The translations under genes and the position numbers were made by a program. 64,000 bases of DNA from IMG/VR virus record IMGVR_UViG_3300032070_000004, one strand, 5' to 3'. The notes beneath the pieces were generated by a model that was given only the letters and a program-made list of their open reading frames with translations, had not been told where the DNA came from and searched no databases. Positions 1 to 64,000 of the stretch are shown piece by piece. The stretch's first letter is position 1; every line of letters begins with the position of its first letter. The stretch is from an uncultured virus (IMG/VR IMGVR_UViG_3300032070_000004) (Duplodnaviria; Heunggongvirae; Uroviricota; Caudoviricetes).

Positions 1-14
1 GGGGGGGGGAAATT

Positions 15-65
15 ACATCATAATGTAACTAAAGTCGGGAATTAATCACATCGTAATGTAACTAA
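15..65. repeat. 18-bp direct repeat ACATC(A/G)TAATGTAACTAA, two copies
   Basis: Copies at 15-32 and 48-65 with one mismatch, just upstream of the tRNA pair. Confidence 0.75.
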
Positions 66-78
66 TGTCCAATCATGC

Positions 79-165
79 GCGGCGGTGTCCGAGCAGCGAA
101 GGAGCGCGCCTTAGAAGCGTGTGCCAAAGGGCTGAACAACGCAGGTGCAATTCCTGCCAGCCGCA
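79..165 (+). tRNA. tRNA-Leu(TAG), type II
   Basis: Acceptor GCGGCGG/CAGCCGC+A with one mismatch, anticodon loop CTTAGAA, long variable arm, T arm GCAGG-TGCAATT-CCTGC. Confidence 0.8.
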
Positions 166-167
166 TC

Positions 168-255
168 GGGTGGTTGCCTGAGCGGTCGAAAGGACGCGAT
201 TCAAAACCGCGTGCTATAGAGCATAACACCGGCAGTTCGAATCTGTCACCACCCA
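168..255 (+). tRNA. tRNA-Leu(CAA), type II
   Basis: Acceptor GGGTGGT/ACCACCC+A, loop TTCAAAA, long variable arm, TTCGAAT T loop. Confidence 0.85.
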
Positions 256-295
256 TAAACATAATTTTATATAGTTATAGACCAAACGATATGGT

Positions 296-781
296 ATGGA
301 TAGGAAAAAACCGACATGTGATGTAGCATGGTTATCTGGAATTATCGATGGTGAGGGATGTTTTTTTATTTCTATTAAGAAGCCGAAATTGACCAAAACC
401 GTTAGTATCGGACTAAAGTTTTCTATTGCAATGTCGCGTGGCAAATGGGAGCAGAAGGTAATTCAGATATTTGACAAGTATGATATAAAGCACAGTACTC
501 GGGTTAAGCGGGGGTTGTTTGAGATAGCTGTTAATAGCAATCCCCAAGTAAAGAAATTATGTGATATAATTAAAGACGATTCTGTTGTAAAGAAAGATAT
601 CGTTGATAGATTTCTAAACTTTCAAAGTGTGGGATACACCCGGAATCAGTATCGAAATCACGACGAATCAACAATCCGAAGAATTGCAGATGATGTAGAC
701 TTTGTGCGATCTTTCAACAGAAAGAGAAACGTTCCGTATGTATGGGATGGCAAAAAGATAATGGAGTCATTTGGGTATTGA
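296..781 (+). CDS. Single-motif LAGLIDADG homing endonuclease
   Basis: WLSGIIDGEGCF motif near the N-terminus; AT-rich; lies directly after the tRNAs. Confidence 0.85.
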   Translation: MDRKKPTCDVAWLSGIIDGEGCFFISIKKPKLTKTVSIGLKFSIAMSRGKWEQKVIQIFDKYDIKHSTRVKRGLFEIAVNSNPQVKKLCDIIKDDSVVKKDIVDRFLNFQSVGYTRNQYRNHDESTIRRIADDVDFVRSFNRKRNVPYVWDGKKIMESFGY

Positions 782-805
782 ATCCTGCCTCTCGCATAAG
801 ACTTT

Positions 806-1774
806 TTAATACCACACAGATGCTTTTGCGAACCCGGGACCGGGGTAGTCACTTATCTTGATACAATATTTACCCCCGCGCGGAAGCAACGCAGCAATCT
901 GGTCGTAAACAGACGATAGGTCAGCAGCAGTTGGTGCGTAGTAGTACACTCCTCCTGATTGGGTGGCAAGATCCCGCAGGGTATCGCGTCCCCAAGTACT
1001 GATGTTCTGGGCGACTGCAATAGAGTATATTTTAACACCATGCGTGGATGCGTACCTCGCCATATTCTGATTTGATGCATCAAGACCCGTGAACGGGTAA
1101 TACCTTAGAGTTGGTGGCTGCCCAGTTGGTGAAACATATCGGCTGTCGTTGGGTTGCCATGGCGTACAGAGGAATCCCCAACAATCCTGCCCCGGAGCCC
1201 CGCGCGCAAGCGGATCTCCATACCAGTTGTAATCCCCGTCTGACAGGACTATGATGGCTTTTGAAGATTTAGTACTTCCTGCCAGCGCATTGATAGCCAC
1301 AAAGATCCCGTATCGCATCGGAGTTCCACCGTCCGGAACCATTCCATCGAGTGCAATTTTTATGGTTGAAAAACTTGTTCCAAGCGTCGCATCGAGTGTG
1401 GTGTAATCATTGTAGCTTTTGGGAGCTGGATAAACATTATTGACTTCGGACCGGCTGATTTGAGAATTCACACCCGGTCTCGATATATATCCCTTCCACC
1501 CGAATGTAACAAGACCAGCTCCATCAGTTAGGGTGGACAGCTTATCAATAAAGCCTTTTGCGGCTTCCCGCGTGTAGTACATCCGGTCCGGGTTGTCATA
1601 AAGCATACTTCCCGAGCGATCCATAACAAGAACGGTGTCAGCCGCGAGTCTGTGCGTTTCCCCGCATGTTAAACCACCGCCTGCGCTTGCCCCACCTATG
1701 ATCATCGGTAGTGAGAGGGCTCCAAGCAGTGCAACGCCCCCGAGGACATTTACCTTGCTCGGACGCCGTGCCAT
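806..1774 (-). CDS. Membrane-anchored or secreted von Willebrand factor A domain protein
   Basis: Basic N-terminus plus hydrophobic helix; MIDAS DRSGS, GGTP, IIVLSDG, VKIYSIA and LATQSGG motifs. Confidence 0.9.
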   Translation of the reverse strand: MARRPSKVNVLGGVALLGALSLPMIIGGASAGGGLTCGETHRLAADTVLVMDRSGSMLYDNPDRMYYTREAAKGFIDKLSTLTDGAGLVTFGWKGYISRPGVNSQISRSEVNNVYPAPKSYNDYTTLDATLGTSFSTIKIALDGMVPDGGTPMRYGIFVAINALAGSTKSSKAIIVLSDGDYNWYGDPLARGAPGQDCWGFLCTPWQPNDSRYVSPTGQPPTLRYYPFTGLDASNQNMARYASTHGVKIYSIAVAQNISTWGRDTLRDLATQSGGVYYYAPTAADLSSVYDQIAALLPRGGKYCIKISDYPGPGFAKASVWY

Positions 1775-1781
1775 GATCTCC

Positions 1782-2057
1782 TCAATACGGTCCCGTTGGC
1801 GGTGGATAAATTCCCGTTACGGATGTCATTCCAGATGGAAGAACTGGGAAGTTTAGCATGTCTGATGCGCGGGTTATTGAGTATGGCTGCCCACTTACAT
1901 CCACTGTGTACGCTCCCCCGCATCCGAGTGCCATGGGAGTGCCCGTAATCGATCCTGCCGTGCGTATTACGGATGATGCGAGATATATAATTGCAGCCCC
2001 AATCGCGACCCCGGCAAGTAGTGATGGAATGCAAATCTTCATCTTCTTTTTCGCCAT
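1782..2057 (-). CDS. Small membrane protein
   Basis: MAKKKMK followed by one hydrophobic segment. Confidence 0.6.
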   Translation of the reverse strand: MAKKKMKICIPSLLAGVAIGAAIIYLASSVIRTAGSITGTPMALGCGGAYTVDVSGQPYSITRASDMLNFPVLPSGMTSVTGIYPPPTGPY

Positions 2058-2126
2058 GGATACGGATTGCACCTCAACACTTATATAGTTTGCTGACGCA
2101 GAGACTCGCGATACGGGACAGGGGCA

Positions 2127-2816
2127 TCACACATCGAACTTACGGGGTCTATCTTGTTTCTTTGATTGCCAGTAATCCAACGTATCCACATTCATTATCG
2201 TAAGCCGTCCCATCCAACCCGCACCCGTGTCCATCATGATCAGATTACCTATGTGAATGGGGGTGTATCTTTCTTTCTGGACTAGCTCGGTGGAAGTATG
2301 TCCTATGAATACCATGTTGAAGTTTGGAATCCCCCCCTCGCGAAGTGCAAGTCCAATCAAGTCGCGGCTCCACATGAGATATTCCTGATCGTGTGGATTC
2401 GAAGCTTGATGTAGGAGAGGCACCCAGGGGTCAAACCCACCGTGGACGAATACATTGTTGTAATCGTCAACATAGTAATATCGCCCGCTTTCAAAGAATA
2501 TGCGATGTGTTTTGGGTATTTCGCGCCATTTGAAGTCGTACGAAGCCATAGTTGCTTTTCCACCCTGATGAACCCATAACGGAAGCTCGACCCCCGCGTT
2601 TATCCACGACATGAACCACTTGTCGTGGTTTCCCCATATGAAAATCTTATTTGGGATGCTTACGAGGATATCGACAGCTTCTTTAGTGTCGCTGCCGCCG
2701 TCTACAACGTCCCCGAGAATGATGAGGAGATCTTCGTTCTTGAACTTGCACTTTTCTAGAACATCCTGTAAAGCCACTGCTCTGCCATGGATGTCACCGA
2801 TAACGAATCTTCGCAT
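2127..2816 (-). CDS. Metallophosphoesterase (PPP-like Ser/Thr protein phosphatase)
   Basis: GDIHG, GDVVDGG, GNHD, VHGG, GHT and DTGA motifs. Confidence 0.92.
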   Translation of the reverse strand: MRRFVIGDIHGRAVALQDVLEKCKFKNEDLLIILGDVVDGGSDTKEAVDILVSIPNKIFIWGNHDKWFMSWINAGVELPLWVHQGGKATMASYDFKWREIPKTHRIFFESGRYYYVDDYNNVFVHGGFDPWVPLLHQASNPHDQEYLMWSRDLIGLALREGGIPNFNMVFIGHTSTELVQKERYTPIHIGNLIMMDTGAGWMGRLTIMNVDTLDYWQSKKQDRPRKFDV

Positions 2817-2822
2817 CTTGTT

Positions 2823-2990
2823 TCACTTGAATATACTCAGTATCGGGACGCCCGGCGATGAAGATATGTTGATTGGGAAGTACCGTGAGGTCAAGCTTGC
2901 TGCGATAACAGCTACCGCGGCGAAGAATCCAACCCACAGTGCGTCAGTTGCTACCCCACCCGCGATATGAGCATAATTGCATCTTGCCAT
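2823..2990 (-). CDS. 55-aa membrane protein (not in ORF track)
   Basis: MARCNYAHIAGGVATDALWVGFFAAVAVIAASL...; TATA-like box upstream on the minus strand. Confidence 0.55.
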   Translation of the reverse strand: MARCNYAHIAGGVATDALWVGFFAAVAVIAASLTSRYFPINISSSPGVPILSIFK

Positions 2991-3026
2991 GCTTAATGGT
3001 GAACGGTTATATTATAAAAGGTTTGC

Positions 3027-3683
3027 TCACAGGTAGATGATGAGGTCGTCTGGAATTCCGAGGCGGACAACATCGCGCGGAGTGAGATGCACAACGTCTT
3101 CTATTGAACCACCGCACTCCAAGCAAGTATCTGGTTCTTGATACTTTCCGTACCGACCCAAAACGTTTTCGTCCCACGTTTCGTTGCATTGTGGGCAGTA
3201 GTAGCTGAATATATAGAAGATATCTGGAGGAACAACTCCGCAGGAACTTCCGAGATAGTGTTTAAAGCTGAGGCGCGCTGGATGGGGACCGCACTTCGCA
3301 AAATGCCGTGGAACAAATTGTTTCACACAATCCACGAATCGCTTATCGCGGTGGGTGTGAAGAAATTCGTCCTTAAGCCATCGCGCATTATCTTCTATGA
3401 ACACCTTTATGTGGCACAGTTCGTGTGCTGGGAGTGCGACGATTACCTCACTATCGAGGTTGTACATGTTTGCTTCGATGAAGAGATTGTTTACGGCAAG
3501 CTCTACTCTCCGCCCGCCGAAGTGTTCAGCCCACATGTCCCACCGTGGGTGAATGGTGATGTACTTCACCTTGACAGCGTACCCCGGGGCAATATCATGG
3601 GCGTATCGCTGGACTCTGGCAGAGAACGTGTTCTTTGCAGCCGCAAGGTCGCGTGCGTACTGTTCCCCTCCGAGTAGTGCCAT
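3027..3683 (-). CDS. SprT-like zinc metalloprotease with C-terminal Zn ribbon
   Basis: HELCH, downstream H-x-H-x3-F, and two CxxC motifs. Confidence 0.65.
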   Translation of the reverse strand: MALLGGEQYARDLAAAKNTFSARVQRYAHDIAPGYAVKVKYITIHPRWDMWAEHFGGRRVELAVNNLFIEANMYNLDSEVIVALPAHELCHIKVFIEDNARWLKDEFLHTHRDKRFVDCVKQFVPRHFAKCGPHPARLSFKHYLGSSCGVVPPDIFYIFSYYCPQCNETWDENVLGRYGKYQEPDTCLECGGSIEDVVHLTPRDVVRLGIPDDLIIYL

Positions 3684-3688
3684 TATAC

Positions 3689-4186
3689 TTATGGTTCTTC
3701 ATCCGGGGATATAAGGATTGCGGCGACTGCGAGATTTCCGGTCGATATGAGGGCTCCGTAGTAAAGTGACTTCGGTGGCACTGAGTCGATTATTGCATCC
3801 TCATCTGAATTGTAGAGCCAATCATGGAGCCTCCATATTCCATCTGCGAATAGAGCATATCCCGCATACAGGTGAAATGACGCGGGATCATCTGCCACAG
3901 CATTGACAAAATCGGAAAGTTCGCTTTCAGGAGCATCGTCACTGACGCTGGTTGCGATCGCCCCGTCAAAGAAGTCCCCGCTATCAAGCATACCAGATAT
4001 GGTATTGACATCCATGGGAGGAACCGCGAGTGGAGGAATATCTACGAAATGCCCACCGTGGGAAATGAGGCGTGCAGCGAACAACACAGTACTCCACTTG
4101 CGGTAGTTCGAGTCGAATGCCACTGCGCTCTGGAAGCAGAGCTGCTCGGGTTTTATATTTGACATGAGGTGCGTCGCGTAGGTCAT
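3689..4186 (-). CDS. Hypothetical protein, possibly a papain/transglutaminase-like fold
   Basis: CF...GYAL..DG.WR.H.W...IID...YYG pattern. Confidence 0.45.
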   Translation of the reverse strand: MTYATHLMSNIKPEQLCFQSAVAFDSNYRKWSTVLFAARLISHGGHFVDIPPLAVPPMDVNTISGMLDSGDFFDGAIATSVSDDAPESELSDFVNAVADDPASFHLYAGYALFADGIWRLHDWLYNSDEDAIIDSVPPKSLYYGALISTGNLAVAAILISPDEEP

Positions 4187-4272
4187 CCAAACTGCGTATT
4201 GGTGCGAGAGGTATTAAAGATATTTAATTCCATGCGGATACCTTAATATACGATGAGGGGGCAACATTCATC

Positions 4273-4524
4273 ATGGTTAAAAAGAAGCTCAAGCGGGCAT
4301 TCCGTCCGGAGTATGATCCACGACGGGAGTTTGTTCCACTGGTGGGGGACTTCGTGCCGGGAAAAGGTTCTGGGAGAGGATTGCCTCGTGCGTCGGTTCG
4401 GCAGGAATACAACTACCCGGTCGAGCGCGGTGGTCTTGAAGAGGGAATCGTCTCACCAGAGGTTATAGGTGCTCTGACTGTCGTGGCGGCTATCGCTGTA
4501 TTCTTCCTCTATCGGAGAAAGTAA
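4273..4524 (+). CDS. Small protein with C-terminal membrane anchor
   Basis: Basic N-terminus, C-terminal TM segment followed by RRK. Confidence 0.6.
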   Translation: MVKKKLKRAFRPEYDPRREFVPLVGDFVPGKGSGRGLPRASVRQEYNYPVERGGLEEGIVSPEVIGALTVVAAIAVFFLYRRK

Positions 4525-4655
4525 TGGTGCGAAGAAAGATGTACCGCCATCCTCGCAGCAAACACGAGACGCGGTGGGCTCTGCTCGGGTTGGGCAGTGC
4601 CGTTCTTCTTATAGTGGGACTGGATTACATCACCAAGAGAAAGAATACAGTGTAA
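4524..4655 (+). CDS. 43-aa membrane peptide (not in ORF track)
   Basis: MVRRKMYRHPRSKHETRWALLGLGSAVLLIVGL...; start overlaps the previous stop. Confidence 0.5.
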   Translation: MVRRKMYRHPRSKHETRWALLGLGSAVLLIVGLDYITKRKNTV

Positions 4656-4699
4656 ATACAAACAATCGCAATCTTTTTAAATAAACAATACACTCAAGT

Positions 4700-5461
4700 T
4701 CAAACTCTCGGGCGCTGATAACGACACTGTGATCTATCCGCGGGTGGTAACTTGTACTGCATTGATGGGATTACATACGGTCGCACGAGGTCTTCAAGTT
4801 TTCGAATTGTCTGATCAGACCATATTCGCATTACTGTACAAGTGCGTCCATTCGGAGGGATATATGCCCCTACATGATCCAACCCAAACTGGTTGTTCAT
4901 CCACGATTTTAAGAGTTCCAGCTCGGCAAAGGTTCTATTGCCAGTGTGAAATGACACCACATAACTTTTTTTATTCGGAACGCGATAACAAGATCCATCG
5001 TCCATGTACCACACCGCAAGGGCAATCGGATCTGTAATTTCGTCCAGCCACAGTTGCGTTATCTCGCGAGTGCCCATTAGATCGTGTATTTCGGTTATAC
5101 ACGGAATCTGCCGTGTCTTGAACGATATAGATTCATATTCTTTCCCAGTTCGAGGATGTGGTTTTGATTTCATGTATTTTGGCGGGGATACTACCAAATT
5201 CTTGAGAATATTATACTTCCACTCGACATATTCTCTCTGCTTGATGGAGTGTTTCATCAAAACATACGCATTCCGTGAAGTTTCTGGCTTATAAACACAC
5301 GCATCCCCGAGCGCGCTTCCGAGTATTATCTGTCGCTGATCGCGAGTGAGGATCGCTGGTGCTTCTTTCAGTTTTGGAAGCTTATCGCACGTGTGCGGGT
5401 CGCATTTCGCGAAGTCCATACACTTAGAACAGAGGCGCGAGAGGCGCGACGATCTTCGCAT
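4700..5461 (-). CDS. Double-motif LAGLIDADG (LAGLIDADG_2-type) homing endonuclease
   Basis: IILGSALGDA and ALAVWYMDDG motifs; C-terminal PSMQYKL. Confidence 0.9.
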   Translation of the reverse strand: MRRSSRLSRLCSKCMDFAKCDPHTCDKLPKLKEAPAILTRDQRQIILGSALGDACVYKPETSRNAYVLMKHSIKQREYVEWKYNILKNLVVSPPKYMKSKPHPRTGKEYESISFKTRQIPCITEIHDLMGTREITQLWLDEITDPIALAVWYMDDGSCYRVPNKKSYVVSFHTGNRTFAELELLKSWMNNQFGLDHVGAYIPPNGRTCTVMRIWSDQTIRKLEDLVRPYVIPSMQYKLPPADRSQCRYQRPRV

Positions 5462-5582
5462 TCAATATAAATATGACGCTTATATACAAAAGGGTTTCTA
5501 TTTGATCAATATATACAACAAAAGTGGTGCGAGATCGAAAAGTTTATTATCTATTAAAGCGTATCAATGGCGGAGGAAGATA

Positions 5583-6152
5583 ATGCCACGTAGAACCAAG
5601 GATGAGTCTGATGAGATCACCATCAAAATCTTCAAGATGAAGGTCGCGGGGAAGAAGAATAATGAGATTGCCCAAGAGCTTAACCTTCATCCAAGCACCG
5701 TGTCAACAAAATTGAGCAAGATGCGGAAACAGTTGAAAGACCTCGATGAGCGAGTTCAGCGCGGGGACATTGTATTGAGATCCACTGGGAGAGAGCAATC
5801 AACAGCGCTTGCAATTCCCACACAAAATCCCTTTAACCAGCTCCAGAGTTTCAGTGAGATGGCTGGAATTGTAAATGCCGGGGGAGCTGTTATTGGATCT
5901 GGAGCAGCAGCAGCGGTGAAAGCATTCAAAGATGAGTCGCTTCCATACGGGGAGAGAATGGAACTTGCCATGAAGGGTGGGGCGGTCCTGCTCGGGAGTG
6001 CCTTGTCTATCTATGCAACGATCCAAAACCTGACGAGAGAGGCAGAGAAACCACCGATGAAGAACGTAACATTATTACCTGCGACAACAACCATAACTTC
6101 CGAACCACCGGAGACGACCCCGACCGAGACTCGCGAGGCGGGGGTGAGGTAA
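5583..6152 (+). CDS. HTH DNA-binding protein with hydrophobic C-terminal segments
   Basis: GKKNNEIAQELNLHPSTVSTKL; ATG at 5583 preferred over the ORF-track start. Confidence 0.7.
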   Translation: MPRRTKDESDEITIKIFKMKVAGKKNNEIAQELNLHPSTVSTKLSKMRKQLKDLDERVQRGDIVLRSTGREQSTALAIPTQNPFNQLQSFSEMAGIVNAGGAVIGSGAAAAVKAFKDESLPYGERMELAMKGGAVLLGSALSIYATIQNLTREAEKPPMKNVTLLPATTTITSEPPETTPTETREAGVR

Positions 6153-6155
6153 AGC

Positions 6156-8339
6156 ATGAACCACGGAGAAAAGCTGGACGGGGAACTTGCGGGACCATCT
6201 AAGCCCCGCGTAGAGGTACTGTGTGTCAACGACCACCCATTCGCAATTACGAAGGATGACCTCAGGACAACCGAAACGGGAAAAAGTGCAATTGCATTCT
6301 GCCCCGCGTGCGGTGGAGTAGCACGTGTGACTAAGGCGAACGTAGGGAAGCTGTATGGGTTCAAGAGAAACGATACCAAAGCGTTTCTTGCAACTCTTAA
6401 GGCAATCCGGTCGGCTCAGCTCAATGTTTCTCCCGGGGGAATTAACCAACCATCATCGGTATCGACCACAGCACCCGATCTAAGTCGCGGGGAGAACCCC
6501 GTTGTCATAGTAAAGGAGGGCGTGAATAAGGAGTACATAGCCAACGAAGAGATTGTTGATGGACCGGGTGGGCGTGTAACTCGATACCGCGTGCGTGGCG
6601 AGGATTTGGACGATGGCGATGACGAGGGCGATGAGGACGAGGATAACGACGAATACGAGGATGACGACGATGACGAATACGAACCCTCGCGGGGACGACG
6701 AAGACCACGGAGACTCCAAAGACGACAGCGACGTACGATCGAGCGACCAAAGCCGATTCCGGAAGAGGATCTTGAGGAACTTGATGTGGAATCGGAACGA
6801 GAGCGCGAGAGGCGGGAGCAGCGGGAGCGCGTCAGAAAAGGAAAGGAACTGATAGACAAGAGATCAAGACGTATGCCAATAATACAAGAGGACGTTGAGT
6901 TCGATTCAAACCGGACTCTCAAGGAAATCGTCGCAGAGTCGGGTCTCGACGATTACACACTTGAACGCATCTTTGACTACATCGATATGCAGCCGGATGG
7001 GTGGCAACCCGCGGCAATTCAGGGCGTACTACAGATGTACATGCCTCAGGTAGCTGCGCAGCGGCTTGCATCCCGGTATCAAGCAGAGATATCCAAAGAG
7101 ACCAAGCGGAGAGATCGCGAGCAGCAGGCGTTGTCGCTGATTGGAAATCCAGCCGGGAACATACGGTTATCCGGTGGTGCTGCGATGAATCAGCCGCCAA
7201 TGGGATATCCCTCGTTGAACGAACGTTCACCCATGGGAGCTCCGCTGTTTGCGCAGGGGAACAGCAGTCAGATTGATCAGTCTGGGTTCCCCCAAGATCC
7301 GCGTGCGTATATCCAGCGTGGGGATAACCCATATGTTGGATTGAATTTGTCATCCCAAAGAGCCCGAGGTGCTGCCTCTATGGGCGAAGTGCGCGAATAT
7401 GTGGACTCTATTCTGGCGCGCGAGAGAGAATCAATGGCGCGCGAGCGGGAAATGATAGCTGCGCAGCGACGCGAAGAGGAGTTCCGAAGAGAGATAGCCG
7501 AACTCAGGCAGAAGGTTGACCATCCTCCCGCGCCACCCGCGGGCGGAATGGATGAACTTCAAAAACTCTACGTTCAGTCATTGCAGAAGCAGGTTGACCG
7601 GCTCATGGAGCACGCCCTTGTAGGAGGAAAGACCGATCTCACCGGGCTTATTGCCGAGATCCGCGACTTAAAAAAAAGTACTGACCAGCCAATCCCCGGG
7701 ATTAGCGGGGTTCCTAGCACTGCCGCGTTGAAGGATCTGGTCGAGCTTCAGAAGCTGTCAAACGACATCAACGTGGCGAAGTTGGATTTCCAAGAGAGCA
7801 TGGAGAGCAAGAAGTTCACGAAGGATCTCGTAGAGGGAGCGCTTCAGCAAATTGGGCAGACGATTGCCACAGTTTACACCGCACGGAGTGGCGGGGCAGG
7901 AGGCATCTCGTCCGGATCTCCGATGTCTCCAACGAGCACGGTTGTTCCAATGCCGCCTCCATCTACTCCGCCCGCCCCCCCTGCGTCATTACCCACCCCA
8001 GCAAGCGTAGAAGAGGTTGCTCCAAAGACGTATAATGTGAAGGCGCAGGCAAAGGAGGGGAAGATGCAAATTCCATGCCCCCTATGTGGTGGTGTGATGT
8101 CAGCATCCCCGGGCGATGCACAGGTGACATGCCCGAACAACCCGGCGCACAAGTTTGGGCTTGAGCCGCCCAAGGATGTAGTCGAAGCGCTCACAAAACC
8201 CGTGGAGAAATTAACCGAATCCGCGCCTGAGAAGCCAACAGACGCTCTTGTGGAATCTATAATTGGTGAAAGAAAGCCCGGCAAGCTGGTGGTTCCTCCG
8301 AGCGAAGACCTCTTGAAGACGTACGGCGGAGTGATGTAA
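6156..8339 (+). CDS. 727-aa hypothetical protein with Zn ribbons at both ends, acidic/basic tract, coiled coils and Pro-rich linker
   Basis: CVNDH...CPACG near the N-terminus, CPLCG...CPNN near the C-terminus. Confidence 0.8.
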   Translation: MNHGEKLDGELAGPSKPRVEVLCVNDHPFAITKDDLRTTETGKSAIAFCPACGGVARVTKANVGKLYGFKRNDTKAFLATLKAIRSAQLNVSPGGINQPSSVSTTAPDLSRGENPVVIVKEGVNKEYIANEEIVDGPGGRVTRYRVRGEDLDDGDDEGDEDEDNDEYEDDDDDEYEPSRGRRRPRRLQRRQRRTIERPKPIPEEDLEELDVESERERERREQRERVRKGKELIDKRSRRMPIIQEDVEFDSNRTLKEIVAESGLDDYTLERIFDYIDMQPDGWQPAAIQGVLQMYMPQVAAQRLASRYQAEISKETKRRDREQQALSLIGNPAGNIRLSGGAAMNQPPMGYPSLNERSPMGAPLFAQGNSSQIDQSGFPQDPRAYIQRGDNPYVGLNLSSQRARGAASMGEVREYVDSILARERESMAREREMIAAQRREEEFRREIAELRQKVDHPPAPPAGGMDELQKLYVQSLQKQVDRLMEHALVGGKTDLTGLIAEIRDLKKSTDQPIPGISGVPSTAALKDLVELQKLSNDINVAKLDFQESMESKKFTKDLVEGALQQIGQTIATVYTARSGGAGGISSGSPMSPTSTVVPMPPPSTPPAPPASLPTPASVEEVAPKTYNVKAQAKEGKMQIPCPLCGGVMSASPGDAQVTCPNNPAHKFGLEPPKDVVEALTKPVEKLTESAPEKPTDALVESIIGERKPGKLVVPPSEDLLKTYGGVM

Positions 8340-8342
8340 CTA

Positions 8343-8702
8343 ATGATGATATGGCAGAATATAGCCACGGGGATACTGCGGGGAGTCCTGAACAATGCGA
8401 TGATGGGAACAACCGAAACTCAGCTTAGGGATGCGATACGAGATGGAACTTCTCTGTGGGGAACTGCCGAGGGTGATATCCGGCGATACTCGTCGGAGAT
8501 ACCACCCTATGTTCTCGAAAAGGGAAACGAGGTTGTCAAGAAGATCGAAACCGACTACGGGGGGTTCACAAATCTCGTCATGAGATGGTTAGAACGGGAT
8601 CAGATAACATACTATGAGATCATCAACACCACATTCGGAGGGTACGAGTGGCTTGACAAGCAGGTGTATGACATTCTGCGCGGCATCGGAATGCTTAAGT
8701 GA
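8343..8702 (+). CDS. Hypothetical protein
   Basis: Tightly packed within the operon. Confidence 0.65.
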   Translation: MMIWQNIATGILRGVLNNAMMGTTETQLRDAIRDGTSLWGTAEGDIRRYSSEIPPYVLEKGNEVVKKIETDYGGFTNLVMRWLERDQITYYEIINTTFGGYEWLDKQVYDILRGIGMLK

Positions 8703-8709
8703 GATAACC

Positions 8710-9192
8710 ATGACGATAGATGCGGGAGATTTAAAATATATAGCAGGGTTCTTCGATGGGGAAGGAACGATCGGGGTATATAGAGACGAGGGATATCACC
8801 GAGTTCGTATTCAAATTGCAAACACAAATAAAGAAATATTGGAATGGATAAAATCCACGGTTGATATCGGAGGAAATATAGTAGAGCATCGTCAAAAACC
8901 GAGATCCTGCTTTATATTCCAGTCTTCTTGTCTTTCTGCACGAAAATTTCTCGAATTAGTATCTCCGCATTTGAAGATCAAGAAGGATCAGGCGGAACTC
9001 GCACTCGAATTTGTTGCCACTCCAATGGGGCAACATCTGACCGAAGAAGTAATATCGTATCGAGACCATCTGGAGGATCGGATCAAGCAAATGAACAGTC
9101 CGAAGGGAAACAGACACCCGCACGGGAATGGAAATCTATATAAATCTACGAGACGATGTAGTTGTGATGATCCGTGGTTGATCCGTTGGTAG
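8710..9192 (+). CDS. Single-motif LAGLIDADG homing endonuclease
   Basis: YIAGFFDGEGTI, IANTN and PHLKIKKDQA motifs. Confidence 0.88.
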   Translation: MTIDAGDLKYIAGFFDGEGTIGVYRDEGYHRVRIQIANTNKEILEWIKSTVDIGGNIVEHRQKPRSCFIFQSSCLSARKFLELVSPHLKIKKDQAELALEFVATPMGQHLTEEVISYRDHLEDRIKQMNSPKGNRHPHGNGNLYKSTRRCSCDDPWLIRW

Positions 9193-9911
9193 CGATTCAA
9201 AATTCCGCAGTGAATGCTGGAACCAATGCACTCGGCGGAATAATTAACATGGCTGTTACCAAAACGGTAGATTTCCTGTTCGGTGACAGCCCTGAGGATC
9301 GAAAGAAGCGAGTGGAAGAGTATTACTCCCGTGTGAAGGACATAGTTGATCAGCACGATCTACCCATAAGAACCCGCGGGGAAATTCCCTATGCAACACC
9401 CCAGCAGCGTGTCATGCAGGAGCTCGACGAGGTTGACGATTCTATTGTGGATGCTCTTCGGAAGATGGAAAACGCCCGGAATAAATCCCGATGCGGAGTG
9501 TGCAGATCAGATATTGCTGAAACGATAAAGATTATGAAGGAGAGAGTTGCTCCTATCTTTGATGCACAAGACAAGATCCGGGCGATCCAACAGTTGAAGA
9601 CAGAGGGATCGCTTCCTCCTGATGCTCTGTGGGAAACACTCAGCCCAGATGAAAGAAAGCGCGTAGAAAAGATTGCGGTTTCTATCGCAAAACCAAGAGA
9701 TACGAGTCAACCACCGTCTTCGCAAACCCCATTCATAGAAGTACAGAGGTTAAATGCCCCAACGCCATTTATCGGAGGTATAATAGATGGAGATGAAGAA
9801 CCAGAACCCAAGCGACGAATCCACGCAAAGCGGGGAAAACCAAAGTCACCCCGAAAGCCCCGGGCACCACCACGGAAGTCAACCCGGAAGCCCCACAATC
9901 CCCGCAAGTAA
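9174..9911 (+). CDS. Hypothetical protein with CxxC and basic C-terminal tail
   Basis: GTG start; CGVC; K/R/P-rich tail. Confidence 0.65.
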   Translation: MVDPLVAIQNSAVNAGTNALGGIINMAVTKTVDFLFGDSPEDRKKRVEEYYSRVKDIVDQHDLPIRTRGEIPYATPQQRVMQELDEVDDSIVDALRKMENARNKSRCGVCRSDIAETIKIMKERVAPIFDAQDKIRAIQQLKTEGSLPPDALWETLSPDERKRVEKIAVSIAKPRDTSQPPSSQTPFIEVQRLNAPTPFIGGIIDGDEEPEPKRRIHAKRGKPKSPRKPRAPPRKSTRKPHNPRK

Positions 9912-10146
9912 CATCATTCGATTCCGGGAGTCCGACATTAAACAGCGGTGGTTAGTGACCACTCAGTTCTGTCCCACCTGCGCGCAGGCTAAGCGGGACC
10001 ACAAGGACTGGGTACAGAGCGGGAAACTAAAGATAACCGATGTAGGGGATGATAAGGGATTTGACATCATCACCAAGCTTAGCCTGTACGAGACACCCGT
10101 ATTTATTATCGAGCTCAATGACGGTCGATATATCATTGATGAATAA
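9787..10146 (+). CDS. Glutaredoxin/thioredoxin-like protein
   Basis: TTQFCPTC plus a downstream TP motif (ETPVFI). Confidence 0.55.
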   Translation: MEMKNQNPSDESTQSGENQSHPESPGHHHGSQPGSPTIPASNIIRFRESDIKQRWLVTTQFCPTCAQAKRDHKDWVQSGKLKITDVGDDKGFDIITKLSLYETPVFIIELNDGRYIIDE

Positions 10147-10523
10147 TGTTCGTAGATGAGAATGACATCCGGTTGAGGATATTTAAGCTCCTCGTGGACT
10201 CAAAGCGAGTGATGACACTCAGCGAGCTCGCAAAGAAGCTGAGGATACCGCAGCAGAATGTGGCGTATCACCTCCCGATACTTGAGCGAGGGGGAGTGAT
10301 TATACGGGATGGAACAACATATTTCTGCCAGCCGATATTTCTCGATGAAGAAATCAACGGATTCTGTGCGAATCGATTGTCCGAAATCATCGATCGGTTC
10401 TCGGCTAAGGGGCAAACTCTCTTTGCCGATGTAGAAAATGAACAAGATCGTGAAGAAATCATATTAAACTGCTTGCACGCCTTGATTCTTCTCGCGATAC
10501 TCCCGAACGGAACCAATAAATAG
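10146..10523 (+). CDS. Winged-helix transcription regulator (ArsR-like)
   Basis: MTLSELAKKLRIPQQNVAYHLPILERGGVI. Confidence 0.8.
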   Translation: MFVDENDIRLRIFKLLVDSKRVMTLSELAKKLRIPQQNVAYHLPILERGGVIIRDGTTYFCQPIFLDEEINGFCANRLSEIIDRFSAKGQTLFADVENEQDREEIILNCLHALILLAILPNGTNK

Positions 10524-10546
10524 AATGAACCTTTTATATTACACAA

Positions 10547-13500
10547 ATGTCTCCGTGGGTTTCGGAAGGACTTGCCAAGCGACCACTTCGCGATGTGCTC
10601 ATTAAACATCTCGTGAATCTATGCCGCATATTTTCCCCGAGTGGGTACGAACTCGGAGTAATTGAATATTGCCTTCCAATACTTAAAGAGAGCGGATTCG
10701 ATGTGAACGTTTCGCCCGAAGGAAATATCTATGCAGTTCGGGGCAAAACGGAATCTGGCAAATATATATTACTCAATGCACACACCGACACCGTGCAAGG
10801 AAACGACGATGCTGCAATTATGGTGCATCCCGACGTTGTTCAATATGATCCGTTCTGGAATATCATATGGGGTCATGGTCATATGGTTGGGGGGGACGAC
10901 AAGTGTGGTATTGGAATCGTACTGGCACTTGCAGAGGCAACGGACACACCAATGAAAGTCCTCCTCACGGTGAGGGAAGAATCTGGATGCACAGGAGTGG
11001 ATGCGGTTCCAAAGGAATTCTATAAAGATGCTACATTCTGTTTCACTCTCGATCGAAGAAACTGCTGTGATTTGATCGAAACATATTCCGGTCGTAAGCT
11101 AGCTCCAAAGGGGCTTGTTGATCTGATACTTACGATTGCCAAGGAATCTAAGGTTTCCATGACAGTTGCAGACGGATCGTTTGCCGATACACATGCGATC
11201 TCCGAACACGTTCCCGCAGTAAATATGTCGGTAGGGTACTACAATGCTCATTCTTCTTACGACTTTATCCGTGTTAATGAGACGTATGATACTCTGATGA
11301 TATTGCGAAGGTGCTTCGAAAGACAGAATGAATTTGAGACGGAGTGGGCACGCACGCCTGTGAATTGGAGACCTGCGGTATTTCCATTGGTTAAGCGAGT
11401 CTACTACGACAACTATGGATTCTATGGGTCACTGTATGGGGCGACTGGGGACGTAGCCAACGATTGGGAATATAAAGATCGCGTTAACTATTCTCTCGAT
11501 CGGTATAAGAAAATAGACACCAAGAAAAGCCGAAAGCAGGCAGAAACGGAGATCAAAGAAGAAAAAGAAGAGAAGAAGGAGGAAGAAAAGAAGGAGGAGG
11601 TCGTATCTCCGCAGCGGTATTCCATCGCAGAGTTGATAGCTAAGGATGATAAAGAACCAGTCCTGCGCGATCCATTTGGGTCAACATATGGCGACCTCAT
11701 ATGGGCAGAGAGGTACAACGCTGCGTGGGAAGCCCAGACAGCATACCCACGTGTCAAGATTGAAAAGAAGTGGCAAGCAGCAACGTACGTACCAATTGGC
11801 GATGCCTATCCGAAATCAAAAGCAAGAAAGTACCCTGAGATCATTCCATCCAGCGTTCTTATTCCGGATGAAGGGGGTCGGCTTATCGAGATTGTTTCGA
11901 TTCTCTTACGTACCTACCCGACGTACATAGCTCCGTCAAGCAATAGAGTGATACACTCGATGATCATTACGATTGGACCACCGGATAATAGCGATATGCT
12001 GTCGGGCATACTTGGGTGGATGAAGATGGAGAGCACTCCACCAGACCCAAGCAGACCCCCCATGTGGTTGCCAATGTTGCCCGATGCTGGCACCGTTTAT
12101 GAGATTTCGATGATATATGAGGAGCACCCAGATACCGATCTTGGGTATAAAATAGCATCGCTCGCTGCGGATGTAGCAACTCGCATTGAAGACACAAAAG
12201 AGCGATCGGGAAGATATCAATACCGGGAGTTATCATCAGCAGCATATAACAGCATGATTGATATGATGGCGTTTGCAGACCGGATGACCACGTGGTTCAA
12301 ATCGATATCAAAACCCGGGATGCTGTTCGAAGCTTCGGCTACAAAGCAACCACGGGTCGATGGGTGGAATAGCATAGGAAGTGTGAGCATATTCAGGGTG
12401 TTCCCGCCGGGTCCGGAATTATTTGCTGCAGGAGCGCTTGCAGTGGGAGCGGTGCGCGAGTTCGAAGAAGAATTCTTCGTGTACGGGGATTACAAGTCCC
12501 TGATGGTTCTCAAGAATCTGTACTACAAGAAATTAGATGATCAATTCGATAGTATGATGGACAGTCTCATAAAGGGGGAGATTGCCGATATCGAATCCGG
12601 AAAGTCAGTGCTACTACCGGTTGCACCATTAAAAAAACCCGTGGGAGAGCCCATTGCTGCTATCGCGGAAAGCTCGCTTACCATCGACGATATAGAGGAG
12701 ATTGCAACGCTCCTCACGTTCTCGTATTCGCCAGAAACGCGAAAAAAAGGATTCCCGTGGAGACTCAGGGAAGCTGCACGAACGTTTCGTCTCGATCCCG
12801 TGGCAGCCGGTGAATTCTTACGCATACTTGCACATATTGGGACGTTCACCCTGAACAAGCCAGATGGAACACACGTGACCACCGTGAGATACAACCTCAC
12901 GTATCACGGGGGACAAAACTTCAAGAACAAGACTCCAAACCTCATCCAGCCACTCATGCCAATCGGATCATCTTCAGAGACTCCGAAGGGTGGAGTCGCA
13001 ACATCGTATACCTATCACGACACACTTGGATCGGTACTCGATGTGTACAACGATCTTGGAATATCGAGCTACGACTGGGTTATTGCATCCGACAGACCAT
13101 GGACCGGGATGAAATCCGAACAGAGCATCGCAGATGAAGCAGCAAGCGACAGGGTAGAAGCTGTGATTGCGGAAGTTGAAGAGCTCGCAGCCGATGCAGT
13201 TGATAAGTTATTTGAAGAGTGGGCGCGGATGATGGAAGCGTCCGAGGGAGTGGAAACCGACACCCCCGGCACCATCCAAGCCGCACCCTCTGCATCCGAT
13301 TACTCATTTGCGATGCCATTTTTCCGGGAAGACGGAACAGAAATGATTTCTAGCCGCGACTTTGCAAACTTCGCAAAGAAACACAAGAGCGTAAGACTCA
13401 CATCGGAAGAAATTAGTCTCCTCACCGCGGGAATTTCGAACTATGCAGACCTGCTTAAAACATCTGGAGCTCAGGATATGGTTTCTACCGATCCAAAGGA

Positions 13501-14923
13501 CAGGCAGGAAGTTGAGATCATTGCGTACCATATAAACCCGAGTGCTGAACACATTGCATCGATTGGAGTTGTTGATCCACAAACCAAGGAATACATAGAC
13601 GGATGGAGCGTGACCCCGACACTTGGTGGTCTCGCTACGATGTACTTCAGGTCAAATCGCATAGCGTATGAAAGTGCAAAGGTTGGGCTCGTGGTAAACT
13701 ACTTCAACACCATCGCATTCTATGTAGTTCTCCGCGTGAAGCACAATGTGGCAATAACATACGATCACGAGAAACAGGAGTTCAGTCCTCCGCTGCCTGT
13801 ATTTGAGGTTCCTCGGAAGAAAAAGAAGACGAAGGCAGAGAAGAAGGCAGAGAAGAAAGCGCGCAAAGAAGAGAAGAGACTCGCAACGCGGGGCGGGGGT
13901 GTAAGTGTAGAGAGGGTGGGCGGTAAGGTACATGATCTTGGGAAGCTTCTGATTCTTCAGGGCAACATACACGAGATATTTGAAGTAGTGAATCGTGACT
14001 ATCGCAAGCAGTACCAGAATCAATTGAACATGAAATCAAAGATTTCTACGTCTGCCAACACTGCTGACGTTGTAGTGGAGATACAACCGCCGACTGGGTA
14101 TCCGGTGGATGTTGTTGTGAGCACACTGGATCGTGATGGTGTTCCATTTTCTATTCCGGTGTGTATGATCAGAGTGGGTGGAATGGAAGTCGGGTGCAAC
14201 GTCAAAGGTCTGGAGCGAGCGCTTCGCGGTGTACTCGATATAACATTTCCCTTTGTGCCAGAGCCAAAGAAACGAGTAAAAGTAGATGGGCGGGTCGTAT
14301 CGGAGACCCCACCAAAGATGATGATTGGAGCGGAGTCCCCACCGTCCCGCGCGCTTGAAGATCCAGAAATCAAGATGGCACTGCATGAGTACCTGATGGA
14401 TCTAACCGTGTTCCTGAGCGAAGGATACCCCGGACCAGAACCCGGAGATGTGCATGAGATAAAGTCGTCAATGGGAAATTATTTGTCTCTTGTTACGCAC
14501 TACACAAATATAAACAAAGTAGATGTTGGCGATCACATTGGGGATCTAATACAAAAGGATGCATTTGGTCATGCAGTCTTTACTACATCCCTATATTTAT
14601 CGGAAGGATCACTTCGCAGTCTCCTTGGAATACTCAATACTTCGAATATAAAGAAGATGACGAATGTACCGATGACTCGCCTGAGTGCAATACTTGTCGA
14701 TGCGGAAAAATTGGGGAAGGTCATGGTAGAGTACGAATCGAGAAAGACACCAGCGGAGGGGAGAGCGGCGGAGGAATTCAAATCGTTCAAAAAAGAGAAG
14801 AAAGAGAAGAGGGAGAAGACTTACCGGTTCGACTCAGAGGCATATAAAGATACAGACCGTGGGCGCGGAAGCTTTCCAAAGCGCAGGCGTGGAGCAACGG
14901 AGCACGAGTATTCGCCTCCATAG
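10547..14923 (+). CDS. 1458-aa protein: N-terminal M20/M28-family metallopeptidase plus large unknown region
   Basis: NAHTDTV, GGDDKCG, EESG, LDRR and NMSVGYYNAH motifs in the first ~260 aa. Confidence 0.8.
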   Translation: MSPWVSEGLAKRPLRDVLIKHLVNLCRIFSPSGYELGVIEYCLPILKESGFDVNVSPEGNIYAVRGKTESGKYILLNAHTDTVQGNDDAAIMVHPDVVQYDPFWNIIWGHGHMVGGDDKCGIGIVLALAEATDTPMKVLLTVREESGCTGVDAVPKEFYKDATFCFTLDRRNCCDLIETYSGRKLAPKGLVDLILTIAKESKVSMTVADGSFADTHAISEHVPAVNMSVGYYNAHSSYDFIRVNETYDTLMILRRCFERQNEFETEWARTPVNWRPAVFPLVKRVYYDNYGFYGSLYGATGDVANDWEYKDRVNYSLDRYKKIDTKKSRKQAETEIKEEKEEKKEEEKKEEVVSPQRYSIAELIAKDDKEPVLRDPFGSTYGDLIWAERYNAAWEAQTAYPRVKIEKKWQAATYVPIGDAYPKSKARKYPEIIPSSVLIPDEGGRLIEIVSILLRTYPTYIAPSSNRVIHSMIITIGPPDNSDMLSGILGWMKMESTPPDPSRPPMWLPMLPDAGTVYEISMIYEEHPDTDLGYKIASLAADVATRIEDTKERSGRYQYRELSSAAYNSMIDMMAFADRMTTWFKSISKPGMLFEASATKQPRVDGWNSIGSVSIFRVFPPGPELFAAGALAVGAVREFEEEFFVYGDYKSLMVLKNLYYKKLDDQFDSMMDSLIKGEIADIESGKSVLLPVAPLKKPVGEPIAAIAESSLTIDDIEEIATLLTFSYSPETRKKGFPWRLREAARTFRLDPVAAGEFLRILAHIGTFTLNKPDGTHVTTVRYNLTYHGGQNFKNKTPNLIQPLMPIGSSSETPKGGVATSYTYHDTLGSVLDVYNDLGISSYDWVIASDRPWTGMKSEQSIADEAASDRVEAVIAEVEELAADAVDKLFEEWARMMEASEGVETDTPGTIQAAPSASDYSFAMPFFREDGTEMISSRDFANFAKKHKSVRLTSEEISLLTAGISNYADLLKTSGAQDMVSTDPKDRQEVEIIAYHINPSAEHIASIGVVDPQTKEYIDGWSVTPTLGGLATMYFRSNRIAYESAKVGLVVNYFNTIAFYVVLRVKHNVAITYDHEKQEFSPPLPVFEVPRKKKKTKAEKKAEKKARKEEKRLATRGGGVSVERVGGKVHDLGKLLILQGNIHEIFEVVNRDYRKQYQNQLNMKSKISTSANTADVVVEIQPPTGYPVDVVVSTLDRDGVPFSIPVCMIRVGGMEVGCNVKGLERALRGVLDITFPFVPEPKKRVKVDGRVVSETPPKMMIGAESPPSRALEDPEIKMALHEYLMDLTVFLSEGYPGPEPGDVHEIKSSMGNYLSLVTHYTNINKVDVGDHIGDLIQKDAFGHAVFTTSLYLSEGSLRSLLGILNTSNIKKMTNVPMTRLSAILVDAEKLGKVMVEYESRKTPAEGRAAEEFKSFKKEKKEKREKTYRFDSEAYKDTDRGRGSFPKRRRGATEHEYSPP

Positions 14924-15185
14924 GAAAACTTTATAAATAATAGAATTTCAATATACTATCTGTCAAGAGGTAAAAATGCCGAGAAAGACGCGTCTTGACA
15001 ACGATCGAAGAAGAAGAGTTCCACGGGATGAAGTAAGCCTCTGCGAAATGGATGATATTGCAGTAGCTAACCCGAGGTTCCTGTCCGAAAAGACCGAGCA
15101 GACGGTCGCAGCCGGAATATTCGAGGTCATTGCCAACCCGGATAAGTACAAGCACATTCAAGAGAAAGAACCTTAGGGGTTTCTC

Positions 15186-18100
15186 ATGGTACGGCGGTAC
15201 AAGCGAGTGAGGAGGGGGTTAGAAGACCGACCACGCCCCGGAGAGGTGTGGGGAGCTTGGGGTGCCGTACTCAAGGAAGATGCTTCTGATAAGGACTTGA
15301 AAAAGTTTGTTGAAGATTGCATATTGTTATCCACCGAAGGAAAGTTTATATCTCTTGAAGAGGGCGGATATAAAGGATCATGCCTTGATTTCATATTCGA
15401 GAACCGTGGGAAACTAACGAAGACGGAAGTTTCTACGGTGGTGAGTCTTCTTGGGAGCGACCCAAGACTCAGGTTCGATTACTCAGCCCCCCTGTGTTCA
15501 AGCAACGGGGATCATATCTCGTGCGTGGGAAAGATTATTGATTATACTACTGAGGTTCTGGCAAAAACAGACAGCAAGGAAATCCGGGACGCGTTCACTT
15601 CATTTATCATGAATCAAAACGTTGATCTTGCCGCGCCGCTATGCAAGATTCCCGATGGATCATCGATAGCGTGCATACAGAAAGTCCTTGACGATGCTGC
15701 AAGTGTGGTGGCTCTCGAACAGAAGATGGCAACCGGGCAGTCGCTCATCCCATCATTTAAATCGGAGTGCAGGACGCTCGAAGACAATGAGAAAACTACA
15801 TGTATTGACAAGGTTCTTGATAACCTCATCCGGTATGGAAGTGATATCAAAGACGCAAAGTACAAACACAAGGATGCGTCGTATTATCAATCTCTCATAC
15901 GAGCAATGGCTGCAAACGAACACATGAGCGGGCTTTACGACCTCCTGCAAGAAGGAATGTTCTACGACACCGGTGCAGAAATGTTCGTAACCGGGTATGA
16001 CAAACTTATCCGAAGGATCGGAGACCGTGGGGTGCAACGTGACTTTCTAACTTCTACCGTAGATACCCTTATCGACGCGGGGGCATTCAATTATTCACGC
16101 CTCGCGCGCGATAACAAGGCGTGCAATCATCCATTTCTCGGCAAAGAATCGACATGTCTCGATACGGTACTTGCGCTGATGTATGATCGGATGCCTGAAA
16201 GCCCAACATCAAAGGCATTTCCGAAGTCCAGCGCGCGGAGATTTGCTGCGCTTGAGAAGATTGCAAATGCAGTTGCGCATAGTGTCAAGTTCGAAGAACA
16301 CAATTGCATTGCAATTCCTCCGCCCGGGAAAGAATGGAAAGACGAAACATTAAACTGCATATCTGCTGTCCTCGCAATTCCGTCCGACAAGCTCTCCGTC
16401 ACGGTGTTTGATCCGACGCGACTTACAAGCATCGTATCCAAGTCATGCAGGTACATAAAACCAGATGGAGAGGCAATTGAAATACCATGCTTCGAGGCAG
16501 TATTTCGGAGTGTTACATCGAGAGCCGAAAAGAACCCGGCGTATGATTACGGTCCGATTGCAAGAAGCATTGTCATGACCGATGGGGTCGATCTCGCAAA
16601 GCCATGCAATAACAAGGGATTTACCAGTGTGACTTCGTGCCTCGATCTGTTACTGGATATCGATACGAAGAACGAAGTCATCGATCATTACCTCCGCGGT
16701 GCCATAAAAACAGATTTCGGAAGGATTCCGTGCTCAATTCCCAAGGGATGGGACACGTACAACGCTTTCGATACGATGGTTACGGGAGCCGCTCTGCCGA
16801 TGAAGAACCCCGGGGAGTTCCAGCGAAAAGTCGTGGGAGACTCCACAAGCGCGGTGGGGGTGTCATGTCTCGACAAGATCATAACGATGACCATGCAGCA
16901 GAGTGTGGGTGGATTCTCCGATGTCTACAAGGCAGCGCGCGGGCGCGCTCCTCCGAACTTTGCAACACTGGGTCTTGCAATTCTCACCGGGGATGGAATA
17001 CGGGGAGATCCGCAGTGCCGGTATATCTACCCGGACGCCAACGAAAACCCAGTTGAAGCAACCGTGCCCTGCTATCAGAAGTATTTGGAATCCTTCATGC
17101 CAATGGATCGGGCATTGGGAGTGGTGCCGGGATACCTCAACGAACACATCCACGAAATGATTCATGATCTCGATCTATCGAAGCCATGCGTCCTGTACGA
17201 AGGCGGGGCACCCACGATAGCGCCGTGCATGGCTGCGATGTTTATTAAGTATGGAGTAAATCGTGCCCTCTATATAGACGATCGTGGGCGCACATTGGCG
17301 CGCGACGAGACGGGAAATTCTGATGACTTTCGATGTTCCCTCATTGGATCAAAGCACTTTGGGAAGATTATTGAGTCGGTAAAGAACCTTGCTGAGAACC
17401 CGAAGTACAAACCAAAGATCGGAGGGTTCCGAGATAAGATGTGCAATAATCTCATGTGCAAGAGCAAGCCCGGAGACGAGGACGGAATCGACAGGCGTAG
17501 TAAGGGCAAGCTCGGGAAGCTCATGTACTGTCACTGTGACGAGCACATCACTCCGGATGGGAAGTTTACCCCGGATGGCGCAACGTGCTTCGAAGATGCC
17601 TGCTATCATACCGTAGCTAAGTTCGGTCCAGATTATCCATGGAACGATTTCAAGCGGTTCTATGCAGCAGGAGACCAGATCCCACCACTTATAAGGTACG
17701 CAAATCAGTCTGCACCCAACGACGCGTATAAGTTCGGGGACATATCGGGGGTGTACGAAGTGACCCCGAAGATTTCTCCGTATGATTTCCACGTACGGCG
17801 TTACATCACGGAGTTCGTGAAGATCATTGACAAGATCTACGGGATCGCAACAGAGAACCCCGTGAGATTCGAGATCAACTCGGTGAACGTCAAGAAACTC
17901 ATGGAGATGACTGGAAAGAATACCTTAGAAGAGGCAGTTATGGTGGCAAAGAATCTTTCCGCGGAGCAGATGAATGAGATTGATAGTGGAAAGACGAAAT
18001 CCGAATCAAAGCCATCTATATCCATTTACTTTAAGAAAGGTGGCGCGCGGATCGACATCCCTGCAAACGTTGTCAAGACAGCAACAAAGATCACCTCGTA

Positions 18101-19574
18101 CGTCATAGAAGACCCGCGCGAAGTATATACTAAGCGACCGGAGTGGAACCCGGATTACATCGAGGCTGGGTTCAAGGACGCAATTAATGCGATCACAATG
18201 ATATCCGAGGCGTACGTTGAATCCGACGACAGGAATATCTACATTGAGATTGCGTACAAAGACAGAAATGGGAACTCAATTCAGGACTTCCAGTTCCACG
18301 AAGAGATGCCTCCGAAAGAGGAAATTGTACTCAGCAAGGCTCAACAGCGCGAGCTGAAGGATGCAAAGAAGATTGTGTTACCAGATGGACGCGTTGTAAA
18401 GGTAAGATACAACTTGTTTGCACGCCCGCTGGTGAATTCGTACCGGCTCTCGAAACTCATAAATCTCCCGTTCATACCGCTTGATGTAAAGACCCAGATC
18501 GAGGAAGCAAGCCGGATCGCAGCCGGTATGCCCGAGACCCCGATGAAAGTTGTCATCACAACCGACCCGCGTGACATTATGCGAGCATCAACGTGTCAGA
18601 GCTGGGGATCATGCATCAAATTAGAAGACGGAGGACGCGAGAATACGCAAGCTGTGGCAGTTTATATCAAATCCGGTTCGTATATCGCATTTATTACTGA
18701 TGATATAAATAACCCGATGTGGAAAGGACGAACTCTCATTCACCGATCTACGAACCCGAAATTCCTCGCGCTTCAGGACCGGTGGACTCGTGACTGTGGT
18801 GTTGAGTACATCTACGGTATGCCCGAGTTCCGCAGGCTGCTTCTCGATACGATACGCGTTGTGATGGCATCCAATGGGTATAATAGACCCGACGATCGTG
18901 ATAAGGTAGCACTGCCAAAGTATCTGTTCAGTGATTATTATGAACATCCTATGAAGTACCTTACGGGAACGCCGGAGTACGCTGAGGTGTGCAAGATATA
19001 TCAATCGGGTGAGGGCGCAGGCGCGCATATAAATATGGAGGAGCTGGTTGCATGGTTCTCGGATGCCAAGTACGAGCCAATGTGGAAGAAGGTTGCCGAG
19101 GAGAGAGCTCACATCAACTATGAAGAGTTCAAGAATCGATCGATTAGAAATATGGCTGAACCGGGGTTGAATCCCGCAGAGATAGAGAAGAGAGCAATGG
19201 CAGACATATCCCGTCAAATAATAACCGCCTACCCACGGGACTTCTTTACAAACGAAGATTATCAGAAGCACCAACCCCCCAAGACGTGCGATCCAAAAGA
19301 CCGCATGTGGTCTGCTTACCTCAAGAGCATTGTGAGTGGTCAGGTGCGGGAGATGGCAGATAAGATTGAATGGATAAGCCCTTCAATGTGGTACGATGTT
19401 GACCATGCTCACGGAGCCCCGGATAAGCGAGGCGTTGAGTGCGGTCCATCACAGGAGTTCCGCGCTATTACCGATGACGAGATTGAGGAGATTAAGAAGT
19501 ACCGCGGGGAGAATTTCGTGAAGCCGCTCGGTAAGTACGTCCGACCATACCCGACGAAACCGATCCGGCTCTAA
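15186..19574 (+). CDS. 1462-aa Cys-rich repeat protein
   Basis: Long uninterrupted ORF with about 10 C-x(8-17)-C-helix units. Confidence 0.8.
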   Translation: MVRRYKRVRRGLEDRPRPGEVWGAWGAVLKEDASDKDLKKFVEDCILLSTEGKFISLEEGGYKGSCLDFIFENRGKLTKTEVSTVVSLLGSDPRLRFDYSAPLCSSNGDHISCVGKIIDYTTEVLAKTDSKEIRDAFTSFIMNQNVDLAAPLCKIPDGSSIACIQKVLDDAASVVALEQKMATGQSLIPSFKSECRTLEDNEKTTCIDKVLDNLIRYGSDIKDAKYKHKDASYYQSLIRAMAANEHMSGLYDLLQEGMFYDTGAEMFVTGYDKLIRRIGDRGVQRDFLTSTVDTLIDAGAFNYSRLARDNKACNHPFLGKESTCLDTVLALMYDRMPESPTSKAFPKSSARRFAALEKIANAVAHSVKFEEHNCIAIPPPGKEWKDETLNCISAVLAIPSDKLSVTVFDPTRLTSIVSKSCRYIKPDGEAIEIPCFEAVFRSVTSRAEKNPAYDYGPIARSIVMTDGVDLAKPCNNKGFTSVTSCLDLLLDIDTKNEVIDHYLRGAIKTDFGRIPCSIPKGWDTYNAFDTMVTGAALPMKNPGEFQRKVVGDSTSAVGVSCLDKIITMTMQQSVGGFSDVYKAARGRAPPNFATLGLAILTGDGIRGDPQCRYIYPDANENPVEATVPCYQKYLESFMPMDRALGVVPGYLNEHIHEMIHDLDLSKPCVLYEGGAPTIAPCMAAMFIKYGVNRALYIDDRGRTLARDETGNSDDFRCSLIGSKHFGKIIESVKNLAENPKYKPKIGGFRDKMCNNLMCKSKPGDEDGIDRRSKGKLGKLMYCHCDEHITPDGKFTPDGATCFEDACYHTVAKFGPDYPWNDFKRFYAAGDQIPPLIRYANQSAPNDAYKFGDISGVYEVTPKISPYDFHVRRYITEFVKIIDKIYGIATENPVRFEINSVNVKKLMEMTGKNTLEEAVMVAKNLSAEQMNEIDSGKTKSESKPSISIYFKKGGARIDIPANVVKTATKITSYVIEDPREVYTKRPEWNPDYIEAGFKDAINAITMISEAYVESDDRNIYIEIAYKDRNGNSIQDFQFHEEMPPKEEIVLSKAQQRELKDAKKIVLPDGRVVKVRYNLFARPLVNSYRLSKLINLPFIPLDVKTQIEEASRIAAGMPETPMKVVITTDPRDIMRASTCQSWGSCIKLEDGGRENTQAVAVYIKSGSYIAFITDDINNPMWKGRTLIHRSTNPKFLALQDRWTRDCGVEYIYGMPEFRRLLLDTIRVVMASNGYNRPDDRDKVALPKYLFSDYYEHPMKYLTGTPEYAEVCKIYQSGEGAGAHINMEELVAWFSDAKYEPMWKKVAEERAHINYEEFKNRSIRNMAEPGLNPAEIEKRAMADISRQIITAYPRDFFTNEDYQKHQPPKTCDPKDRMWSAYLKSIVSGQVREMADKIEWISPSMWYDVDHAHGAPDKRGVECGPSQEFRAITDDEIEEIKKYRGENFVKPLGKYVRPYPTKPIRL

Positions 19575-19587
19575 TCGTTTTATTCGG

Positions 19588-19610
19588 TAAATCGAAACCT
19601 ATTTTATATA
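19588..19610 (+). promoter_or_regulatory. Class A archaeal promoter (TAAATCGAAACC plus TATA-like box)
   Basis: Motif recurs about 9 times; here it lies ~28 nt before the recombinase ATG. Confidence 0.7.
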
Positions 19611-19637
19611 TGAGAGCTAATCCATTCCCGAAGACAA

Positions 19638-20513
19638 ATGATTACACTTGATGATTTCCTCAACTACCTGAGGCGGAGCAAGTATTCGCCCGATACACTC
19701 GATACATACGGATCACTTCTCTCGAACTTCGAGTCGTGGCTTGACATGAGGAACAAGAGCCTTGATACCTTCACTACGCTCGATGCTCAGGAGTATAGTA
19801 AGAAGTCGTATGCAACATCCTCTGCGAACACGTTCATAGCGGCAGTTAAATCATACCTGCGGTTCCGGGTTGGGACGCTTCCCATGGGAGACCCAAATCT
19901 CATGCAGGAGACCCAACGCGAGAACCAGATACGACTCCTGCGCGCGGGGCGAACCCCAAGCAAGATTAAAAAGAGTGCTCTATCGGTAGAAGAGGTTGGT
20001 CAACTCTTTAAGAAGATGCGCGACAATGGAGCTGGCGAGACAGAGCTATGTGGGGCTATTCTGTCTTTCTATTTCGGCGCGCGCACCACCGAATTGTCGG
20101 TTGGGCTGAAGAAGGCGAGGATCAACTGGAAGAAGTGCGAGATGATTATCCCCACACTCAAGCGCGGCGGGAGCGAGAGATACATCGCGTGGCACGAGAG
20201 CATAACGCCGTACCTCCAGAAGTGGTATGATGCGGTGGACGGAATTTCATACCCCCGGGAATGGATTACGAAGAAATTACACAAGTATAAGGTCGGGGGG
20301 CTCACTATAACATCCAGAGTGGCGCGCAAGACGTTTCAGACAAACATGCGAAACGTAGGTATAGACGACTTTTACGCCGATCACATCCTCGGGCACGTCT
20401 CGAAGTCACCCATCGCAGACGTGTACACTGATTACAGTGACGAAAGCTTTAAGGATAAGATACGGGAAATCATGTGCGACAAACATTATATGGTCATTGC
20501 GGGGCTGATCTGA
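19638..20513 (+). CDS. Tyrosine recombinase/integrase (XerA-like)
   Basis: SAM-like N-terminal domain; GARTTE, TLKRG, RVARKTF, LGH and VYTDY motifs. Confidence 0.88.
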   Translation: MITLDDFLNYLRRSKYSPDTLDTYGSLLSNFESWLDMRNKSLDTFTTLDAQEYSKKSYATSSANTFIAAVKSYLRFRVGTLPMGDPNLMQETQRENQIRLLRAGRTPSKIKKSALSVEEVGQLFKKMRDNGAGETELCGAILSFYFGARTTELSVGLKKARINWKKCEMIIPTLKRGGSERYIAWHESITPYLQKWYDAVDGISYPREWITKKLHKYKVGGLTITSRVARKTFQTNMRNVGIDDFYADHILGHVSKSPIADVYTDYSDESFKDKIREIMCDKHYMVIAGLI

Positions 20514-20514
20514 T

Positions 20515-20829
20515 ATGGTAGTTCGACCAAAGTTTAAAGTGAGGGACGGGGAACAGATTATCACGCTGGAAGGGAACCCAGTACAGAAGAAGCGGGATTA
20601 CATCGTCGATTTCCTCCGTCAGCGTGGGGACGCCGGGGCATTTGTTATGGAGATGTTCCGCGGGTGGAAACAACTTTGCGAGTCTGTGGGGAGGAAGTTT
20701 GGGACATATGAGAGCTTCCGGCAGGCGATGTATCAGGCGAAGCTTGATGGGATTGTTGAACCATTCAGGGAAGTTCCCGGGGATCACTATTTTCCGCTTG
20801 TTTACTATAGAATAAAATCCTACAAATGA
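20515..20829 (+). CDS. Small probable winged-helix protein
   Basis: TYESFRQAMYQAKLDGIVE...YYRI pattern. Confidence 0.5.
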   Translation: MVVRPKFKVRDGEQIITLEGNPVQKKRDYIVDFLRQRGDAGAFVMEMFRGWKQLCESVGRKFGTYESFRQAMYQAKLDGIVEPFREVPGDHYFPLVYYRIKSYK

Positions 20830-21203
20830 CGAGACTCCGATCTCCGGATCCCGGGATTACGCATGAACAGCGACAAGTAATACTCGGTAGTCTACTCGGA
20901 GACATGTGCATAATGCGAAGAAGACCATCGTGGAATGCACATCTTCAGATAAAACACTCAATAAAACAAAAAGAATATGTTGAGTGGAAGTACAACGCTC
21001 TCAAAAACATCGTTTCAACGCCACCTAAGATGTATATTCAATCGTGCGGATTTATGAAGGGACGTGGAGTAATCGGATTCCACACAAGAAGTTTACCGTG
21101 CCTAACAGAAATACACGATATAATGGGCACGCGCGAAATAACGCAACGGGGAAAAATGAATAGTTCTCCTGATATGGATTTTCCTAAAAAAGTTAAGGTT
21201 TAA
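20826..21203 (+). pseudogene. Truncated LAGLIDADG_2 endonuclease, paralog of 4700-5461
   Basis: VILGSLLGD...KHSIKQKEYVEWKYN...TEIHDIMGTREITQ; similarity stops there and the second motif is absent. Confidence 0.8.
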
Positions 21204-22249
21204 TCAGCTCGACGGAATTTAACGAAATACACTACCGCGCCTGCTATTCCAAGACCCACAGCGGCGAGTGTCAGTGGGTTGAGAAGCCAATCAGGGAGTC
21301 CGATTCCACTGCCTCCACCAGTTCCGCCACCAGTTCCACCTACGATGCCGCCAGTAGAAGATCCGGTTGTTTCCGTCGATGGAGCAAGTATTGACGAGGG
21401 AGGAGTGGCAACGGGGGTGCCAGCCGCCGCTGCTGCCGCGGCAGCACCTGTTGTAGCAGCCGTGCCGGTGTCCGTGGGCTTGGCGCACGACACCGATGTT
21501 AGCTGGTATTTCCCGCCGATGCACTCTTCGTACCACCCACTCGGGGCACAACGGTATCCCGTCACGCACTGTGGCGCGCTAGCCATGAGGACGTTGATAA
21601 GATCAGAGACGCTGTTTGATGGAGCTGTTCCCGTACATGCCGAGTTCTTCCATCCGATAACGGTGAGCTTCGGTCGGAATGTTCCCGCAGTCTGATAAGT
21701 ATGCGAGGGGTTGCGCTGGGTAGAGGTAGCTCCGTCGCTGAAGTCCCACACCGTCTGAATATTCTGGTCGGGAGTTACGCATGTGAACTGGACGGTAAGT
21801 GGAGCATATCCATCCGTTACATTCTTTGTGAACATAGCCTTGGCATTGTCACAATACATAGCGGAAGCTGTGAGAGACTTCGTGGCGGTTGAACCCAAGG
21901 TGAGGTTTGGAACATTAGCAATGGCGCATGGAGCTGCCATTACAGTTATCTGATGCGTTCCAGTTTCCTCCGGGTAATAAACCACTTCTAAGGTGTTATA
22001 AGACCCATTCATCCCGGATGCACCACTGAGATGGAACTTCCATGCCCACCGCACAGAAACTCCAGAAGCAAGCGTGGAGTTGTTCGGATCTCTGAAGTGT
22101 CCTTTCCCGCTGCTTGAAATGGTGAAGACAGTCGAGAGATAGTCGTCCGTAGAGCTCGTGGTCCTAATATTTGTAATCCGGATGGGAACCCCACCAAACC
22201 CAACCGGGGTCGTGCAAGCATCGCATGACAATGTGAATACCAGCGTCAT
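21200..22249 (-). CDS. PKD-domain surface protein with C-terminal TM anchor
   Basis: GYAPLTVQFT, WDFSDG, NPSHTY..AGTF motifs; Ala/Gly/Thr linker; TM followed by KFRR. Confidence 0.88.
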   Translation of the reverse strand: MTLVFTLSCDACTTPVGFGGVPIRITNIRTTSSTDDYLSTVFTISSSGKGHFRDPNNSTLASGVSVRWAWKFHLSGASGMNGSYNTLEVVYYPEETGTHQITVMAAPCAIANVPNLTLGSTATKSLTASAMYCDNAKAMFTKNVTDGYAPLTVQFTCVTPDQNIQTVWDFSDGATSTQRNPSHTYQTAGTFRPKLTVIGWKNSACTGTAPSNSVSDLINVLMASAPQCVTGYRCAPSGWYEECIGGKYQLTSVSCAKPTDTGTAATTGAAAAAAAAGTPVATPPSSILAPSTETTGSSTGGIVGGTGGGTGGGSGIGLPDWLLNPLTLAAVGLGIAGAVVYFVKFRRAD

Positions 22250-22343
22250 AGTAGATGATACGATTTCGTAATATATATAACTTTGGTGAAGTTCAAAGAG
22301 TTATCGGAAACGTTTAAATATTCCCCCACACAAGATATGATAC

Positions 22344-23900
22344 ATGGTTAAGCGAGTCTACATTGGAGACAGCGCAGGGATCTTATACTGTTTCGACGAG
22401 AATTTAAATTTGCAATGGCAGGTGGATATTCCTCCTTTGCCCGCATCCGGAGAAATTAATGTCCCGGCTGTGGTGTCCACTTTAGATAATAATTTATATA
22501 TTTCTTCAGTTGATGATCTTGCAGGAGCTATTAGAAAAATAAATAGAACAAACGGTGCGATTATGTGGGAATACTCACTCACCGATGAAGTTCGATATAC
22601 AAACACGGTGGTTGATGCAAGCGAAAATGTATATGCCATTGACTATAGCGATGTATTTACATCGTTGGATTCTACTGGGGCTCTTCGGTGGGCTGTATCA
22701 GCCACAATGGAATCCACACCCGCTATAAGTACGGATGGTACAAAAATATATGCTAATGTAGGGGGATGGGCTGTTGGTAATTTGTGTTGTCTCAACGCTG
22801 CTACGGGAATCACTCTATGGACATATGATAACGGGGGCGCTGGGCTTGGTCTAACCAACCAATCTCCTGCGCTTTCTCCAGACGATAGTGTTGTATATAT
22901 TGTAGCGGTTCTGCCCGGACCCCCGGGACCACCATGGATCACCGGGTGGCTTCACGCTGTAGATGCATTAACAGGAGCAGGATTGTGGGTGGCACCGGTT
23001 GCACTTGATACCTCTTGTACAATTTCGGCTCCATCCGTAGATAGTAATGGGAATATATATGTTACTACACATGGAACAACTCTGTACAAGATAAGTCCTG
23101 CTGGCATTTCCTTGTGGAGCGTGGCAGTTGGTCCAGCCAATGGAGAATTCCCGGCGTGTATAGACGAAACAAATGGCAAGCTCTATTGCTGTGGATCGGG
23201 TGGAAATCTTAAGTGTTATGATCTTGATGGTAATCTGTTGTGGACCAGTTCAGAAGCATCCAACGGGTATGGTGGGGGGGCACTGTCTACAGACGGGAGC
23301 GCACTTTATGTAGCCCACGGATCTATATTAAAAATGCTAAGCACTGCTGATGGTAGTTTGCTTGCATCATATCCATTAGATTTTTACACCGAAGCCGCTC
23401 CGTCATTCGATGAAATCCCAGAATTACTATCAGTAATTCCATGGACAAAATATCAAGGAAATCGGCTTTCTCTTGGAAGAATTTCAACTGGGATTTCTCC
23501 AACGGGCAACACTGCAACGGTCTTTGGGTATGTACTCGATCCGATCACAGGGCTCGGCGGGGGTGGTTCCGGAGAGCCAATTTCCGGAGCTATGATTACA
23601 ATCGGAGACCAGCCTACGGCGACTACACCCGGAAATGGATTTTATACAATTACATTTCCATCGACGTTTGCTTTTAACGTCCCATCAACTCCGCTCACGG
23701 TCTACGCCCCGAACATGGTGGGGATCATAGACGTGTTGGAAGTCCCCGCTAACACAAGTTCCGAAGTTGATTTCTACATGCAGCCGACATCAGTTGCCCA
23801 CGGTTCCGGATCTGGTGGAGGGGGGCGCGTGCGGAGAAGCGGCGGCACGTTCCGGAACCCTCTTAACATGCACCGTGGACTAAAAATGAAGATTAAGTGA
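22344..23900 (+). CDS. PQQ-like beta-propeller plus carboxypeptidase-regulatory-like domain protein (adhesin-like)
   Basis: Repeated A..G...W blade motifs; VFGYVLD..TG..ISGA.I...GNGFY. Confidence 0.8.
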   Translation: MVKRVYIGDSAGILYCFDENLNLQWQVDIPPLPASGEINVPAVVSTLDNNLYISSVDDLAGAIRKINRTNGAIMWEYSLTDEVRYTNTVVDASENVYAIDYSDVFTSLDSTGALRWAVSATMESTPAISTDGTKIYANVGGWAVGNLCCLNAATGITLWTYDNGGAGLGLTNQSPALSPDDSVVYIVAVLPGPPGPPWITGWLHAVDALTGAGLWVAPVALDTSCTISAPSVDSNGNIYVTTHGTTLYKISPAGISLWSVAVGPANGEFPACIDETNGKLYCCGSGGNLKCYDLDGNLLWTSSEASNGYGGGALSTDGSALYVAHGSILKMLSTADGSLLASYPLDFYTEAAPSFDEIPELLSVIPWTKYQGNRLSLGRISTGISPTGNTATVFGYVLDPITGLGGGGSGEPISGAMITIGDQPTATTPGNGFYTITFPSTFAFNVPSTPLTVYAPNMVGIIDVLEVPANTSSEVDFYMQPTSVAHGSGSGGGGRVRRSGGTFRNPLNMHRGLKMKIK

Positions 23901-23943
23901 ATAGACATCGCAATGCTTAAATAATCCGGGAACCTACGGGTAC

Positions 23944-24807
23944 TTGCACATGCCCAAAGATGAGTCGGTGGACAAAGATACGTACGAAGAAGACGAGAGC
24001 GTTCAGATGGATGTTCTCCTCGAAGAGTGGGAGCGATATCTCGAAGAGTTTATGGAGTCGTTCAATCTCATTCCAAGAGACTTTTACGGGGCTCTCGACG
24101 AGCAGGTTCTCAACAATGTTATCCACGGGGCGAGTTTCATTGGTGGTGCAAAGGGAGCCATAGAGCACGAGTACCCAGACATAAAGGACGTGTACGCGGA
24201 GCAGCTCTATGTAAAATACAGCATCGCGCTGTACAACTTTTTCCAGAAGATGGGGCTGCGGAGAAAAGACCCGCGCGCAGAAATTGGTCAGAATGACCAG
24301 TACTTCTGGGAGAAGTACATGCGCCGCGCAACTAAATTGGCAGTAGAGAACGTGTGGGATCTCTTCGATTACGAGGTCGCACTCGTCTTTTCAAATCCAT
24401 TTAGCCTGTCGTTTGCCAAGGTGGAAAAGCGCATCAAACCTACGTACTCGGTTGTGAAGGATGGTGCGTACTACAATTTCATTAACAACCCGCTTGTAGC
24501 GAAAGCAGACCGACTCGTGAGCAAGGTAAACGATGGGGGATTCGATCATATGGGGCATGGATTCATCGCTATATTTGTTAAGGGAGATGAAATCGTAAAG
24601 AGAATGATGGCTGGATATGGTGACATCGTATCGAATACTGCTTGTGTGGGCATTCACGATTGGAATACCGGAGCCGGAACTGTGCAATACGTTAAGGAAG
24701 ATACTTCTATGTCGATATCCTCTGCGTACGTCGATGACCCAAACATTGGCATCATGCTCCACCGTGCGCACCGGCGCGCGCACCACGAACGGAAAAAAGT
24801 GGTATAA
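23944..24807 (+). CDS. Hypothetical protein
   Basis: 287-aa ORF with acidic N-terminus. Confidence 0.7.
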   Translation: MHMPKDESVDKDTYEEDESVQMDVLLEEWERYLEEFMESFNLIPRDFYGALDEQVLNNVIHGASFIGGAKGAIEHEYPDIKDVYAEQLYVKYSIALYNFFQKMGLRRKDPRAEIGQNDQYFWEKYMRRATKLAVENVWDLFDYEVALVFSNPFSLSFAKVEKRIKPTYSVVKDGAYYNFINNPLVAKADRLVSKVNDGGFDHMGHGFIAIFVKGDEIVKRMMAGYGDIVSNTACVGIHDWNTGAGTVQYVKEDTSMSISSAYVDDPNIGIMLHRAHRRAHHERKKVV

Positions 24808-24852
24808 AGATAACTTTTTATACCCCGCGCGCGAATATTCACCCAAGACCAT

Positions 24853-25692
24853 ATGCCAGCATATTACAGGTGGGAAAAGGGGTTTAACTCGCAAATGAAT
24901 CTTGCAAGAGAGCTATGGTACGCCGCGGGTGGGATCACCCCGCGCAACCCGACCACGATGAAGTACCTCCTCATCGCCGTAGGAGAAGGAATGGTCAGTC
25001 GTCCCTTGAATCTGGTTCACAATGACTTTATACATGCAATGCGGCAGGAGAACTTCTATAACGCGGCAATGCTCTATGATGCGCTGATACAGCTCACCGA
25101 GGCAGCAATATTCATGGACGAACAGATAAACAAGAATTTCAGATCAAAGCCCATACCCCACGTGTGGGATCTCCTTCTCAGACCCCTGCACGATGCAACC
25201 ATACGGGCGTATGAAATGATTGTGTATGAAGAGTACCCACCATCAAGAAAGGGAACGCATCCGACATGGTGGTACGATCCGCACGCTCCCCGCCCGGGAA
25301 AGATTATGCATCCGCTTGGCGAGATAACTGAAGAGAAGATCCGGAACATACGTGGCAGGTTATGGAGTTTTACCCGCCTTACCTCATGGGGAACCCCCGT
25401 GGGGAGCAGCCCGGAGATCCCACAGGTAAAGGCGCGCGTAAGGTATCTGATCGATACCGCTCTCATCAATGTAGAGGAAGCAGAGAACGCAGTGCGGCGC
25501 GGGAAGTTCTTGGGCGCAGCCGTGGCATACACGCAGGCGATTTTTATGCTCAATTTATACCACAAGTACCGGAAGACATTGCATGGGCTGGCTGACATGC
25601 GCGAGTTCGAAGAGATCGATGTTGATACCGAGAATGTATTCATGTCCCACTACAGCAATATACAAGATATGATCGGGATGGTAATTCGATAA
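24853..25692 (+). CDS. Hypothetical protein with two similar helical halves
   Basis: NFYNAAMLYDALIQL and KFLGAAVAYTQAIFML; TATA-like box upstream. Confidence 0.7.
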   Translation: MPAYYRWEKGFNSQMNLARELWYAAGGITPRNPTTMKYLLIAVGEGMVSRPLNLVHNDFIHAMRQENFYNAAMLYDALIQLTEAAIFMDEQINKNFRSKPIPHVWDLLLRPLHDATIRAYEMIVYEEYPPSRKGTHPTWWYDPHAPRPGKIMHPLGEITEEKIRNIRGRLWSFTRLTSWGTPVGSSPEIPQVKARVRYLIDTALINVEEAENAVRRGKFLGAAVAYTQAIFMLNLYHKYRKTLHGLADMREFEEIDVDTENVFMSHYSNIQDMIGMVIR

Positions 25693-25976
25693 ATTTTTAT
25701 AGCATCCCCGCTCACAACTGATCATGGAGACCCCGGGTGTGAAGAACGAGGAGCTGCTTTTCGAAGTTCGAAAGTTGTGTGACATGCTTCGGGGTTTTTT
25801 TATCTACCTGCTTCGGAATCCAAATATGACAAAGGATGAGAAGAATAGTCGTCTTGAAGATATAGAAAAGCAGATGCATATTGTTCATGAAATGATGCCG
25901 ACTTTCGAGTACGAAGGATGGTGTTCTCTCATGGACGAGATTTCAGAGAGTGTCAATAGAATGCGCAAGTGATTTG

Positions 25977-26372
25977 ATGAAGTACCTCACAATTTTCTGC
26001 GATGGGAACGGAGATGGTCATTCCATTGCACTATTCCCATCTGGGCAGTTCTACATCTATTATGAGGAAGGCGCAACCAATAACGAGTGCGAGTATAATG
26101 CCATCATCACGACACTATTTGCCGCGCCAAACAATTCGTACCTGATTATCAAGACCGATTCTCAACTCGTGTGCGGGCATCTCAACAAGGGATGGAACGT
26201 CAACCTCGACCGTCTCAAGAAGAAGATAGAGGTCATCCACACACTCGCGGAGATGAAGAACATTACTCTGCAACTCGAATGGATTCCCCGAAAGACGAAT
26301 ATTGCAGACCGTGCACTCCGGAGGCACCTCAAGGCGACTCGCAGGGCGGGGCAGGGGGGGTCAGCCGAATAG
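25977..26372 (+). CDS. rnhA: Ribonuclease HI (archaeal type)
   Basis: FCDG, TNNECEY, TDSQLV and WIPRKTN.AD motifs. Confidence 0.88.
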   Translation: MKYLTIFCDGNGDGHSIALFPSGQFYIYYEEGATNNECEYNAIITTLFAAPNNSYLIIKTDSQLVCGHLNKGWNVNLDRLKKKIEVIHTLAEMKNITLQLEWIPRKTNIADRALRRHLKATRRAGQGGSAE

Positions 26373-27947
26373 CGCGCCGAGTCCCTCCACGGGTTCGTCG
26401 TCTTCTGGCTCGACTTCATCTTGAATCCACGTATATACATCTTCAAGATGCCGGATGGTTAGGAAATCGAGCATACGAAGTATTTCAGCTCTAATCCGAT
26501 GATCGAGAACGAAACCAGGCGGGAGTTGTCTTCGGACGTGCGGAATGCGTTGCATTATGTTGTTATAAACCATCACCAATCCGGCGGTGTTAATGAATCC
26601 TAGCATCGTGGTGATATTTTCGATGTGGAAATGTCTTTGTTCTGGATCTTCCGCTCCCGGCTCCCTAACATCTTCATCTTGAAGTTCAGCTTGTAACCAC
26701 TCAAATATGCTGTCAAGATGTTCTGCTTCAAGAAATTGCAATATTCGCTCAAACTCATCGCGGATAGTCCGTGTGGGAATATCATCAGCAGGTTGTAGGG
26801 GAATCTGCCTCCGAATATATGGAATAAATGCTATTGCCATGTCATACGCATTAAGCAAAACTTGTTTTTCTTCGCGAGCTGGGAAAACACCCATTATTTC
26901 CAGAACATTACCTCGCATTCTCTCTGCGCGCGCTATTTGCTCTGCTACTACTTGCTCTGCGTTTGGTTGGCGTACTTGATGATAGTGCGGTGCGTGTGCG
27001 TACTCCTCCGCAAGCTGGTGTACGAATCCTTCTGCCGGATCACCGATGTTCCAGCTCCAGTCGTGCGAATCTGAGAAGCTACCAATGCTGGCTATGCCAA
27101 GATCAAGGTGGAGGTTCCCATCTTCAGGAAAGAGACGTACTCCACGGGGCGGAGCAATGGGTGCGGTTGTGTACCATGCGACTTCGAGGTTATTATTAAT
27201 TACTGCAATCACACGGGGAGAATCGACAATGCGTAATGCGAGTCCCCGCAATATGGCATCAACAAGATGTTCTCCATCTACGATATATCCAGTGTACCCA
27301 AGAGCACCAATTCCAATCTGTCTCTGTCTCACTGTCTCATGAGCCCAGTCATCTCGACGAACCTCGGCTGCGGCTTCAAAAAACTCCTCGCGGTTATCGG
27401 GGTCCGACAGCTCGTACTCGTGGTCCATGACAAGCAACGGAACACCGCGAAATATTCGCTCGTAAACCCATTCGAGGTGTTTATGGAACTCCGCACTGAA
27501 CGCATCGAAGAACGCCTCGTCGTCTACATTCGCGAAGTAGTTTTCAAGATCCGCGCGTGTGATGCGGTTGAGAAGTGCGCGGAATTGGTCAAGGAATATG
27601 ATATATTCTTCATTTACCAGCTTGTCGAGTTCTGCGTCTTCGTCGTACGCCTGCGAGAGTCTTGCGCGAAACGGAGCGATGTTCCCAGTGCGGAGGGTTG
27701 CATCGAGATACCAGAATAGCAAGTCGTCTCTCTGCGGAGCCATTCCATAGTGTTCGGGACCGGGGAATGGGATTACATCGAGCTTGTTGTGGATATAATC
27801 CTTCCATTCTTCGAATCGTCTCTGAATCGTAGGATCGTTTATGGAAACTTCGCTTTCTCCCACCTTTCGAATAAATCGTCTGAGGTCCTCCACATCACTG
27901 GGTTCTTCTTCCTCGCCCTTGTAATCAACAAGAAACTTCTTCACCAT
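26361..27947 (-). CDS. Acidic hypothetical protein carrying the shared N-terminal leader
   Basis: Likely start MVKKFLVDYKGEEEE at 27947; two C-terminal repeats (IPxxRRQxP...IRxExxRxLxFLxxxHL). Confidence 0.75.
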   Translation of the reverse strand: MVKKFLVDYKGEEEEPSDVEDLRRFIRKVGESEVSINDPTIQRRFEEWKDYIHNKLDVIPFPGPEHYGMAPQRDDLLFWYLDATLRTGNIAPFRARLSQAYDEDAELDKLVNEEYIIFLDQFRALLNRITRADLENYFANVDDEAFFDAFSAEFHKHLEWVYERIFRGVPLLVMDHEYELSDPDNREEFFEAAAEVRRDDWAHETVRQRQIGIGALGYTGYIVDGEHLVDAILRGLALRIVDSPRVIAVINNNLEVAWYTTAPIAPPRGVRLFPEDGNLHLDLGIASIGSFSDSHDWSWNIGDPAEGFVHQLAEEYAHAPHYHQVRQPNAEQVVAEQIARAERMRGNVLEIMGVFPAREEKQVLLNAYDMAIAFIPYIRRQIPLQPADDIPTRTIRDEFERILQFLEAEHLDSIFEWLQAELQDEDVREPGAEDPEQRHFHIENITTMLGFINTAGLVMVYNNIMQRIPHVRRQLPPGFVLDHRIRAEILRMLDFLTIRHLEDVYTWIQDEVEPEDDEPVEGLGALFG

Positions 27948-28145
27948 TGGATAGGATTTAGATAGTATTATTATATAAGAGTTCCCATTACTTATCAATG
28001 TGCGATAAAACGGCACTGATAAAAGGTCTCACACAGACAGTAGCGGACGCGTGCAACAAGCGGATTGAAGAGGCACGTAAGCATCCCAAGCCGCCCGCGG
28101 ATTGTGGAATCGGAGCCCGTTTGAGACGTGAGCACGGGTTGTAAT

Positions 28146-28376
28146 ATGAACCACCCGCACTCAACATTTACTCGCACCGTAGTGAAGACCCTCACATATC
28201 GGGCAATATCAATCATAGCCGACATTATAGTTTTCTACCTGCTCACCGGAAGCTTGAACCTCGCGCTGGCATTCGGTGGGGTGATGATCGTAATAAGCAC
28301 CATTATATACTTCCTCCACGAGCGCGCGTGGGCTACTATCCGGTGGGGAAAGAACGGCATCTCCCCAAAGTATTAA
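28146..28376 (+). CDS. DUF2061-like membrane protein
   Basis: RTVVKTLTYR...YFLHERAW..I.WG. Confidence 0.75.
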   Translation: MNHPHSTFTRTVVKTLTYRAISIIADIIVFYLLTGSLNLALAFGGVMIVISTIIYFLHERAWATIRWGKNGISPKY

Positions 28377-28401
28377 ATATTTATTCGTTCCATGTTAAAC
28401 T

Positions 28402-28626
28402 ATGCCAAGAAGAGTAAGACCTCCAAGAAGATCCGCTTACCAGAAGTGTGTCGCAAAAGAGCTGCGCGGTAGGTCGTTTAAGTCACGGCAGGCTGCACGC
28501 AGGGCATTCTCGACCGCTGCACGCAAGTGCCGGAAGCTTATCCACAAGAAGGGTCGAAAAGGAAGCAGGCGGAAACGCCACGGTGTAGGACACGCACGGG
28601 CTTCTCATCGTAGACGCAGGAGATAA
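28402..28626 (+). CDS. Highly basic protamine-like protein
   Basis: Very R/K-rich 74 aa with almost no acidic residues. Confidence 0.7.
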   Translation: MPRRVRPPRRSAYQKCVAKELRGRSFKSRQAARRAFSTAARKCRKLIHKKGRKGSRRKRHGVGHARASHRRRRR

Positions 28627-28629
28627 GTA

Positions 28630-29154
28630 ATGGTGAACTTGCGAGAGATCGCAATGGATATATCTGGGCTCGTAAGTACCACCAAGGCATACGGGATGGA
28701 TTCGCGCGAGTCTCTTCTCGATAAAATCGAATTTCAGATTTTGAGGGTGGGAAATCCAAAGTGGGGCAAGCGCGATCCCAACCTGTACGATCCCGCGCAG
28801 CTTGGTAAAGGCATCGCCGTAGAAAGGGAGCACACGTCCTCGGGACGTATAGCCATGGAGATCGCGATGGATCACCTCGACGAATTCCCCAACTATTATG
28901 AGTGGCACGAATGGATGGAAAAGGCACTCCGCACTGGGCTTTCTATGTACGATCTTCACGAGCGTCTCTCTGCACTTGATCACGAGCAGTGGATGCACTG
29001 GTCGAAGGCACTCGCGCGGAATGCGTGGTTGCCGCACGAAGTGGAGCGGAGATGGAAAACCATGTGGGTTCCGTATGAGGATCTGCCTGAGGAAATCAAG
29101 AATTCCGATCGTGAATGGGCAGACCGGGCATTTCGAATCATGGGACTGGTATGA
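28630..29154 (+). CDS. DUF5661-like domain fused to a RyR-like helical domain
   Basis: GIAVEREHT...IAMDHLDE.PNYY; HEQW...VPYEDLPEEIKNSDR. Confidence 0.6.
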   Translation: MVNLREIAMDISGLVSTTKAYGMDSRESLLDKIEFQILRVGNPKWGKRDPNLYDPAQLGKGIAVEREHTSSGRIAMEIAMDHLDEFPNYYEWHEWMEKALRTGLSMYDLHERLSALDHEQWMHWSKALARNAWLPHEVERRWKTMWVPYEDLPEEIKNSDREWADRAFRIMGLV

Positions 29155-29305
29155 ATGAAGAAAATTGTTGCAAAATGCACAAAGTGTGGTTACTCATACC
29201 CTATTTTTGATCCCGTCTTGTGGACATTCATCAATGTCGAGCTGAAAGAAGCGGAGTGCCCAAACTGCGGGAGTACAACCTTCTCCATCACAGAGGTTCC
29301 TGACC

Positions 29306-29845
29306 ATGGTACATGATGAAGTTCCATCGGATATGTGGTGGCATGACACCATGGGCGATTTCTCAATAATATCGAATGGACACCCCGTCATGAAAATGGA
29401 TAGCAGGCGTCGTGCGTACTTGTCTGAAATAAAACCATGCATCATACACCAGACCGATCCGATTACTCGCAAAATGGTTCCTGTGGACTGGAATGCAGAC
29501 AAACGAACCGCTTTAGAACAGCGGTTGAAGCTTGTAGAGGAGAGCGAGAGAAAACTCAAATCTAAGTTTAAGGAAGCTCACATCGAAGATGGATACCGCG
29601 CGTCTACTGGTATAATAACCCCAGGCGAGCAAGAGTCTACACGGGTATGGTACGAAAATGGACTTGTTCTCATAAACGAGGTATCCAAAAATTACAGGAT
29701 GTTCCGCGGATACAAGGACATGTCTGACGAAGAATATAATATCCTATATGACGAAATAACAAGACTTATAAAACTACTTCGAGAAACCATTCGCGACCGG
29801 TACGTTTTCGCACGCGCTGTAGAGAAGAGGATTGGATTGAGATGA
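29306..29845 (+). CDS. Hypothetical protein
   Basis: 179-aa ORF. Confidence 0.55.
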   Translation: MVHDEVPSDMWWHDTMGDFSIISNGHPVMKMDSRRRAYLSEIKPCIIHQTDPITRKMVPVDWNADKRTALEQRLKLVEESERKLKSKFKEAHIEDGYRASTGIITPGEQESTRVWYENGLVLINEVSKNYRMFRGYKDMSDEEYNILYDEITRLIKLLRETIRDRYVFARAVEKRIGLR

Positions 29846-30172
29846 CTGTCCGGCAGTTTCTTATGTGGCTCGTTCTTATTTTCCCCGCATTGACGCAACA
29901 TTTATAAACGCGCAGGGAATACAATAATAGTATGGTAAAGGGTCCGTTCCTGTCGAGATACAATCTCTCTATAGTAATCACGACACTTGGAGGGATGGGT
30001 GAAGTCATGGCAGAAGTAAAAGTAACGGAGGGACACAAAACAATTGCCGAATATGAAGTCCCGCTAACAAACTTCCCCGGGAATACCTACCAACCAACCG
30101 TGGTATCGAGACACGAAGCTGAGCTTGTCTTCAAGAAACTCACGAACAACTTGGAGGAGTGGGTAAAATCTC

Positions 30173-30478
30173 ATGCCAGACTTTAAGCTTACCGATGACG
30201 ACGTGATATACCTTGCATTTGGAACTGCCGCGCAGGGAATATTCCAGTGGTACATGCGAAGTCGTTCGACTACGTTCCCCACGCTTCTCAACACTCTTAT
30301 GATCGGTGGGATTGGTCTTGGCGGGGGATTCGTGGGCATGACAGGCGAGAAACTACCTCGCGCGGCTGCTGCTTTCTTGATAGGATTTGGGTTGTCTCAG
30401 GTTATCTCGTATATCCTCCCGCGTATAACCGGAGGATCGGTGGCGACTCGCGCGGCGGGGGCGGGCTATGGCGCGTAA
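30173..30478 (+). CDS. Gly-rich multi-TM membrane protein
   Basis: Three hydrophobic segments. Confidence 0.65.
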   Translation: MPDFKLTDDDVIYLAFGTAAQGIFQWYMRSRSTTFPTLLNTLMIGGIGLGGGFVGMTGEKLPRAAAAFLIGFGLSQVISYILPRITGGSVATRAAGAGYGA

Positions 30479-30848
30479 GTTCATACTTGATTTTGCGGGT
30501 GAGGAAGCTGAAGAAGACTTCCCTCTTTTACCGAGATACCTGATAAACTGGAACACACTCGATGGCGCTACAAAGATGGCGCGAAACCTACCGGGGTATT
30601 ACTCTGATATGTGGCTGGTCAAGTTCAAAGTGACAGAAATATTTCGTGATCCGAATCCCAAGGCACTCAATGTTGTTCAATGGGCTATCGGAACCAACAC
30701 TAAGTTTTTAACAGAAGCCCACTACTGGCTTGACACTGGATCTGACTTTCCAGCAACGCCCGGTGCAACCGGTCAGATAGAAGATAAGAACGGTATTGGA
30801 GCTATAATCGTAGTTCTTGCGGAACCCCAACCCGCCCCGTGGTGGTAA
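30468..30848 (+). CDS. Hypothetical protein carrying the shared N-terminal leader
   Basis: Starts MARKFILDFAGEEAEE. Confidence 0.7.
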   Translation: MARKFILDFAGEEAEEDFPLLPRYLINWNTLDGATKMARNLPGYYSDMWLVKFKVTEIFRDPNPKALNVVQWAIGTNTKFLTEAHYWLDTGSDFPATPGATGQIEDKNGIGAIIVVLAEPQPAPWW

Positions 30849-30926
30849 AGTCAACAAATCGAAACCTTTTTTATATTGCGCGCCACATACAGATGTGCAG
30901 CGCGCGTTGGCGTGCATGAGGTAGAA

Positions 30927-31199
30927 ATGAGAGATATTCGGGATCTCGAAACAATGAAGAGAATGAAGTACGGTGGCGATCCGGGATTCTTTGGAAGAAT
31001 CATCGGACGCACTCCGGAGCCACAGGACATTTCAGATGTGGTGTACCACTACGAATGCCCCATCTGTGGAAAGAAGAAGAAGATTACCGTTAAACTTGAA
31101 GACCAGTACCATGTGGCTCCCGGTCTAACACGGCTTGACGTTGTTCTCATGAATGAGAACCGGTGTGTCACTTGCAGCCGCGCAGACGGAGCTTTCTGA
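30927..31199 (+). CDS. Zn-ribbon protein, paralog of 46257-46526
   Basis: DVVYHYECPICGKKKKIT...TRLDVVL; class A promoter at 30856. Confidence 0.7.
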   Translation: MRDIRDLETMKRMKYGGDPGFFGRIIGRTPEPQDISDVVYHYECPICGKKKKITVKLEDQYHVAPGLTRLDVVLMNENRCVTCSRADGAF

Positions 31200-31245
31200 C
31201 TACAAACCCAAACCTTTTTTATATCGAACGTTTCATGTATCACCA

Positions 31246-31854
31246 ATGAGGATACATATTATCGGGGATAGCCACGTAAACGTTTTTAGAGATTATCCCC
31301 AAGAACGTGTCGTGGTTCATCAACTCGGACCTGCGACTGCCCACAACTTGATTGAAGATCAAAGTACGACCAATTCAAAGAAGCAACTTACGGAGATTCT
31401 TCAACATATAGATAAAGACGATAAGGTAGTTCTTATTCTCGGAGAGATCGATTGCCGCACCCACATATACAAGAAACACACGGAGACCGGAACTCCGATA
31501 AGCGACCTGATAGACGAAACGGTACGGAGATATGTCGATGCCACTAAACCGATCATTGATATGGGAATCGACTTTGCCATATACAGTGTTCTCCCCGCTG
31601 GGAGATGGTGCAATCCGAGCAATCAATGGTGTCCATTAGATCCTCGCATCCAAATCCACAAAGAGTTCCACGAGAAGCTATCTATGGAATGCAAGATCCG
31701 CGGGTACAAGATGGTTGATGTATGGGACAAGATTGTAGATGAAACTGGGAACCACACGCAGCAGAAATATCTATGCGATCCCGTTCACCTGAATGGGAAT
31801 GCCATTCCAATTCTCATCGCAGAGATCAACCGAGTATTCTGGGGTCAACCATGA
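31246..31854 (+). CDS. SGNH/GDSL hydrolase-like protein
   Basis: IIGDSH, LGEIDCR and D.VHLN motifs. Confidence 0.7.
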   Translation: MRIHIIGDSHVNVFRDYPQERVVVHQLGPATAHNLIEDQSTTNSKKQLTEILQHIDKDDKVVLILGEIDCRTHIYKKHTETGTPISDLIDETVRRYVDATKPIIDMGIDFAIYSVLPAGRWCNPSNQWCPLDPRIQIHKEFHEKLSMECKIRGYKMVDVWDKIVDETGNHTQQKYLCDPVHLNGNAIPILIAEINRVFWGQP

Positions 31855-32132
31855 CTGAATGCGCGAAGTGCGGAAAGTGCTGCAAGGCAATTTCGTTTGC
31901 TAAACGAGGAATGAAACCAAACATGCGCGAGTGGCTTCTCGCGCGCGGGGGTGTAGAATCGAGAGATTACGTTGTCGTCCCACAGAGATGCCCGCATCTC
32001 CGGGAAGACAACACCTGCGACATTCACGATTCTCCCAATTATCCCAAGGCGTGCAGAGACTACCACGGGGACTCGCACCGCGGGGTGTTTTATGTTCCGC
32101 CCGGGTGCGCGTTACGGAAGACCTTACGCTAA
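31851..32132 (+). CDS. YkgJ-family Cys-cluster (Fe-S/Zn) protein
   Basis: CAKCGKCC...CPHL....CDIH...P..CR.Y. Confidence 0.8.
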   Translation: MTECAKCGKCCKAISFAKRGMKPNMREWLLARGGVESRDYVVVPQRCPHLREDNTCDIHDSPNYPKACRDYHGDSHRGVFYVPPGCALRKTLR

Positions 32133-32630
32133 TTTGAACTCTTTCTGACCTTCCCACCGTTCCCATCTACGGACATCCCAATCGCCCACTGGCATGATCC
32201 ACCACTCGTAATTTCGTTGGATGATGTAGAATAGGATGTTTTCATTAATCAGAAGGGTATTTAGGCGGTCAAGCGTGGTTTTGGTTCTCCACCCAGCATC
32301 GTATAGCATCAGTGTGTTGCTGGCAGGAAAAAACGAGGCGATTAAATTACCAAAGAGGCGATATTCTACAAAGAGCTGGTATCCACGTCTCCCAACATCG
32401 ATGTTTTCTACCCGCAATGCGAGTTCGTCGTTTCTCCCCCTCCGAACGTGTGTAGGATGCCCGCGCACCAAACGTCCATGAGCAAGTTCCCGCATATCTT
32501 CCACGGTGAAGGCAACCTTGTGACCGGACTTCTTTCCCCGCGGGGTCCGGGTTAGATCCGCACGCGTGAGTTCATCTGCCGATGGGTCGTCCTCTTCTCC
32601 TCGGAAGTCGATTATGAACGTACGCGCCAT
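32124..32630 (-). CDS. Phage-type hypothetical protein carrying the shared N-terminal leader
   Basis: Starts MARTFIIDFRGEEDD; C-terminal GW.TKTT..RLN.L domain. Confidence 0.7.
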   Translation of the reverse strand: MARTFIIDFRGEEDDPSADELTRADLTRTPRGKKSGHKVAFTVEDMRELAHGRLVRGHPTHVRRGRNDELALRVENIDVGRRGYQLFVEYRLFGNLIASFFPASNTLMLYDAGWRTKTTLDRLNTLLINENILFYIIQRNYEWWIMPVGDWDVRRWERWEGQKEFKLA

Positions 32631-32731
32631 CGGAAAGTGTTAATCGGTAAAGTATTTATAGGTTATTGCCCCGACATTAAATCGAAACCTTTTTTAACTT
32701 ACAAAACCCACGCATATGCAGTGAGGCAAAA

Positions 32732-33106
32732 ATGGACGAAAACATCCTGATAGATAATTTAGTCCTGACCACCGACGCATACAAGCAGACTCACTGGTTG
32801 CAGTATCCGCCGGGCACCGAGCATGTTTACTCTTACTTCGAGAGCCGCGGGGGTGTCTTCCCAGAGACCATGTTCTTCGGGCTTCAGTACTTCCTTGAGA
32901 AGTACCTCACCGGGGAGGTTATAACTCAGGAGAAGATCGAGCAGGCAGATGCAATTGCGCGCGAGATGTTCGGGCAGGACTACTTCAACCACGCAGGATG
33001 GCAGCGTGTTGTTGATGGCAAGTTCAAATATGATCTCGAACCCGGAAAGAAGGTGCATGTAAAGCTGCATGGTATCTCAAAGTTCGTTGAGTTTGGTGAT
33101 GAATGA
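32732..33106 (+). pseudogene. N-terminal fragment of nicotinamide phosphoribosyltransferase (NadV/NAMPT)
   Basis: TDAYKQTHWLQYPPGTEHVYSYFESRGG...FFGLQY; similarity ends at about aa 95. Confidence 0.8.
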
Positions 33107-33250
33107 TATGAATGTTATGATAATCAAATGCCCTCACTGCGAAAAACCGTTCTTGGGCATGGCAGAGGATGGCGAAACAGAATGTCCGTCGTGCAAGAAA
33201 CCGATTAAAATAACTATAATCCCGTCACAAGTTCGCATCGAGAAGGTGGA

Positions 33251-33832
33251 GTGATGGATGTAGATTACTACAATGAGAATCGTGGGATTGCATCCCCACT
33301 TATTGAGCATAATGGAATTATTATAGGTGTGTGGATGTGTGGTAACAATTATAGGAATGCATCGAAGCTCTATGGAGCATACCCGCCCTGTTACCTCAAG
33401 CGGATGCGATTGCTTTTTCACAAGGAGATGTGCAAGGGAGGGGACATTCTGCATCTTTTTTCTGGGGATGTTCGAGTCTACGATAAGAACCACGAGGCGA
33501 CTCTTGATATACGACCCGAATCAAGTCCAGATATTGTTGCGAACGCGGAAGAAGTTGGCACGGTAATTGTAGGGAACTCAATTGATCTGATCCTTGCTGA
33601 TCCCCCCTATTCAAATGCTCATATTAAGTATAACACCCCAAAAGCTAATAAAAGAAGAGTTATCAAAGGATGTGTAAAAATTCTAAAAGTGGGTGGTTAT
33701 TTAGTATGGCTTGACGATATGATGCCCATGTGGGCAAAATCAGATGGGTGGAGATTACGAGGTACTATTGGGTTGATACAGAGTACTAATCACCGGTGCC
33801 GACTCATAACCATCCTTGAGAAGATATGGTAA
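33251..33832 (+). CDS. SAM-dependent amino-methyltransferase-like protein
   Basis: YGAYP, LHLFSG, ILADPPY and LKVGG motifs. Confidence 0.75.
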   Translation: MMDVDYYNENRGIASPLIEHNGIIIGVWMCGNNYRNASKLYGAYPPCYLKRMRLLFHKEMCKGGDILHLFSGDVRVYDKNHEATLDIRPESSPDIVANAEEVGTVIVGNSIDLILADPPYSNAHIKYNTPKANKRRVIKGCVKILKVGGYLVWLDDMMPMWAKSDGWRLRGTIGLIQSTNHRCRLITILEKIW

Positions 33833-33833
33833 T

Positions 33834-34066
33834 ATGAAAAAGCGTAGCAACGTAAAAACATGTCGATATTGCAATCGCAGTCTTTCTCGTGAACTGTTTA
33901 AGACGCCAAAAAGCCATTATTGTAACGAATGTCGTGAGATTGTCTTGCAAAAACGCAATGAATACCGGATGCAGTGGGCGCGAGATCACCCTGACAAAAC
34001 AAAGGAATATCAGAGGAGATGTAACTCGAAGCCAGAACGCAAGGTACGTGCAGCGTTGTGGCTGCG
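33834..34066 (+). pseudogene. N-terminal remnant of a Zn-finger (HNH/EndoVII-type) homing endonuclease
   Basis: KTCRYC...YCNEC followed by a basic helix; no nuclease motif follows. Confidence 0.5.
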
Positions 34067-34303
34067 TATGATGACAACCACATCAAGTACGGCACGGAGA
34101 AGGTCAACAAGAAGAAGGTTATTAAGGGGTGTGCGCGCGTTCTCAAGGTCGGGGGATATCTCGTGTGGCTTGATACAATCATGCCAATATGGGCGAAAGC
34201 AGATGGGTGGAAGCTGCGCGGTACGATCGGGCTTCTTCAATCTACAAACCACAAGGTGCGAGTTATCACGATACTTCAGAAGATTGGGAGTGGATCTCGG
34301 TAG
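34067..34303 (+). pseudogene. Second, diverged copy of the methyltransferase C-terminal half
   Basis: HIKYGTEKVNKKKVIKGCARVLKVGGYLVWLD...GTIGLLQSTNH aligns with 33608-33832. Confidence 0.85.
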
Positions 34304-34345
34304 ATACCTTTTTATATCCGCGCGCGCACTTTAACTTATGAAGAA
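34300..34345 (+). repeat. 46-bp exact repeat (promoter plus start codon), copy 1
   Basis: Identical to 53583-53628. Confidence 0.9.
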
Positions 34346-35081
34346 GCGGCAATTCATCCTCGATATAAAGGGCGAGGAAGAGGAGGGTGAGGACTTCGAA
34401 GAGAAAGTTCCATTTCGTATCCCTCCTCCGAGAAGTTCTCCGTGGGAGGAAATTGCCAAGTTCGAGCTCGAAGAACTACTTGGGTGCGCGACCGAGTACA
34501 AGAAATACGAATACTATGAACGCCTCGGCGGGTTTCACATCAAATCGTTACACGGAGCAGAATGTGAAAATGGGGAGAGCGAGTGGATTGTATTCAGGAA
34601 CGATGACGAAGCTCGCGACGCTGCCATTGCTTACGTCAAGAGTGATCTTGAAGACGACCCGGGGAATTTCAACGAGGGGTTCATCGTAGATCATCTTAAT
34701 GCAGACAATTTTGAGGCAGAGGTACGGGAGGACGCCGAGGAGGGGCGACTCGATTATGGTGCCGAGGATTTCCAGCAGTTGGGATATATCAATCCGGAGC
34801 TCGACATAAACAGTATAACAGATGAAATGGTTGAAGATGCGCGGAAGCGTGCGGTTGACGATGACATTAACGAGGCTCTGCGAATGGGCATAATGCCATG
34901 GTTTCGCGAGCGGTACGGTCGGGAACGAGCCGCTGCGGAAGCCATAGAGCATCTGGGGATATATATCGATCAGGCAGCCGAAGATGCAGTAGATACCGAT
35001 GGTGTTGCATACTTCCTCGATCGGTATGATGGCGAAGCTGTGGAACTCCCAAGTGGTGCGGTTGCATTCGGTGTGAACTGA
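34338..35081 (+). CDS. Acidic phage-type protein carrying the shared N-terminal leader
   Basis: Starts MKKRQFILDIKGEEEE; C-terminal DG.AYFLDRYDGE. Confidence 0.75.
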   Translation: MKKRQFILDIKGEEEEGEDFEEKVPFRIPPPRSSPWEEIAKFELEELLGCATEYKKYEYYERLGGFHIKSLHGAECENGESEWIVFRNDDEARDAAIAYVKSDLEDDPGNFNEGFIVDHLNADNFEAEVREDAEEGRLDYGAEDFQQLGYINPELDINSITDEMVEDARKRAVDDDINEALRMGIMPWFRERYGRERAAAEAIEHLGIYIDQAAEDAVDTDGVAYFLDRYDGEAVELPSGAVAFGVN

Positions 35082-35603
35082 TAAGTCAATAAATCGAAAC
35101 CTTTTTTATATTGCACGTCCCATGCATTATGTGAGGTGAGCGAAAATGGTTGTTGAAATCAATCACCACTGGGTCACGTTCAAGCACCCGGGAAGCGAGA
35201 AGGAATTCCGTGCTCGCACGGCAAGTCGAAACGGCAAGCTCGTTTTCGAAGTTCAGGCAAAGCGTGAAGTCCGGAAGTCCGGGTACATGCCGACCTACAG
35301 GTGGCAGAGCATTCTCGTCAAGTCAGCAAGCTAAGGTAACTATGCCAATGAAATCTCAAGAACCAGCGGGCGGACCGCGGTTGGAATTACCTCCGGTGAG
35401 AAACCAGATGGACATGATGTACATCGATGGCACTCCCCGAGGATATGCACTGCGGATCTTGCGCGCGTACCGAAATCAGTGCGATGAAAAGTGGATAGTA
35501 AGCGGAATAGACGAAAAGCGCGCGCTCGTTTACGATCTCATGAACAAGCATCAAGACGAGCGTGCGAAGGAACTTGACAAAGCAATCGACTTTCTCTTAA
35601 CAT

Positions 35604-36329
35604 GTGGGATGGACTAAGGTAGACATGCCAAACACACAGGACGTAGCGTGCAAAGTTATCCCGCTGTACAAGTTCACAATCCGTTGTGACGAGAAGGATA
35701 ACTATTACGAGAGGGTTATCGTTGCTGACACCATCGAAGGTGTCATCGAGGGAATCGTGGATATGGAAATCGACCACTGCGAGAAACTCGATGAAGATCG
35801 GTTGTACTTCGAAATCACAGACTTCCTGTACATGCCCTGCGCCGGTGCAAAGCGTGGGTTCCACCTCTTTGACATCGATTCGGTTGATTGCGCGGAGTGG
35901 TACGGCGCATCGACCGATGGTGAGATATACTACCACTGTTATTTCACGGAGGACATCCGATCGGCACCCCCGGGTGAGTATCAGGAGTTCGAGGGACTGA
36001 CGTTCGGTGAACCGCATCCGGTTTCAGATGTGGAACTACAGCCACACAAGGCAATCCCATACGATCCCGACCGGTTCGACGATGAGAACGCGATCACGGA
36101 CGCGATATATCGTATCTCTCGGAACCACCCGTATCGCGAAGCGCGGATGAGAAAACAGGCGAGAAAAAACAATGAGCGCGGCGCAAAAGCGATGGCGAAG
36201 GTCGAAAAGTGGATGGATGAAGAGCGCGTCATCCCCATGCCACCCGTGGGCGAGATAAGGAAACTCGCAACCGACTTTGACAGTCTGATGCGGCGTGCTA
36301 TGGGGATCCGAACAAACGGGTGCAGATAA
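35604..36329 (+). CDS. Hypothetical protein
   Basis: 241-aa ORF in a co-directional cluster. Confidence 0.6.
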   Translation: MGWTKVDMPNTQDVACKVIPLYKFTIRCDEKDNYYERVIVADTIEGVIEGIVDMEIDHCEKLDEDRLYFEITDFLYMPCAGAKRGFHLFDIDSVDCAEWYGASTDGEIYYHCYFTEDIRSAPPGEYQEFEGLTFGEPHPVSDVELQPHKAIPYDPDRFDDENAITDAIYRISRNHPYREARMRKQARKNNERGAKAMAKVEKWMDEERVIPMPPVGEIRKLATDFDSLMRRAMGIRTNGCR

Positions 36330-36353
36330 TGTTGATTAATCGAAGGTGAAACA

Positions 36354-36692
36354 ATGAAAGAAAACGATAAAGAGGCAGGCATTCAACAAATTAATAAAGA
36401 ACAGGCTCTTGCCATCTATGCCAGCAAGGTATGGGAGAAATGGTCCGATGAAGAAATCGTGAAGTTCCAACTCTTTCAAGATTGTCTTGCGATTCCATTT
36501 GATCGGTTTCACGCAGCTATTGAAAAAGTATTGAAACGTCCCGTTTACACCCATGAATTTGCCTTTGTTGAAGGTCTCAGAAAGGAATTTCTTGGTGAGA
36601 AAAATTCACCAACTTTTACGGAGATTATGAATCTCATTCCAAAGGAAAAACGGATTATCCTTCTGGTGAAAAACGATGTGCAGAGATTGTAA
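36354..36692 (+). CDS. Phage-type hypothetical protein
   Basis: FQLFQ..L..PF..FH.AIEKVLKRPVYTHEF. Confidence 0.6.
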   Translation: MKENDKEAGIQQINKEQALAIYASKVWEKWSDEEIVKFQLFQDCLAIPFDRFHAAIEKVLKRPVYTHEFAFVEGLRKEFLGEKNSPTFTEIMNLIPKEKRIILLVKNDVQRL

Positions 36693-36891
36693 TATTTGCG
36701 GGCAAGACCGAAAAATGAGTAAACAAGAAGCAGTTGATCGCGGGTTCGGGCACCACGGTTTATCACATTGTAAAATGTACTGTGTGCGGATGTAGTTGTA
36801 TCAGCGACGTTGGTGGATTCCCGCTTCCGCAGCGGTCGGATTAAGGATATAAATCGAAACTCTTTTATTCTTATAAGTCTCACGCATAGAC

Positions 36892-37299
36892 ATGGCAGAG
36901 TTTCATAATGAACTGTCTGTTGCATTAGAATCGGGACCGGCAGAATATACCGTCTGCGTGAGATGGTGGGACGGATATTACGAAGAGTTTGTTGCATCTG
37001 AGGTGCGGTTTGGGTCAGACCTCCTGTGGATGCATTTAACTTCGGGTCAGAATCGGCACATTCCGCTGAGAATGGTAAGGTGGTTCTCGATGAACCCAGA
37101 GTCTCATCAGAAACCCGATTTCCCACGTGGTCCTGCCCCGCAGCGCAAGTCTCTATCGGAGGTTTCGGGGTCTCATGTTATACAGAGATGCAAAACGTGC
37201 GGGCGATCCGCTTCGGTATGGGGTTTCCCCAACCTTAAGTGCTGTGGGAATCCCATGACATTGTACGAAGTTACCACCACGGAGAGGGAGATTGGATGA
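36892..37299 (+). CDS. Hypothetical protein with C-terminal Zn-binding motif
   Basis: CKTCG...CCG.PM; class A promoter at 36850. Confidence 0.55.
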   Translation: MAEFHNELSVALESGPAEYTVCVRWWDGYYEEFVASEVRFGSDLLWMHLTSGQNRHIPLRMVRWFSMNPESHQKPDFPRGPAPQRKSLSEVSGSHVIQRCKTCGRSASVWGFPNLKCCGNPMTLYEVTTTEREIG

Positions 37300-37675
37300 A
37301 GCTTAAGGATTTGATAATTCGTCTTTTAGCGATGGACCAAGAATTAGAAGTCTTCTCATACGATGATGAAGGAGATGACACAGCGGCGATCAAAGGTGGT
37401 TCGGTGGAGATCGTGATGGACGGGAGGGGGAAGAGGCATTTAATCATACGATAACAACGAAGGGGAGAAAGTGCCATATCGCCGGGGGGTATCCTATAAT
37501 CGGAGACTCGCTCGAAGGAGAGAAGATCGAGCCAAAGAAGAAAACCGTAATATTCGAAGAAAAGTACGGGGTCAATATCAAAGACTTTCATACTACCGAA
37601 GAGATCGATGATCTTGTTGAGAGTCGAGAAGGAAGGAAATTGAAGGTTATTAAAACGGATACAAATGTATTGTAA

Positions 37676-38035
37676 GTGGGGTTTGTTGTGAGAGAAATCT
37701 TCGTATTTGGATCGAATCTTGCAGGCAGGCACGGCGCGGGCGCGGCTTTACATGCGAAGAAGCGCTACGGGGCAATATGGGGGCAGGGCGTGGGGATGCA
37801 GGGGAATAGTTATGCTATCCCTACAAAGGATGAAAAATTAAGGACGCTGCCACTTGAAGAGATTCAAAAACACGTTGAGAATTTCAAGGTATTTGCGAGG
37901 TGTCACTTGGAGTTGCGGTTCAATGTTACCCGGGTTGGATGCGGGCTGGCTGGATACACCGACGATGATATCGCTCCTATGTTCTCTGGTTCCTCAGCGA
38001 ACTGCGTTCTCCCGGACGGTTGGCGTGATTACTGA
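37676..38035 (+). CDS. A1S_2505-like phage non-structural protein
   Basis: IFVFGSNLAGRHGAGAA, SYAIPT and VTRVGCGLAG motifs. Confidence 0.8.
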   Translation: MGFVVREIFVFGSNLAGRHGAGAALHAKKRYGAIWGQGVGMQGNSYAIPTKDEKLRTLPLEEIQKHVENFKVFARCHLELRFNVTRVGCGLAGYTDDDIAPMFSGSSANCVLPDGWRDY

Positions 38036-38074
38036 TTGGAGATTCGAATTAGTATAGTAAATCGAAGGTGAGTT

Positions 38075-38482
38075 ATGGATCTCGAAGAATTTAACAGACG
38101 ATATAAACGGGTTTGCCGAACGGCACGCGTGATTCGTGCAAGGAATGTTGATCTCGATGATTTGGATATATGGATGGGATGGGATGAGGAGGCAAAGAAG
38201 GAGCTTGGTGAGAATATTAAAGGTCTTATCTTTGCAGCTCCAAATCTCACGATAGATGACTACGTTGACATTATAGAAAACAAAGAGAGTGAGATATGTC
38301 CCGATTGCAAGGGGAAAGGAAAAAGAATGCTAAAACATTATTGTGACAACCCATGGTGTGATGGGCACGATCTCTATGAAGAAACCTGCCACACTTGCGA
38401 AGGTACGGGCAGAATTACCGAAGAAATGAAAAAAACCCACGCGATGTCTGCTCGGGAAGCAAGAGATAGGATGCTATGGTGA
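38075..38482 (+). CDS. Protein with DnaJ-type Zn finger
   Basis: CPDCKGKG and CHTCEGTG. Confidence 0.7.
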   Translation: MDLEEFNRRYKRVCRTARVIRARNVDLDDLDIWMGWDEEAKKELGENIKGLIFAAPNLTIDDYVDIIENKESEICPDCKGKGKRMLKHYCDNPWCDGHDLYEETCHTCEGTGRITEEMKKTHAMSAREARDRMLW

Positions 38483-38486
38483 AGCT

Positions 38487-38816
38487 ATGAAAGTCGAGAA
38501 AATGACAAAAATGAAAATCCCCGCTACCCATAACAAATCCGGGTACGTCATACGGTATTTCTGCCCGCGCTGTGGTGGGGACATGGAGAAGTGTGGGTAT
38601 GCTCCTGCGATGGGCGAAGAATTCAAGGGCGATTACCAGTGCATGACCTGTGGCTATGAAGAGAACATCGGACACTTCAAGAAACAGCGGATCAAGCACA
38701 TTCAAGAGAAACGGAAGGAGATCGAGATTCCTCCGGAAGTGATACAGGATGCAGAACAGATCGCCAGAGAATCCCATCGCATGCATCCAAGAGACTTCAT
38801 GCCATTTGATATTTAG
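38487..38816 (+). CDS. Zn-ribbon protein
   Basis: CPRCGG...CMTCG. Confidence 0.6.
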   Translation: MKVEKMTKMKIPATHNKSGYVIRYFCPRCGGDMEKCGYAPAMGEEFKGDYQCMTCGYEENIGHFKKQRIKHIQEKRKEIEIPPEVIQDAEQIARESHRMHPRDFMPFDI

Positions 38817-39289
38817 GGAGAGCAAAGTATGTGTAGAGATTGTAACATTTGTGGACCACATCCAAAAATGAGCAAGCAAGAAGCCGTCAACAGGGCGCTT
38901 GTAGTACATCTTGGAAAGGACATCGGGGATGCCCATCATCTCGTAAAATGCACCGTGTGCGGATGCAGTTGGATCAGCGATGTTGGTGGGTTCCCACAAG
39001 GTGACTCGCATAGCGGGGGCGAAGGGTGATGTTACTTCAATGCATAGTTTGTTCGCATGTGGAATGTTTCTTCCACAAGGAAGCCAAACAAGATCGTTCT
39101 CATCGCACGTTTTGGGATAAAAATTGTCAGGATTTCACGATTCTCCCACTCGATCCGCGTAGAAACCCAAATCATCCAAACGAAGTAAACCCGGATCTTG
39201 CAAAACACGTTGGTAGCATGGCAGATGACCTTCATTCGATGTTTCAGAAATTCGGTTTAGAGATATAATTCGAAGTAACCTTTTTATAC

Positions 39290-39856
39290 TTGTGGATGCA
39301 ACAACTCCGCATGGACGCTACCGAATATCTCATGTGGCAAATGGCGGAGGCTCATGAGAAACTACTCGGTATTCAAACAAAACAATGGGAATCCAGCGAG
39401 GAGCGCGTGGATCAAATATATAATATTTTGATGCCATCGTGCCGTCATTACATGCGAATCGTTAAAGATAGCGGTCTTTTTCAGAGGGTTCTTACTGACA
39501 TCGGGACGGAGCGTGGAGACCACAAATATTCACGCGCGCGCGTGTATAATACCCCCAACAAGATGCACCGGGTATTGAAGAATATCAGTGATCTATTTGA
39601 AACGGTACGAACGGCAGAAGGTCCACATACCCGGGCTGTGTATATTGTTTCACTATTTGATGCCATTACCGATAGCATTCATGGTTCCAGTTATATCGAT
39701 ATTGAGATTGCAAAGACCGAGCCAATGAGCGAAAACTTAGAGAATGACGTAACTGTAATAACATACATGGCTCAAGCGATTGCAGACGATTCCCCAAAGT
39801 GGGCAAAAGACCGACTTTTACAGCACCTCCGTGGCGATCCCCGGGCGTTGAAGTAA
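39290..39856 (+). CDS. Hypothetical protein
   Basis: ORF downstream of a TATA-like box; true start probably ATG 39311. Confidence 0.6.
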   Translation: MWMQQLRMDATEYLMWQMAEAHEKLLGIQTKQWESSEERVDQIYNILMPSCRHYMRIVKDSGLFQRVLTDIGTERGDHKYSRARVYNTPNKMHRVLKNISDLFETVRTAEGPHTRAVYIVSLFDAITDSIHGSSYIDIEIAKTEPMSENLENDVTVITYMAQAIADDSPKWAKDRLLQHLRGDPRALK

Positions 39857-40343
39857 TTCGATTTAGAAACATTATACGAAGAAACATTTTTATACTTCGT
39901 GTGCGCAATACTATCTCATGGCACGAAAGAATCACGCGGCTGACCGGGCAAAACACCGGAAGATTATGAGCGATTGGAACATAGAACGAGGTATAACGTT
40001 TGCAGGTGCGGATTTGGCAACGGGGTACAAGAAGTGTGTTGTTTCTGACTTGGAGAAGCGGGAAGTCAAAGATCCGAGGTCTGCGCGTACAGCATTCCGG
40101 AAAGCAATATTGAAGTGTGACAAAGAACTGTGTGTAGTAGCTCGTATTATCGTACGTAACACTTAAAGAGCGGCTGGTTCCCATCATAGTTCCGAAAGAA
40201 GCGAGTCTCGCAATGGTAGTAATACTTAGTTTTATAGGTTCTTTGCGAGTTTAGCGGTATTATATGCGGACAAACGCGGGTGGATTAAACTTGGAGGGTA
40301 GTTCGATTTAACATAGTTATCCGAAGATATCTTTTATACTGTT

Positions 40344-41684
40344 TTAACGGGATATCAATATTTTTCCTTTTGTTGTTATTATTATTTTCTTTGCTAAATA
40401 GAGTAGTGGTACTGGCATTTCTGATGCCGCTTCTGTAACAAATTCAATAAATTCAATGTCAACGTTCCACCGTCTCGGCGCTGGTAAAAGAAGCATTATA
40501 TCTTCTGAAGGAATGGATTGATGATATGCATACAATAGAGAAAACAATGGATCGGTGGCAATTAAAATTCTCTCATGTATCAACGGAAACAGAATATCTT
40601 CGAAACTGATCGGAATATGTAATGAATACAACAGAGAGAGTGGTATATCTTCTACAATCAAAGCGGCTTGTGGCAAAGAATACGGAATCTCGTCTATAGT
40701 TAAGAAATTCTTCGAGGTGGTATCAATTGTATCTTCTGCTACAAACGTTGTTATTCCACCGCCACTGTCCGTTTCTTCAATCCCCCACGCTCCGTGGATT
40801 GGTTCTGGATAGACAAATTTTGTTATAAAGACCGTATCCCAATAAGATTTTCCAGTTGCGGGATGAGCACCGCCATTGGAGGCTGTGAGTATGAAAATGT
40901 TTGCATAATCTGAGGTAGTAATTGGCATTAAAATCCCATCTATGAAAAATTGCCTTAAATTAGGAGTGCATCTAACCATAAATTCATGCCAACCAACCGT
41001 TCTATCTATTCCACTATTGGTAGGAGTAGGAAGAAACGCATCGGGCATATACTCATACTGAGAAATGTCGCTCACTACACCTATAGCAGAATCGTGACCG
41101 CCACCATCAGAAACCACCAAACCATGACATTCAACTTCGACAGATTCAATATCATAATAATGGGTATGGATTGCTACATTGTATGAAGTAAGAAGTTTAC
41201 CAACTTGCCCACTTGACCCAGCTACAACTTCCAATTTTACACATTTACTCCCATAATAGGCATGATCTGTCGAAATCGAAGCATTATTTACGAATTGCCA
41301 TTTACTTAGGTCTATTTCAAAATCATCAAAGAATACGAAGGTGGCATCTCCGTTGGCGACTGAAGTTGCTCCAGCGTTATCATAATAGATATAGATTTTG
41401 CTGTCATATACACTTAAATCATCAGTTACTTTGACCCAAAAAATGGCATAGTCACTATCAACTTTCTTTTCCATCCAATAATCAAGTAATGCAACTCCAG
41501 TACTGCTGGTGAATCTTATGTCTCCAAAATCAGCAAGACATTTCCCATCAAGATAAACATCCTCGCCACTATCTGTCCCCGTCCCAAAATGTACAATTAT
41601 TCTTTTCTGATAGTTCTGTCCAGCGCCAGAGGCGGGGTTGACAAAATGATTTTTTCGGTATGTCCAACCTGTCAGCCATCCCAT
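40344..41684 (-). CDS. DUF2341-domain, lectin-like surface or virion protein
   Basis: WLTGWTYRK, DFGDIRFT, LLDYWME, FWVKV, IYIYY.N and FVFFDDF motifs. Confidence 0.82.
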   Translation of the reverse strand: MGWLTGWTYRKNHFVNPASGAGQNYQKRIIVHFGTGTDSGEDVYLDGKCLADFGDIRFTSSTGVALLDYWMEKKVDSDYAIFWVKVTDDLSVYDSKIYIYYDNAGATSVANGDATFVFFDDFEIDLSKWQFVNNASISTDHAYYGSKCVKLEVVAGSSGQVGKLLTSYNVAIHTHYYDIESVEVECHGLVVSDGGGHDSAIGVVSDISQYEYMPDAFLPTPTNSGIDRTVGWHEFMVRCTPNLRQFFIDGILMPITTSDYANIFILTASNGGAHPATGKSYWDTVFITKFVYPEPIHGAWGIEETDSGGGITTFVAEDTIDTTSKNFLTIDEIPYSLPQAALIVEDIPLSLLYSLHIPISFEDILFPLIHERILIATDPLFSLLYAYHQSIPSEDIMLLLPAPRRWNVDIEFIEFVTEAASEMPVPLLYLAKKIIITTKGKILISR

Positions 41685-41703
41685 TTGTTACCCTCTGGTA
41701 CAC

Positions 41704-42636
41704 TTATAATCGTCTTACCCAATAGGTAATTATTTCATCGACACCTTTTGAAGAAGGAGCCGCAGTTGCATTGAAATTAGAGAATTTGTTAGTTAGCATT
41801 ATGGTATGTGGTGGTGTCAATGTAGGATATAGACATCTATAATAATAATCCACGGAACTGAGAGTTAAAATACATTCGTCATTATATACTTCAACGCCTT
41901 GAGACTTGCTGCAAAGAACATATGGTATGCCAGTAATGGGATCTTCGAACGAACCGATAATTGCTGACGCATTAACTACATCTGCTACTGCCACACCGCC
42001 TCTGAAAAAATACAGTTTCGATAATCTCGCCTTATTATCGAATCCCCATACCCCAAGACCACCAGATTGTAAACCGTTCCAATAGTTAAGAGAGTCTGTA
42101 GCGTATATAAGTCTTTGATTGCATCGATACGCCGCGCCTTGGGGCAACATATCCAATCCAACCAATCGGTCAACTCCATCATAACCCTTAGTTACACAGA
42201 AGAAAATTGGAAACGTCGTAGCGCCTGTTATTGAGGATTCTGGTTTCACATTCCCTATGATTGAATTACTATCCATCCATCCTTCAAATATATAATCTCT
42301 GGCAACGTCGTTCTCACTTCTACCTGCCCAATAGATCGGATTGCCCCATCCCGTCCATCCCAACCCTATTCCAGTATGAGTTCCCGAATCATAAGATTCT
42401 CTTACTGCGGGTTCGTAGATGGTATAAAGATAACCCGTGGCATTTACTTCCGTATAGATACGAATGGCACCAAGCTGGGTTATTCGTGCATAGCAAACAT
42501 TAGTCGAATTTGCTGGTTTAATCCAGTTATACCCGGTTTCACATCTTGTCCAACCATTTGCTATTGCGTTTGTAGCAAGGGTGGCATCGAAAATAGAACC
42601 CGCGCATGTAAATGTAATCCATGCCATACCTAACAA
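41704..42636 (-). CDS. Hypothetical beta-rich protein (putative virion/adhesin)
   Basis: AT-rich minus-strand operon together with the DUF2341 gene. Confidence 0.6.
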   Translation of the reverse strand: MLGMAWITFTCAGSIFDATLATNAIANGWTRCETGYNWIKPANSTNVCYARITQLGAIRIYTEVNATGYLYTIYEPAVRESYDSGTHTGIGLGWTGWGNPIYWAGRSENDVARDYIFEGWMDSNSIIGNVKPESSITGATTFPIFFCVTKGYDGVDRLVGLDMLPQGAAYRCNQRLIYATDSLNYWNGLQSGGLGVWGFDNKARLSKLYFFRGGVAVADVVNASAIIGSFEDPITGIPYVLCSKSQGVEVYNDECILTLSSVDYYYRCLYPTLTPPHTIMLTNKFSNFNATAAPSSKGVDEIITYWVRRL

Positions 42637-42666
42637 TGGTGAGAAGAACTATTTAATAATTGTGAT

Positions 42667-42879
42667 TTATCGCGTACTTACTGATATTACTTCATTACTC
42701 GTATCATATGCCAAATTAAGTACCAACGATATAATTCCACTCGTTCCGCCCGTTTTATACGTCACGTGTGTCACATTAGAACTGGTATATTCAAATAAAA
42801 TATAATCATATTGCTCGGGCTCGAACGGAGAGGGTGATCCTGTAACTAATTTGCCATCACGATAAACTGCCATACTCAA
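42667..42879 (-). CDS. Small putative structural protein
   Basis: YDYI.F.Y....VT.VTYK.GG.SG......L.Y pattern. Confidence 0.55.
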   Translation of the reverse strand: MSMAVYRDGKLVTGSPSPFEPEQYDYILFEYTSSNVTHVTYKTGGTSGIISLVLNLAYDTSNEVISVSTR

Positions 42880-42971
42880 TCATTGAGAAAGAAAGTATTT
42901 AATATTTCGTATTCGATTTAGGAGCATAATCCGAAGAAACATTTTTATACCCGCGCACGTAAGTTAGTACC

Positions 42972-43157
42972 ATGGCACGGAAAAGATACAATCGCGTGAT
43001 TCAATACGGGATGATAGGAGCTGGTGGAATAGCGCTCGCTGTGGCTGGACCAATGATGGTATCTCGTGGCAAGGTGAGCCCCACTGTGGGGTTCTTGATG
43101 ACAATAGCGGGGATTGCATCAATTGTGTCATCGGTAGTAGGAATTCGGGCGCGGTAA
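42972..43157 (+). CDS. Small two-TM protein
   Basis: Basic N-terminus, two hydrophobic helices, TATA-like box upstream. Confidence 0.65.
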   Translation: MARKRYNRVIQYGMIGAGGIALAVAGPMMVSRGKVSPTVGFLMTIAGIASIVSSVVGIRAR

Positions 43158-43616
43158 TATGAAGAAGTGGGCGGAGGATCAGCTAGAGCGAGTGACTGCG
43201 AAGATATGATGCAATCATAGCGAATCTACACAGTATGATGTACGAAGAATCGTAAGACTATAAATCGAAACCTTTTTTATATTGCACATCCCACGCATAT
43301 ACATAGGTGGGTAACATGATATCGTACATCAAGGTGAGATGCCCCGTGTGCCACGGATCTGGGCAAGTTGAGCCAACTTTCGGGCAAGGGGTCGCAGGAA
43401 CGGCAAGCACGAAAACGTGCCCCGCGTGCAATGGAACGGGGATGCAAGATGTTCGGGTGTAGATCACAAACTCTGCGAGGAGTGCATTCAACCTGAGGAT
43501 CAGACGAAAGAGATGCGGCTCCTGTACGCTCTCAGCGCGCAGATTCATTACCTGATGACACAGGAAGCCGAGAAGATTATGGAGACTCGCGCGGCGGGGC
43601 ATGGGGGGAGGAAGAA

Positions 43617-44123
43617 ATGAAAGGTAAGTACGTTGTGAAAAATGATATGACGATTCCCGCCGGAACATTTATCGACGTAATAGACGGAGAAATCTACTTC
43701 AACAATCGAAAGTCGGAGAAGCTGGAAGAGGTTATATACAAGTCAGAAATCGAACCGCTTTTCGGATCGCTCGCTGGACTTCCACCCGATCTTCATGATG
43801 AGAATGAAGGTCTTACCGAAGAGGAGCGCGAGTGGTTAAGATGCGTGGGCGTTCCAACGCGCACATATCGCCCCGTATCGCGAGTCTCCTATGGAAAGCA
43901 CCCCGAGAAGTGGATTACAAAAATCCTTCGAAAGACCGAGCGTGTTGGAAAAGACCTCGTATTCTATTACTCGGAGGATCTGAGCGAGTACGGGGAGATG
44001 ATCATCGTAGATGATTGGAATTACGGAAAGCACCCCGACGAAGATCTCAGTACCACGCGTGGGTTGTTCGCTCATCTGGATGGAATTCCGGATGAATTGT
44101 ACTATATGGAGGTGAAGGAATGA
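43617..44123 (+). CDS. Hypothetical protein
   Basis: 168-aa ORF. Confidence 0.55.
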   Translation: MKGKYVVKNDMTIPAGTFIDVIDGEIYFNNRKSEKLEEVIYKSEIEPLFGSLAGLPPDLHDENEGLTEEEREWLRCVGVPTRTYRPVSRVSYGKHPEKWITKILRKTERVGKDLVFYYSEDLSEYGEMIIVDDWNYGKHPDEDLSTTRGLFAHLDGIPDELYYMEVKE

Positions 44124-45206
44124 AAACTATGACCCCCGGAGAAGAGACGCGTTCCCTGCGGAAGTTCCCTCTTCCGTCCGAGGTTATTAACCTCACTGAA
44201 GACGACAATTTGCTTCCATCGCGTATCTATCATATTGACAGAAGACAACTGCCGCATCGACTTCAAGGAGAGACACAGCCGTGATCTTGATGAAGTAAAG
44301 TTTCGCGACAAATATCCAAAGGAGTATGAACAAATTCGTAGACGAATGATCGAAGATGCAACAAAATCGATTGATAGCCGCAATATCTCTCTTACCATCG
44401 CAGATGGAATCGTAGGAAAAACAAATGTGGATGAATTCTGTGAGATTACCATTACATCGGTTCCATTTGTAGTGCCGAAGAGACTCGCGCCGCGGGGGGA
44501 GGGTGTCTAATGACACGAACATACATTATCGAAATGCCCGATGACAAGATAATTTGGTTCGAGAGCGAACTTACGGAGCACTCATTTGGGAAGATCGTAG
44601 CGCACGCGGACGACTTTAATGCGCGCTCATTTATCAGGATGTGTCATCTCCCCGTGAACTGGGGAACGTGGGATGAAACTGGGAAGTTCCACGGCAGCAC
44701 GAATTACTCGGGAGAAGCCGTACGAAGCGTTCTTACTCTTGAGCCGAGGTAATCATGAGGTGAAGAAGTATGAACAACAAAATAACAACGTTTCCCAAAA
44801 TAATCGCTGCATGGGTTATACTTGCTCTACCGGCGATCATTGCGTGGGTTCTTATACCGGTTATGACCACATCCGTTCATTGGGCACTATATGCAATAAT
44901 GTCAGTATGCTACTGGGTCATACTCCCATGCGATTAGGATGAGTAACGCATGGAAATCGAACGAGATCCATACCTCCCCACGCGCGAGTGGTACGAGCGA
45001 ACTGCGGAGAGCATGAGAAAGGGCGAGAAGATAGATGCGTTCCTTCTTGTAGAATATGGCAGCCGGCTTCAGAAGATACTCGCAGATTCGTGCGCGGTAT
45101 TCCGGTGTCAGCCGGAACATCTGGTGCGCGTTGTTACTCGGTTCAAGCGAGAAATCGAAGAGAGGGAAGATATAATGATGCAACTCGAATGCGCTATGAG
45201 GTGCAG

Positions 45207-45689
45207 ATGAAATCATACGAAGAGAAATTCGAGACGTACTTAAAACGTCGCATATCTTCTGCACGTAGTGGTGCGATTCGAAGAAGATTGAAGTTCGATA
45301 TAACATCAAAAGATGTTGAAGAATTGCTCGAACTCCAAGATTACTGCTGCTATTACAGCGGTATTAGGTTTGTAGATACACGCGGGATGGGATATTTCGG
45401 AGCGCAGAACAAATATGGGTTCTCAATTGATCGGAAAGATGCATCAAAAGGGTACACGCGGGATAATATTGTGTTCTGTCTTAACATAATAAACACGTCT
45501 AAGGGTAAGTTGAGTGCAGAAGAGTACATTCGAAGGACTCGCGATGAGGCAACAACGGCTTGGCGTGCGGTGGGAAGACCTGATCCGACGGAGGGGGAGA
45601 TATGGGGGTTTCTTGCCAATTCCAACGATTATATGCGCGATGTTGCGCGCGATACCTTACGGAAGGAAAAATATCATCCCTTTCAATAA
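45207..45689 (+). CDS. HNH-like endonuclease
   Basis: CYYSG...SIDRKD.SKGYTRDNIV.C...N..KG. Confidence 0.75.
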   Translation: MKSYEEKFETYLKRRISSARSGAIRRRLKFDITSKDVEELLELQDYCCYYSGIRFVDTRGMGYFGAQNKYGFSIDRKDASKGYTRDNIVFCLNIINTSKGKLSAEEYIRRTRDEATTAWRAVGRPDPTEGEIWGFLANSNDYMRDVARDTLRKEKYHPFQ

Positions 45690-45794
45690 ATGTCCCGTAT
45701 ACGTAGTTAATACGTATACGGGACGTTCTTTCGAGGTTTCGGATAATACGGATAAATCGAAAAACCTTTATATACTTGTAAAACACACGCATAT

Positions 45795-46240
45795 ATGCAG
45801 GTGAGACGCAGGGATACAGTAGTATGGGGTGTTTGGAGTAGGAATTACCCTCTTTAACGTCCCCGAATCACGGAAATCCCATCGTTTTGCCCGCGCACAT
45901 GAAGATGAGGAGTAAAAAACAGGGCGACCCCGGCGGATGGCCCGGGTTTTCTCATCGGATTCATAGGTTCCAACAGCTCTTACGGCTGTACAGACGTAGA
46001 TTTCTCCCCGTCCCACGGGCGTGTGGGACGATTCAACACAACGTTTTCGTTGGGATGGGGTGGGATCGCTAGTGAACCTGTATGCAGACAATCTGTATAG
46101 TGTGCGCGGGGCGATTTCCGCGCGGGTAGAGGTATCAGATACCCCTGCCCCGCGGTACGAGTCTCTGATGGTGCGCGGGGTCAAACCCGTGTGCTATCTT
46201 CTCCCCTGTTTGTTGCCCCCGGGGGCATGGGGAACCAATC
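45795..46240 (+). ncRNA. Putative structured non-coding RNA A
   Basis: Class A promoter at 45753, no credible ORF, many hairpins with nested pairing. Confidence 0.45.
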
Positions 46241-46256
46241 GAATAAGGTGAAAAGC

Positions 46257-46526
46257 ATGACGCGAGACGTACGTGACATCAATGACATGCGCGCACTGGT
46301 GGCAGGTGGAGAGAACCTCCATGATGTAGTGTTTCACTACAAGTGCCCGGTGAGCGGGAAGAGAAAGAAGATTACCCTTGCATACGATGTGCGCGAGGAC
46401 GGTTCCACAGAGAACGGCGCTCGTATGTTCGTAGGCGACAAGACCCGGCTTGATGTAGTTCTCGAAGGAGATGGCAAGTCGGTTCGCACCCTCATCGACG
46501 AAGGCAAAGTTGCATACAAAGGCTAA
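46257..46526 (+). CDS. Paralog of 30927-31199
   Basis: DVVFHYKCPVSGKRKKIT...TRLDVVL; GGTGA RBS. Confidence 0.7.
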   Translation: MTRDVRDINDMRALVAGGENLHDVVFHYKCPVSGKRKKITLAYDVREDGSTENGARMFVGDKTRLDVVLEGDGKSVRTLIDEGKVAYKG

Positions 46527-46672
46527 CCTCCTTACCTAGCAATCTCCGATTGTTCGCGCGGGGCGATTCCCGCGCGCTAATCCCGCCTAGCGAGTCTCAA
46601 TGCACGGGTCAAACCGTGGGCGGGATATTCCCCCGGGGTCTAATCGGGTGACACCATCGCTCAACCGGGGAC

Positions 46673-47049
46673 GTGGGCAGAACAAGGCAAGGTAGCACTA
46701 TATGTAGTGCTCATTGTTCCATTACCCGAGATGCGTGCAGGGCGATGGCTGACGATGGGATCAGAGGTACGCGCGAATCGCAACACGCGGCGCGGAGCGT
46801 GAGTAAACCGCGAGATAAATTTAATTGTGTGAGAAGGTGGTGCGTTTGGGAGCGGGGATCAAGTACCCCCGCGCACCGTTGCCCTTCCGTTCACGTTTCC
46901 TCGATGGAATCTGTGAGTAGGGGCGCGCGTCCGAATAAAAGAACGGGAATAAGGCGCAATCCAACGGCTTTTTTGCCATAGGTCATCCCTCTGGTGGGTA
47001 CGGCGAATCTGTGTGTGTGTCTTTCACCAATTAATCACCCTGCCCACCA
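46673..47049 (+). ncRNA. Putative structured non-coding RNA B
   Basis: Terminal helix GTGGGCAG/CTGCCCAC; internal helix AGGGCGATGG/CCGTTGCCCT. Confidence 0.45.
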
Positions 47050-47087
47050 ACAATATTTTATACTTTTGCAACCCATCAACTAAGTGA

Positions 47088-47162
47088 GCTGCTGTGGTGT
47101 AGCTTGGTCAAGCATTGGGGGTTCTCAACTCCCAGACCCCGGTTCAAATCCGGGCGGCAGCA
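47088..47162 (+). tRNA. tRNA-Glu(CTC)
   Basis: Acceptor GCTGCTG/CGGCAGC+A, loop TTCTCAA, T loop TTCAAAT, TATA-like box upstream. Confidence 0.88.
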
Positions 47163-47496
47163 TCAAGCACCGATTGATGAACAAGGTAAAAACAGAGGTA
47201 AAAATGGCAAAAACACGCACGGTCAACCGTGGGTGGCTCCGCAGGATGGTATCTGATGGGCGTGTGAGGGCGCGAATCGGGTACTCCTATAATGGGCGGG
47301 ACTTAGTACAGGATTCTGATTGGCTTCCCGCTCGGTTTTCGAAGGGGTTTGGTGACTTCATGCAGGGATTTATGAACCTAACCGACTTCGATTTCAGGTC
47401 TCGTTCGGGGTATGCTATGCGAGGCGAAGGCGGGATCATCATTCTGCACGTCCACAGCGACCTCAGCATTGATGTGATGGTAACAGGAGGCAAGTA

Positions 47497-47964
47497 ATGA
47501 AAACTATTATCAGCATTTGTGGGTTCCCATTCAGGTTATCCTCCTATAAGGCGGGAATTTCCCACGGGTTCCCAAATGATCCCAAGGATGATATGGATCA
47601 CTTCATCCACCGGGTCAAGGTTGCACGAGTGGTTGATCCGGGCAAGGTCGCACGGAGTGCATCTTTTCTGTTCTACGGGTCAAACCACGATTACATGAGC
47701 GAGAAGGATGAGCTGGATTTCAAAGGGTTGATAGACGCATTTGCCAGCTTCCTCGATGATGCTCGATATGGGAAATTGAGGTTCGAGGACTTCTGCTCAG
47801 AGCTGGGGTACGACGAGGACTCCCGGCGTGTGGAGAAGATACACAAGGAGTGTGCGAAGGCGCACGCAAAAGTTGTCAAGCTCATGGAAGGCACGATTGC
47901 GAACCTCGATGACTTCATGATCGATGCTGCGAATGAATTGTCAGGTATGGTATGCCAACATTAG
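47497..47964 (+). CDS. Phage-type hypothetical protein
   Basis: FEDFCSELGYDEDSRR.EKI...C motif. Confidence 0.65.
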   Translation: MKTIISICGFPFRLSSYKAGISHGFPNDPKDDMDHFIHRVKVARVVDPGKVARSASFLFYGSNHDYMSEKDELDFKGLIDAFASFLDDARYGKLRFEDFCSELGYDEDSRRVEKIHKECAKAHAKVVKLMEGTIANLDDFMIDAANELSGMVCQH

Positions 47965-48391
47965 GGTGAAACATGCACAAATTTTTATTACTCACATCGC
48001 AACTCGAAGTTAATGGTAGTCTCCCACCAGAGACCCATTCTACAGTCGTGTACGTAGAAGACAGGGATAAGTTCCTGACCTTTGTGCGAGCACAGAACTT
48101 ACAGGTACAAGTCTTCGATAGAGGAAAGGACACCCCCGCCCCGCAGGGCGGGTCTCAGGGGGAATACATCGTTATCATTCCCGCTGGGATGCAATTGAAT
48201 GGCGATGCTGCGATCAAGGACGTTCTTGATGCGGCAGAGATGGAAGAGATCGACCGGCACAAGTGCAAGGCGGTTAAAATAGGGTGAAGCATGAAACTCC
48301 CATGCGAAAGATGCAAAGAATGGATGGGGTGCGCGAAGAACCCCGCGCGGGTTGAGAAGTGCGAGAAGATGAAGAAGTACGTGGAGGAATC

Positions 48392-48583
48392 ATGAAGAAC
48401 GTTGCGATGAAAGTCGAAGGGAATATCCTTACGATCACGGTTGACCTCTCGAAGAATTTCGGGAAGTCGAAGTCAGGAAAGACGATCAGTATCGCGTCCA
48501 CAGAGGGGAACCAACCCATTCCCGGTGGGAAAGAGACTATCCGCGTTGGTGTGAACGTGTACGAGTATCCTCCACGGGTGTGA
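48392..48583 (+). CDS. Small conserved beta-rich protein (possible nucleic-acid binding)
   Basis: GNILTITVDLSK.FGKSKSGKT..IAST.GN. Confidence 0.65.
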   Translation: MKNVAMKVEGNILTITVDLSKNFGKSKSGKTISIASTEGNQPIPGGKETIRVGVNVYEYPPRV

Positions 48584-48585
48584 AC

Positions 48586-49410
48586 ATGGTATCAAAGAGG
48601 TCAATGTGGAAGGGGTTTGTTTCCATCGGGCTTCTTAATGTCCCGGTGAAGATGATCACCATGCGCGAGGACAAGAAGATCAGCGCGCACATGTACCGCG
48701 CGGCTGATCTGTCTCCGATCAAGATGCCCAAGGTGGCAGAGAAGGATGGCGCGGTTGTTCCCTACAACGAAATCGTGTTCGGGTACGAGATAGACGGCGG
48801 GAAGGAGATTGTCATCCTCAGCAAGGCAGAGAAAGAGGCGGCAAAGGTGGAGAGCGATCACAAGATCGCGGTGGAAGGGTTCGTTCCGGTTGAGGAGATC
48901 GATCAGATGTACTTCGACGGGGCGTACATCCTCATTCCCGATGGTATGCCCGGGGCATATTCTCTCCTTCTTGAAGCGTTCAAAGTGCGTGGGAAGGCAG
49001 GGATCGGGAAGATCACCGTGCGGGAGAAGGAGTACATTGCCATAGTCCACGCTTATGAGGGTGGACTGGTCTTATCGACTCTCAAATATCAGGATGAGGT
49101 TGTCATGCCTCGCGAGGTTGACGACCTGAAAGCGCTCCCGGTGGCTAACCCGAATGAGCTCAACCTTGCAGTCAGTATCATTGATGCGCTCGCGGCGAGG
49201 TTCGACCTTACCAAGTACCACGACGGGGCGCGCGAAAAGCTCCTCAGTATCATCGAAGCCAAGAGGCATGGAGAGGTCATAGTGGCAGAGCCGGTGCAGG
49301 TGGAGAAACCCGCAGCTCTCATGGACGCACTGAAGGCGGTGCTGGCAGAAGTGGAGAAACAGAAGGTGGAACACCCCCTCGCCCCGCAGGGCGAGATACC
49401 CGCGAGATAG
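48586..49410 (+). CDS. ku: Ku protein (non-homologous end joining)
   Basis: RSMWKGFVSIGLLNVPVKM, GYE, FVP.EEID.MYFD..Y, FDLTKYHD and LMDALKA motifs. Confidence 0.92.
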   Translation: MVSKRSMWKGFVSIGLLNVPVKMITMREDKKISAHMYRAADLSPIKMPKVAEKDGAVVPYNEIVFGYEIDGGKEIVILSKAEKEAAKVESDHKIAVEGFVPVEEIDQMYFDGAYILIPDGMPGAYSLLLEAFKVRGKAGIGKITVREKEYIAIVHAYEGGLVLSTLKYQDEVVMPREVDDLKALPVANPNELNLAVSIIDALAARFDLTKYHDGAREKLLSIIEAKRHGEVIVAEPVQVEKPAALMDALKAVLAEVEKQKVEHPLAPQGEIPAR

Positions 49411-49416
49411 GTGATC

Positions 49417-50385
49417 ATGCAGAAGTTCGGTGTTGAAGTCTTTGAGCCGATGGGATGCGGTGACGGATCAATTGATCTCCTCACTCATCTCCATGTTGAT
49501 AGAGAAGTCATTCAGTACAAGTATGATGGAACCCACGCGCTCGCGCACAAGACGAGTCCCACGGGTCGGATTGTCATGCCCGGTCGGTCGTGGAAAACCA
49601 ATTTCGCGGAGAACCCTCTCTATGCGGATATTGTGAAGGAGCTTCGTGACATACCGGTTGATGAGTTCATCCTCGATTCTGAGCTTACCTTCTTTAATGC
49701 GGCGGGAAAGGACATGATGCTCACGGCGAACGCGACGATTCCCGAAGCACGGAAGCTGGGGTTGACACCGCGCCTGATGGTGTTTGACTTGATCTCCGTT
49801 CTCGGTAAGAGCGCGCGCAACTTGCCCCTCTATCAGCGGGTCGAGGCACTTCAGATGATGCTTCCCAAGGATCTGAAGCATGTCCGGTTGGTGGAATCCC
49901 ACCAGGACTACCGACGGTTCAAGGAAATTTTCGACGAGATAACCGTCCGGGGTGGCGAGGGTGTGGTAATGAAACCCCACCAAGCTCCATACATCGACGG
50001 GGACGAGAAGCTGAACCGGAAGGTAAAGAACTTCATCACCGAGGACTGTGTGATCATCGGCATTACTCGCGGCGAGGGTTCCCGGGCTGGTGGGTTTGGC
50101 TCCCTGATTCTTGCCCAGTGGGTCGCAGGTGAACTGCAATATGTGGGCAGGGCTGGGACTGGTTTGAATGGGGCAGAAATCGCGCGCTTGAAGAAGAAGA
50201 TTGAGACGATCCCCGAGGAGAAGTATGATTTCCTCTCTGTAAAGGACGTGGCGCGCACCGTCAAGCCGGTGATGGTTGCTGAAGTCAAGTACCTGAATCG
50301 CACCATGACAGGACTCCTGAGGATGCCCGTGTATGTTAGGGAACGCGAGGACAAAACCGCAGATATGTGCAAGGTGAAGGTGTGA
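49417..50385 (+). CDS. ATP-dependent DNA ligase (minimal, LigC/LigD ligase-like)
   Basis: KYDG, LDSE, VFDL, EGVVMK, KVK; OB domain YVGRAGTG and LRMPV. Confidence 0.92.
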   Translation: MQKFGVEVFEPMGCGDGSIDLLTHLHVDREVIQYKYDGTHALAHKTSPTGRIVMPGRSWKTNFAENPLYADIVKELRDIPVDEFILDSELTFFNAAGKDMMLTANATIPEARKLGLTPRLMVFDLISVLGKSARNLPLYQRVEALQMMLPKDLKHVRLVESHQDYRRFKEIFDEITVRGGEGVVMKPHQAPYIDGDEKLNRKVKNFITEDCVIIGITRGEGSRAGGFGSLILAQWVAGELQYVGRAGTGLNGAEIARLKKKIETIPEEKYDFLSVKDVARTVKPVMVAEVKYLNRTMTGLLRMPVYVREREDKTADMCKVKV

Positions 50386-50566
50386 ACATGGCACAAAAAC
50401 TTCCATATGAAGATGATCCGGTTGGTGAGAAAGAATGGTATATCGAGCTCACCGGGCATTTCGCAGTAGAGGCAAAAGACAGGGATGAAGCTATCAAGAA
50501 GGCACGCGAGATTGCAGTGCAATTCCCATTCAAGCTCGACGCGACATTTGCAGAGCGGGGGTAATC

Positions 50567-51160
50567 ATGTCACGTGTTCTTTTTGCTCTTCTCGCTATCG
50601 CGGTGACATCGTTTGCATGGGTATTTCTCATCACGCAAACATCGTATTTTGCACCCGACCCCGTAATCATTGAAGTTCCTACGATAGTCGAAGTTCCTAC
50701 GATAATAGAGAATGTAACTTATATCCCGGTAGAGACGGTTATCGAAAAGAACATTCCTGTTCCCGCCGAGATTCTTTCAGATCCCATACGGCGGGAGCAG
50801 CTCGTTGTAATACCGGGCGAGAGTATAGAATCGTGCGCCCTGCGGATGAGAAACTACACGTTTACCGACGCTGAGTTCGTAGCGGCGGTTCAAAGACAGG
50901 TACTCCTAGCGATGCATTACAAATTCTATGTAGATCCGCGCCCGGTAGACGTTGCATGGCAGGAAAAGAGTGGGGATTGTACCGACTCCGCAAATATCAT
51001 AGTTGCCATGCTCAAATATGGTGGGATAAGCGCGCATACGATCCACGGGGTTACATTGAGCCACGGTAAGTTACACGACAGGCTGCGTGTTACTTTCGAC
51101 GTGGATGGAACTGGGGTTCCAACTAACGATTTCAAGTATATTGGAGAAGGAGTATGGTGA
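50567..51160 (+). CDS. Membrane-anchored transglutaminase-like protein
   Basis: N-terminal TM, EVPTI repeats, GDCTD and a later His. Confidence 0.65.
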   Translation: MSRVLFALLAIAVTSFAWVFLITQTSYFAPDPVIIEVPTIVEVPTIIENVTYIPVETVIEKNIPVPAEILSDPIRREQLVVIPGESIESCALRMRNYTFTDAEFVAAVQRQVLLAMHYKFYVDPRPVDVAWQEKSGDCTDSANIIVAMLKYGGISAHTIHGVTLSHGKLHDRLRVTFDVDGTGVPTNDFKYIGEGVW

Positions 51161-51842
51161 AAAACATGACACCGGGAGATTACACTTTCAAGAAAGGATG
51201 CGAAGACCTCATCCATGTGAAGAACGCAGTGCGGTTTTTGCTCTACCGATGCAAGGAGATAGACGATGAGATACGCACCTACGGCGCGGATAACGAGGCG
51301 TACCAATCCCTGATCGATGCAATTTCAGGCACCAAGTGGGATACCCCCACCCCGCCGCGCGAGTCTCGCCCCGCGGTCGATGAGCAGAAGCTTCTCAAAT
51401 GGGTAGGCATCCATGCAGACACCAGCAACCCGCGTGGGTTTGTAGTGTCGGTTAACGATTTACAGGGTGCGATACGAAGAGGAGAGTTCAAATGATGAAA
51501 CTATCCACAGCTATAATTTTTGGCGTTTCAGCAACATTCTTTGGAATTACGACGAATCTGATAACGCATTCGTATGTTGGTGTCTTTGTCACCGAAGGAA
51601 TATATTTCTTGTTTCTTGGGTTGGATCATTGGCTCAAACCAGACAAGGTAGGGTCGCGTGAGGAGGGTAAAACATGAAGCGGTTACACAAGACCATCAAG
51701 AACAATTTCTTGTTTCGGATCGAACAAGAGATCCGGATATTCCTTTGGAAACCATTCTACCCTCCGGAGCTCTTTGAGCACGATCCGGATGGGGGCACGA
51801 GAGCGGTGTACGTCGGATATTTCGAGCGAAAAGAGGACTTAC

Positions 51843-52880
51843 ATGGAGAGAAAACTTGCGACCATTGCAAAGATACTTGACATCCAACCTATTCCAAACG
51901 CGGACGCAATAGAGGTTGCGACCATCCGCGGGTGGAAGGTTGTAGTCAAGCGGGGCGACTTCCGCGCGGGCGATATGTGCGTGTACTGCGAGATTGATTC
52001 CCTCATGCCCCGACGCCCGGAGTTCGAGTTTCTCGCGCCACGAGGCTACCGTATCAAGACCGTGAAGCTCCGCGGGCAGGTCTCGCAGGGCATTGCGTTC
52101 CCTCTGACAATACTCCCTGAACCAACGGGCATGGGAGAGGGAACCGAGGGATGGGATGTAACGGATCTCATTGGCGTGATCAAGTACGAACCCCCGATCC
52201 CCGCGCAGCTCGCGGGACTCGTAAAGGGGTTATTCCCCGGGTTCATTCCGAAGACGGACGAGGAGCGAGTCCAGAACATTCCGTGGGTTCTTGAGAAGTA
52301 TTGTAACGTGGACTTCTATGCAACTGAGAAGCTGAATGGAACGTCCATCACCTGCTACCTGAAGAACGGGGAGTTTGGAGTGTGCTCGCGGAACCTTGAG
52401 CTCAAGGAGACCGCGGATAACACGATATGGCAGACTGTTCGCAAGTTGAAGGTCGAAGAGGAGATGCGAGGAGCCACCGCAGAGATCAGTGCTCATTGGA
52501 ATTATGCCTTGCAAGGCGAGCTTGTGGGTGTGGGGATCTCAGGGAACCAGTACCAGTACAAGATGAATGACCGTACCATTATGTTCTACAATGCATATGA
52601 CATTGATAACGGGGAATACTTCAATTTGGAAGAGTTCTCGACAATGTTCGAGTTTATGAACCTCTCGATGGTTCCGATGGTCAGCCGGAAGTTCTCGCTT
52701 CCCTGCTCGATGGATACGATGCTTGCGCTGGCAGACGGTCGGAGCTACATAAACCCGAACGTGAATCGTGAGGGGATTGTAGTTCGGAGCATCGTGGAGC
52801 ATCACGAACCGGATATACCGAATGGGCGGCTTTCGTTCAAGGTAATCAGCAATCAACACCTGCTCAAAGAGAAGGAGTGA
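51843..52880 (+). CDS. RNA ligase, DRB0094/Rnl2-like family
   Basis: IPNADAIE, VYCEIDS, LRGQVSQG, FIPKTDEERVQN, TEKLNGTS, QGEL, REGIV and FKVIS motifs. Confidence 0.9.
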   Translation: MERKLATIAKILDIQPIPNADAIEVATIRGWKVVVKRGDFRAGDMCVYCEIDSLMPRRPEFEFLAPRGYRIKTVKLRGQVSQGIAFPLTILPEPTGMGEGTEGWDVTDLIGVIKYEPPIPAQLAGLVKGLFPGFIPKTDEERVQNIPWVLEKYCNVDFYATEKLNGTSITCYLKNGEFGVCSRNLELKETADNTIWQTVRKLKVEEEMRGATAEISAHWNYALQGELVGVGISGNQYQYKMNDRTIMFYNAYDIDNGEYFNLEEFSTMFEFMNLSMVPMVSRKFSLPCSMDTMLALADGRSYINPNVNREGIVVRSIVEHHEPDIPNGRLSFKVISNQHLLKEKE

Positions 52881-52990
52881 ATCGTGGCAAAACAGTTTCT
52901 TATCGACGTAAAAGATGGGGATGAAGAAGGCGCGCAGGAGTCACCCCACCCACATCATCATCAGGTGGGAGAATACATAAGGAGGTCAAG

Positions 52991-53425
52991 ATGTTAGTTG
53001 TTCGTGTTACCAGACCCCTGATTTATCAGGCGGTCGCAAAGCAGATGGCGTGGCTGGCAAAGAACGAGAATCTTATCTCGGCGATTATCGATCGTCAAGA
53101 CCTGAGCGACATCGACGAAGACATTCTTGAACTGGCAGCCCCTGTTGTTGAACGATTCGGGGGGCAACTTACGCGCGCTGATGTTGAAGTAGGGAACTGC
53201 GGGTTCTTTGTCCTCGGGTTCGATACCGCGGAAACTGCTATCGAGGTCGCGCGGGCACTGAATGTTGCACTCTGCATGTGCGGTCTGAACGATGATGTCA
53301 GCGGGATAAAAATCCCATACTGCCCCAAGGTCTGCGTGTACGATATTCATGGGAGGATACCGCACGAACCCGACCCAAAGCAGAGGAGACGAATTGAGAA
53401 CATTGACAGAAGGGAGATTGTATGA
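52991..53425 (+). CDS. Hypothetical protein
   Basis: 144-aa ORF with RBS-like AGGAGGT. Confidence 0.5.
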   Translation: MLVVRVTRPLIYQAVAKQMAWLAKNENLISAIIDRQDLSDIDEDILELAAPVVERFGGQLTRADVEVGNCGFFVLGFDTAETAIEVARALNVALCMCGLNDDVSGIKIPYCPKVCVYDIHGRIPHEPDPKQRRRIENIDRREIV

Positions 53426-53582
53426 CAGAAAAAGTAGAGAAGAAACCCCGATGGCAGCGACGCAAGGAGGCAAAGAAGCTTCCCAAGGGTAGATGCACCG
53501 CATATATTCCACCCAAGGCAGCAAGAGAAATGCCCAAGGAGGAACCATGATGAAATTACTTATCGAAGGGGAAGAGAACGAA

Positions 53583-53628
53583 GTAGATACCTTTTTATAT
53601 CCGCGCGCGCACTTTAACTTATGAAGAA
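53583..53628 (+). repeat. 46-bp exact repeat (promoter plus start codon), copy 2
   Basis: Identical to 34300-34345. Confidence 0.9.
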
Positions 53629-54764
53629 AGTGATACCAATGCCAAACCCCGGATCAGACAAGGCATTGAAATTATCTTGTTGCTGCCCGGTGTTTGACAA
53701 CTGCCGCGGCAAGGGACTTGGTGGTGGTCTCTTCTGGATCAACCAGAGGTGCCCGGTCCATGGTGAGAAGCGAGTCGCGAGTAGCGAGACGCGAGTTGAG
53801 ACTCGCGATACGGGGAGTGGGGGATAACAACTATGCCCCCATCCACACCGGGTGGAACCGGGAAGGCATGGCGGAGGTCAATTTACGTCGGAATTCCAAC
53901 CGCGCGCAAACTGCCCCGCAATGAGGAGGAGGAGTAAATGGTAGCCATAGATTTAGCATGTCAGGAAAAACTGAAAGCGGCTGAGGAGGAAATCGAGCGG
54001 CTCAAGGCTGAGGTCGCGCGCCTCCAATCAATGGTCGCGTACCTGAAGTACCCCCATGCCGGGGATATTCCGTCAGATGCCCCGGGAAAGGGAGCTCCGT
54101 TCTACCAACCGCCCAGCTTTCATTAATCGAAAGACTTATATATCGAGCAAACCAACTCAGACTAAGCGAGGCAATTATGAAAGTAGATGCAAAACTCAAA
54201 CTGAAAATGATGAATAACACCCGCGAGAGATACCTGAAAAAGCAGTACGGTGGCACGGTGTGCGACTGCATGATGTATGAAGGAGATGGAACTCCGACGC
54301 TCGGATGGTATGGCAATGTCTCCGACGATTGACCCGGTGATGTTCGCAATCGATTCGGGAGCAAACGACGATGCGTTCAAAATCCTCTACGAGCGGCTCC
54401 GAAACTGTATCGCCGCGCAGCACAAGTGCGACGGGAACTACGGCTTCGGCAAGTGTAAAGAAGTCGGACGGTATTGCTTCGAGATAGAGTCTTGTGAGCA
54501 TTGGAGCCACACTCCGGGGTGAAAAAACATGGACTCGGTTGTTATCAGTATCCAGCCCTACATGGTGCGGGTATTCGGTTCGGTCGAGTACACTACATAC
54601 CATCTCGAAGACAAAGAATCGTTCGACTGTTTCATGAAACTGCTTAAGCGGGTTGACGGTTGCAACGATGACGACTACTGCCTGATACTCTTCGATGAAC
54701 TTCTTGAAAGGGAGAAGAGCATCCGGTACACGGTTACGGATGGGGCACCAATTGATAGAGAAGA

Positions 54765-55238
54765 GTGCCCCGTACTGATGGGGTAATCTCGCGAATCTCA
54801 ACTCCAACTCCAACTCCAACAAGCAGTTCAAACGCAGCGTGGAACTTTGTGTTATACGTTCAGAATCGATGGACGTATGAAACAGACGCACCGGGGGAGA
54901 GAGTCCAAGAGCCAAGTGTTTCTTATCAGAGGTTACGTGGCGACTGTGACGACTTTGCAACCATGATCGCATATTATATGCAAGAAGTCTATCAATATGA
55001 TACTTTCATAGTATCCGTTGATCAGGAGGGAACCGGTCATGCGGTGGCGTTTGTTGCAGCTACTCCGTCGGTGATTAAACAGTTAACAGATCAGTGTGGC
55101 GGGCTTCCAACGGTAACTCAAAATGGAAGAACATATATTCCACTCGATTGGGAAGTTTGCCCGGGGTGGCATTGGACAAACACGGGGAGTAATATTAAAA
55201 CACGCGAATGGTCAGATTTCGTAGGTAAAGTGATGTAA
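54765..55238 (+). CDS. Transglutaminase-like Cys protease domain, probably 5'-truncated
   Basis: PT linker, GDCDDFA, GHAV and PLD motifs. Confidence 0.65.
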   Translation: MPRTDGVISRISTPTPTPTSSSNAAWNFVLYVQNRWTYETDAPGERVQEPSVSYQRLRGDCDDFATMIAYYMQEVYQYDTFIVSVDQEGTGHAVAFVAATPSVIKQLTDQCGGLPTVTQNGRTYIPLDWEVCPGWHWTNTGSNIKTREWSDFVGKVM

Positions 55239-55766
55239 ATGAAAATTTTAGCGTCGATAGCAATTGTATCGCTTGCAATTGCATTATCATGTGGATGTGT
55301 AGAAACAGGTACGCGATCCACGAGTGTGGGTATTCCCATTGTTGGTAGTGTAAACATAGTGGAACATTCATATTTGTTTGGTGAGAACACATATGATGTT
55401 TCCCTATCTGTAATGGGCAGTTTCGTATCGAGAACAGGAATTTCGAAATCTGAGATGGATGCAATGTTGAGATTGTTTGGATCGTCTGCAACACAATCTC
55501 CCACCCCCACCCCAACGATATATAAGCCAAAGATGGTTGCAGTTACCGCAAAGCAGAGCGGATCTGATATAATCGTAACGTGGCAAGGTGGACTCGACCA
55601 AAACTCCGTAAGTTATATTGATATCAACGGAAAAAGTTTCAATAACCCGCGAGTAGGCGATTCATACACTGGATATAACCGTGGTACGTCTGGAAGAGAT
55701 CGCGTAATCGTTACTGCATTCTTCACAGATGGAAGCAGCGCGGTTGTTATAGATACTTATGTATGA
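55239..55766 (+). CDS. Lipoprotein-like protein with C-terminal archaeal pilin-like domain
   Basis: Signal peptide ending SCGC; VAVTAKQ.GSDIIVTWQGG.D and VIVTAFFTDG...VIDTYV. Confidence 0.6.
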   Translation: MKILASIAIVSLAIALSCGCVETGTRSTSVGIPIVGSVNIVEHSYLFGENTYDVSLSVMGSFVSRTGISKSEMDAMLRLFGSSATQSPTPTPTIYKPKMVAVTAKQSGSDIIVTWQGGLDQNSVSYIDINGKSFNNPRVGDSYTGYNRGTSGRDRVIVTAFFTDGSSAVVIDTYV

Positions 55767-55858
55767 GCGAGAGAGCCTCGATCATACATTTCCCCTCGAT
55801 GATGCTGCGCGGTCATGACACGCGGTTGAGAGGAAGTAAGACCTCATGAGGTAAATGT

Positions 55859-57250
55859 ATGAACTACGGAACAAAATTTGGAATAATCGCAATCGCGATT
55901 CTCGCGATTGCGATGATAGCGGTGCCAGCGATGGCATGTCCTCCGGGAGATGGGCATCAGTGTCCTCCGGGAGAGGTGTATCGCGACGCCACCTACGGGC
56001 AGTGCCAGAACTGTCCGTACGTCCCAACTGAGTATGGGCAGTGGATATCTGGGCAGTGCCCGGGTGGTCACGATTCCAGCACATGCGATCAGGACTATGT
56101 AGATCCGGTCTACGGATCGTGCAATTCGTGTCCTACACATGACTCAGGAACGTCGTGGAACCACAAGTATCACCGTGGCGATTGCATGGATTATGACTCC
56201 GTTTACGACTTTGGAACGTGCCCGAGAAGCGGATATGTCTCTTGCGACGGTTCGCACCATGAGAAGCAGGTGATCGCTCAGGGTTACTGGCAGCACCGGT
56301 CGGTGTCTGCGGGGCACTACGACTGCCACGATGAGGGATATGTCTCTTGCGATGGTTCGCACCACGAGAAGCAGATCCTAACACCCGCTGGGTGTTTTGC
56401 TGTTTCATGCCCTGCAATCCCATGCCCGGAGGGACAGGATTGCGTTGATGGTCAGTGCTTATCGCACACCTGCCCACGCATTCCGTGCGGCGAGGATCAG
56501 ACTTGCAATGGTGGTCAGTGCAATACCTGCCCAGACAACTCGCATGTCGTAGACAACGAGTGCGTATGCAACACCGGATTCCATGACGAGAACGGTGTCT
56601 GCGCAGCAGACACCGTTGGTGGATACCCCCCGACCAACCAGAACGGACTCATTGAGCGGGTCAATTCGGACCGGCTCTCCAATGCGGGTCTCGCTGCAAT
56701 GCTCTCGATGGGAACAAACCCCGAGATGCTCGGCGCCGGAACGGGAGTCAACATGGGATTCGAGGCAAGCGTTGACAACGGTGTGAGCGGTTCCCGGTAC
56801 GTCCGGCTCCATGACACATGCAACGTGCCCGCCCTGTACATCGCAGTCGAATCAATGACTCTGATGCACGACTACCAGATCTACTACTACTCCGCGGGTG
56901 ACGAGGGATATTTCATCAAGAATGGGCAGATTGAGCCCTACACGAACATCCCCGGACGAGGTAGAATAGCTGGGAACGGTCGGCTTGTCCTGACCGCGCG
57001 CAACCCGAACACGGCAATCCATGCCTATGCCATGATGAACACACTTGACGTGAACACCCACGTGGGTCTCGGGTTCAAGATGATGGTCTTCGATGACAAG
57101 GGCAAGATGCTGTGGCAGGGCGACAACAGAGGAAAGCGCGACATGAGCGTGATCTTCCTGCTCGACCCCTACGGCAAGTGCATTCCCGGATCGCAGGTCG
57201 AAAATGCCTATCTCGGCAGCGACGTGTGGTTCGGGCTGCCCAAGATTTAA
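55859..57250 (+). CDS. Secreted Cys-rich repeat protein
   Basis: Signal peptide ending PAMA; repeats CPPG, GYVSCDGSHHEKQ (x2) and CP.IPC.E.Q.C..GQC (x2). Confidence 0.8.
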   Translation: MNYGTKFGIIAIAILAIAMIAVPAMACPPGDGHQCPPGEVYRDATYGQCQNCPYVPTEYGQWISGQCPGGHDSSTCDQDYVDPVYGSCNSCPTHDSGTSWNHKYHRGDCMDYDSVYDFGTCPRSGYVSCDGSHHEKQVIAQGYWQHRSVSAGHYDCHDEGYVSCDGSHHEKQILTPAGCFAVSCPAIPCPEGQDCVDGQCLSHTCPRIPCGEDQTCNGGQCNTCPDNSHVVDNECVCNTGFHDENGVCAADTVGGYPPTNQNGLIERVNSDRLSNAGLAAMLSMGTNPEMLGAGTGVNMGFEASVDNGVSGSRYVRLHDTCNVPALYIAVESMTLMHDYQIYYYSAGDEGYFIKNGQIEPYTNIPGRGRIAGNGRLVLTARNPNTAIHAYAMMNTLDVNTHVGLGFKMMVFDDKGKMLWQGDNRGKRDMSVIFLLDPYGKCIPGSQVENAYLGSDVWFGLPKI

Positions 57251-57791
57251 TCCCAACCAATTTTTGTGATAACATGGTGAGAACATGACAAGGAAAATCG
57301 AGTTCTCAAGTATCAGGCGATACGAAGGGAAGGAGTTCGAGTTCACTACCGACGGAACGGAGACATTCGCTCAGTCTGTCGCCCTGATAATCCGCGGTCG
57401 CCGTGGACGCGCACGCATCGTAAAGTCGCGCGGGGGGAAACCTATATTCGCAGTGTTCGCCCACGATGCGGGTCGTCCGCGCGCACGCGACGCAATTGAA
57501 AAGTTCAAGGAACAACATGCCATTCCGGTAGCGGAGTAACTTTTATATACGGCGAGCACCGAATGACTGTGTGAACGCCGACAAGTTGATGGAATGGATC
57601 GACACCGAGATTATGAAGATCAAGCAGCATGTGGAATACGGAGTACACACCGAGAAAATGATCTATTACGGTTCCCTCGTGCAGATGGAGACCTTGAAAA
57701 ACCTTATCGAAAGTGGCGCATTTGATTAAGACCGCTTTTCGATAGCTTAATAACTTTGCACACCCAACCAACTGAGTGAAGTGGGGACAAG

Positions 57792-58283
57792 ATGAACGCA
57801 AACAAACAGTTAAGCAAGGATGCTTTAGAGGTCGTTGGCGAGCTCAAGCGGCTCCTCAAAGAAGCAGGGAACCGTGTCGAAGTGAGCGCTCTCACGCAGA
57901 GCGGGGGATATGTGTGGGGATGTGACTTCCAGTACATCGACGATGAAGGACACCCCATTGCCGAAGAAACGTTCTTCACGATGAAAGGAGCCACCCGCCG
58001 CGTGTCTGCATTTATTGTTCTCTTTGAGAACGGGCGCGCGATTGACGGGGAAATGCAGAATTTCTTCCTTCCCGAATCGTCAAAGACCCTCTCCGAGTTC
58101 ATTATCAGCGTTATAGGTGAGGAGCTCACACCCAGCCTCATCTCCCTGTGGCACGCTGACCTCGAAGAGAGCTCGGTATGTGACATTGGTGATGATGATG
58201 ATGATGAGGACGATGAAGACGACGACCGTGCGGAAGACCTCATAGACGAAGACAGACTCGTAGATGAAGACGACGAGGAATAA
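57792..58283 (+). CDS. Acidic hypothetical protein
   Basis: D/E-rich C-terminus. Confidence 0.6.
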   Translation: MNANKQLSKDALEVVGELKRLLKEAGNRVEVSALTQSGGYVWGCDFQYIDDEGHPIAEETFFTMKGATRRVSAFIVLFENGRAIDGEMQNFFLPESSKTLSEFIISVIGEELTPSLISLWHADLEESSVCDIGDDDDDEDDEDDDRAEDLIDEDRLVDEDDEE

Positions 58284-59523
58284 CGCGGGGCACCCTCGCC
58301 CCGCAGGCGGAGTCTCACATGGATGATCACGAAGAACTGGAGGTCGAAGAGGAGATAATACAGGCTCTCAATGGGATCGACCCAACCGGGGAGCTTGCGG
58401 AGAGATGGGGAAAGGGCGAGGCACTCGCGCAAATCCTCCACAATGCTGATGAATTTGTCGCTGGTATGTTCCACGCTGGGCATAGCGGTATGGAGATCGC
58501 TACGTTCGGTCTTCGGATCTTCATGCTTGGGCAACTCGTTCATACCAAGAACGTCATCAAGGCATTGAAGTACATCCCACCACAAGACGATCTCTGTGGG
58601 GATCTGCGGTCGTACCAGTAAGTGCGAGAGGCGAAGTATGAAAAACGAGAAACCAAAACTTGAAAAAATGCAAATCAAAGTTACGCGGATGCTGAACAAG
58701 AATGGCGACGAGATGTACTACATCGACTCGATCGAGGGAATCGCAACGCGCGAAGAACTCCCGAACGAGTACCTCGATGGAGACTGCGCGTATCTCTCGG
58801 AGTTCCCCGGGAAGCGCGTCGGTATCTACCTGTCACCGCGTGGCAAGAGTATTGTTGTAGGAACGAAGATGACACGCGTGGACTTCGAGAAGTCCCTGAT
58901 GTTCATCAATGCGTGCGGAACCCGCCTCACGGCAATCAACGCGAAGATCGAGGAGAAGCGCAAGAAGTGGATGGGCTCTGAGACGTACGAAATCTGAGGT
59001 AACTATGGTCGGAAAGAAAGAATGTGTGATAGCCACCGGCGCAGCCGCAGGATCAACTGCGTGGCTTCTCATCGCACAGGTAGTGTTGCTGGTTCTCTAC
59101 TATGGGTTCCATGTGATCCTTCCGTGGTGGGTACTGTTCCTGCCGCTGCTGTACTTTGTGTGGGGAGCTGTAACTGGATTCCTGTCGCATGTAGTGTGAG
59201 GCAATCATGGGTCGAATTGTGGATGCATTAGTAACCACAGTCCTCGGCATCGTCGGGATGATAATTGCATTCCTGATCGTGGTTGTCGTTATCATCGGAC
59301 CATTCATCGCAGTGGGAGCTGGTCTTGCCTTCGGGGTATGGATCGTGCTCAAGCTACTGGGGGTGTGGTAATGGCAACCACCATCCACCATCCAGTGCCC
59401 ATATTGTAGCGATGGTGGTACTCCTTGTTTAGTTATCGAAATCCCGGTTGGTGAATATAGATTCAAGGAACTTTACCAATGCAGGGTTTGTAAATCTATA
59501 TGGATAGAAAATGAGGATTATAC

Positions 59524-60117
59524 ATGAAGTATAAAACATTAGTCGCGGACCCACCGTATAGATACCGGAACAAGACCACGGGTGGCTCCATGAACTCTGG
59601 CAGCAAGGACAAGTATTCCACGATGTCCCTTGAGGACATCATAGACATGCCCGTTTGGGACATCGCAGACCCAAAGGGATCTATCCTGTTCCTGTGGGCA
59701 ACTACCCCGCTTCTTGACGACTGCATGATGGTGATGCATGAGTGGGGATTCCGGTACTTCACGTCTCTCTACTGGGACAAGCAGAAGTACGGGCTTGGGT
59801 ACTGGTGGCGCGGGACGATGGAACAGTGTCTCGTTGGGATGCGCGGTCATGTGAAAGCATACCGCTGCCAGAAGGTGAACTGCATCCGGGTCAAGGCGCG
59901 CGCGCACAGTCAGAAACCCGATGAATTCTGGTCTCTTATAGAGCCTTACTGCGAGAGCCCACGCATCGAACTCTTCTGCCGCGGGGAACCGCGCCCGGGG
60001 TGGGATGGATGGGGCAAAGAATGCACCAACCCAATCAAGATCGACACCCTAGCCCCGCAGAGCGAGTCACCTTTCTGCGTCTTCATGCAATGGCAGCATT
60101 TCATCCCTCCGAGTTGA
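59524..60117 (+). CDS. MT-A70 family N6-adenine methyltransferase
   Basis: ADPPY, Y.TMSL..I, LFLWAT, WGF.Y, GLGYW.RG..E, HSQKP, IELF.R and GWD.WG.E motifs. Confidence 0.92.
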   Translation: MKYKTLVADPPYRYRNKTTGGSMNSGSKDKYSTMSLEDIIDMPVWDIADPKGSILFLWATTPLLDDCMMVMHEWGFRYFTSLYWDKQKYGLGYWWRGTMEQCLVGMRGHVKAYRCQKVNCIRVKARAHSQKPDEFWSLIEPYCESPRIELFCRGEPRPGWDGWGKECTNPIKIDTLAPQSESPFCVFMQWQHFIPPS

Positions 60118-60146
60118 CGATGAGGGTTCGACTCCCTCCCGCCGCA
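60077..60146 (+). pseudogene. Degenerate tRNA-Gly(TCC)
   Basis: D arm, loop CCTCCGA, T arm and 3' acceptor strand present; 5' acceptor strand does not pair; overlaps the MT-A70 3' end. Confidence 0.6.
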
Positions 60147-60151
60147 CGTTT

Positions 60152-60223
60152 GGGATTGTGGGGTAGTGGTTAGCCTCCGTGCCTTGGGAGCACGGGTCGC
60201 ATGTTCGATCCATGCCAATCCCA
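60152..60223 (+). tRNA. tRNA-Pro(TGG)
   Basis: GGGATTG/CAATCCC+A; CGTGC-CTTGGGA-GCACG. Confidence 0.88.
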
Positions 60224-60226
60224 TGC

Positions 60227-60299
60227 ACTCCCGTGGGGTAGTGGTCAAGCCCGCTCGCCCTTGAAGCGAGCAACGACAGTTCGAATCTGTCCGGGAGTT
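60227..60299 (+). tRNA. tRNA-Gln(TTG), atypical C33
   Basis: ACTCCCG/CGGGAGT; CTCGC-CCTTGAA-GCGAG. Confidence 0.75.
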
Positions 60300-60549
60300 T
60301 CCCGCCTGCATTCGGCGGTATAGAAATGGAATGCCGAGTAAGTCCCTTCCGAAAAGGATGAGGATGCCTTTGGGTGGTGTGACGAAGTAGGAAGGGGTTC
60401 GAAAACTCCTTGCCTAACTGGGCTAAACCGCCTGTATCGGCGGTATAAACAAGTAGAACTGGTGCCGTGGATAGACAACCGGTTGAAGGATACGTCGTCC
60501 GCACGACATGAGCGGTGGGGTGCGCCAAACACCCCGCCCATAATAGTGA

Positions 60550-60623
60550 GTCCCCGTAGTTACAATTGGAAGAACGGCTGCTTTGCAAGCAGATGGCTGC
60601 GGATTCGAGTTCCGCCGGGGACA
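60550..60623 (+). tRNA. tRNA with TGC (Ala) anticodon, lacking G3:U70
   Basis: GTCCCCG/CGGGGAC+A; CTGC-TTTGCAA-GCAG. Confidence 0.75.
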
Positions 60624-60757
60624 TAACCGCTTTGATCGGCGGTATAGAAATAGATCACCAACTGTGGCGACGCCCGGTTCGGCATTGCAGAGTCAGGTGC
60701 GGCGATGCCACGCGCGGCGCAGTCTTGCAATGCCCGGCGCTGCGAGGCAAGGAAAGC

Positions 60758-60829
60758 GGACCCGTAGGAGAGCGGAAATCCTCCGGACTCTTAATCCGGC
60801 AATCGTGCGTTCGAATCGCACCGGGTCCG
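60758..60829 (+). tRNA. tRNA-Lys(CTT)
   Basis: GGACCCG/CGGGTCC+G; CCGGA-CTCTTAA-TCCGG. Confidence 0.9.
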
Positions 60830-60832
60830 CTC

Positions 60833-60905
60833 AGCTCCCTCGTCTAGCGGTCAAGGATGCGCGCCTCTGGAGCGCGCGGCGGAGGTTCGAATCCTCCGGG
60901 AGCTA
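60833..60905 (+). tRNA. tRNA-Gln(CTG)
   Basis: AGCTCCC/GGGAGCT+A; loop CTCTGGA. Confidence 0.9.
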
Positions 60906-60938
60906 TTACCGCGAAATCCCGCGCGGGATAAAAAGTAC

Positions 60939-61043
60939 GGTGTGTGGTAAGGTTAGGTGTGGTGTGGTGGGGTATGGTGTGGTGTGGTGTGGTGTGGTAA
61001 GGTATGGTTTGGTAGGGTGAGGTGTGGTTCGGTAAGGTAAGGC
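60939..61043 (+). repeat. Degenerate GGTNN pentamer tandem array
   Basis: About 20 units of the type GGTGT/GGTAA/GGTAT. Confidence 0.9.
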
Positions 61044-61185
61044 ATTCGCGAGGCGGTTCGCCCCGCCTCGCGAGTCTCCCGGGATATCCGGGGTTATGGT
61101 ACGGTGAGGTGTGACGCGGAGTCGATGAAGATTGAGGCATCATAATAAATCGAAACACTTTTATTCTCAAAGAGCATACGCAGAT

Positions 61186-61259
61186 GGGCATTTAGCTTAA
61201 CCGGCAGAGTCCGTGGCTCCAAACTATGGGGATGTACGTTCAATTTCGTACAATGCCCA
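61186..61259 (+). tRNA. tRNA-Trp(CCA)
   Basis: GGGCATT/AATGCCC+A; loop CTCCAAA; class A promoter at 61146. Confidence 0.75.
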
Positions 61260-61360
61260 TGCAGTGGTAGTGGTGTAATGGACGCGCGCTTTGTCATAAT
61301 TGCCATGTACATGTCCACTGGTGTATGAAAACATTAAATATGACATGGGAAGATATTATT

Positions 61361-61435
61361 GGGCGCGTGGCGTAGTCAGGACAGCGCGCTTGCTTGCGGA
61401 GCAAGAAGCCGGGGGTTCAAATCCCCTCGCGCCCG
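61361..61435 (+). tRNA. tRNA-Arg(GCG)
   Basis: GGGCGCG/CGCGCCC+G; CTTGC-TTGCGGA-GCAAG. Confidence 0.9.
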
Positions 61436-61437
61436 TA

Positions 61438-61510
61438 GATCCCGTAGTCTAGCGGACAATGATGGTGGATTCTCGATCCACCAGCGTGGGTTCAAATCCC
61501 ACCGGGATCG
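61438..61510 (+). tRNA. tRNA-Glu(CTC)
   Basis: GATCCCG/CGGGATC+G; GTGGA-TTCTCGA-TCCAC. Confidence 0.88.
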
Positions 61511-61513
61511 TGT

Positions 61514-61588
61514 GCGCGTGTAGTGCAGCACGGATAGCATACTTGACTTCGGATCAAGTGGTCGGGGGTTCGAATCCTCCCACGCGCG
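61514..61588 (+). tRNA. tRNA-Arg(TCG)
   Basis: GCGCGTG/CACGCGC+G; CTTGA-CTTCGGA-TCAAG. Confidence 0.9.
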
Positions 61589-61591
61589 TTG

Positions 61592-61664
61592 GCTCCTGTC
61601 GTCTAGCGGACAAGGATGGTGGACTTTCAATCCATCGGCAAGGGTTCAAATCCCTTCGGGAGCA
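61592..61664 (+). tRNA. tRNA-Glu(TTC)
   Basis: GCTCCTG/CGGGAGC+A; loop CTTTCAA. Confidence 0.9.
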
Positions 61665-61667
61665 TTA

Positions 61668-61750
61668 ACGCAACTTAACACAACATTACCACACAAGAAT
61701 CTACGACGGAGAAATCTCTTGTTCTGTGGTAATGTTGTGTTAAGTTGCGT
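61668..61750. repeat. Perfect 26-bp inverted repeat
   Basis: ACGCAACTTAACACAACATTACCACA (61668-61693) and its reverse complement (61725-61750). Confidence 0.9.
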
Positions 61751-61862
61751 CAAATCCCAATGTAAATTCCCAACGCGGGGCAATTTGCGCGCGCTCGCTC
61801 ATGGTGTGTTAATGTGTTCATAATTGAAAAATATTATATATTCACAAACCAAATCACATTGT

Positions 61863-61959
61863 GCGCTCGTGGCGCAGGGGTGGCGCAGTCTCCTTATATT
61901 CGGAATTACCCCCGAAGAGGACAAGGGAAAGGTCGGAGGTTCGATCCCTCCCGGGCGCA
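61863..61959 (+). tRNA. tRNA-Ile(TAT) with 25-nt BHB intron (61898-61922)
   Basis: GCGCTCG/CGGGCGC+A; central helix CCTT/GAGG flanked by 3-nt bulges ATA and ACA; spliced loop CTTATAA. Confidence 0.8.
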
Positions 61960-62003
61960 TATTTTGTAAAGATTATATACTTGGAAAACACATAGTTATA
62001 AGC

Positions 62004-62075
62004 GGACGTGTGGCGTAGAGGTGGCGCTGCGGGCTTTTAACCCGACGGGCAAGGGTTCGATCCCCTTCACGTCCA
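62004..62075 (+). tRNA. tRNA-Lys(TTT)
   Basis: GGACGTG/CACGTCC+A; loop CTTTTAA. Confidence 0.85.
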
Positions 62076-62076
62076 T

Positions 62077-62520
62077 ATGAATCATAAGAAATGCGGTGAA
62101 ATTGGAGAAGGAATTGCCATTGGGGAATTATCGAAAATTGAGGTCGATGTAGCTATCCCACTCAGCGATAACTACCCATACGATCTCATCTTAATCTATA
62201 AAAACAGATTTTATAGAGCACAGATCAAGAGTAGTAGTACTGTATCCCCAAGCAAAAGTGATTCCATTGCGTTTAGTTTAAGGAAGAATAACTGGTACAA
62301 CCGAACCATTAAAAAGTACACGTCCTTTGACATAGATATTATGCTTTTGTGCGACATTGGCAGAGGTGCGATCTATGCTCTTGGAAAAGAAGACTTTGAG
62401 AATCGAAGGGGATTTACCATACGATATGACAAACCACTAAATAATGTAAAGGGGTATCACTACGCACATGACTATGTTCTATCTACAAGCCGACTGGATA
62501 AGATTTTGATAGGTTTATAA
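62077..62520 (+). CDS. PD-(D/E)XK homing-type endonuclease (PDDEXK_5-like)
   Basis: GEIGE, P.SDN.PYDLI and AQIKS motifs; AT-rich; ATG begins 2 nt after the end of tRNA-Lys. Confidence 0.8.
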   Translation: MNHKKCGEIGEGIAIGELSKIEVDVAIPLSDNYPYDLILIYKNRFYRAQIKSSSTVSPSKSDSIAFSLRKNNWYNRTIKKYTSFDIDIMLLCDIGRGAIYALGKEDFENRRGFTIRYDKPLNNVKGYHYAHDYVLSTSRLDKILIGL

Positions 62521-62555
62521 GTGATGAAAACAACAGGTACACAGCGAGGTTTAAT

Positions 62556-63371
62556 ATGGACATGAATGAACATTTCAGACTCGGAAAAGAGTCAAGTATG
62601 TTGATCTGGTATCCCAAGGTCAAGGATATTTTAAATACCCCACGGACGGAACTCCTCCCGCTTACGGATAAGGAAATCCAGTCCATCCACCGGGGTGTCA
62701 ACATGGATGACACAACGAAACCTAAGAAGATGCCAGATGCACTTCTCAAAAAGATAAAGAAACACGCGGGTGTCATCGGGTATCCTCTCTTCTTGCGGTC
62801 AGATCAGGGATCGGGCAAGCATAATTGGGAAGACACCTGCTATGTAGAGAAGGAAGAGGATCTCATCGGGCATGTTCTCAACCTCCACGCATGGCATTTG
62901 GAAGCTGGCATTATGGGACTGGAATACAATGCCCTTGTCTTCCGCGAGTTCATTCCACTTCGATCGTGCTTCAAGGCGTTCAATGGTATGCCTGTGGCGC
63001 GCGAGAGACGGTACTTCGTTCGTGACGGGGAAGTAGTATGTCACCACCCCTACTGGGTTGAAGATGCAATCCATTCCTACACTGACCCGCTCCCCGCGGA
63101 CTGGAAGCGTGTGCTCGCGGGTCTCAACGCAGAGTCCGAACACGAGTTCAAGATACTCGCGCCGCTTGCGATTACGTTCAGCAATGCGGTTCCCGGGTAC
63201 TGGTCAGTTGACTTCGCGCAAGGAATGGATGGCAAGTGGTGGCTCATTGATGCCGCGCGGGGCGAAGTCTCGTGGCATCCCGACGATTGCCCGCAGAATC
63301 CGCACCCGAAGGAGCCGAAAAAGAAGGTTGATTTATCTGCATATCTCGTCGAGATTGACAAGGAGGAGTAA
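62556..63371 (+). CDS. ATP-grasp (R2K-like) protein
   Basis: PLFLRS...SGKH, VFREFI, ERRYFV..G, SVDFA and WWLID motifs. Confidence 0.7.
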   Translation: MDMNEHFRLGKESSMLIWYPKVKDILNTPRTELLPLTDKEIQSIHRGVNMDDTTKPKKMPDALLKKIKKHAGVIGYPLFLRSDQGSGKHNWEDTCYVEKEEDLIGHVLNLHAWHLEAGIMGLEYNALVFREFIPLRSCFKAFNGMPVARERRYFVRDGEVVCHHPYWVEDAIHSYTDPLPADWKRVLAGLNAESEHEFKILAPLAITFSNAVPGYWSVDFAQGMDGKWWLIDAARGEVSWHPDDCPQNPHPKEPKKKVDLSAYLVEIDKEE

Positions 63372-63374
63372 GTT

Positions 63375-63846
63375 ATGGAACGACAGTTTACAATCAAGAA
63401 GACACCGGAACTAATGGCAAAGCTTGCACCGTTCTGGAAAGAGGCAGCAGAAGCGGCTGATGCATACCGCATGAAGCTAAGCGATCTCATGCGGCGCGCC
63501 AAGCTCCGGTTCCCCAAGATGACTGCTGAGTATCTCTACCATAATGTGCGCGCGGTTGATGGAGAAATCCTGTTAGATATGTCGCGTGACGATATTGTGG
63601 CAGAATGCTGGGGATTTGGGTATAAACTCGCCTCTATGTTCTGCAACCGGTGTAAAGGGACGCAATACGCTATCATCGACACCCACATTGACCGGTATCT
63701 GAAAGACTGCGGATGTACCGCGAAAACGTACCCAGAGAAAGAGAAATTCTTCGTAGAAATCGCGCGAACGATGGGTAAAACCCCCGGATCAACTGGATTG
63801 GGAAATTTGGGATGCAAACCGGATTGGAAACAGAGAGAAAAAATGA
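63375..63846 (+). pseudogene. HhH-type DNA glycosylase (Ogg-like) with a +1 frameshift at C5 63781-63785
   Basis: GFGYKLASMF, AIIDTHI.R.L and Y...E..F; LDWEIW lies in the shifted frame. Confidence 0.65.
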
Positions 63847-64000
63847 CACTTGATCACGATATTGTCAGATCAGTTATTAAAGTATTCCCAACGATACCCG
63901 CAAAGGAATACACGTCCCTTCCCGAGCTGAGCAGGGACATAGAAACACTGCGAGAATGCCACGCGTTCTTCCAAAAGATGGCAAATGGAGACCCGAAGCT

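Follow-up and report, generated by a model that had tools for sequence, protein, structure and literature searches.

The window analysed here, i.e. the whole stretch of 64,000 nucleotides out of a 76.4-kb genome, carries 21 copies of an asymmetric ~27-nt word that is specific to this virus lineage, is enriched at gene ends and has a moderate strand polarity around ~45 kb. We tentatively interpret the copies as an array recognised by a single DNA-binding protein that the virus encodes and that may act as a polar barrier or silencer in a stoperator-like manner. With its TATA/BRE promoters and a tRNA intron, the DNA probably belongs to a large virus-like genome with an archaeal host.

Sequence and census of the word

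In its full form the word reads ACACCCC-N-G-CCCCGC-NNN-GCGAGTCTC. It has three parts (a C-run, CCCCGC and GCGAGTCTC) and is one-sided, and the sequence flanking the copies is not conserved. We searched the window for the core CCCCG-N4-GCGAGTCTC using the pattern CCCCGNNNNGCGAGTCTC with up to 2 mismatches and took 100 dinucleotide-preserving shuffles as null. This yielded 20 matches vs 0.49 expected (mean of the shuffles; maximum 2), and none of the 100 shuffles reached 20. The motif described in the initial annotation thus lies far above controls. The census was completed using a position matrix with a null maximum of 16.2 over 30 simulated sequences. The degenerate copy 49382(+), in which GCGAGATAC replaces GCGAGTCTC, was recovered by the matrix only (score 22.2), and 16837(-) was obtained as an additional copy (17.6). 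The 2-mismatch match 37503(-) is a chance half-site and was dropped because its score of 7.8 was below the null maximum. The final census comprises 21 copies in the window.

All ten minus-strand copies reported initially were found at their starts (2101, 6126, 13876, 26334, 30443, 32068, 39001, 43582, 44480, 53798). The ten plus-strand copies are equally real, with cores starting at 37136, 43871, 46148, 46581, 48139, 49382, 51350, 58299, 60053 and 61061. Seven of the starts first given for them (37132, 46142, 48133, 49374, 51344, 58293, 60047) precede the cores by 4-8 nt because the upstream C-run had been included.

The copies use several reading frames and many fall into C-terminal tails (ETREAG, ATRRAG, ATRAAG, ETRAAG, ETRDTG, RLAPRG, GDSHSGG), as had been noticed for five of these tails. 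A common secondary structure was not found: in the two copies that were folded the word pairs with different partners. This lack of a shared fold argues for recognition as double-stranded sequence. Conservation at the DNA level, as originally proposed, is borne out by the several frames, the unconserved flanks and the missing common RNA fold. Since the word is short and three-part with unconserved flanks, a longer mobile element and gene paralogy are ruled out. An all-against-all BLAST of the window's proteins linked no motif-bearing genes to each other, and neither target-site duplications nor terminal repeats were found at the copies. Identical 4-nt spacers occurred in 9 pairs of copies vs 4.4 expected (p = 0.03), with sub-families GTATC (three copies), CCGC (three), CCTC, CGGT and CAGG (two each). 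Such recurrence hints at copying rather than independent site selection.

Placement and orientation of the copies

A predicted stop codon is no more than 50 nt away in 10 of 19 copies vs 2.7 expected (p = 0.0002). Full copies occupy two of the four convergent gene junctions, and a bare half-site (40201) is found at a third. Of the eight antisense copies six end 7-18 nt ahead of the following gene's start codon, with their G-run in Shine-Dalgarno position. The enrichment at gene 3' ends and the Shine-Dalgarno role of six minus-strand copies had been missing from the initial annotation. None of the copies overlaps any of the window's 8 strong promoters, the closest being located 68 nt upstream of one.

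At the left end, copy 2101..2118(-) (TCCCGTATCGCGAGTCTC) lies 9 nt past the stop of the minus-strand gene 2127-2816 and has the same sense as the genes around it; a TATA-like box and the next gene come after it. Copy 6126..6143(-), which has 0 mismatches, falls within the last 9 codons (ETREAGVR-stop) of an HTH gene (5346/5583-6152); its G-run together with GGTGAGGT stands 12 nt ahead of the ATG at 6156. Two copies are antisense within very long ORFs: 13876..13893(-) in a Lys/Glu-rich stretch of the 1458-aa ORF 10547-14923, and the degenerate 16837..16854(-) (acacccccaCCGCGCTTGTGGAGTCTC) in the 1462-aa ORF 15186-19574. Convergent junctions hold 26334..26351(-), 10 nt past the stop of the minus-strand gene 26361-28016 and also among the 13 terminal codons of the RNase H-like gene 25950-26372, as well as 32068..32085(-), 39 nt past the stop of the minus-strand gene 32124-32630. 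Copy 30443..30460(-) is within the last 12 codons of 30173-30478 and ends 7 nt ahead of the ATG at 30468; 39001..39018(-), in the terminal codons of a small Cys-rich ORF (38829-39029), ends 10 nt ahead of the ATG at 39029. Closer to the centre, 43582..43599(-) (0 mismatches) lies within the last 13 codons of 43417-43620, where its G-run (GGGGGGAGG) provides the ATG at 43617 with its Shine-Dalgarno sequence. Copy 44480..44497(-) (0 mismatches) lies within the last 10 codons of 44235-44510 and ends 12 nt ahead of the ATG at 44510. The two plus-strand copies on this side are 37136..37153(+), 286 nt past the promoter at 36850 and either in ORF 36892-37299 or intergenic, and 43871..43888(+), within gene 43617-44123.

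On the right, 46148..46165(+) lies in a structured repeat unit A (~46097-46230), 395 nt past the promoter at 45753 and ~90 nt ahead of ORF 46257-46526; 46581..46598(+) lies in unit B (~46549-46645), 55 nt past the stop of the same ORF. Copies 48139..48156(+), encoding DTPAPQGGSQ, and 51350..51367(+), with 0 mismatches, are sense within the genes 47973-48287 and 51154-51495, respectively. The Ku gene (48580-49410) has the degenerate copy 49382..49399(+) (CCCCGCAGGGCGAGATAC) in its last codons. The single minus-strand copy of this side, 53798..53815(-), falls within the 10 terminal codons of a small gene for a Cys-rich protein (53621-53827), with an inverted half-site GCGAGTCGC nearby at 53770. 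Copy 58299..58316(+), with 2 mismatches, is found 16 nt past the stop of 57792-58283 and ends 2 nt ahead of the ATG at 58319. Copy 60053..60070(+) is part of the MT-A70 methyltransferase gene 59524-60117 (last 22 codons) and precedes the first tRNA array by 80 nt; 61061..61078(+) (0 mismatches) has a tRNA array on either side and precedes the promoter at 61146 by 68 nt.

Of the 12 copies to the left of 45 kb 10 are minus-strand, and of the 9 to its right 8 are plus-strand. With the break at 44.5-46.1 kb, 18/21 copies agree with this polarity, most of them pointing away from the central locus; the exceptions are 37136(+), 43871(+) and 53798(-). Allowing for a free breakpoint we obtained p = 0.019 for random and 0.0076 for shuffled strands; the 19 seed copies alone gave 16/19 with p = 0.048 and 0.021, respectively. 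The strand flip claimed at ~45 kb was therefore recovered in direction, but with the free breakpoint taken into account its significance is no more than moderate (p ~0.01-0.05). The density peak reported at 43-51 kb stands: 43.58-51.37 kb, i.e. 12% of the window, holds 8/21 copies.

Genes on both sides of ~45 kb run on the plus strand, and relative to local transcription 13 copies are sense and 8 antisense. On which side of ~45 kb a copy lies thus describes its orientation better than the direction of the genes does. A local rule, under which copies are sense by default and antisense where the G-run serves the next gene's Shine-Dalgarno sequence, also fits 18/21, such that local coding context accounts for orientation about as well as global polarity. 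The comparison with GC skew suggested initially gave no origin or terminus signal: there is no change of sign at 45 kb (+0.120 and +0.110 in the two 2-kb bins beside it), and the skew is negative solely in the 3 bins holding minus-strand genes. The lack of a flip leaves the switch without an independent sign of a replication origin or terminus.

At the switch lies the low-coding locus 45690..47087(+). It had been called non-coding (45.7-47 kb) but is not empty: it contains a 17-bp hairpin (45689-45727), a strong promoter (45753), the well-scoring 89-aa ORF 46257-46526 and the two structured repeat units with one copy each, and a tRNA-Glu follows at 47088. The structured RNA with the two sense copies, downstream of the strong promoter, has z = -3.4 and -2.1. 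No outward-facing minus-strand promoter was found at this locus, for which reason a machine moving leftward from it is hypothetical.

Lineage specificity and encoded proteins

Related loci contained 0 copies in 112.8 kb (12 loci), compared with ~35 expected at the window's density. At the conserved junction between the HTH gene and a 727-aa gene, which carries copy 6126 here, the word is missing in 11/11 relatives. Absence from relatives had been named beforehand as a refuting sign. The word is indeed absent from all 12 loci; as the nearest relative has a protein identity of only 55-64%, we read this as lineage specificity and not as refutation. Judged from these sequences, the word is lineage-specific and was gained in this lineage at that junction. 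Neither IMG/VR (60 singletons) nor GTDB (22 singletons, all in bacterial records) contained a genome with more than one match. That no public viral or prokaryotic genome has several matches makes a virus-encoded reader of the word more likely than a host-encoded one.

Candidate binders encoded in the window are a GerE/sigma-r4-like HTH protein (5583-6152), an ArsR-type wHTH protein (10146-10523) and numerous small proteins of Cys-rich or zinc-ribbon type. Relatives without the word also have the HTH and ArsR genes, so that the products of these two genes are not obviously its readers. Among the 98 ORFs scanned there was no Pfam match to FtsK/SpoIIIE, ParB, Tus/RTP, Orc1/Cdc6, MCM or Rep. Recombination and nuclease genes comprise a tyrosine recombinase (XerA/XerC-like integrase), an HNH endonuclease and three LAGLIDADG ORFs; the integrase suggests that the virus is temperate.

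In a second sample's contig 20 nt stand in place of the 352-bp segment 38675-39026, which holds a small gene and, near its right end, copy 39001; the left border is without a copy. One contig of the source sample diverges from the window at 43889, the first base past copy 43871(+). Its loose-end sequence had 0 matches in the window at up to 3 mismatches, and comparison of the flanks gave no fit to an inversion with either same-spacer copy. Joints between copies were absent from three runs, compared as contigs, which hide rare forms.

Possible roles of the word

The word lacks defining features of each of the elements initially offered as analogues (KOPS, Chi, Ter, parS, ORB). With KOPS/SRS and Chi it shares strand polarity and an orientation switch at one locus. 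Those are words of 5-8 nt with hundreds of copies throughout coding DNA that co-vary with replication skew; their readers, FtsK and RecBCD/AddAB, were not found here and are not known from archaea. Tus-Ter and RTP-Ter sites are likewise asymmetric (~23-27 bp) and form two groups of opposite polarity around one locus, and Ter sites are packed more densely near the terminus. Here, however, there is no Tus or RTP homologue, the GC skew gives no sign of a terminus where the orientation switches, the scale is very different (~21 sites in 64 kb), the copies are enriched at gene ends and the host is probably archaeal.

These comparisons bear on a polar replication, segregation or repair signal, in line with the initial annotation. 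The replicon would be organised by it around 45.7-47 kb as origin or terminus, with a replisome, translocase or exonuclease being guided or stopped in a KOPS-, Ter- or Chi-like manner. We consider this unlikely. It would explain a strand flip (18/21) that is independent of gene direction, a density peak adjoining the switch, and the coincidence of the switch with a low-coding, repeat-rich and highly structured locus; if forks left this locus, the word would be on the lagging-strand template. Against it stand the GC skew, which changes sign only under minus-strand genes, the missing Pfam matches, the three exceptions close to the switch, the p-value of only 0.01-0.05 and the enrichment of a 27-nt word at gene ends, unlike KOPS and Chi; moreover, a fork trap would be of little use to a 76-kb replicon. 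Gene-border placement would suit a short copied element or recombination site bordering exchangeable gene cassettes, like integron attC, the borders of pdif modules or shufflon sfx sites, spread by the element's XerA-like integrase, HNH or LAGLIDADG enzymes. The gain at a junction lacking the word in 11/11 relatives, the spacer sub-families, the swapped 352-bp segment, the contig diverging directly past copy 43871 and the encoded enzymes agree with such a site, which we nevertheless regard as doubtful. The segment is a single indel with a copy-free left border, the loose end at 43889 is neither found in the window nor explained by inversion with either same-spacer copy, and copy-copy joints, target-site duplications and terminal repeats were all absent at the level of contigs and copies compared. 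The arms of the word are also not inverted repeats and its spacer has 3-4 nt; the core sites of tyrosine recombinases have spacers of 6-8 nt.

A role in RNA is quite improbable in our view. The mRNA of antisense copies carries GAGACUCGC-NNN-GCGGGG-NNN-GGGGG right ahead of the next start codon, which could serve as a start-associated sequence or as an extended site for ribosome binding; sense copies, among them the two in the structured 45.8-46.6 kb RNA behind the strong promoter, could pair with antisense copies and control translation. Six of the eight antisense copies have the required position, and a precedent is described for Cluster K mycobacteriophages, where 13-bp start-associated sequences (SAS) lie 3-7 bp ahead of start codons and include the Shine-Dalgarno core (PMC3203893). 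SAS/ESAS (PMC3203893) resemble the word in being asymmetric, repeated, near starts, often overlapping an upstream stop, restricted to one phage group and only putative in role. Nearly all SAS have one orientation and nearly all are ahead of starts, whereas the word is found there in 6/21 copies and 13 copies have the opposite orientation. The start-associated position thus fits only 6/21 copies, two antisense copies lie deep within giant ORFs, and copies at minus-strand genes and between tRNA arrays are not covered. The spacers of the proposed pairing partners do not match, and pairing between copies is not independent evidence because it follows from the definition of the word. In tight operons like these, anything in a gene's last 10 codons precedes a start codon.

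The protein-site array, our tentative preference, has its closest parallel in the stoperators of Cluster A mycobacteriophages (L5, Bxb1), which like the word are asymmetric, present in tens of copies genome-wide and lineage-specific. Stoperators are often placed in the short gaps between genes or across a stop or start codon, as are many copies of the word, and in L5 their orientation flips between the two genome arms. They are described as asymmetric, numerous, genome-wide sites bound by a monomeric repressor (PMC9283540, PMC6550527), with genome-specific consensus 'dialects' (PMC6550527). The word differs by its length (~27 nt in three parts vs 13 bp) and has candidate binders only, in place of an immunity repressor. 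Operators overlap promoters, and copies of the word overlap none. Stoperators keep a single orientation relative to transcription, the L5 arms being oppositely transcribed, whereas the word flips although both arms run rightward. Because its orientation does not track transcription, we do not assign the word to the stoperator class. In favour of a protein-site array we count the excess over chance, the asymmetric three-part form with unconserved flanks, the lack of a shared fold, the use of several frames, the enrichment at gene ends, the absence from relatives and of multiple matches in public genomes, the polarity and the encoded candidate binders. The excess of identical spacers, the mix of sense and antisense copies, the promoters free of copies, the lack of an outward-facing minus-strand promoter at the central locus, the only moderate significance of the polarity, the equal fit of the local rule and the HTH and ArsR genes shared with relatives lacking the word speak against it.

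Under the protein-site array, the ~21 recognition sites would be read by one sequence-specific DNA-binding protein of this virus lineage. They may have settled where the genome tolerates them, i.e. in last codons, just past stops, in linker-like intragenic stretches and in non-coding DNA. Given a one-sided site and a majority of copies directed away from the control locus at 45.7-47 kb, the bound protein would most likely be an orientation-dependent barrier or silencer. It may act on a machine tracking along the DNA outward from this locus, with RNA polymerase as the first candidate and the replisome as the second; given the probable archaeal host, a blocked polymerase would differ from that of the stoperator case.

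The dispersed word and its copies

The motif is an asymmetric DNA sequence of about 27 nt, hereafter called the word, whose copies we name by core start and strand. The window was searched with CCCCGNNNNGCGAGTCTC, i.e. CCCCG, a spacer of four arbitrary nucleotides and the right-hand half-site GCGAGTCTC. With up to two mismatches allowed, 20 matches were found in 64 kb, compared to a mean of 0.49 and a maximum of 2 in 100 dinucleotide-preserving shuffles of the window. All ten minus-strand and ten plus-strand copies listed in the initial annotation are present in the window, although seven of its plus-strand starts, given as approximate, lie 4–8 nt early with the upstream C-run included. Alignment of 19 copies yielded a conserved block of about 27 nt, (A)CACCCC-N-G-CCCCGC-NNN-GCGAGTCTC, which has no dyad and on either side of which the information content is at background level.

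A position matrix was derived from the 19 copies, and its null distribution was taken from 30 first-order Markov simulations, in which the top score was 16.2. The matrix recovered the degenerate copy 49382(+) of the initial annotation (score 22.2) and added one new copy, 16837(-), with a score of 17.6. The two-mismatch hit 37503(-) scored 7.8, i.e. below the null maximum; it was dropped and is left out of every count of 19 or 21. The final census comprises 21 copies in 64 kb, dispersed over 59 kb. The word is a real and robust feature of this DNA.

The 4-nt spacers are non-random, with 9 identical pairs where 4.4 are expected (p = 0.03), and a T at the first spacer position always goes together with ATC. 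Depending on the frame, the word is read as ETRxAG, RLAxRG, GDSxxGG, PAPQxxS or PxSRVS. Copy 6126 sits in the tail of an HTH protein, past the region that can be aligned to a homologue of 64% identity. Since the word is read in several frames and occurs in a tail beyond the alignable region, it is conserved at the nucleotide level.

Paralogy among the motif-bearing genes was looked for and none was found. A restriction site was rejected, GAGTC elsewhere not being depleted (100 observed, 93.7 expected). A structured RNA motif was likewise discarded: Rfam returned only tRNAs, the DUF3800-X RNA and spurious hairpin miRNA matches, and the two central copies fold differently.

The element, its relatives and strain variants

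Our map covers the window, 64 kb of a 76,440-bp metagenomic contig whose sediment origin is given by the labels of the sequencing runs. The window encodes 14–15 tRNA genes in arrays, Ku, an ATP-dependent DNA ligase, an RNA ligase, two DNA methyltransferases, a XerA/XerC-like tyrosine recombinase, an HNH/endonuclease VII protein and three LAGLIDADG ORFs. In addition it holds surface-type proteins (PKD, beta-propeller, DUF2341) as well as two giant ORFs, 1458 and 1462 aa in length. Searches against a protein atlas, PDB sequences and NCBIfam yielded nothing usable, and no capsid or terminase genes were identified in the window.

Eight near-identical promoter-like sequences, all on the plus strand (19588, 30855, 32678, 35090, 36850, 43261, 45753 and 61146), consist of TAAATCGAAACCTTTTTTATAT, about 14 nt and then CACGCATA, which we take to be an archaeal BRE plus TATA box and an initiator. 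They lead to a Shine-Dalgarno sequence and an ATG, or to a tRNA; a weaker member occurs at 31204 and a TATA-only version at 53593. The plus-strand tRNA-Ile(UAU) gene at 61863–61959, found by Rfam and missed by ARAGORN, carries an insertion of 26 nt that directly follows position 37 of the anticodon loop, where archaeal tRNA introns canonically lie. Because of the intron-bearing tRNA-Ile and the BRE/TATA-type promoters we treat the element as an archaeal virus or virus-like element. It is large and probably temperate, with a sediment archaeon as the presumed host.

Several further observations concern the gene content. Two tRNA arrays at 60151–62075 contain 12–13 genes, including the intron-bearing tRNA-Ile, with the DUF3800-X RNA (60332–60404) inside the first; a tRNA-Leu pair lies at the window start (79–255). 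The cluster at 48580–52880 combines Ku, the ATP-dependent DNA ligase (LigD-like core), a transglutaminase-like protein and the RNA ligase (PHA02142 OB fold plus RNA_ligase); together they are, in effect, a module for end joining or repair in an archaeal virus. A separate small ORF at 34058–34303 duplicates, with 69% identity, the C-terminal 75 aa of a DNA methyltransferase-like protein (33251–33832), and 32732–33106 encodes only the N-terminal domain of a nicotinamide phosphoribosyltransferase. Right after promoter 43261, a 48-aa CxxC zinc-ribbon ORF (43316–43462) overlaps in another frame the ORF 43417–43620, which carries copy 43582; these could be two overlapping genes or a frameshifted pair. 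The LAGLIDADG and HNH/endonuclease VII ORFs are located at 296–781, 8614–9192, 20826–21203 and 44988–45689. Low codon-usage scores of the HNH ORF and two of the three LAGLIDADG ORFs suggest that these are recently acquired or decaying homing genes.

Close relatives were absent from 50,697 phage records, as probed by megablast with 43–52 kb and by tblastn with two proteins, and IMG/VR contained no relative of Ku or of the family of a 727-aa protein that adjoins copy 6126. For the latter protein we found 12 relatives among public proteins (28–55% identity), and a metagenome scan provided 12 related loci (30–55% identity) on contigs of up to 125 kb. These loci (L061–L072) have a syntenic module in common that corresponds to 2.1–10.5 kb of the window (2127–10523) and comprises a metallophosphatase, the HTH protein, the 727-aa zinc-finger protein, proteins of 119 and 245 aa and an ArsR-type wHTH protein. 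The module defines an uncharacterised group of viruses or elements.

Across the 112.8 kb of the 12 related loci no copy of the word was detected at up to two mismatches, while about 35 would be expected at the window density; only GCGAGTCTC turns up in isolation, in two loci that are nearly identical. At the conserved junction of the HTH and 727-aa genes the word is missing in all 11 relatives, each of which has an ordinary GGTGA-type ribosome site there. No alternative high-copy word emerged from k-mer and gapped-dyad counts in the related loci (one set covering 9 of the 12); apart from weak AT-rich words, these counts picked up nothing but tandem repeats in coding sequence. In an exact scan of IMG/VR, 60 contigs had one match each. 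In GTDB species genomes, 22 single matches, all in bacterial records, compare to a rough chance expectation of about 17 for a stricter pattern of 18 positions, which itself matches only 4 of the 19 window copies. Because it is absent from the related loci and present in IMG/VR and GTDB only as singletons, the word is private to this lineage rather than a host repeat.

Three sediment runs contain the sequence in the form of assembled contigs, in which rare forms, read starts and nicks are invisible. In a second sample the 352-bp segment 38675–39026 is replaced by 20 nt with a GTGAGGT ribosome site. The replaced stretch comprises the end of one gene, a complete small Cys-rich gene and, 8 nt from its right border, copy 39001. 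A contig of the source sample agrees with the window as far as 43888, where copy 43871 has its last base, and then diverges. Recombination between copies with the same spacer was rejected as its origin, since the sequence beyond 43888 has no match in the window at up to three mismatches. Two further joints at 43298 and 43300 fall within the repeated promoter and are taken to be assembly-graph effects. Joints linking two copies were not found in the contigs of the three runs.

Orientation and placement of the copies

The strand flip near 45 kb, to which the initial annotation had drawn attention, is present: 18 of the 21 copies conform to it, but its significance is only moderate once the breakpoint is left free. 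To the left of 45 kb, 10 of 12 copies are on the minus strand (exceptions 37136 and 43871), and to the right 8 of 9 are on the plus strand (exception 53798). Allowing any breakpoint and either direction, order of this degree arose in 1.9% of random strand assignments and in 0.76% of strand shuffles; for the 19 seed copies alone the values are 4.8% and 2.1%. The polarity is suggestive and moderately supported, not compelling.

Gene direction was mapped with a codon-usage model trained on 22 confident genes. From 4.2 kb onward nearly all genes are on the plus strand on both sides of 45 kb, with minus-strand exceptions at 21200–22249, 26361–28016, 32124–32630 and 40344–42636. The direction of transcription does not account for the polarity, as 13 copies have sense and 8 antisense orientation to local transcription. 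The comparison with GC skew that had been proposed for the switch came out negative: the skew is positive on both sides (+0.120 and +0.110) without a sign change at 45 kb, and turns negative only in three 2-kb bins with minus-strand genes. It therefore provides no independent mark of an origin or terminus at 45 kb. A local rule performs equally well (18 of 21): the sense orientation is the default and antisense copies occur where the G-run, i.e. the complement of the C-run, has to form the ribosome-binding site of the next gene.

Copies are concentrated at gene ends, with 10 of 19 at most 50 nt from a predicted stop codon compared to 2.7 at random (p = 0.0002, 20,000 trials). All eight antisense copies lie in plus-strand genes. 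Six are in the last 9–13 codons (6126, 30443, 39001, 43582, 44480 and 53798), where their G-rich complement ends 7–18 nt before the next start codon, in the position of a Shine-Dalgarno sequence; the other two (13876 and 16837) are deep inside the giant ORFs. Among the sense copies, 2101, 26334, 32068, 46581 and 58299 are located just 3' of stops and 49382 and 60053 near gene ends. Four more (37136, 43871, 48139 and 51350) fall into Pro/Gly/Ser-rich stretches within small genes, and 46148 and 61061 are in non-coding DNA. Copy 26334 occupies the last 13 codons of the plus-strand gene 25950–26372 just past the stop of the minus-strand gene 26361–28016, and was tallied as sense. A full copy is found at two of the four convergent gene junctions and a bare half-site GCGAGTCTC (40201) at a third. 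None overlaps a member of the promoter family, the nearest being 68 nt upstream of 61146.

The locus adjoining the switch (45.69–47.09 kb), initially described as non-coding, is indeed low in coding sequence but holds an ORF, a promoter and a tRNA. Directly 3' of the HNH gene stop there is a hairpin (45689–45727; 17-bp inverted repeat, 94% complementary, 5-nt loop), which precedes a T-rich run, looks terminator-like and is the source of the spurious miRNA matches in Rfam. It is followed by the strong plus-strand promoter 45753, a highly structured stretch of about 400 nt, an 89-aa ORF (46257–46526) that scores well, a second structured stretch and, at the right end, a tRNA-Glu (47088). The ORF is flanked by a duplicated unit of about 100 nt (46097–46230 and 46549–46645), composed of the hairpin GCGCGGGGCGATTYCCGCGCG, the word (copies 46148 and 46581), the GGGTCAAACC hairpin and CCCCCGGGG. 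The two units each fold better than shuffled sequence does (z = -3.4 and -2.1) and match no Rfam family. In one unit the word pairs with sequence upstream of it, in the other with sequence downstream, so that it has no conserved fold of its own. The units could be a pair of non-coding RNAs or an origin element.

Candidate roles of the array

The word would be the target of a sequence-specific DNA-binding protein that is probably encoded by the virus. We favour this reading because the word is private, foldless, 27 nt long with three asymmetric parts, readable in any frame, placed where it can be tolerated and missing from host-type genomes. The array may work in a way similar to stoperators, a view that we hold tentatively and at somewhat less than even chances. 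In the passages of PMC9283540 and PMC6550527 considered here, stoperators are numerous asymmetric sites throughout the genome at which the immunity repressor stops elongation, with a single orientation relative to transcription (PMC6550527). The likeness to the stoperators of Cluster A mycobacteriophages, the nearest model, consists in the many asymmetric copies across the genome, here 21 in 64 kb. In stoperator systems, however, the orientation to transcription is kept, while here it is mixed (13 sense, 8 antisense) with plus-strand genes in both arms. Moreover, one stoperator site serves as operator at the early lytic promoter, whereas no copy of the word overlaps the eight family promoters, the only promoter type mapped. 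Orientation being uncoupled from transcription and no copy lying on a promoter, we do not assign the array to the stoperator class.

A polar signal for replication or segregation, as suggested initially, would accommodate the polarity and the peak in density but has neither support from GC skew nor a reader protein, and we regard it as rather unlikely. The strand bias of KOPS/SRS switches together with the replication skew at dif or the terminus, whereas here the GC skew stays positive across the flip, and FtsK/SpoIIIE is absent from the Pfam matches of the 98 window ORFs. Opposed groups of sites as in Tus-Ter and RTP-Ter do exist (18 of 21), but GC skew does not mark the locus as a terminus, and Pfam, NCBIfam and PHROG searches of the window revealed no Tus or RTP protein. 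While parS is a palindromic site of about 16 bp near the origin that is accompanied by a ParB gene, the word is neither palindromic nor clustered, being dispersed over 59 kb, and no window ORF matches ParB. Archaeal ORB and mini-ORB elements combine a dyad with a G-string and occur in few copies inverted around an AT-rich unwinding element adjacent to Orc1/Cdc6. The dispersed, dyad-free word shares with them only a G-string-like run on the complement, and no Orc1/Cdc6 match was obtained. The word might be a private polar code, repeated about every 3 kb and directed away from a single control or origin locus in both arms, whatever the gene direction. A virus-encoded reader would use it to halt a machine that tracks along the DNA, be it replisome, translocase or RNA polymerase, or to set its direction. 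To this possibility we likewise give a rather small chance.

That the word is a copied recombination or cassette-border site seems unlikely to us. Its lineage-specific gain, the spacer sub-families and the single strain indel are in its favour, and a XerA-like recombinase is encoded in the window. Core sites of tyrosine recombinases (dif/pdif, attC, sfx) have two binding arms around a 6–8-bp crossover spacer and give rise to recombinant junctions. In contrast, the arms of the word are dissimilar and its spacer measures 3–4 nt. Junctions between copies were not observed in the contigs, in which the near-site events are one indel 8 nt from a copy and one break just after a copy. A start-associated role at the RNA level is less probable still. 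It would resemble the start-associated sequences of Cluster K phages, which according to the part of PMC3203893 considered here lie 3–7 bp before start codons and include the Shine-Dalgarno core. Only 6 of the 21 copies fit such a role, ending with their G-run 7–18 nt before a start codon.

An array of private asymmetric sites across a genome, as favoured here, is of a known kind; new would be its occurrence in an archaeal virus and its uncoupling from gene direction. Leaving the archaeal literature aside, we know of no experimentally characterised array of this type outside the stoperators of actinobacteriophages. Whether the array or the replication reading holds, the word is a clean and testable target, for which a single 27-nt probe could be set against a few dozen candidate proteins. 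Should replication or translocation underlie the polarity, an archaeal virus would for the first time be seen to carry a polar architecture signal. A private polar code would correspond, in an archaeal virus, to the KOPS/Ter type of chromosome architecture, without being homologous to any known system. If the array reading holds, it would offer a ready-made orthogonal DNA-protein pair. Silencing or insulation of a whole genome by one repressor would then have arisen independently for TBP/TFB-dependent archaeal transcription, and the word would provide a handle on lysogeny control in uncultured viruses of sediment archaea.
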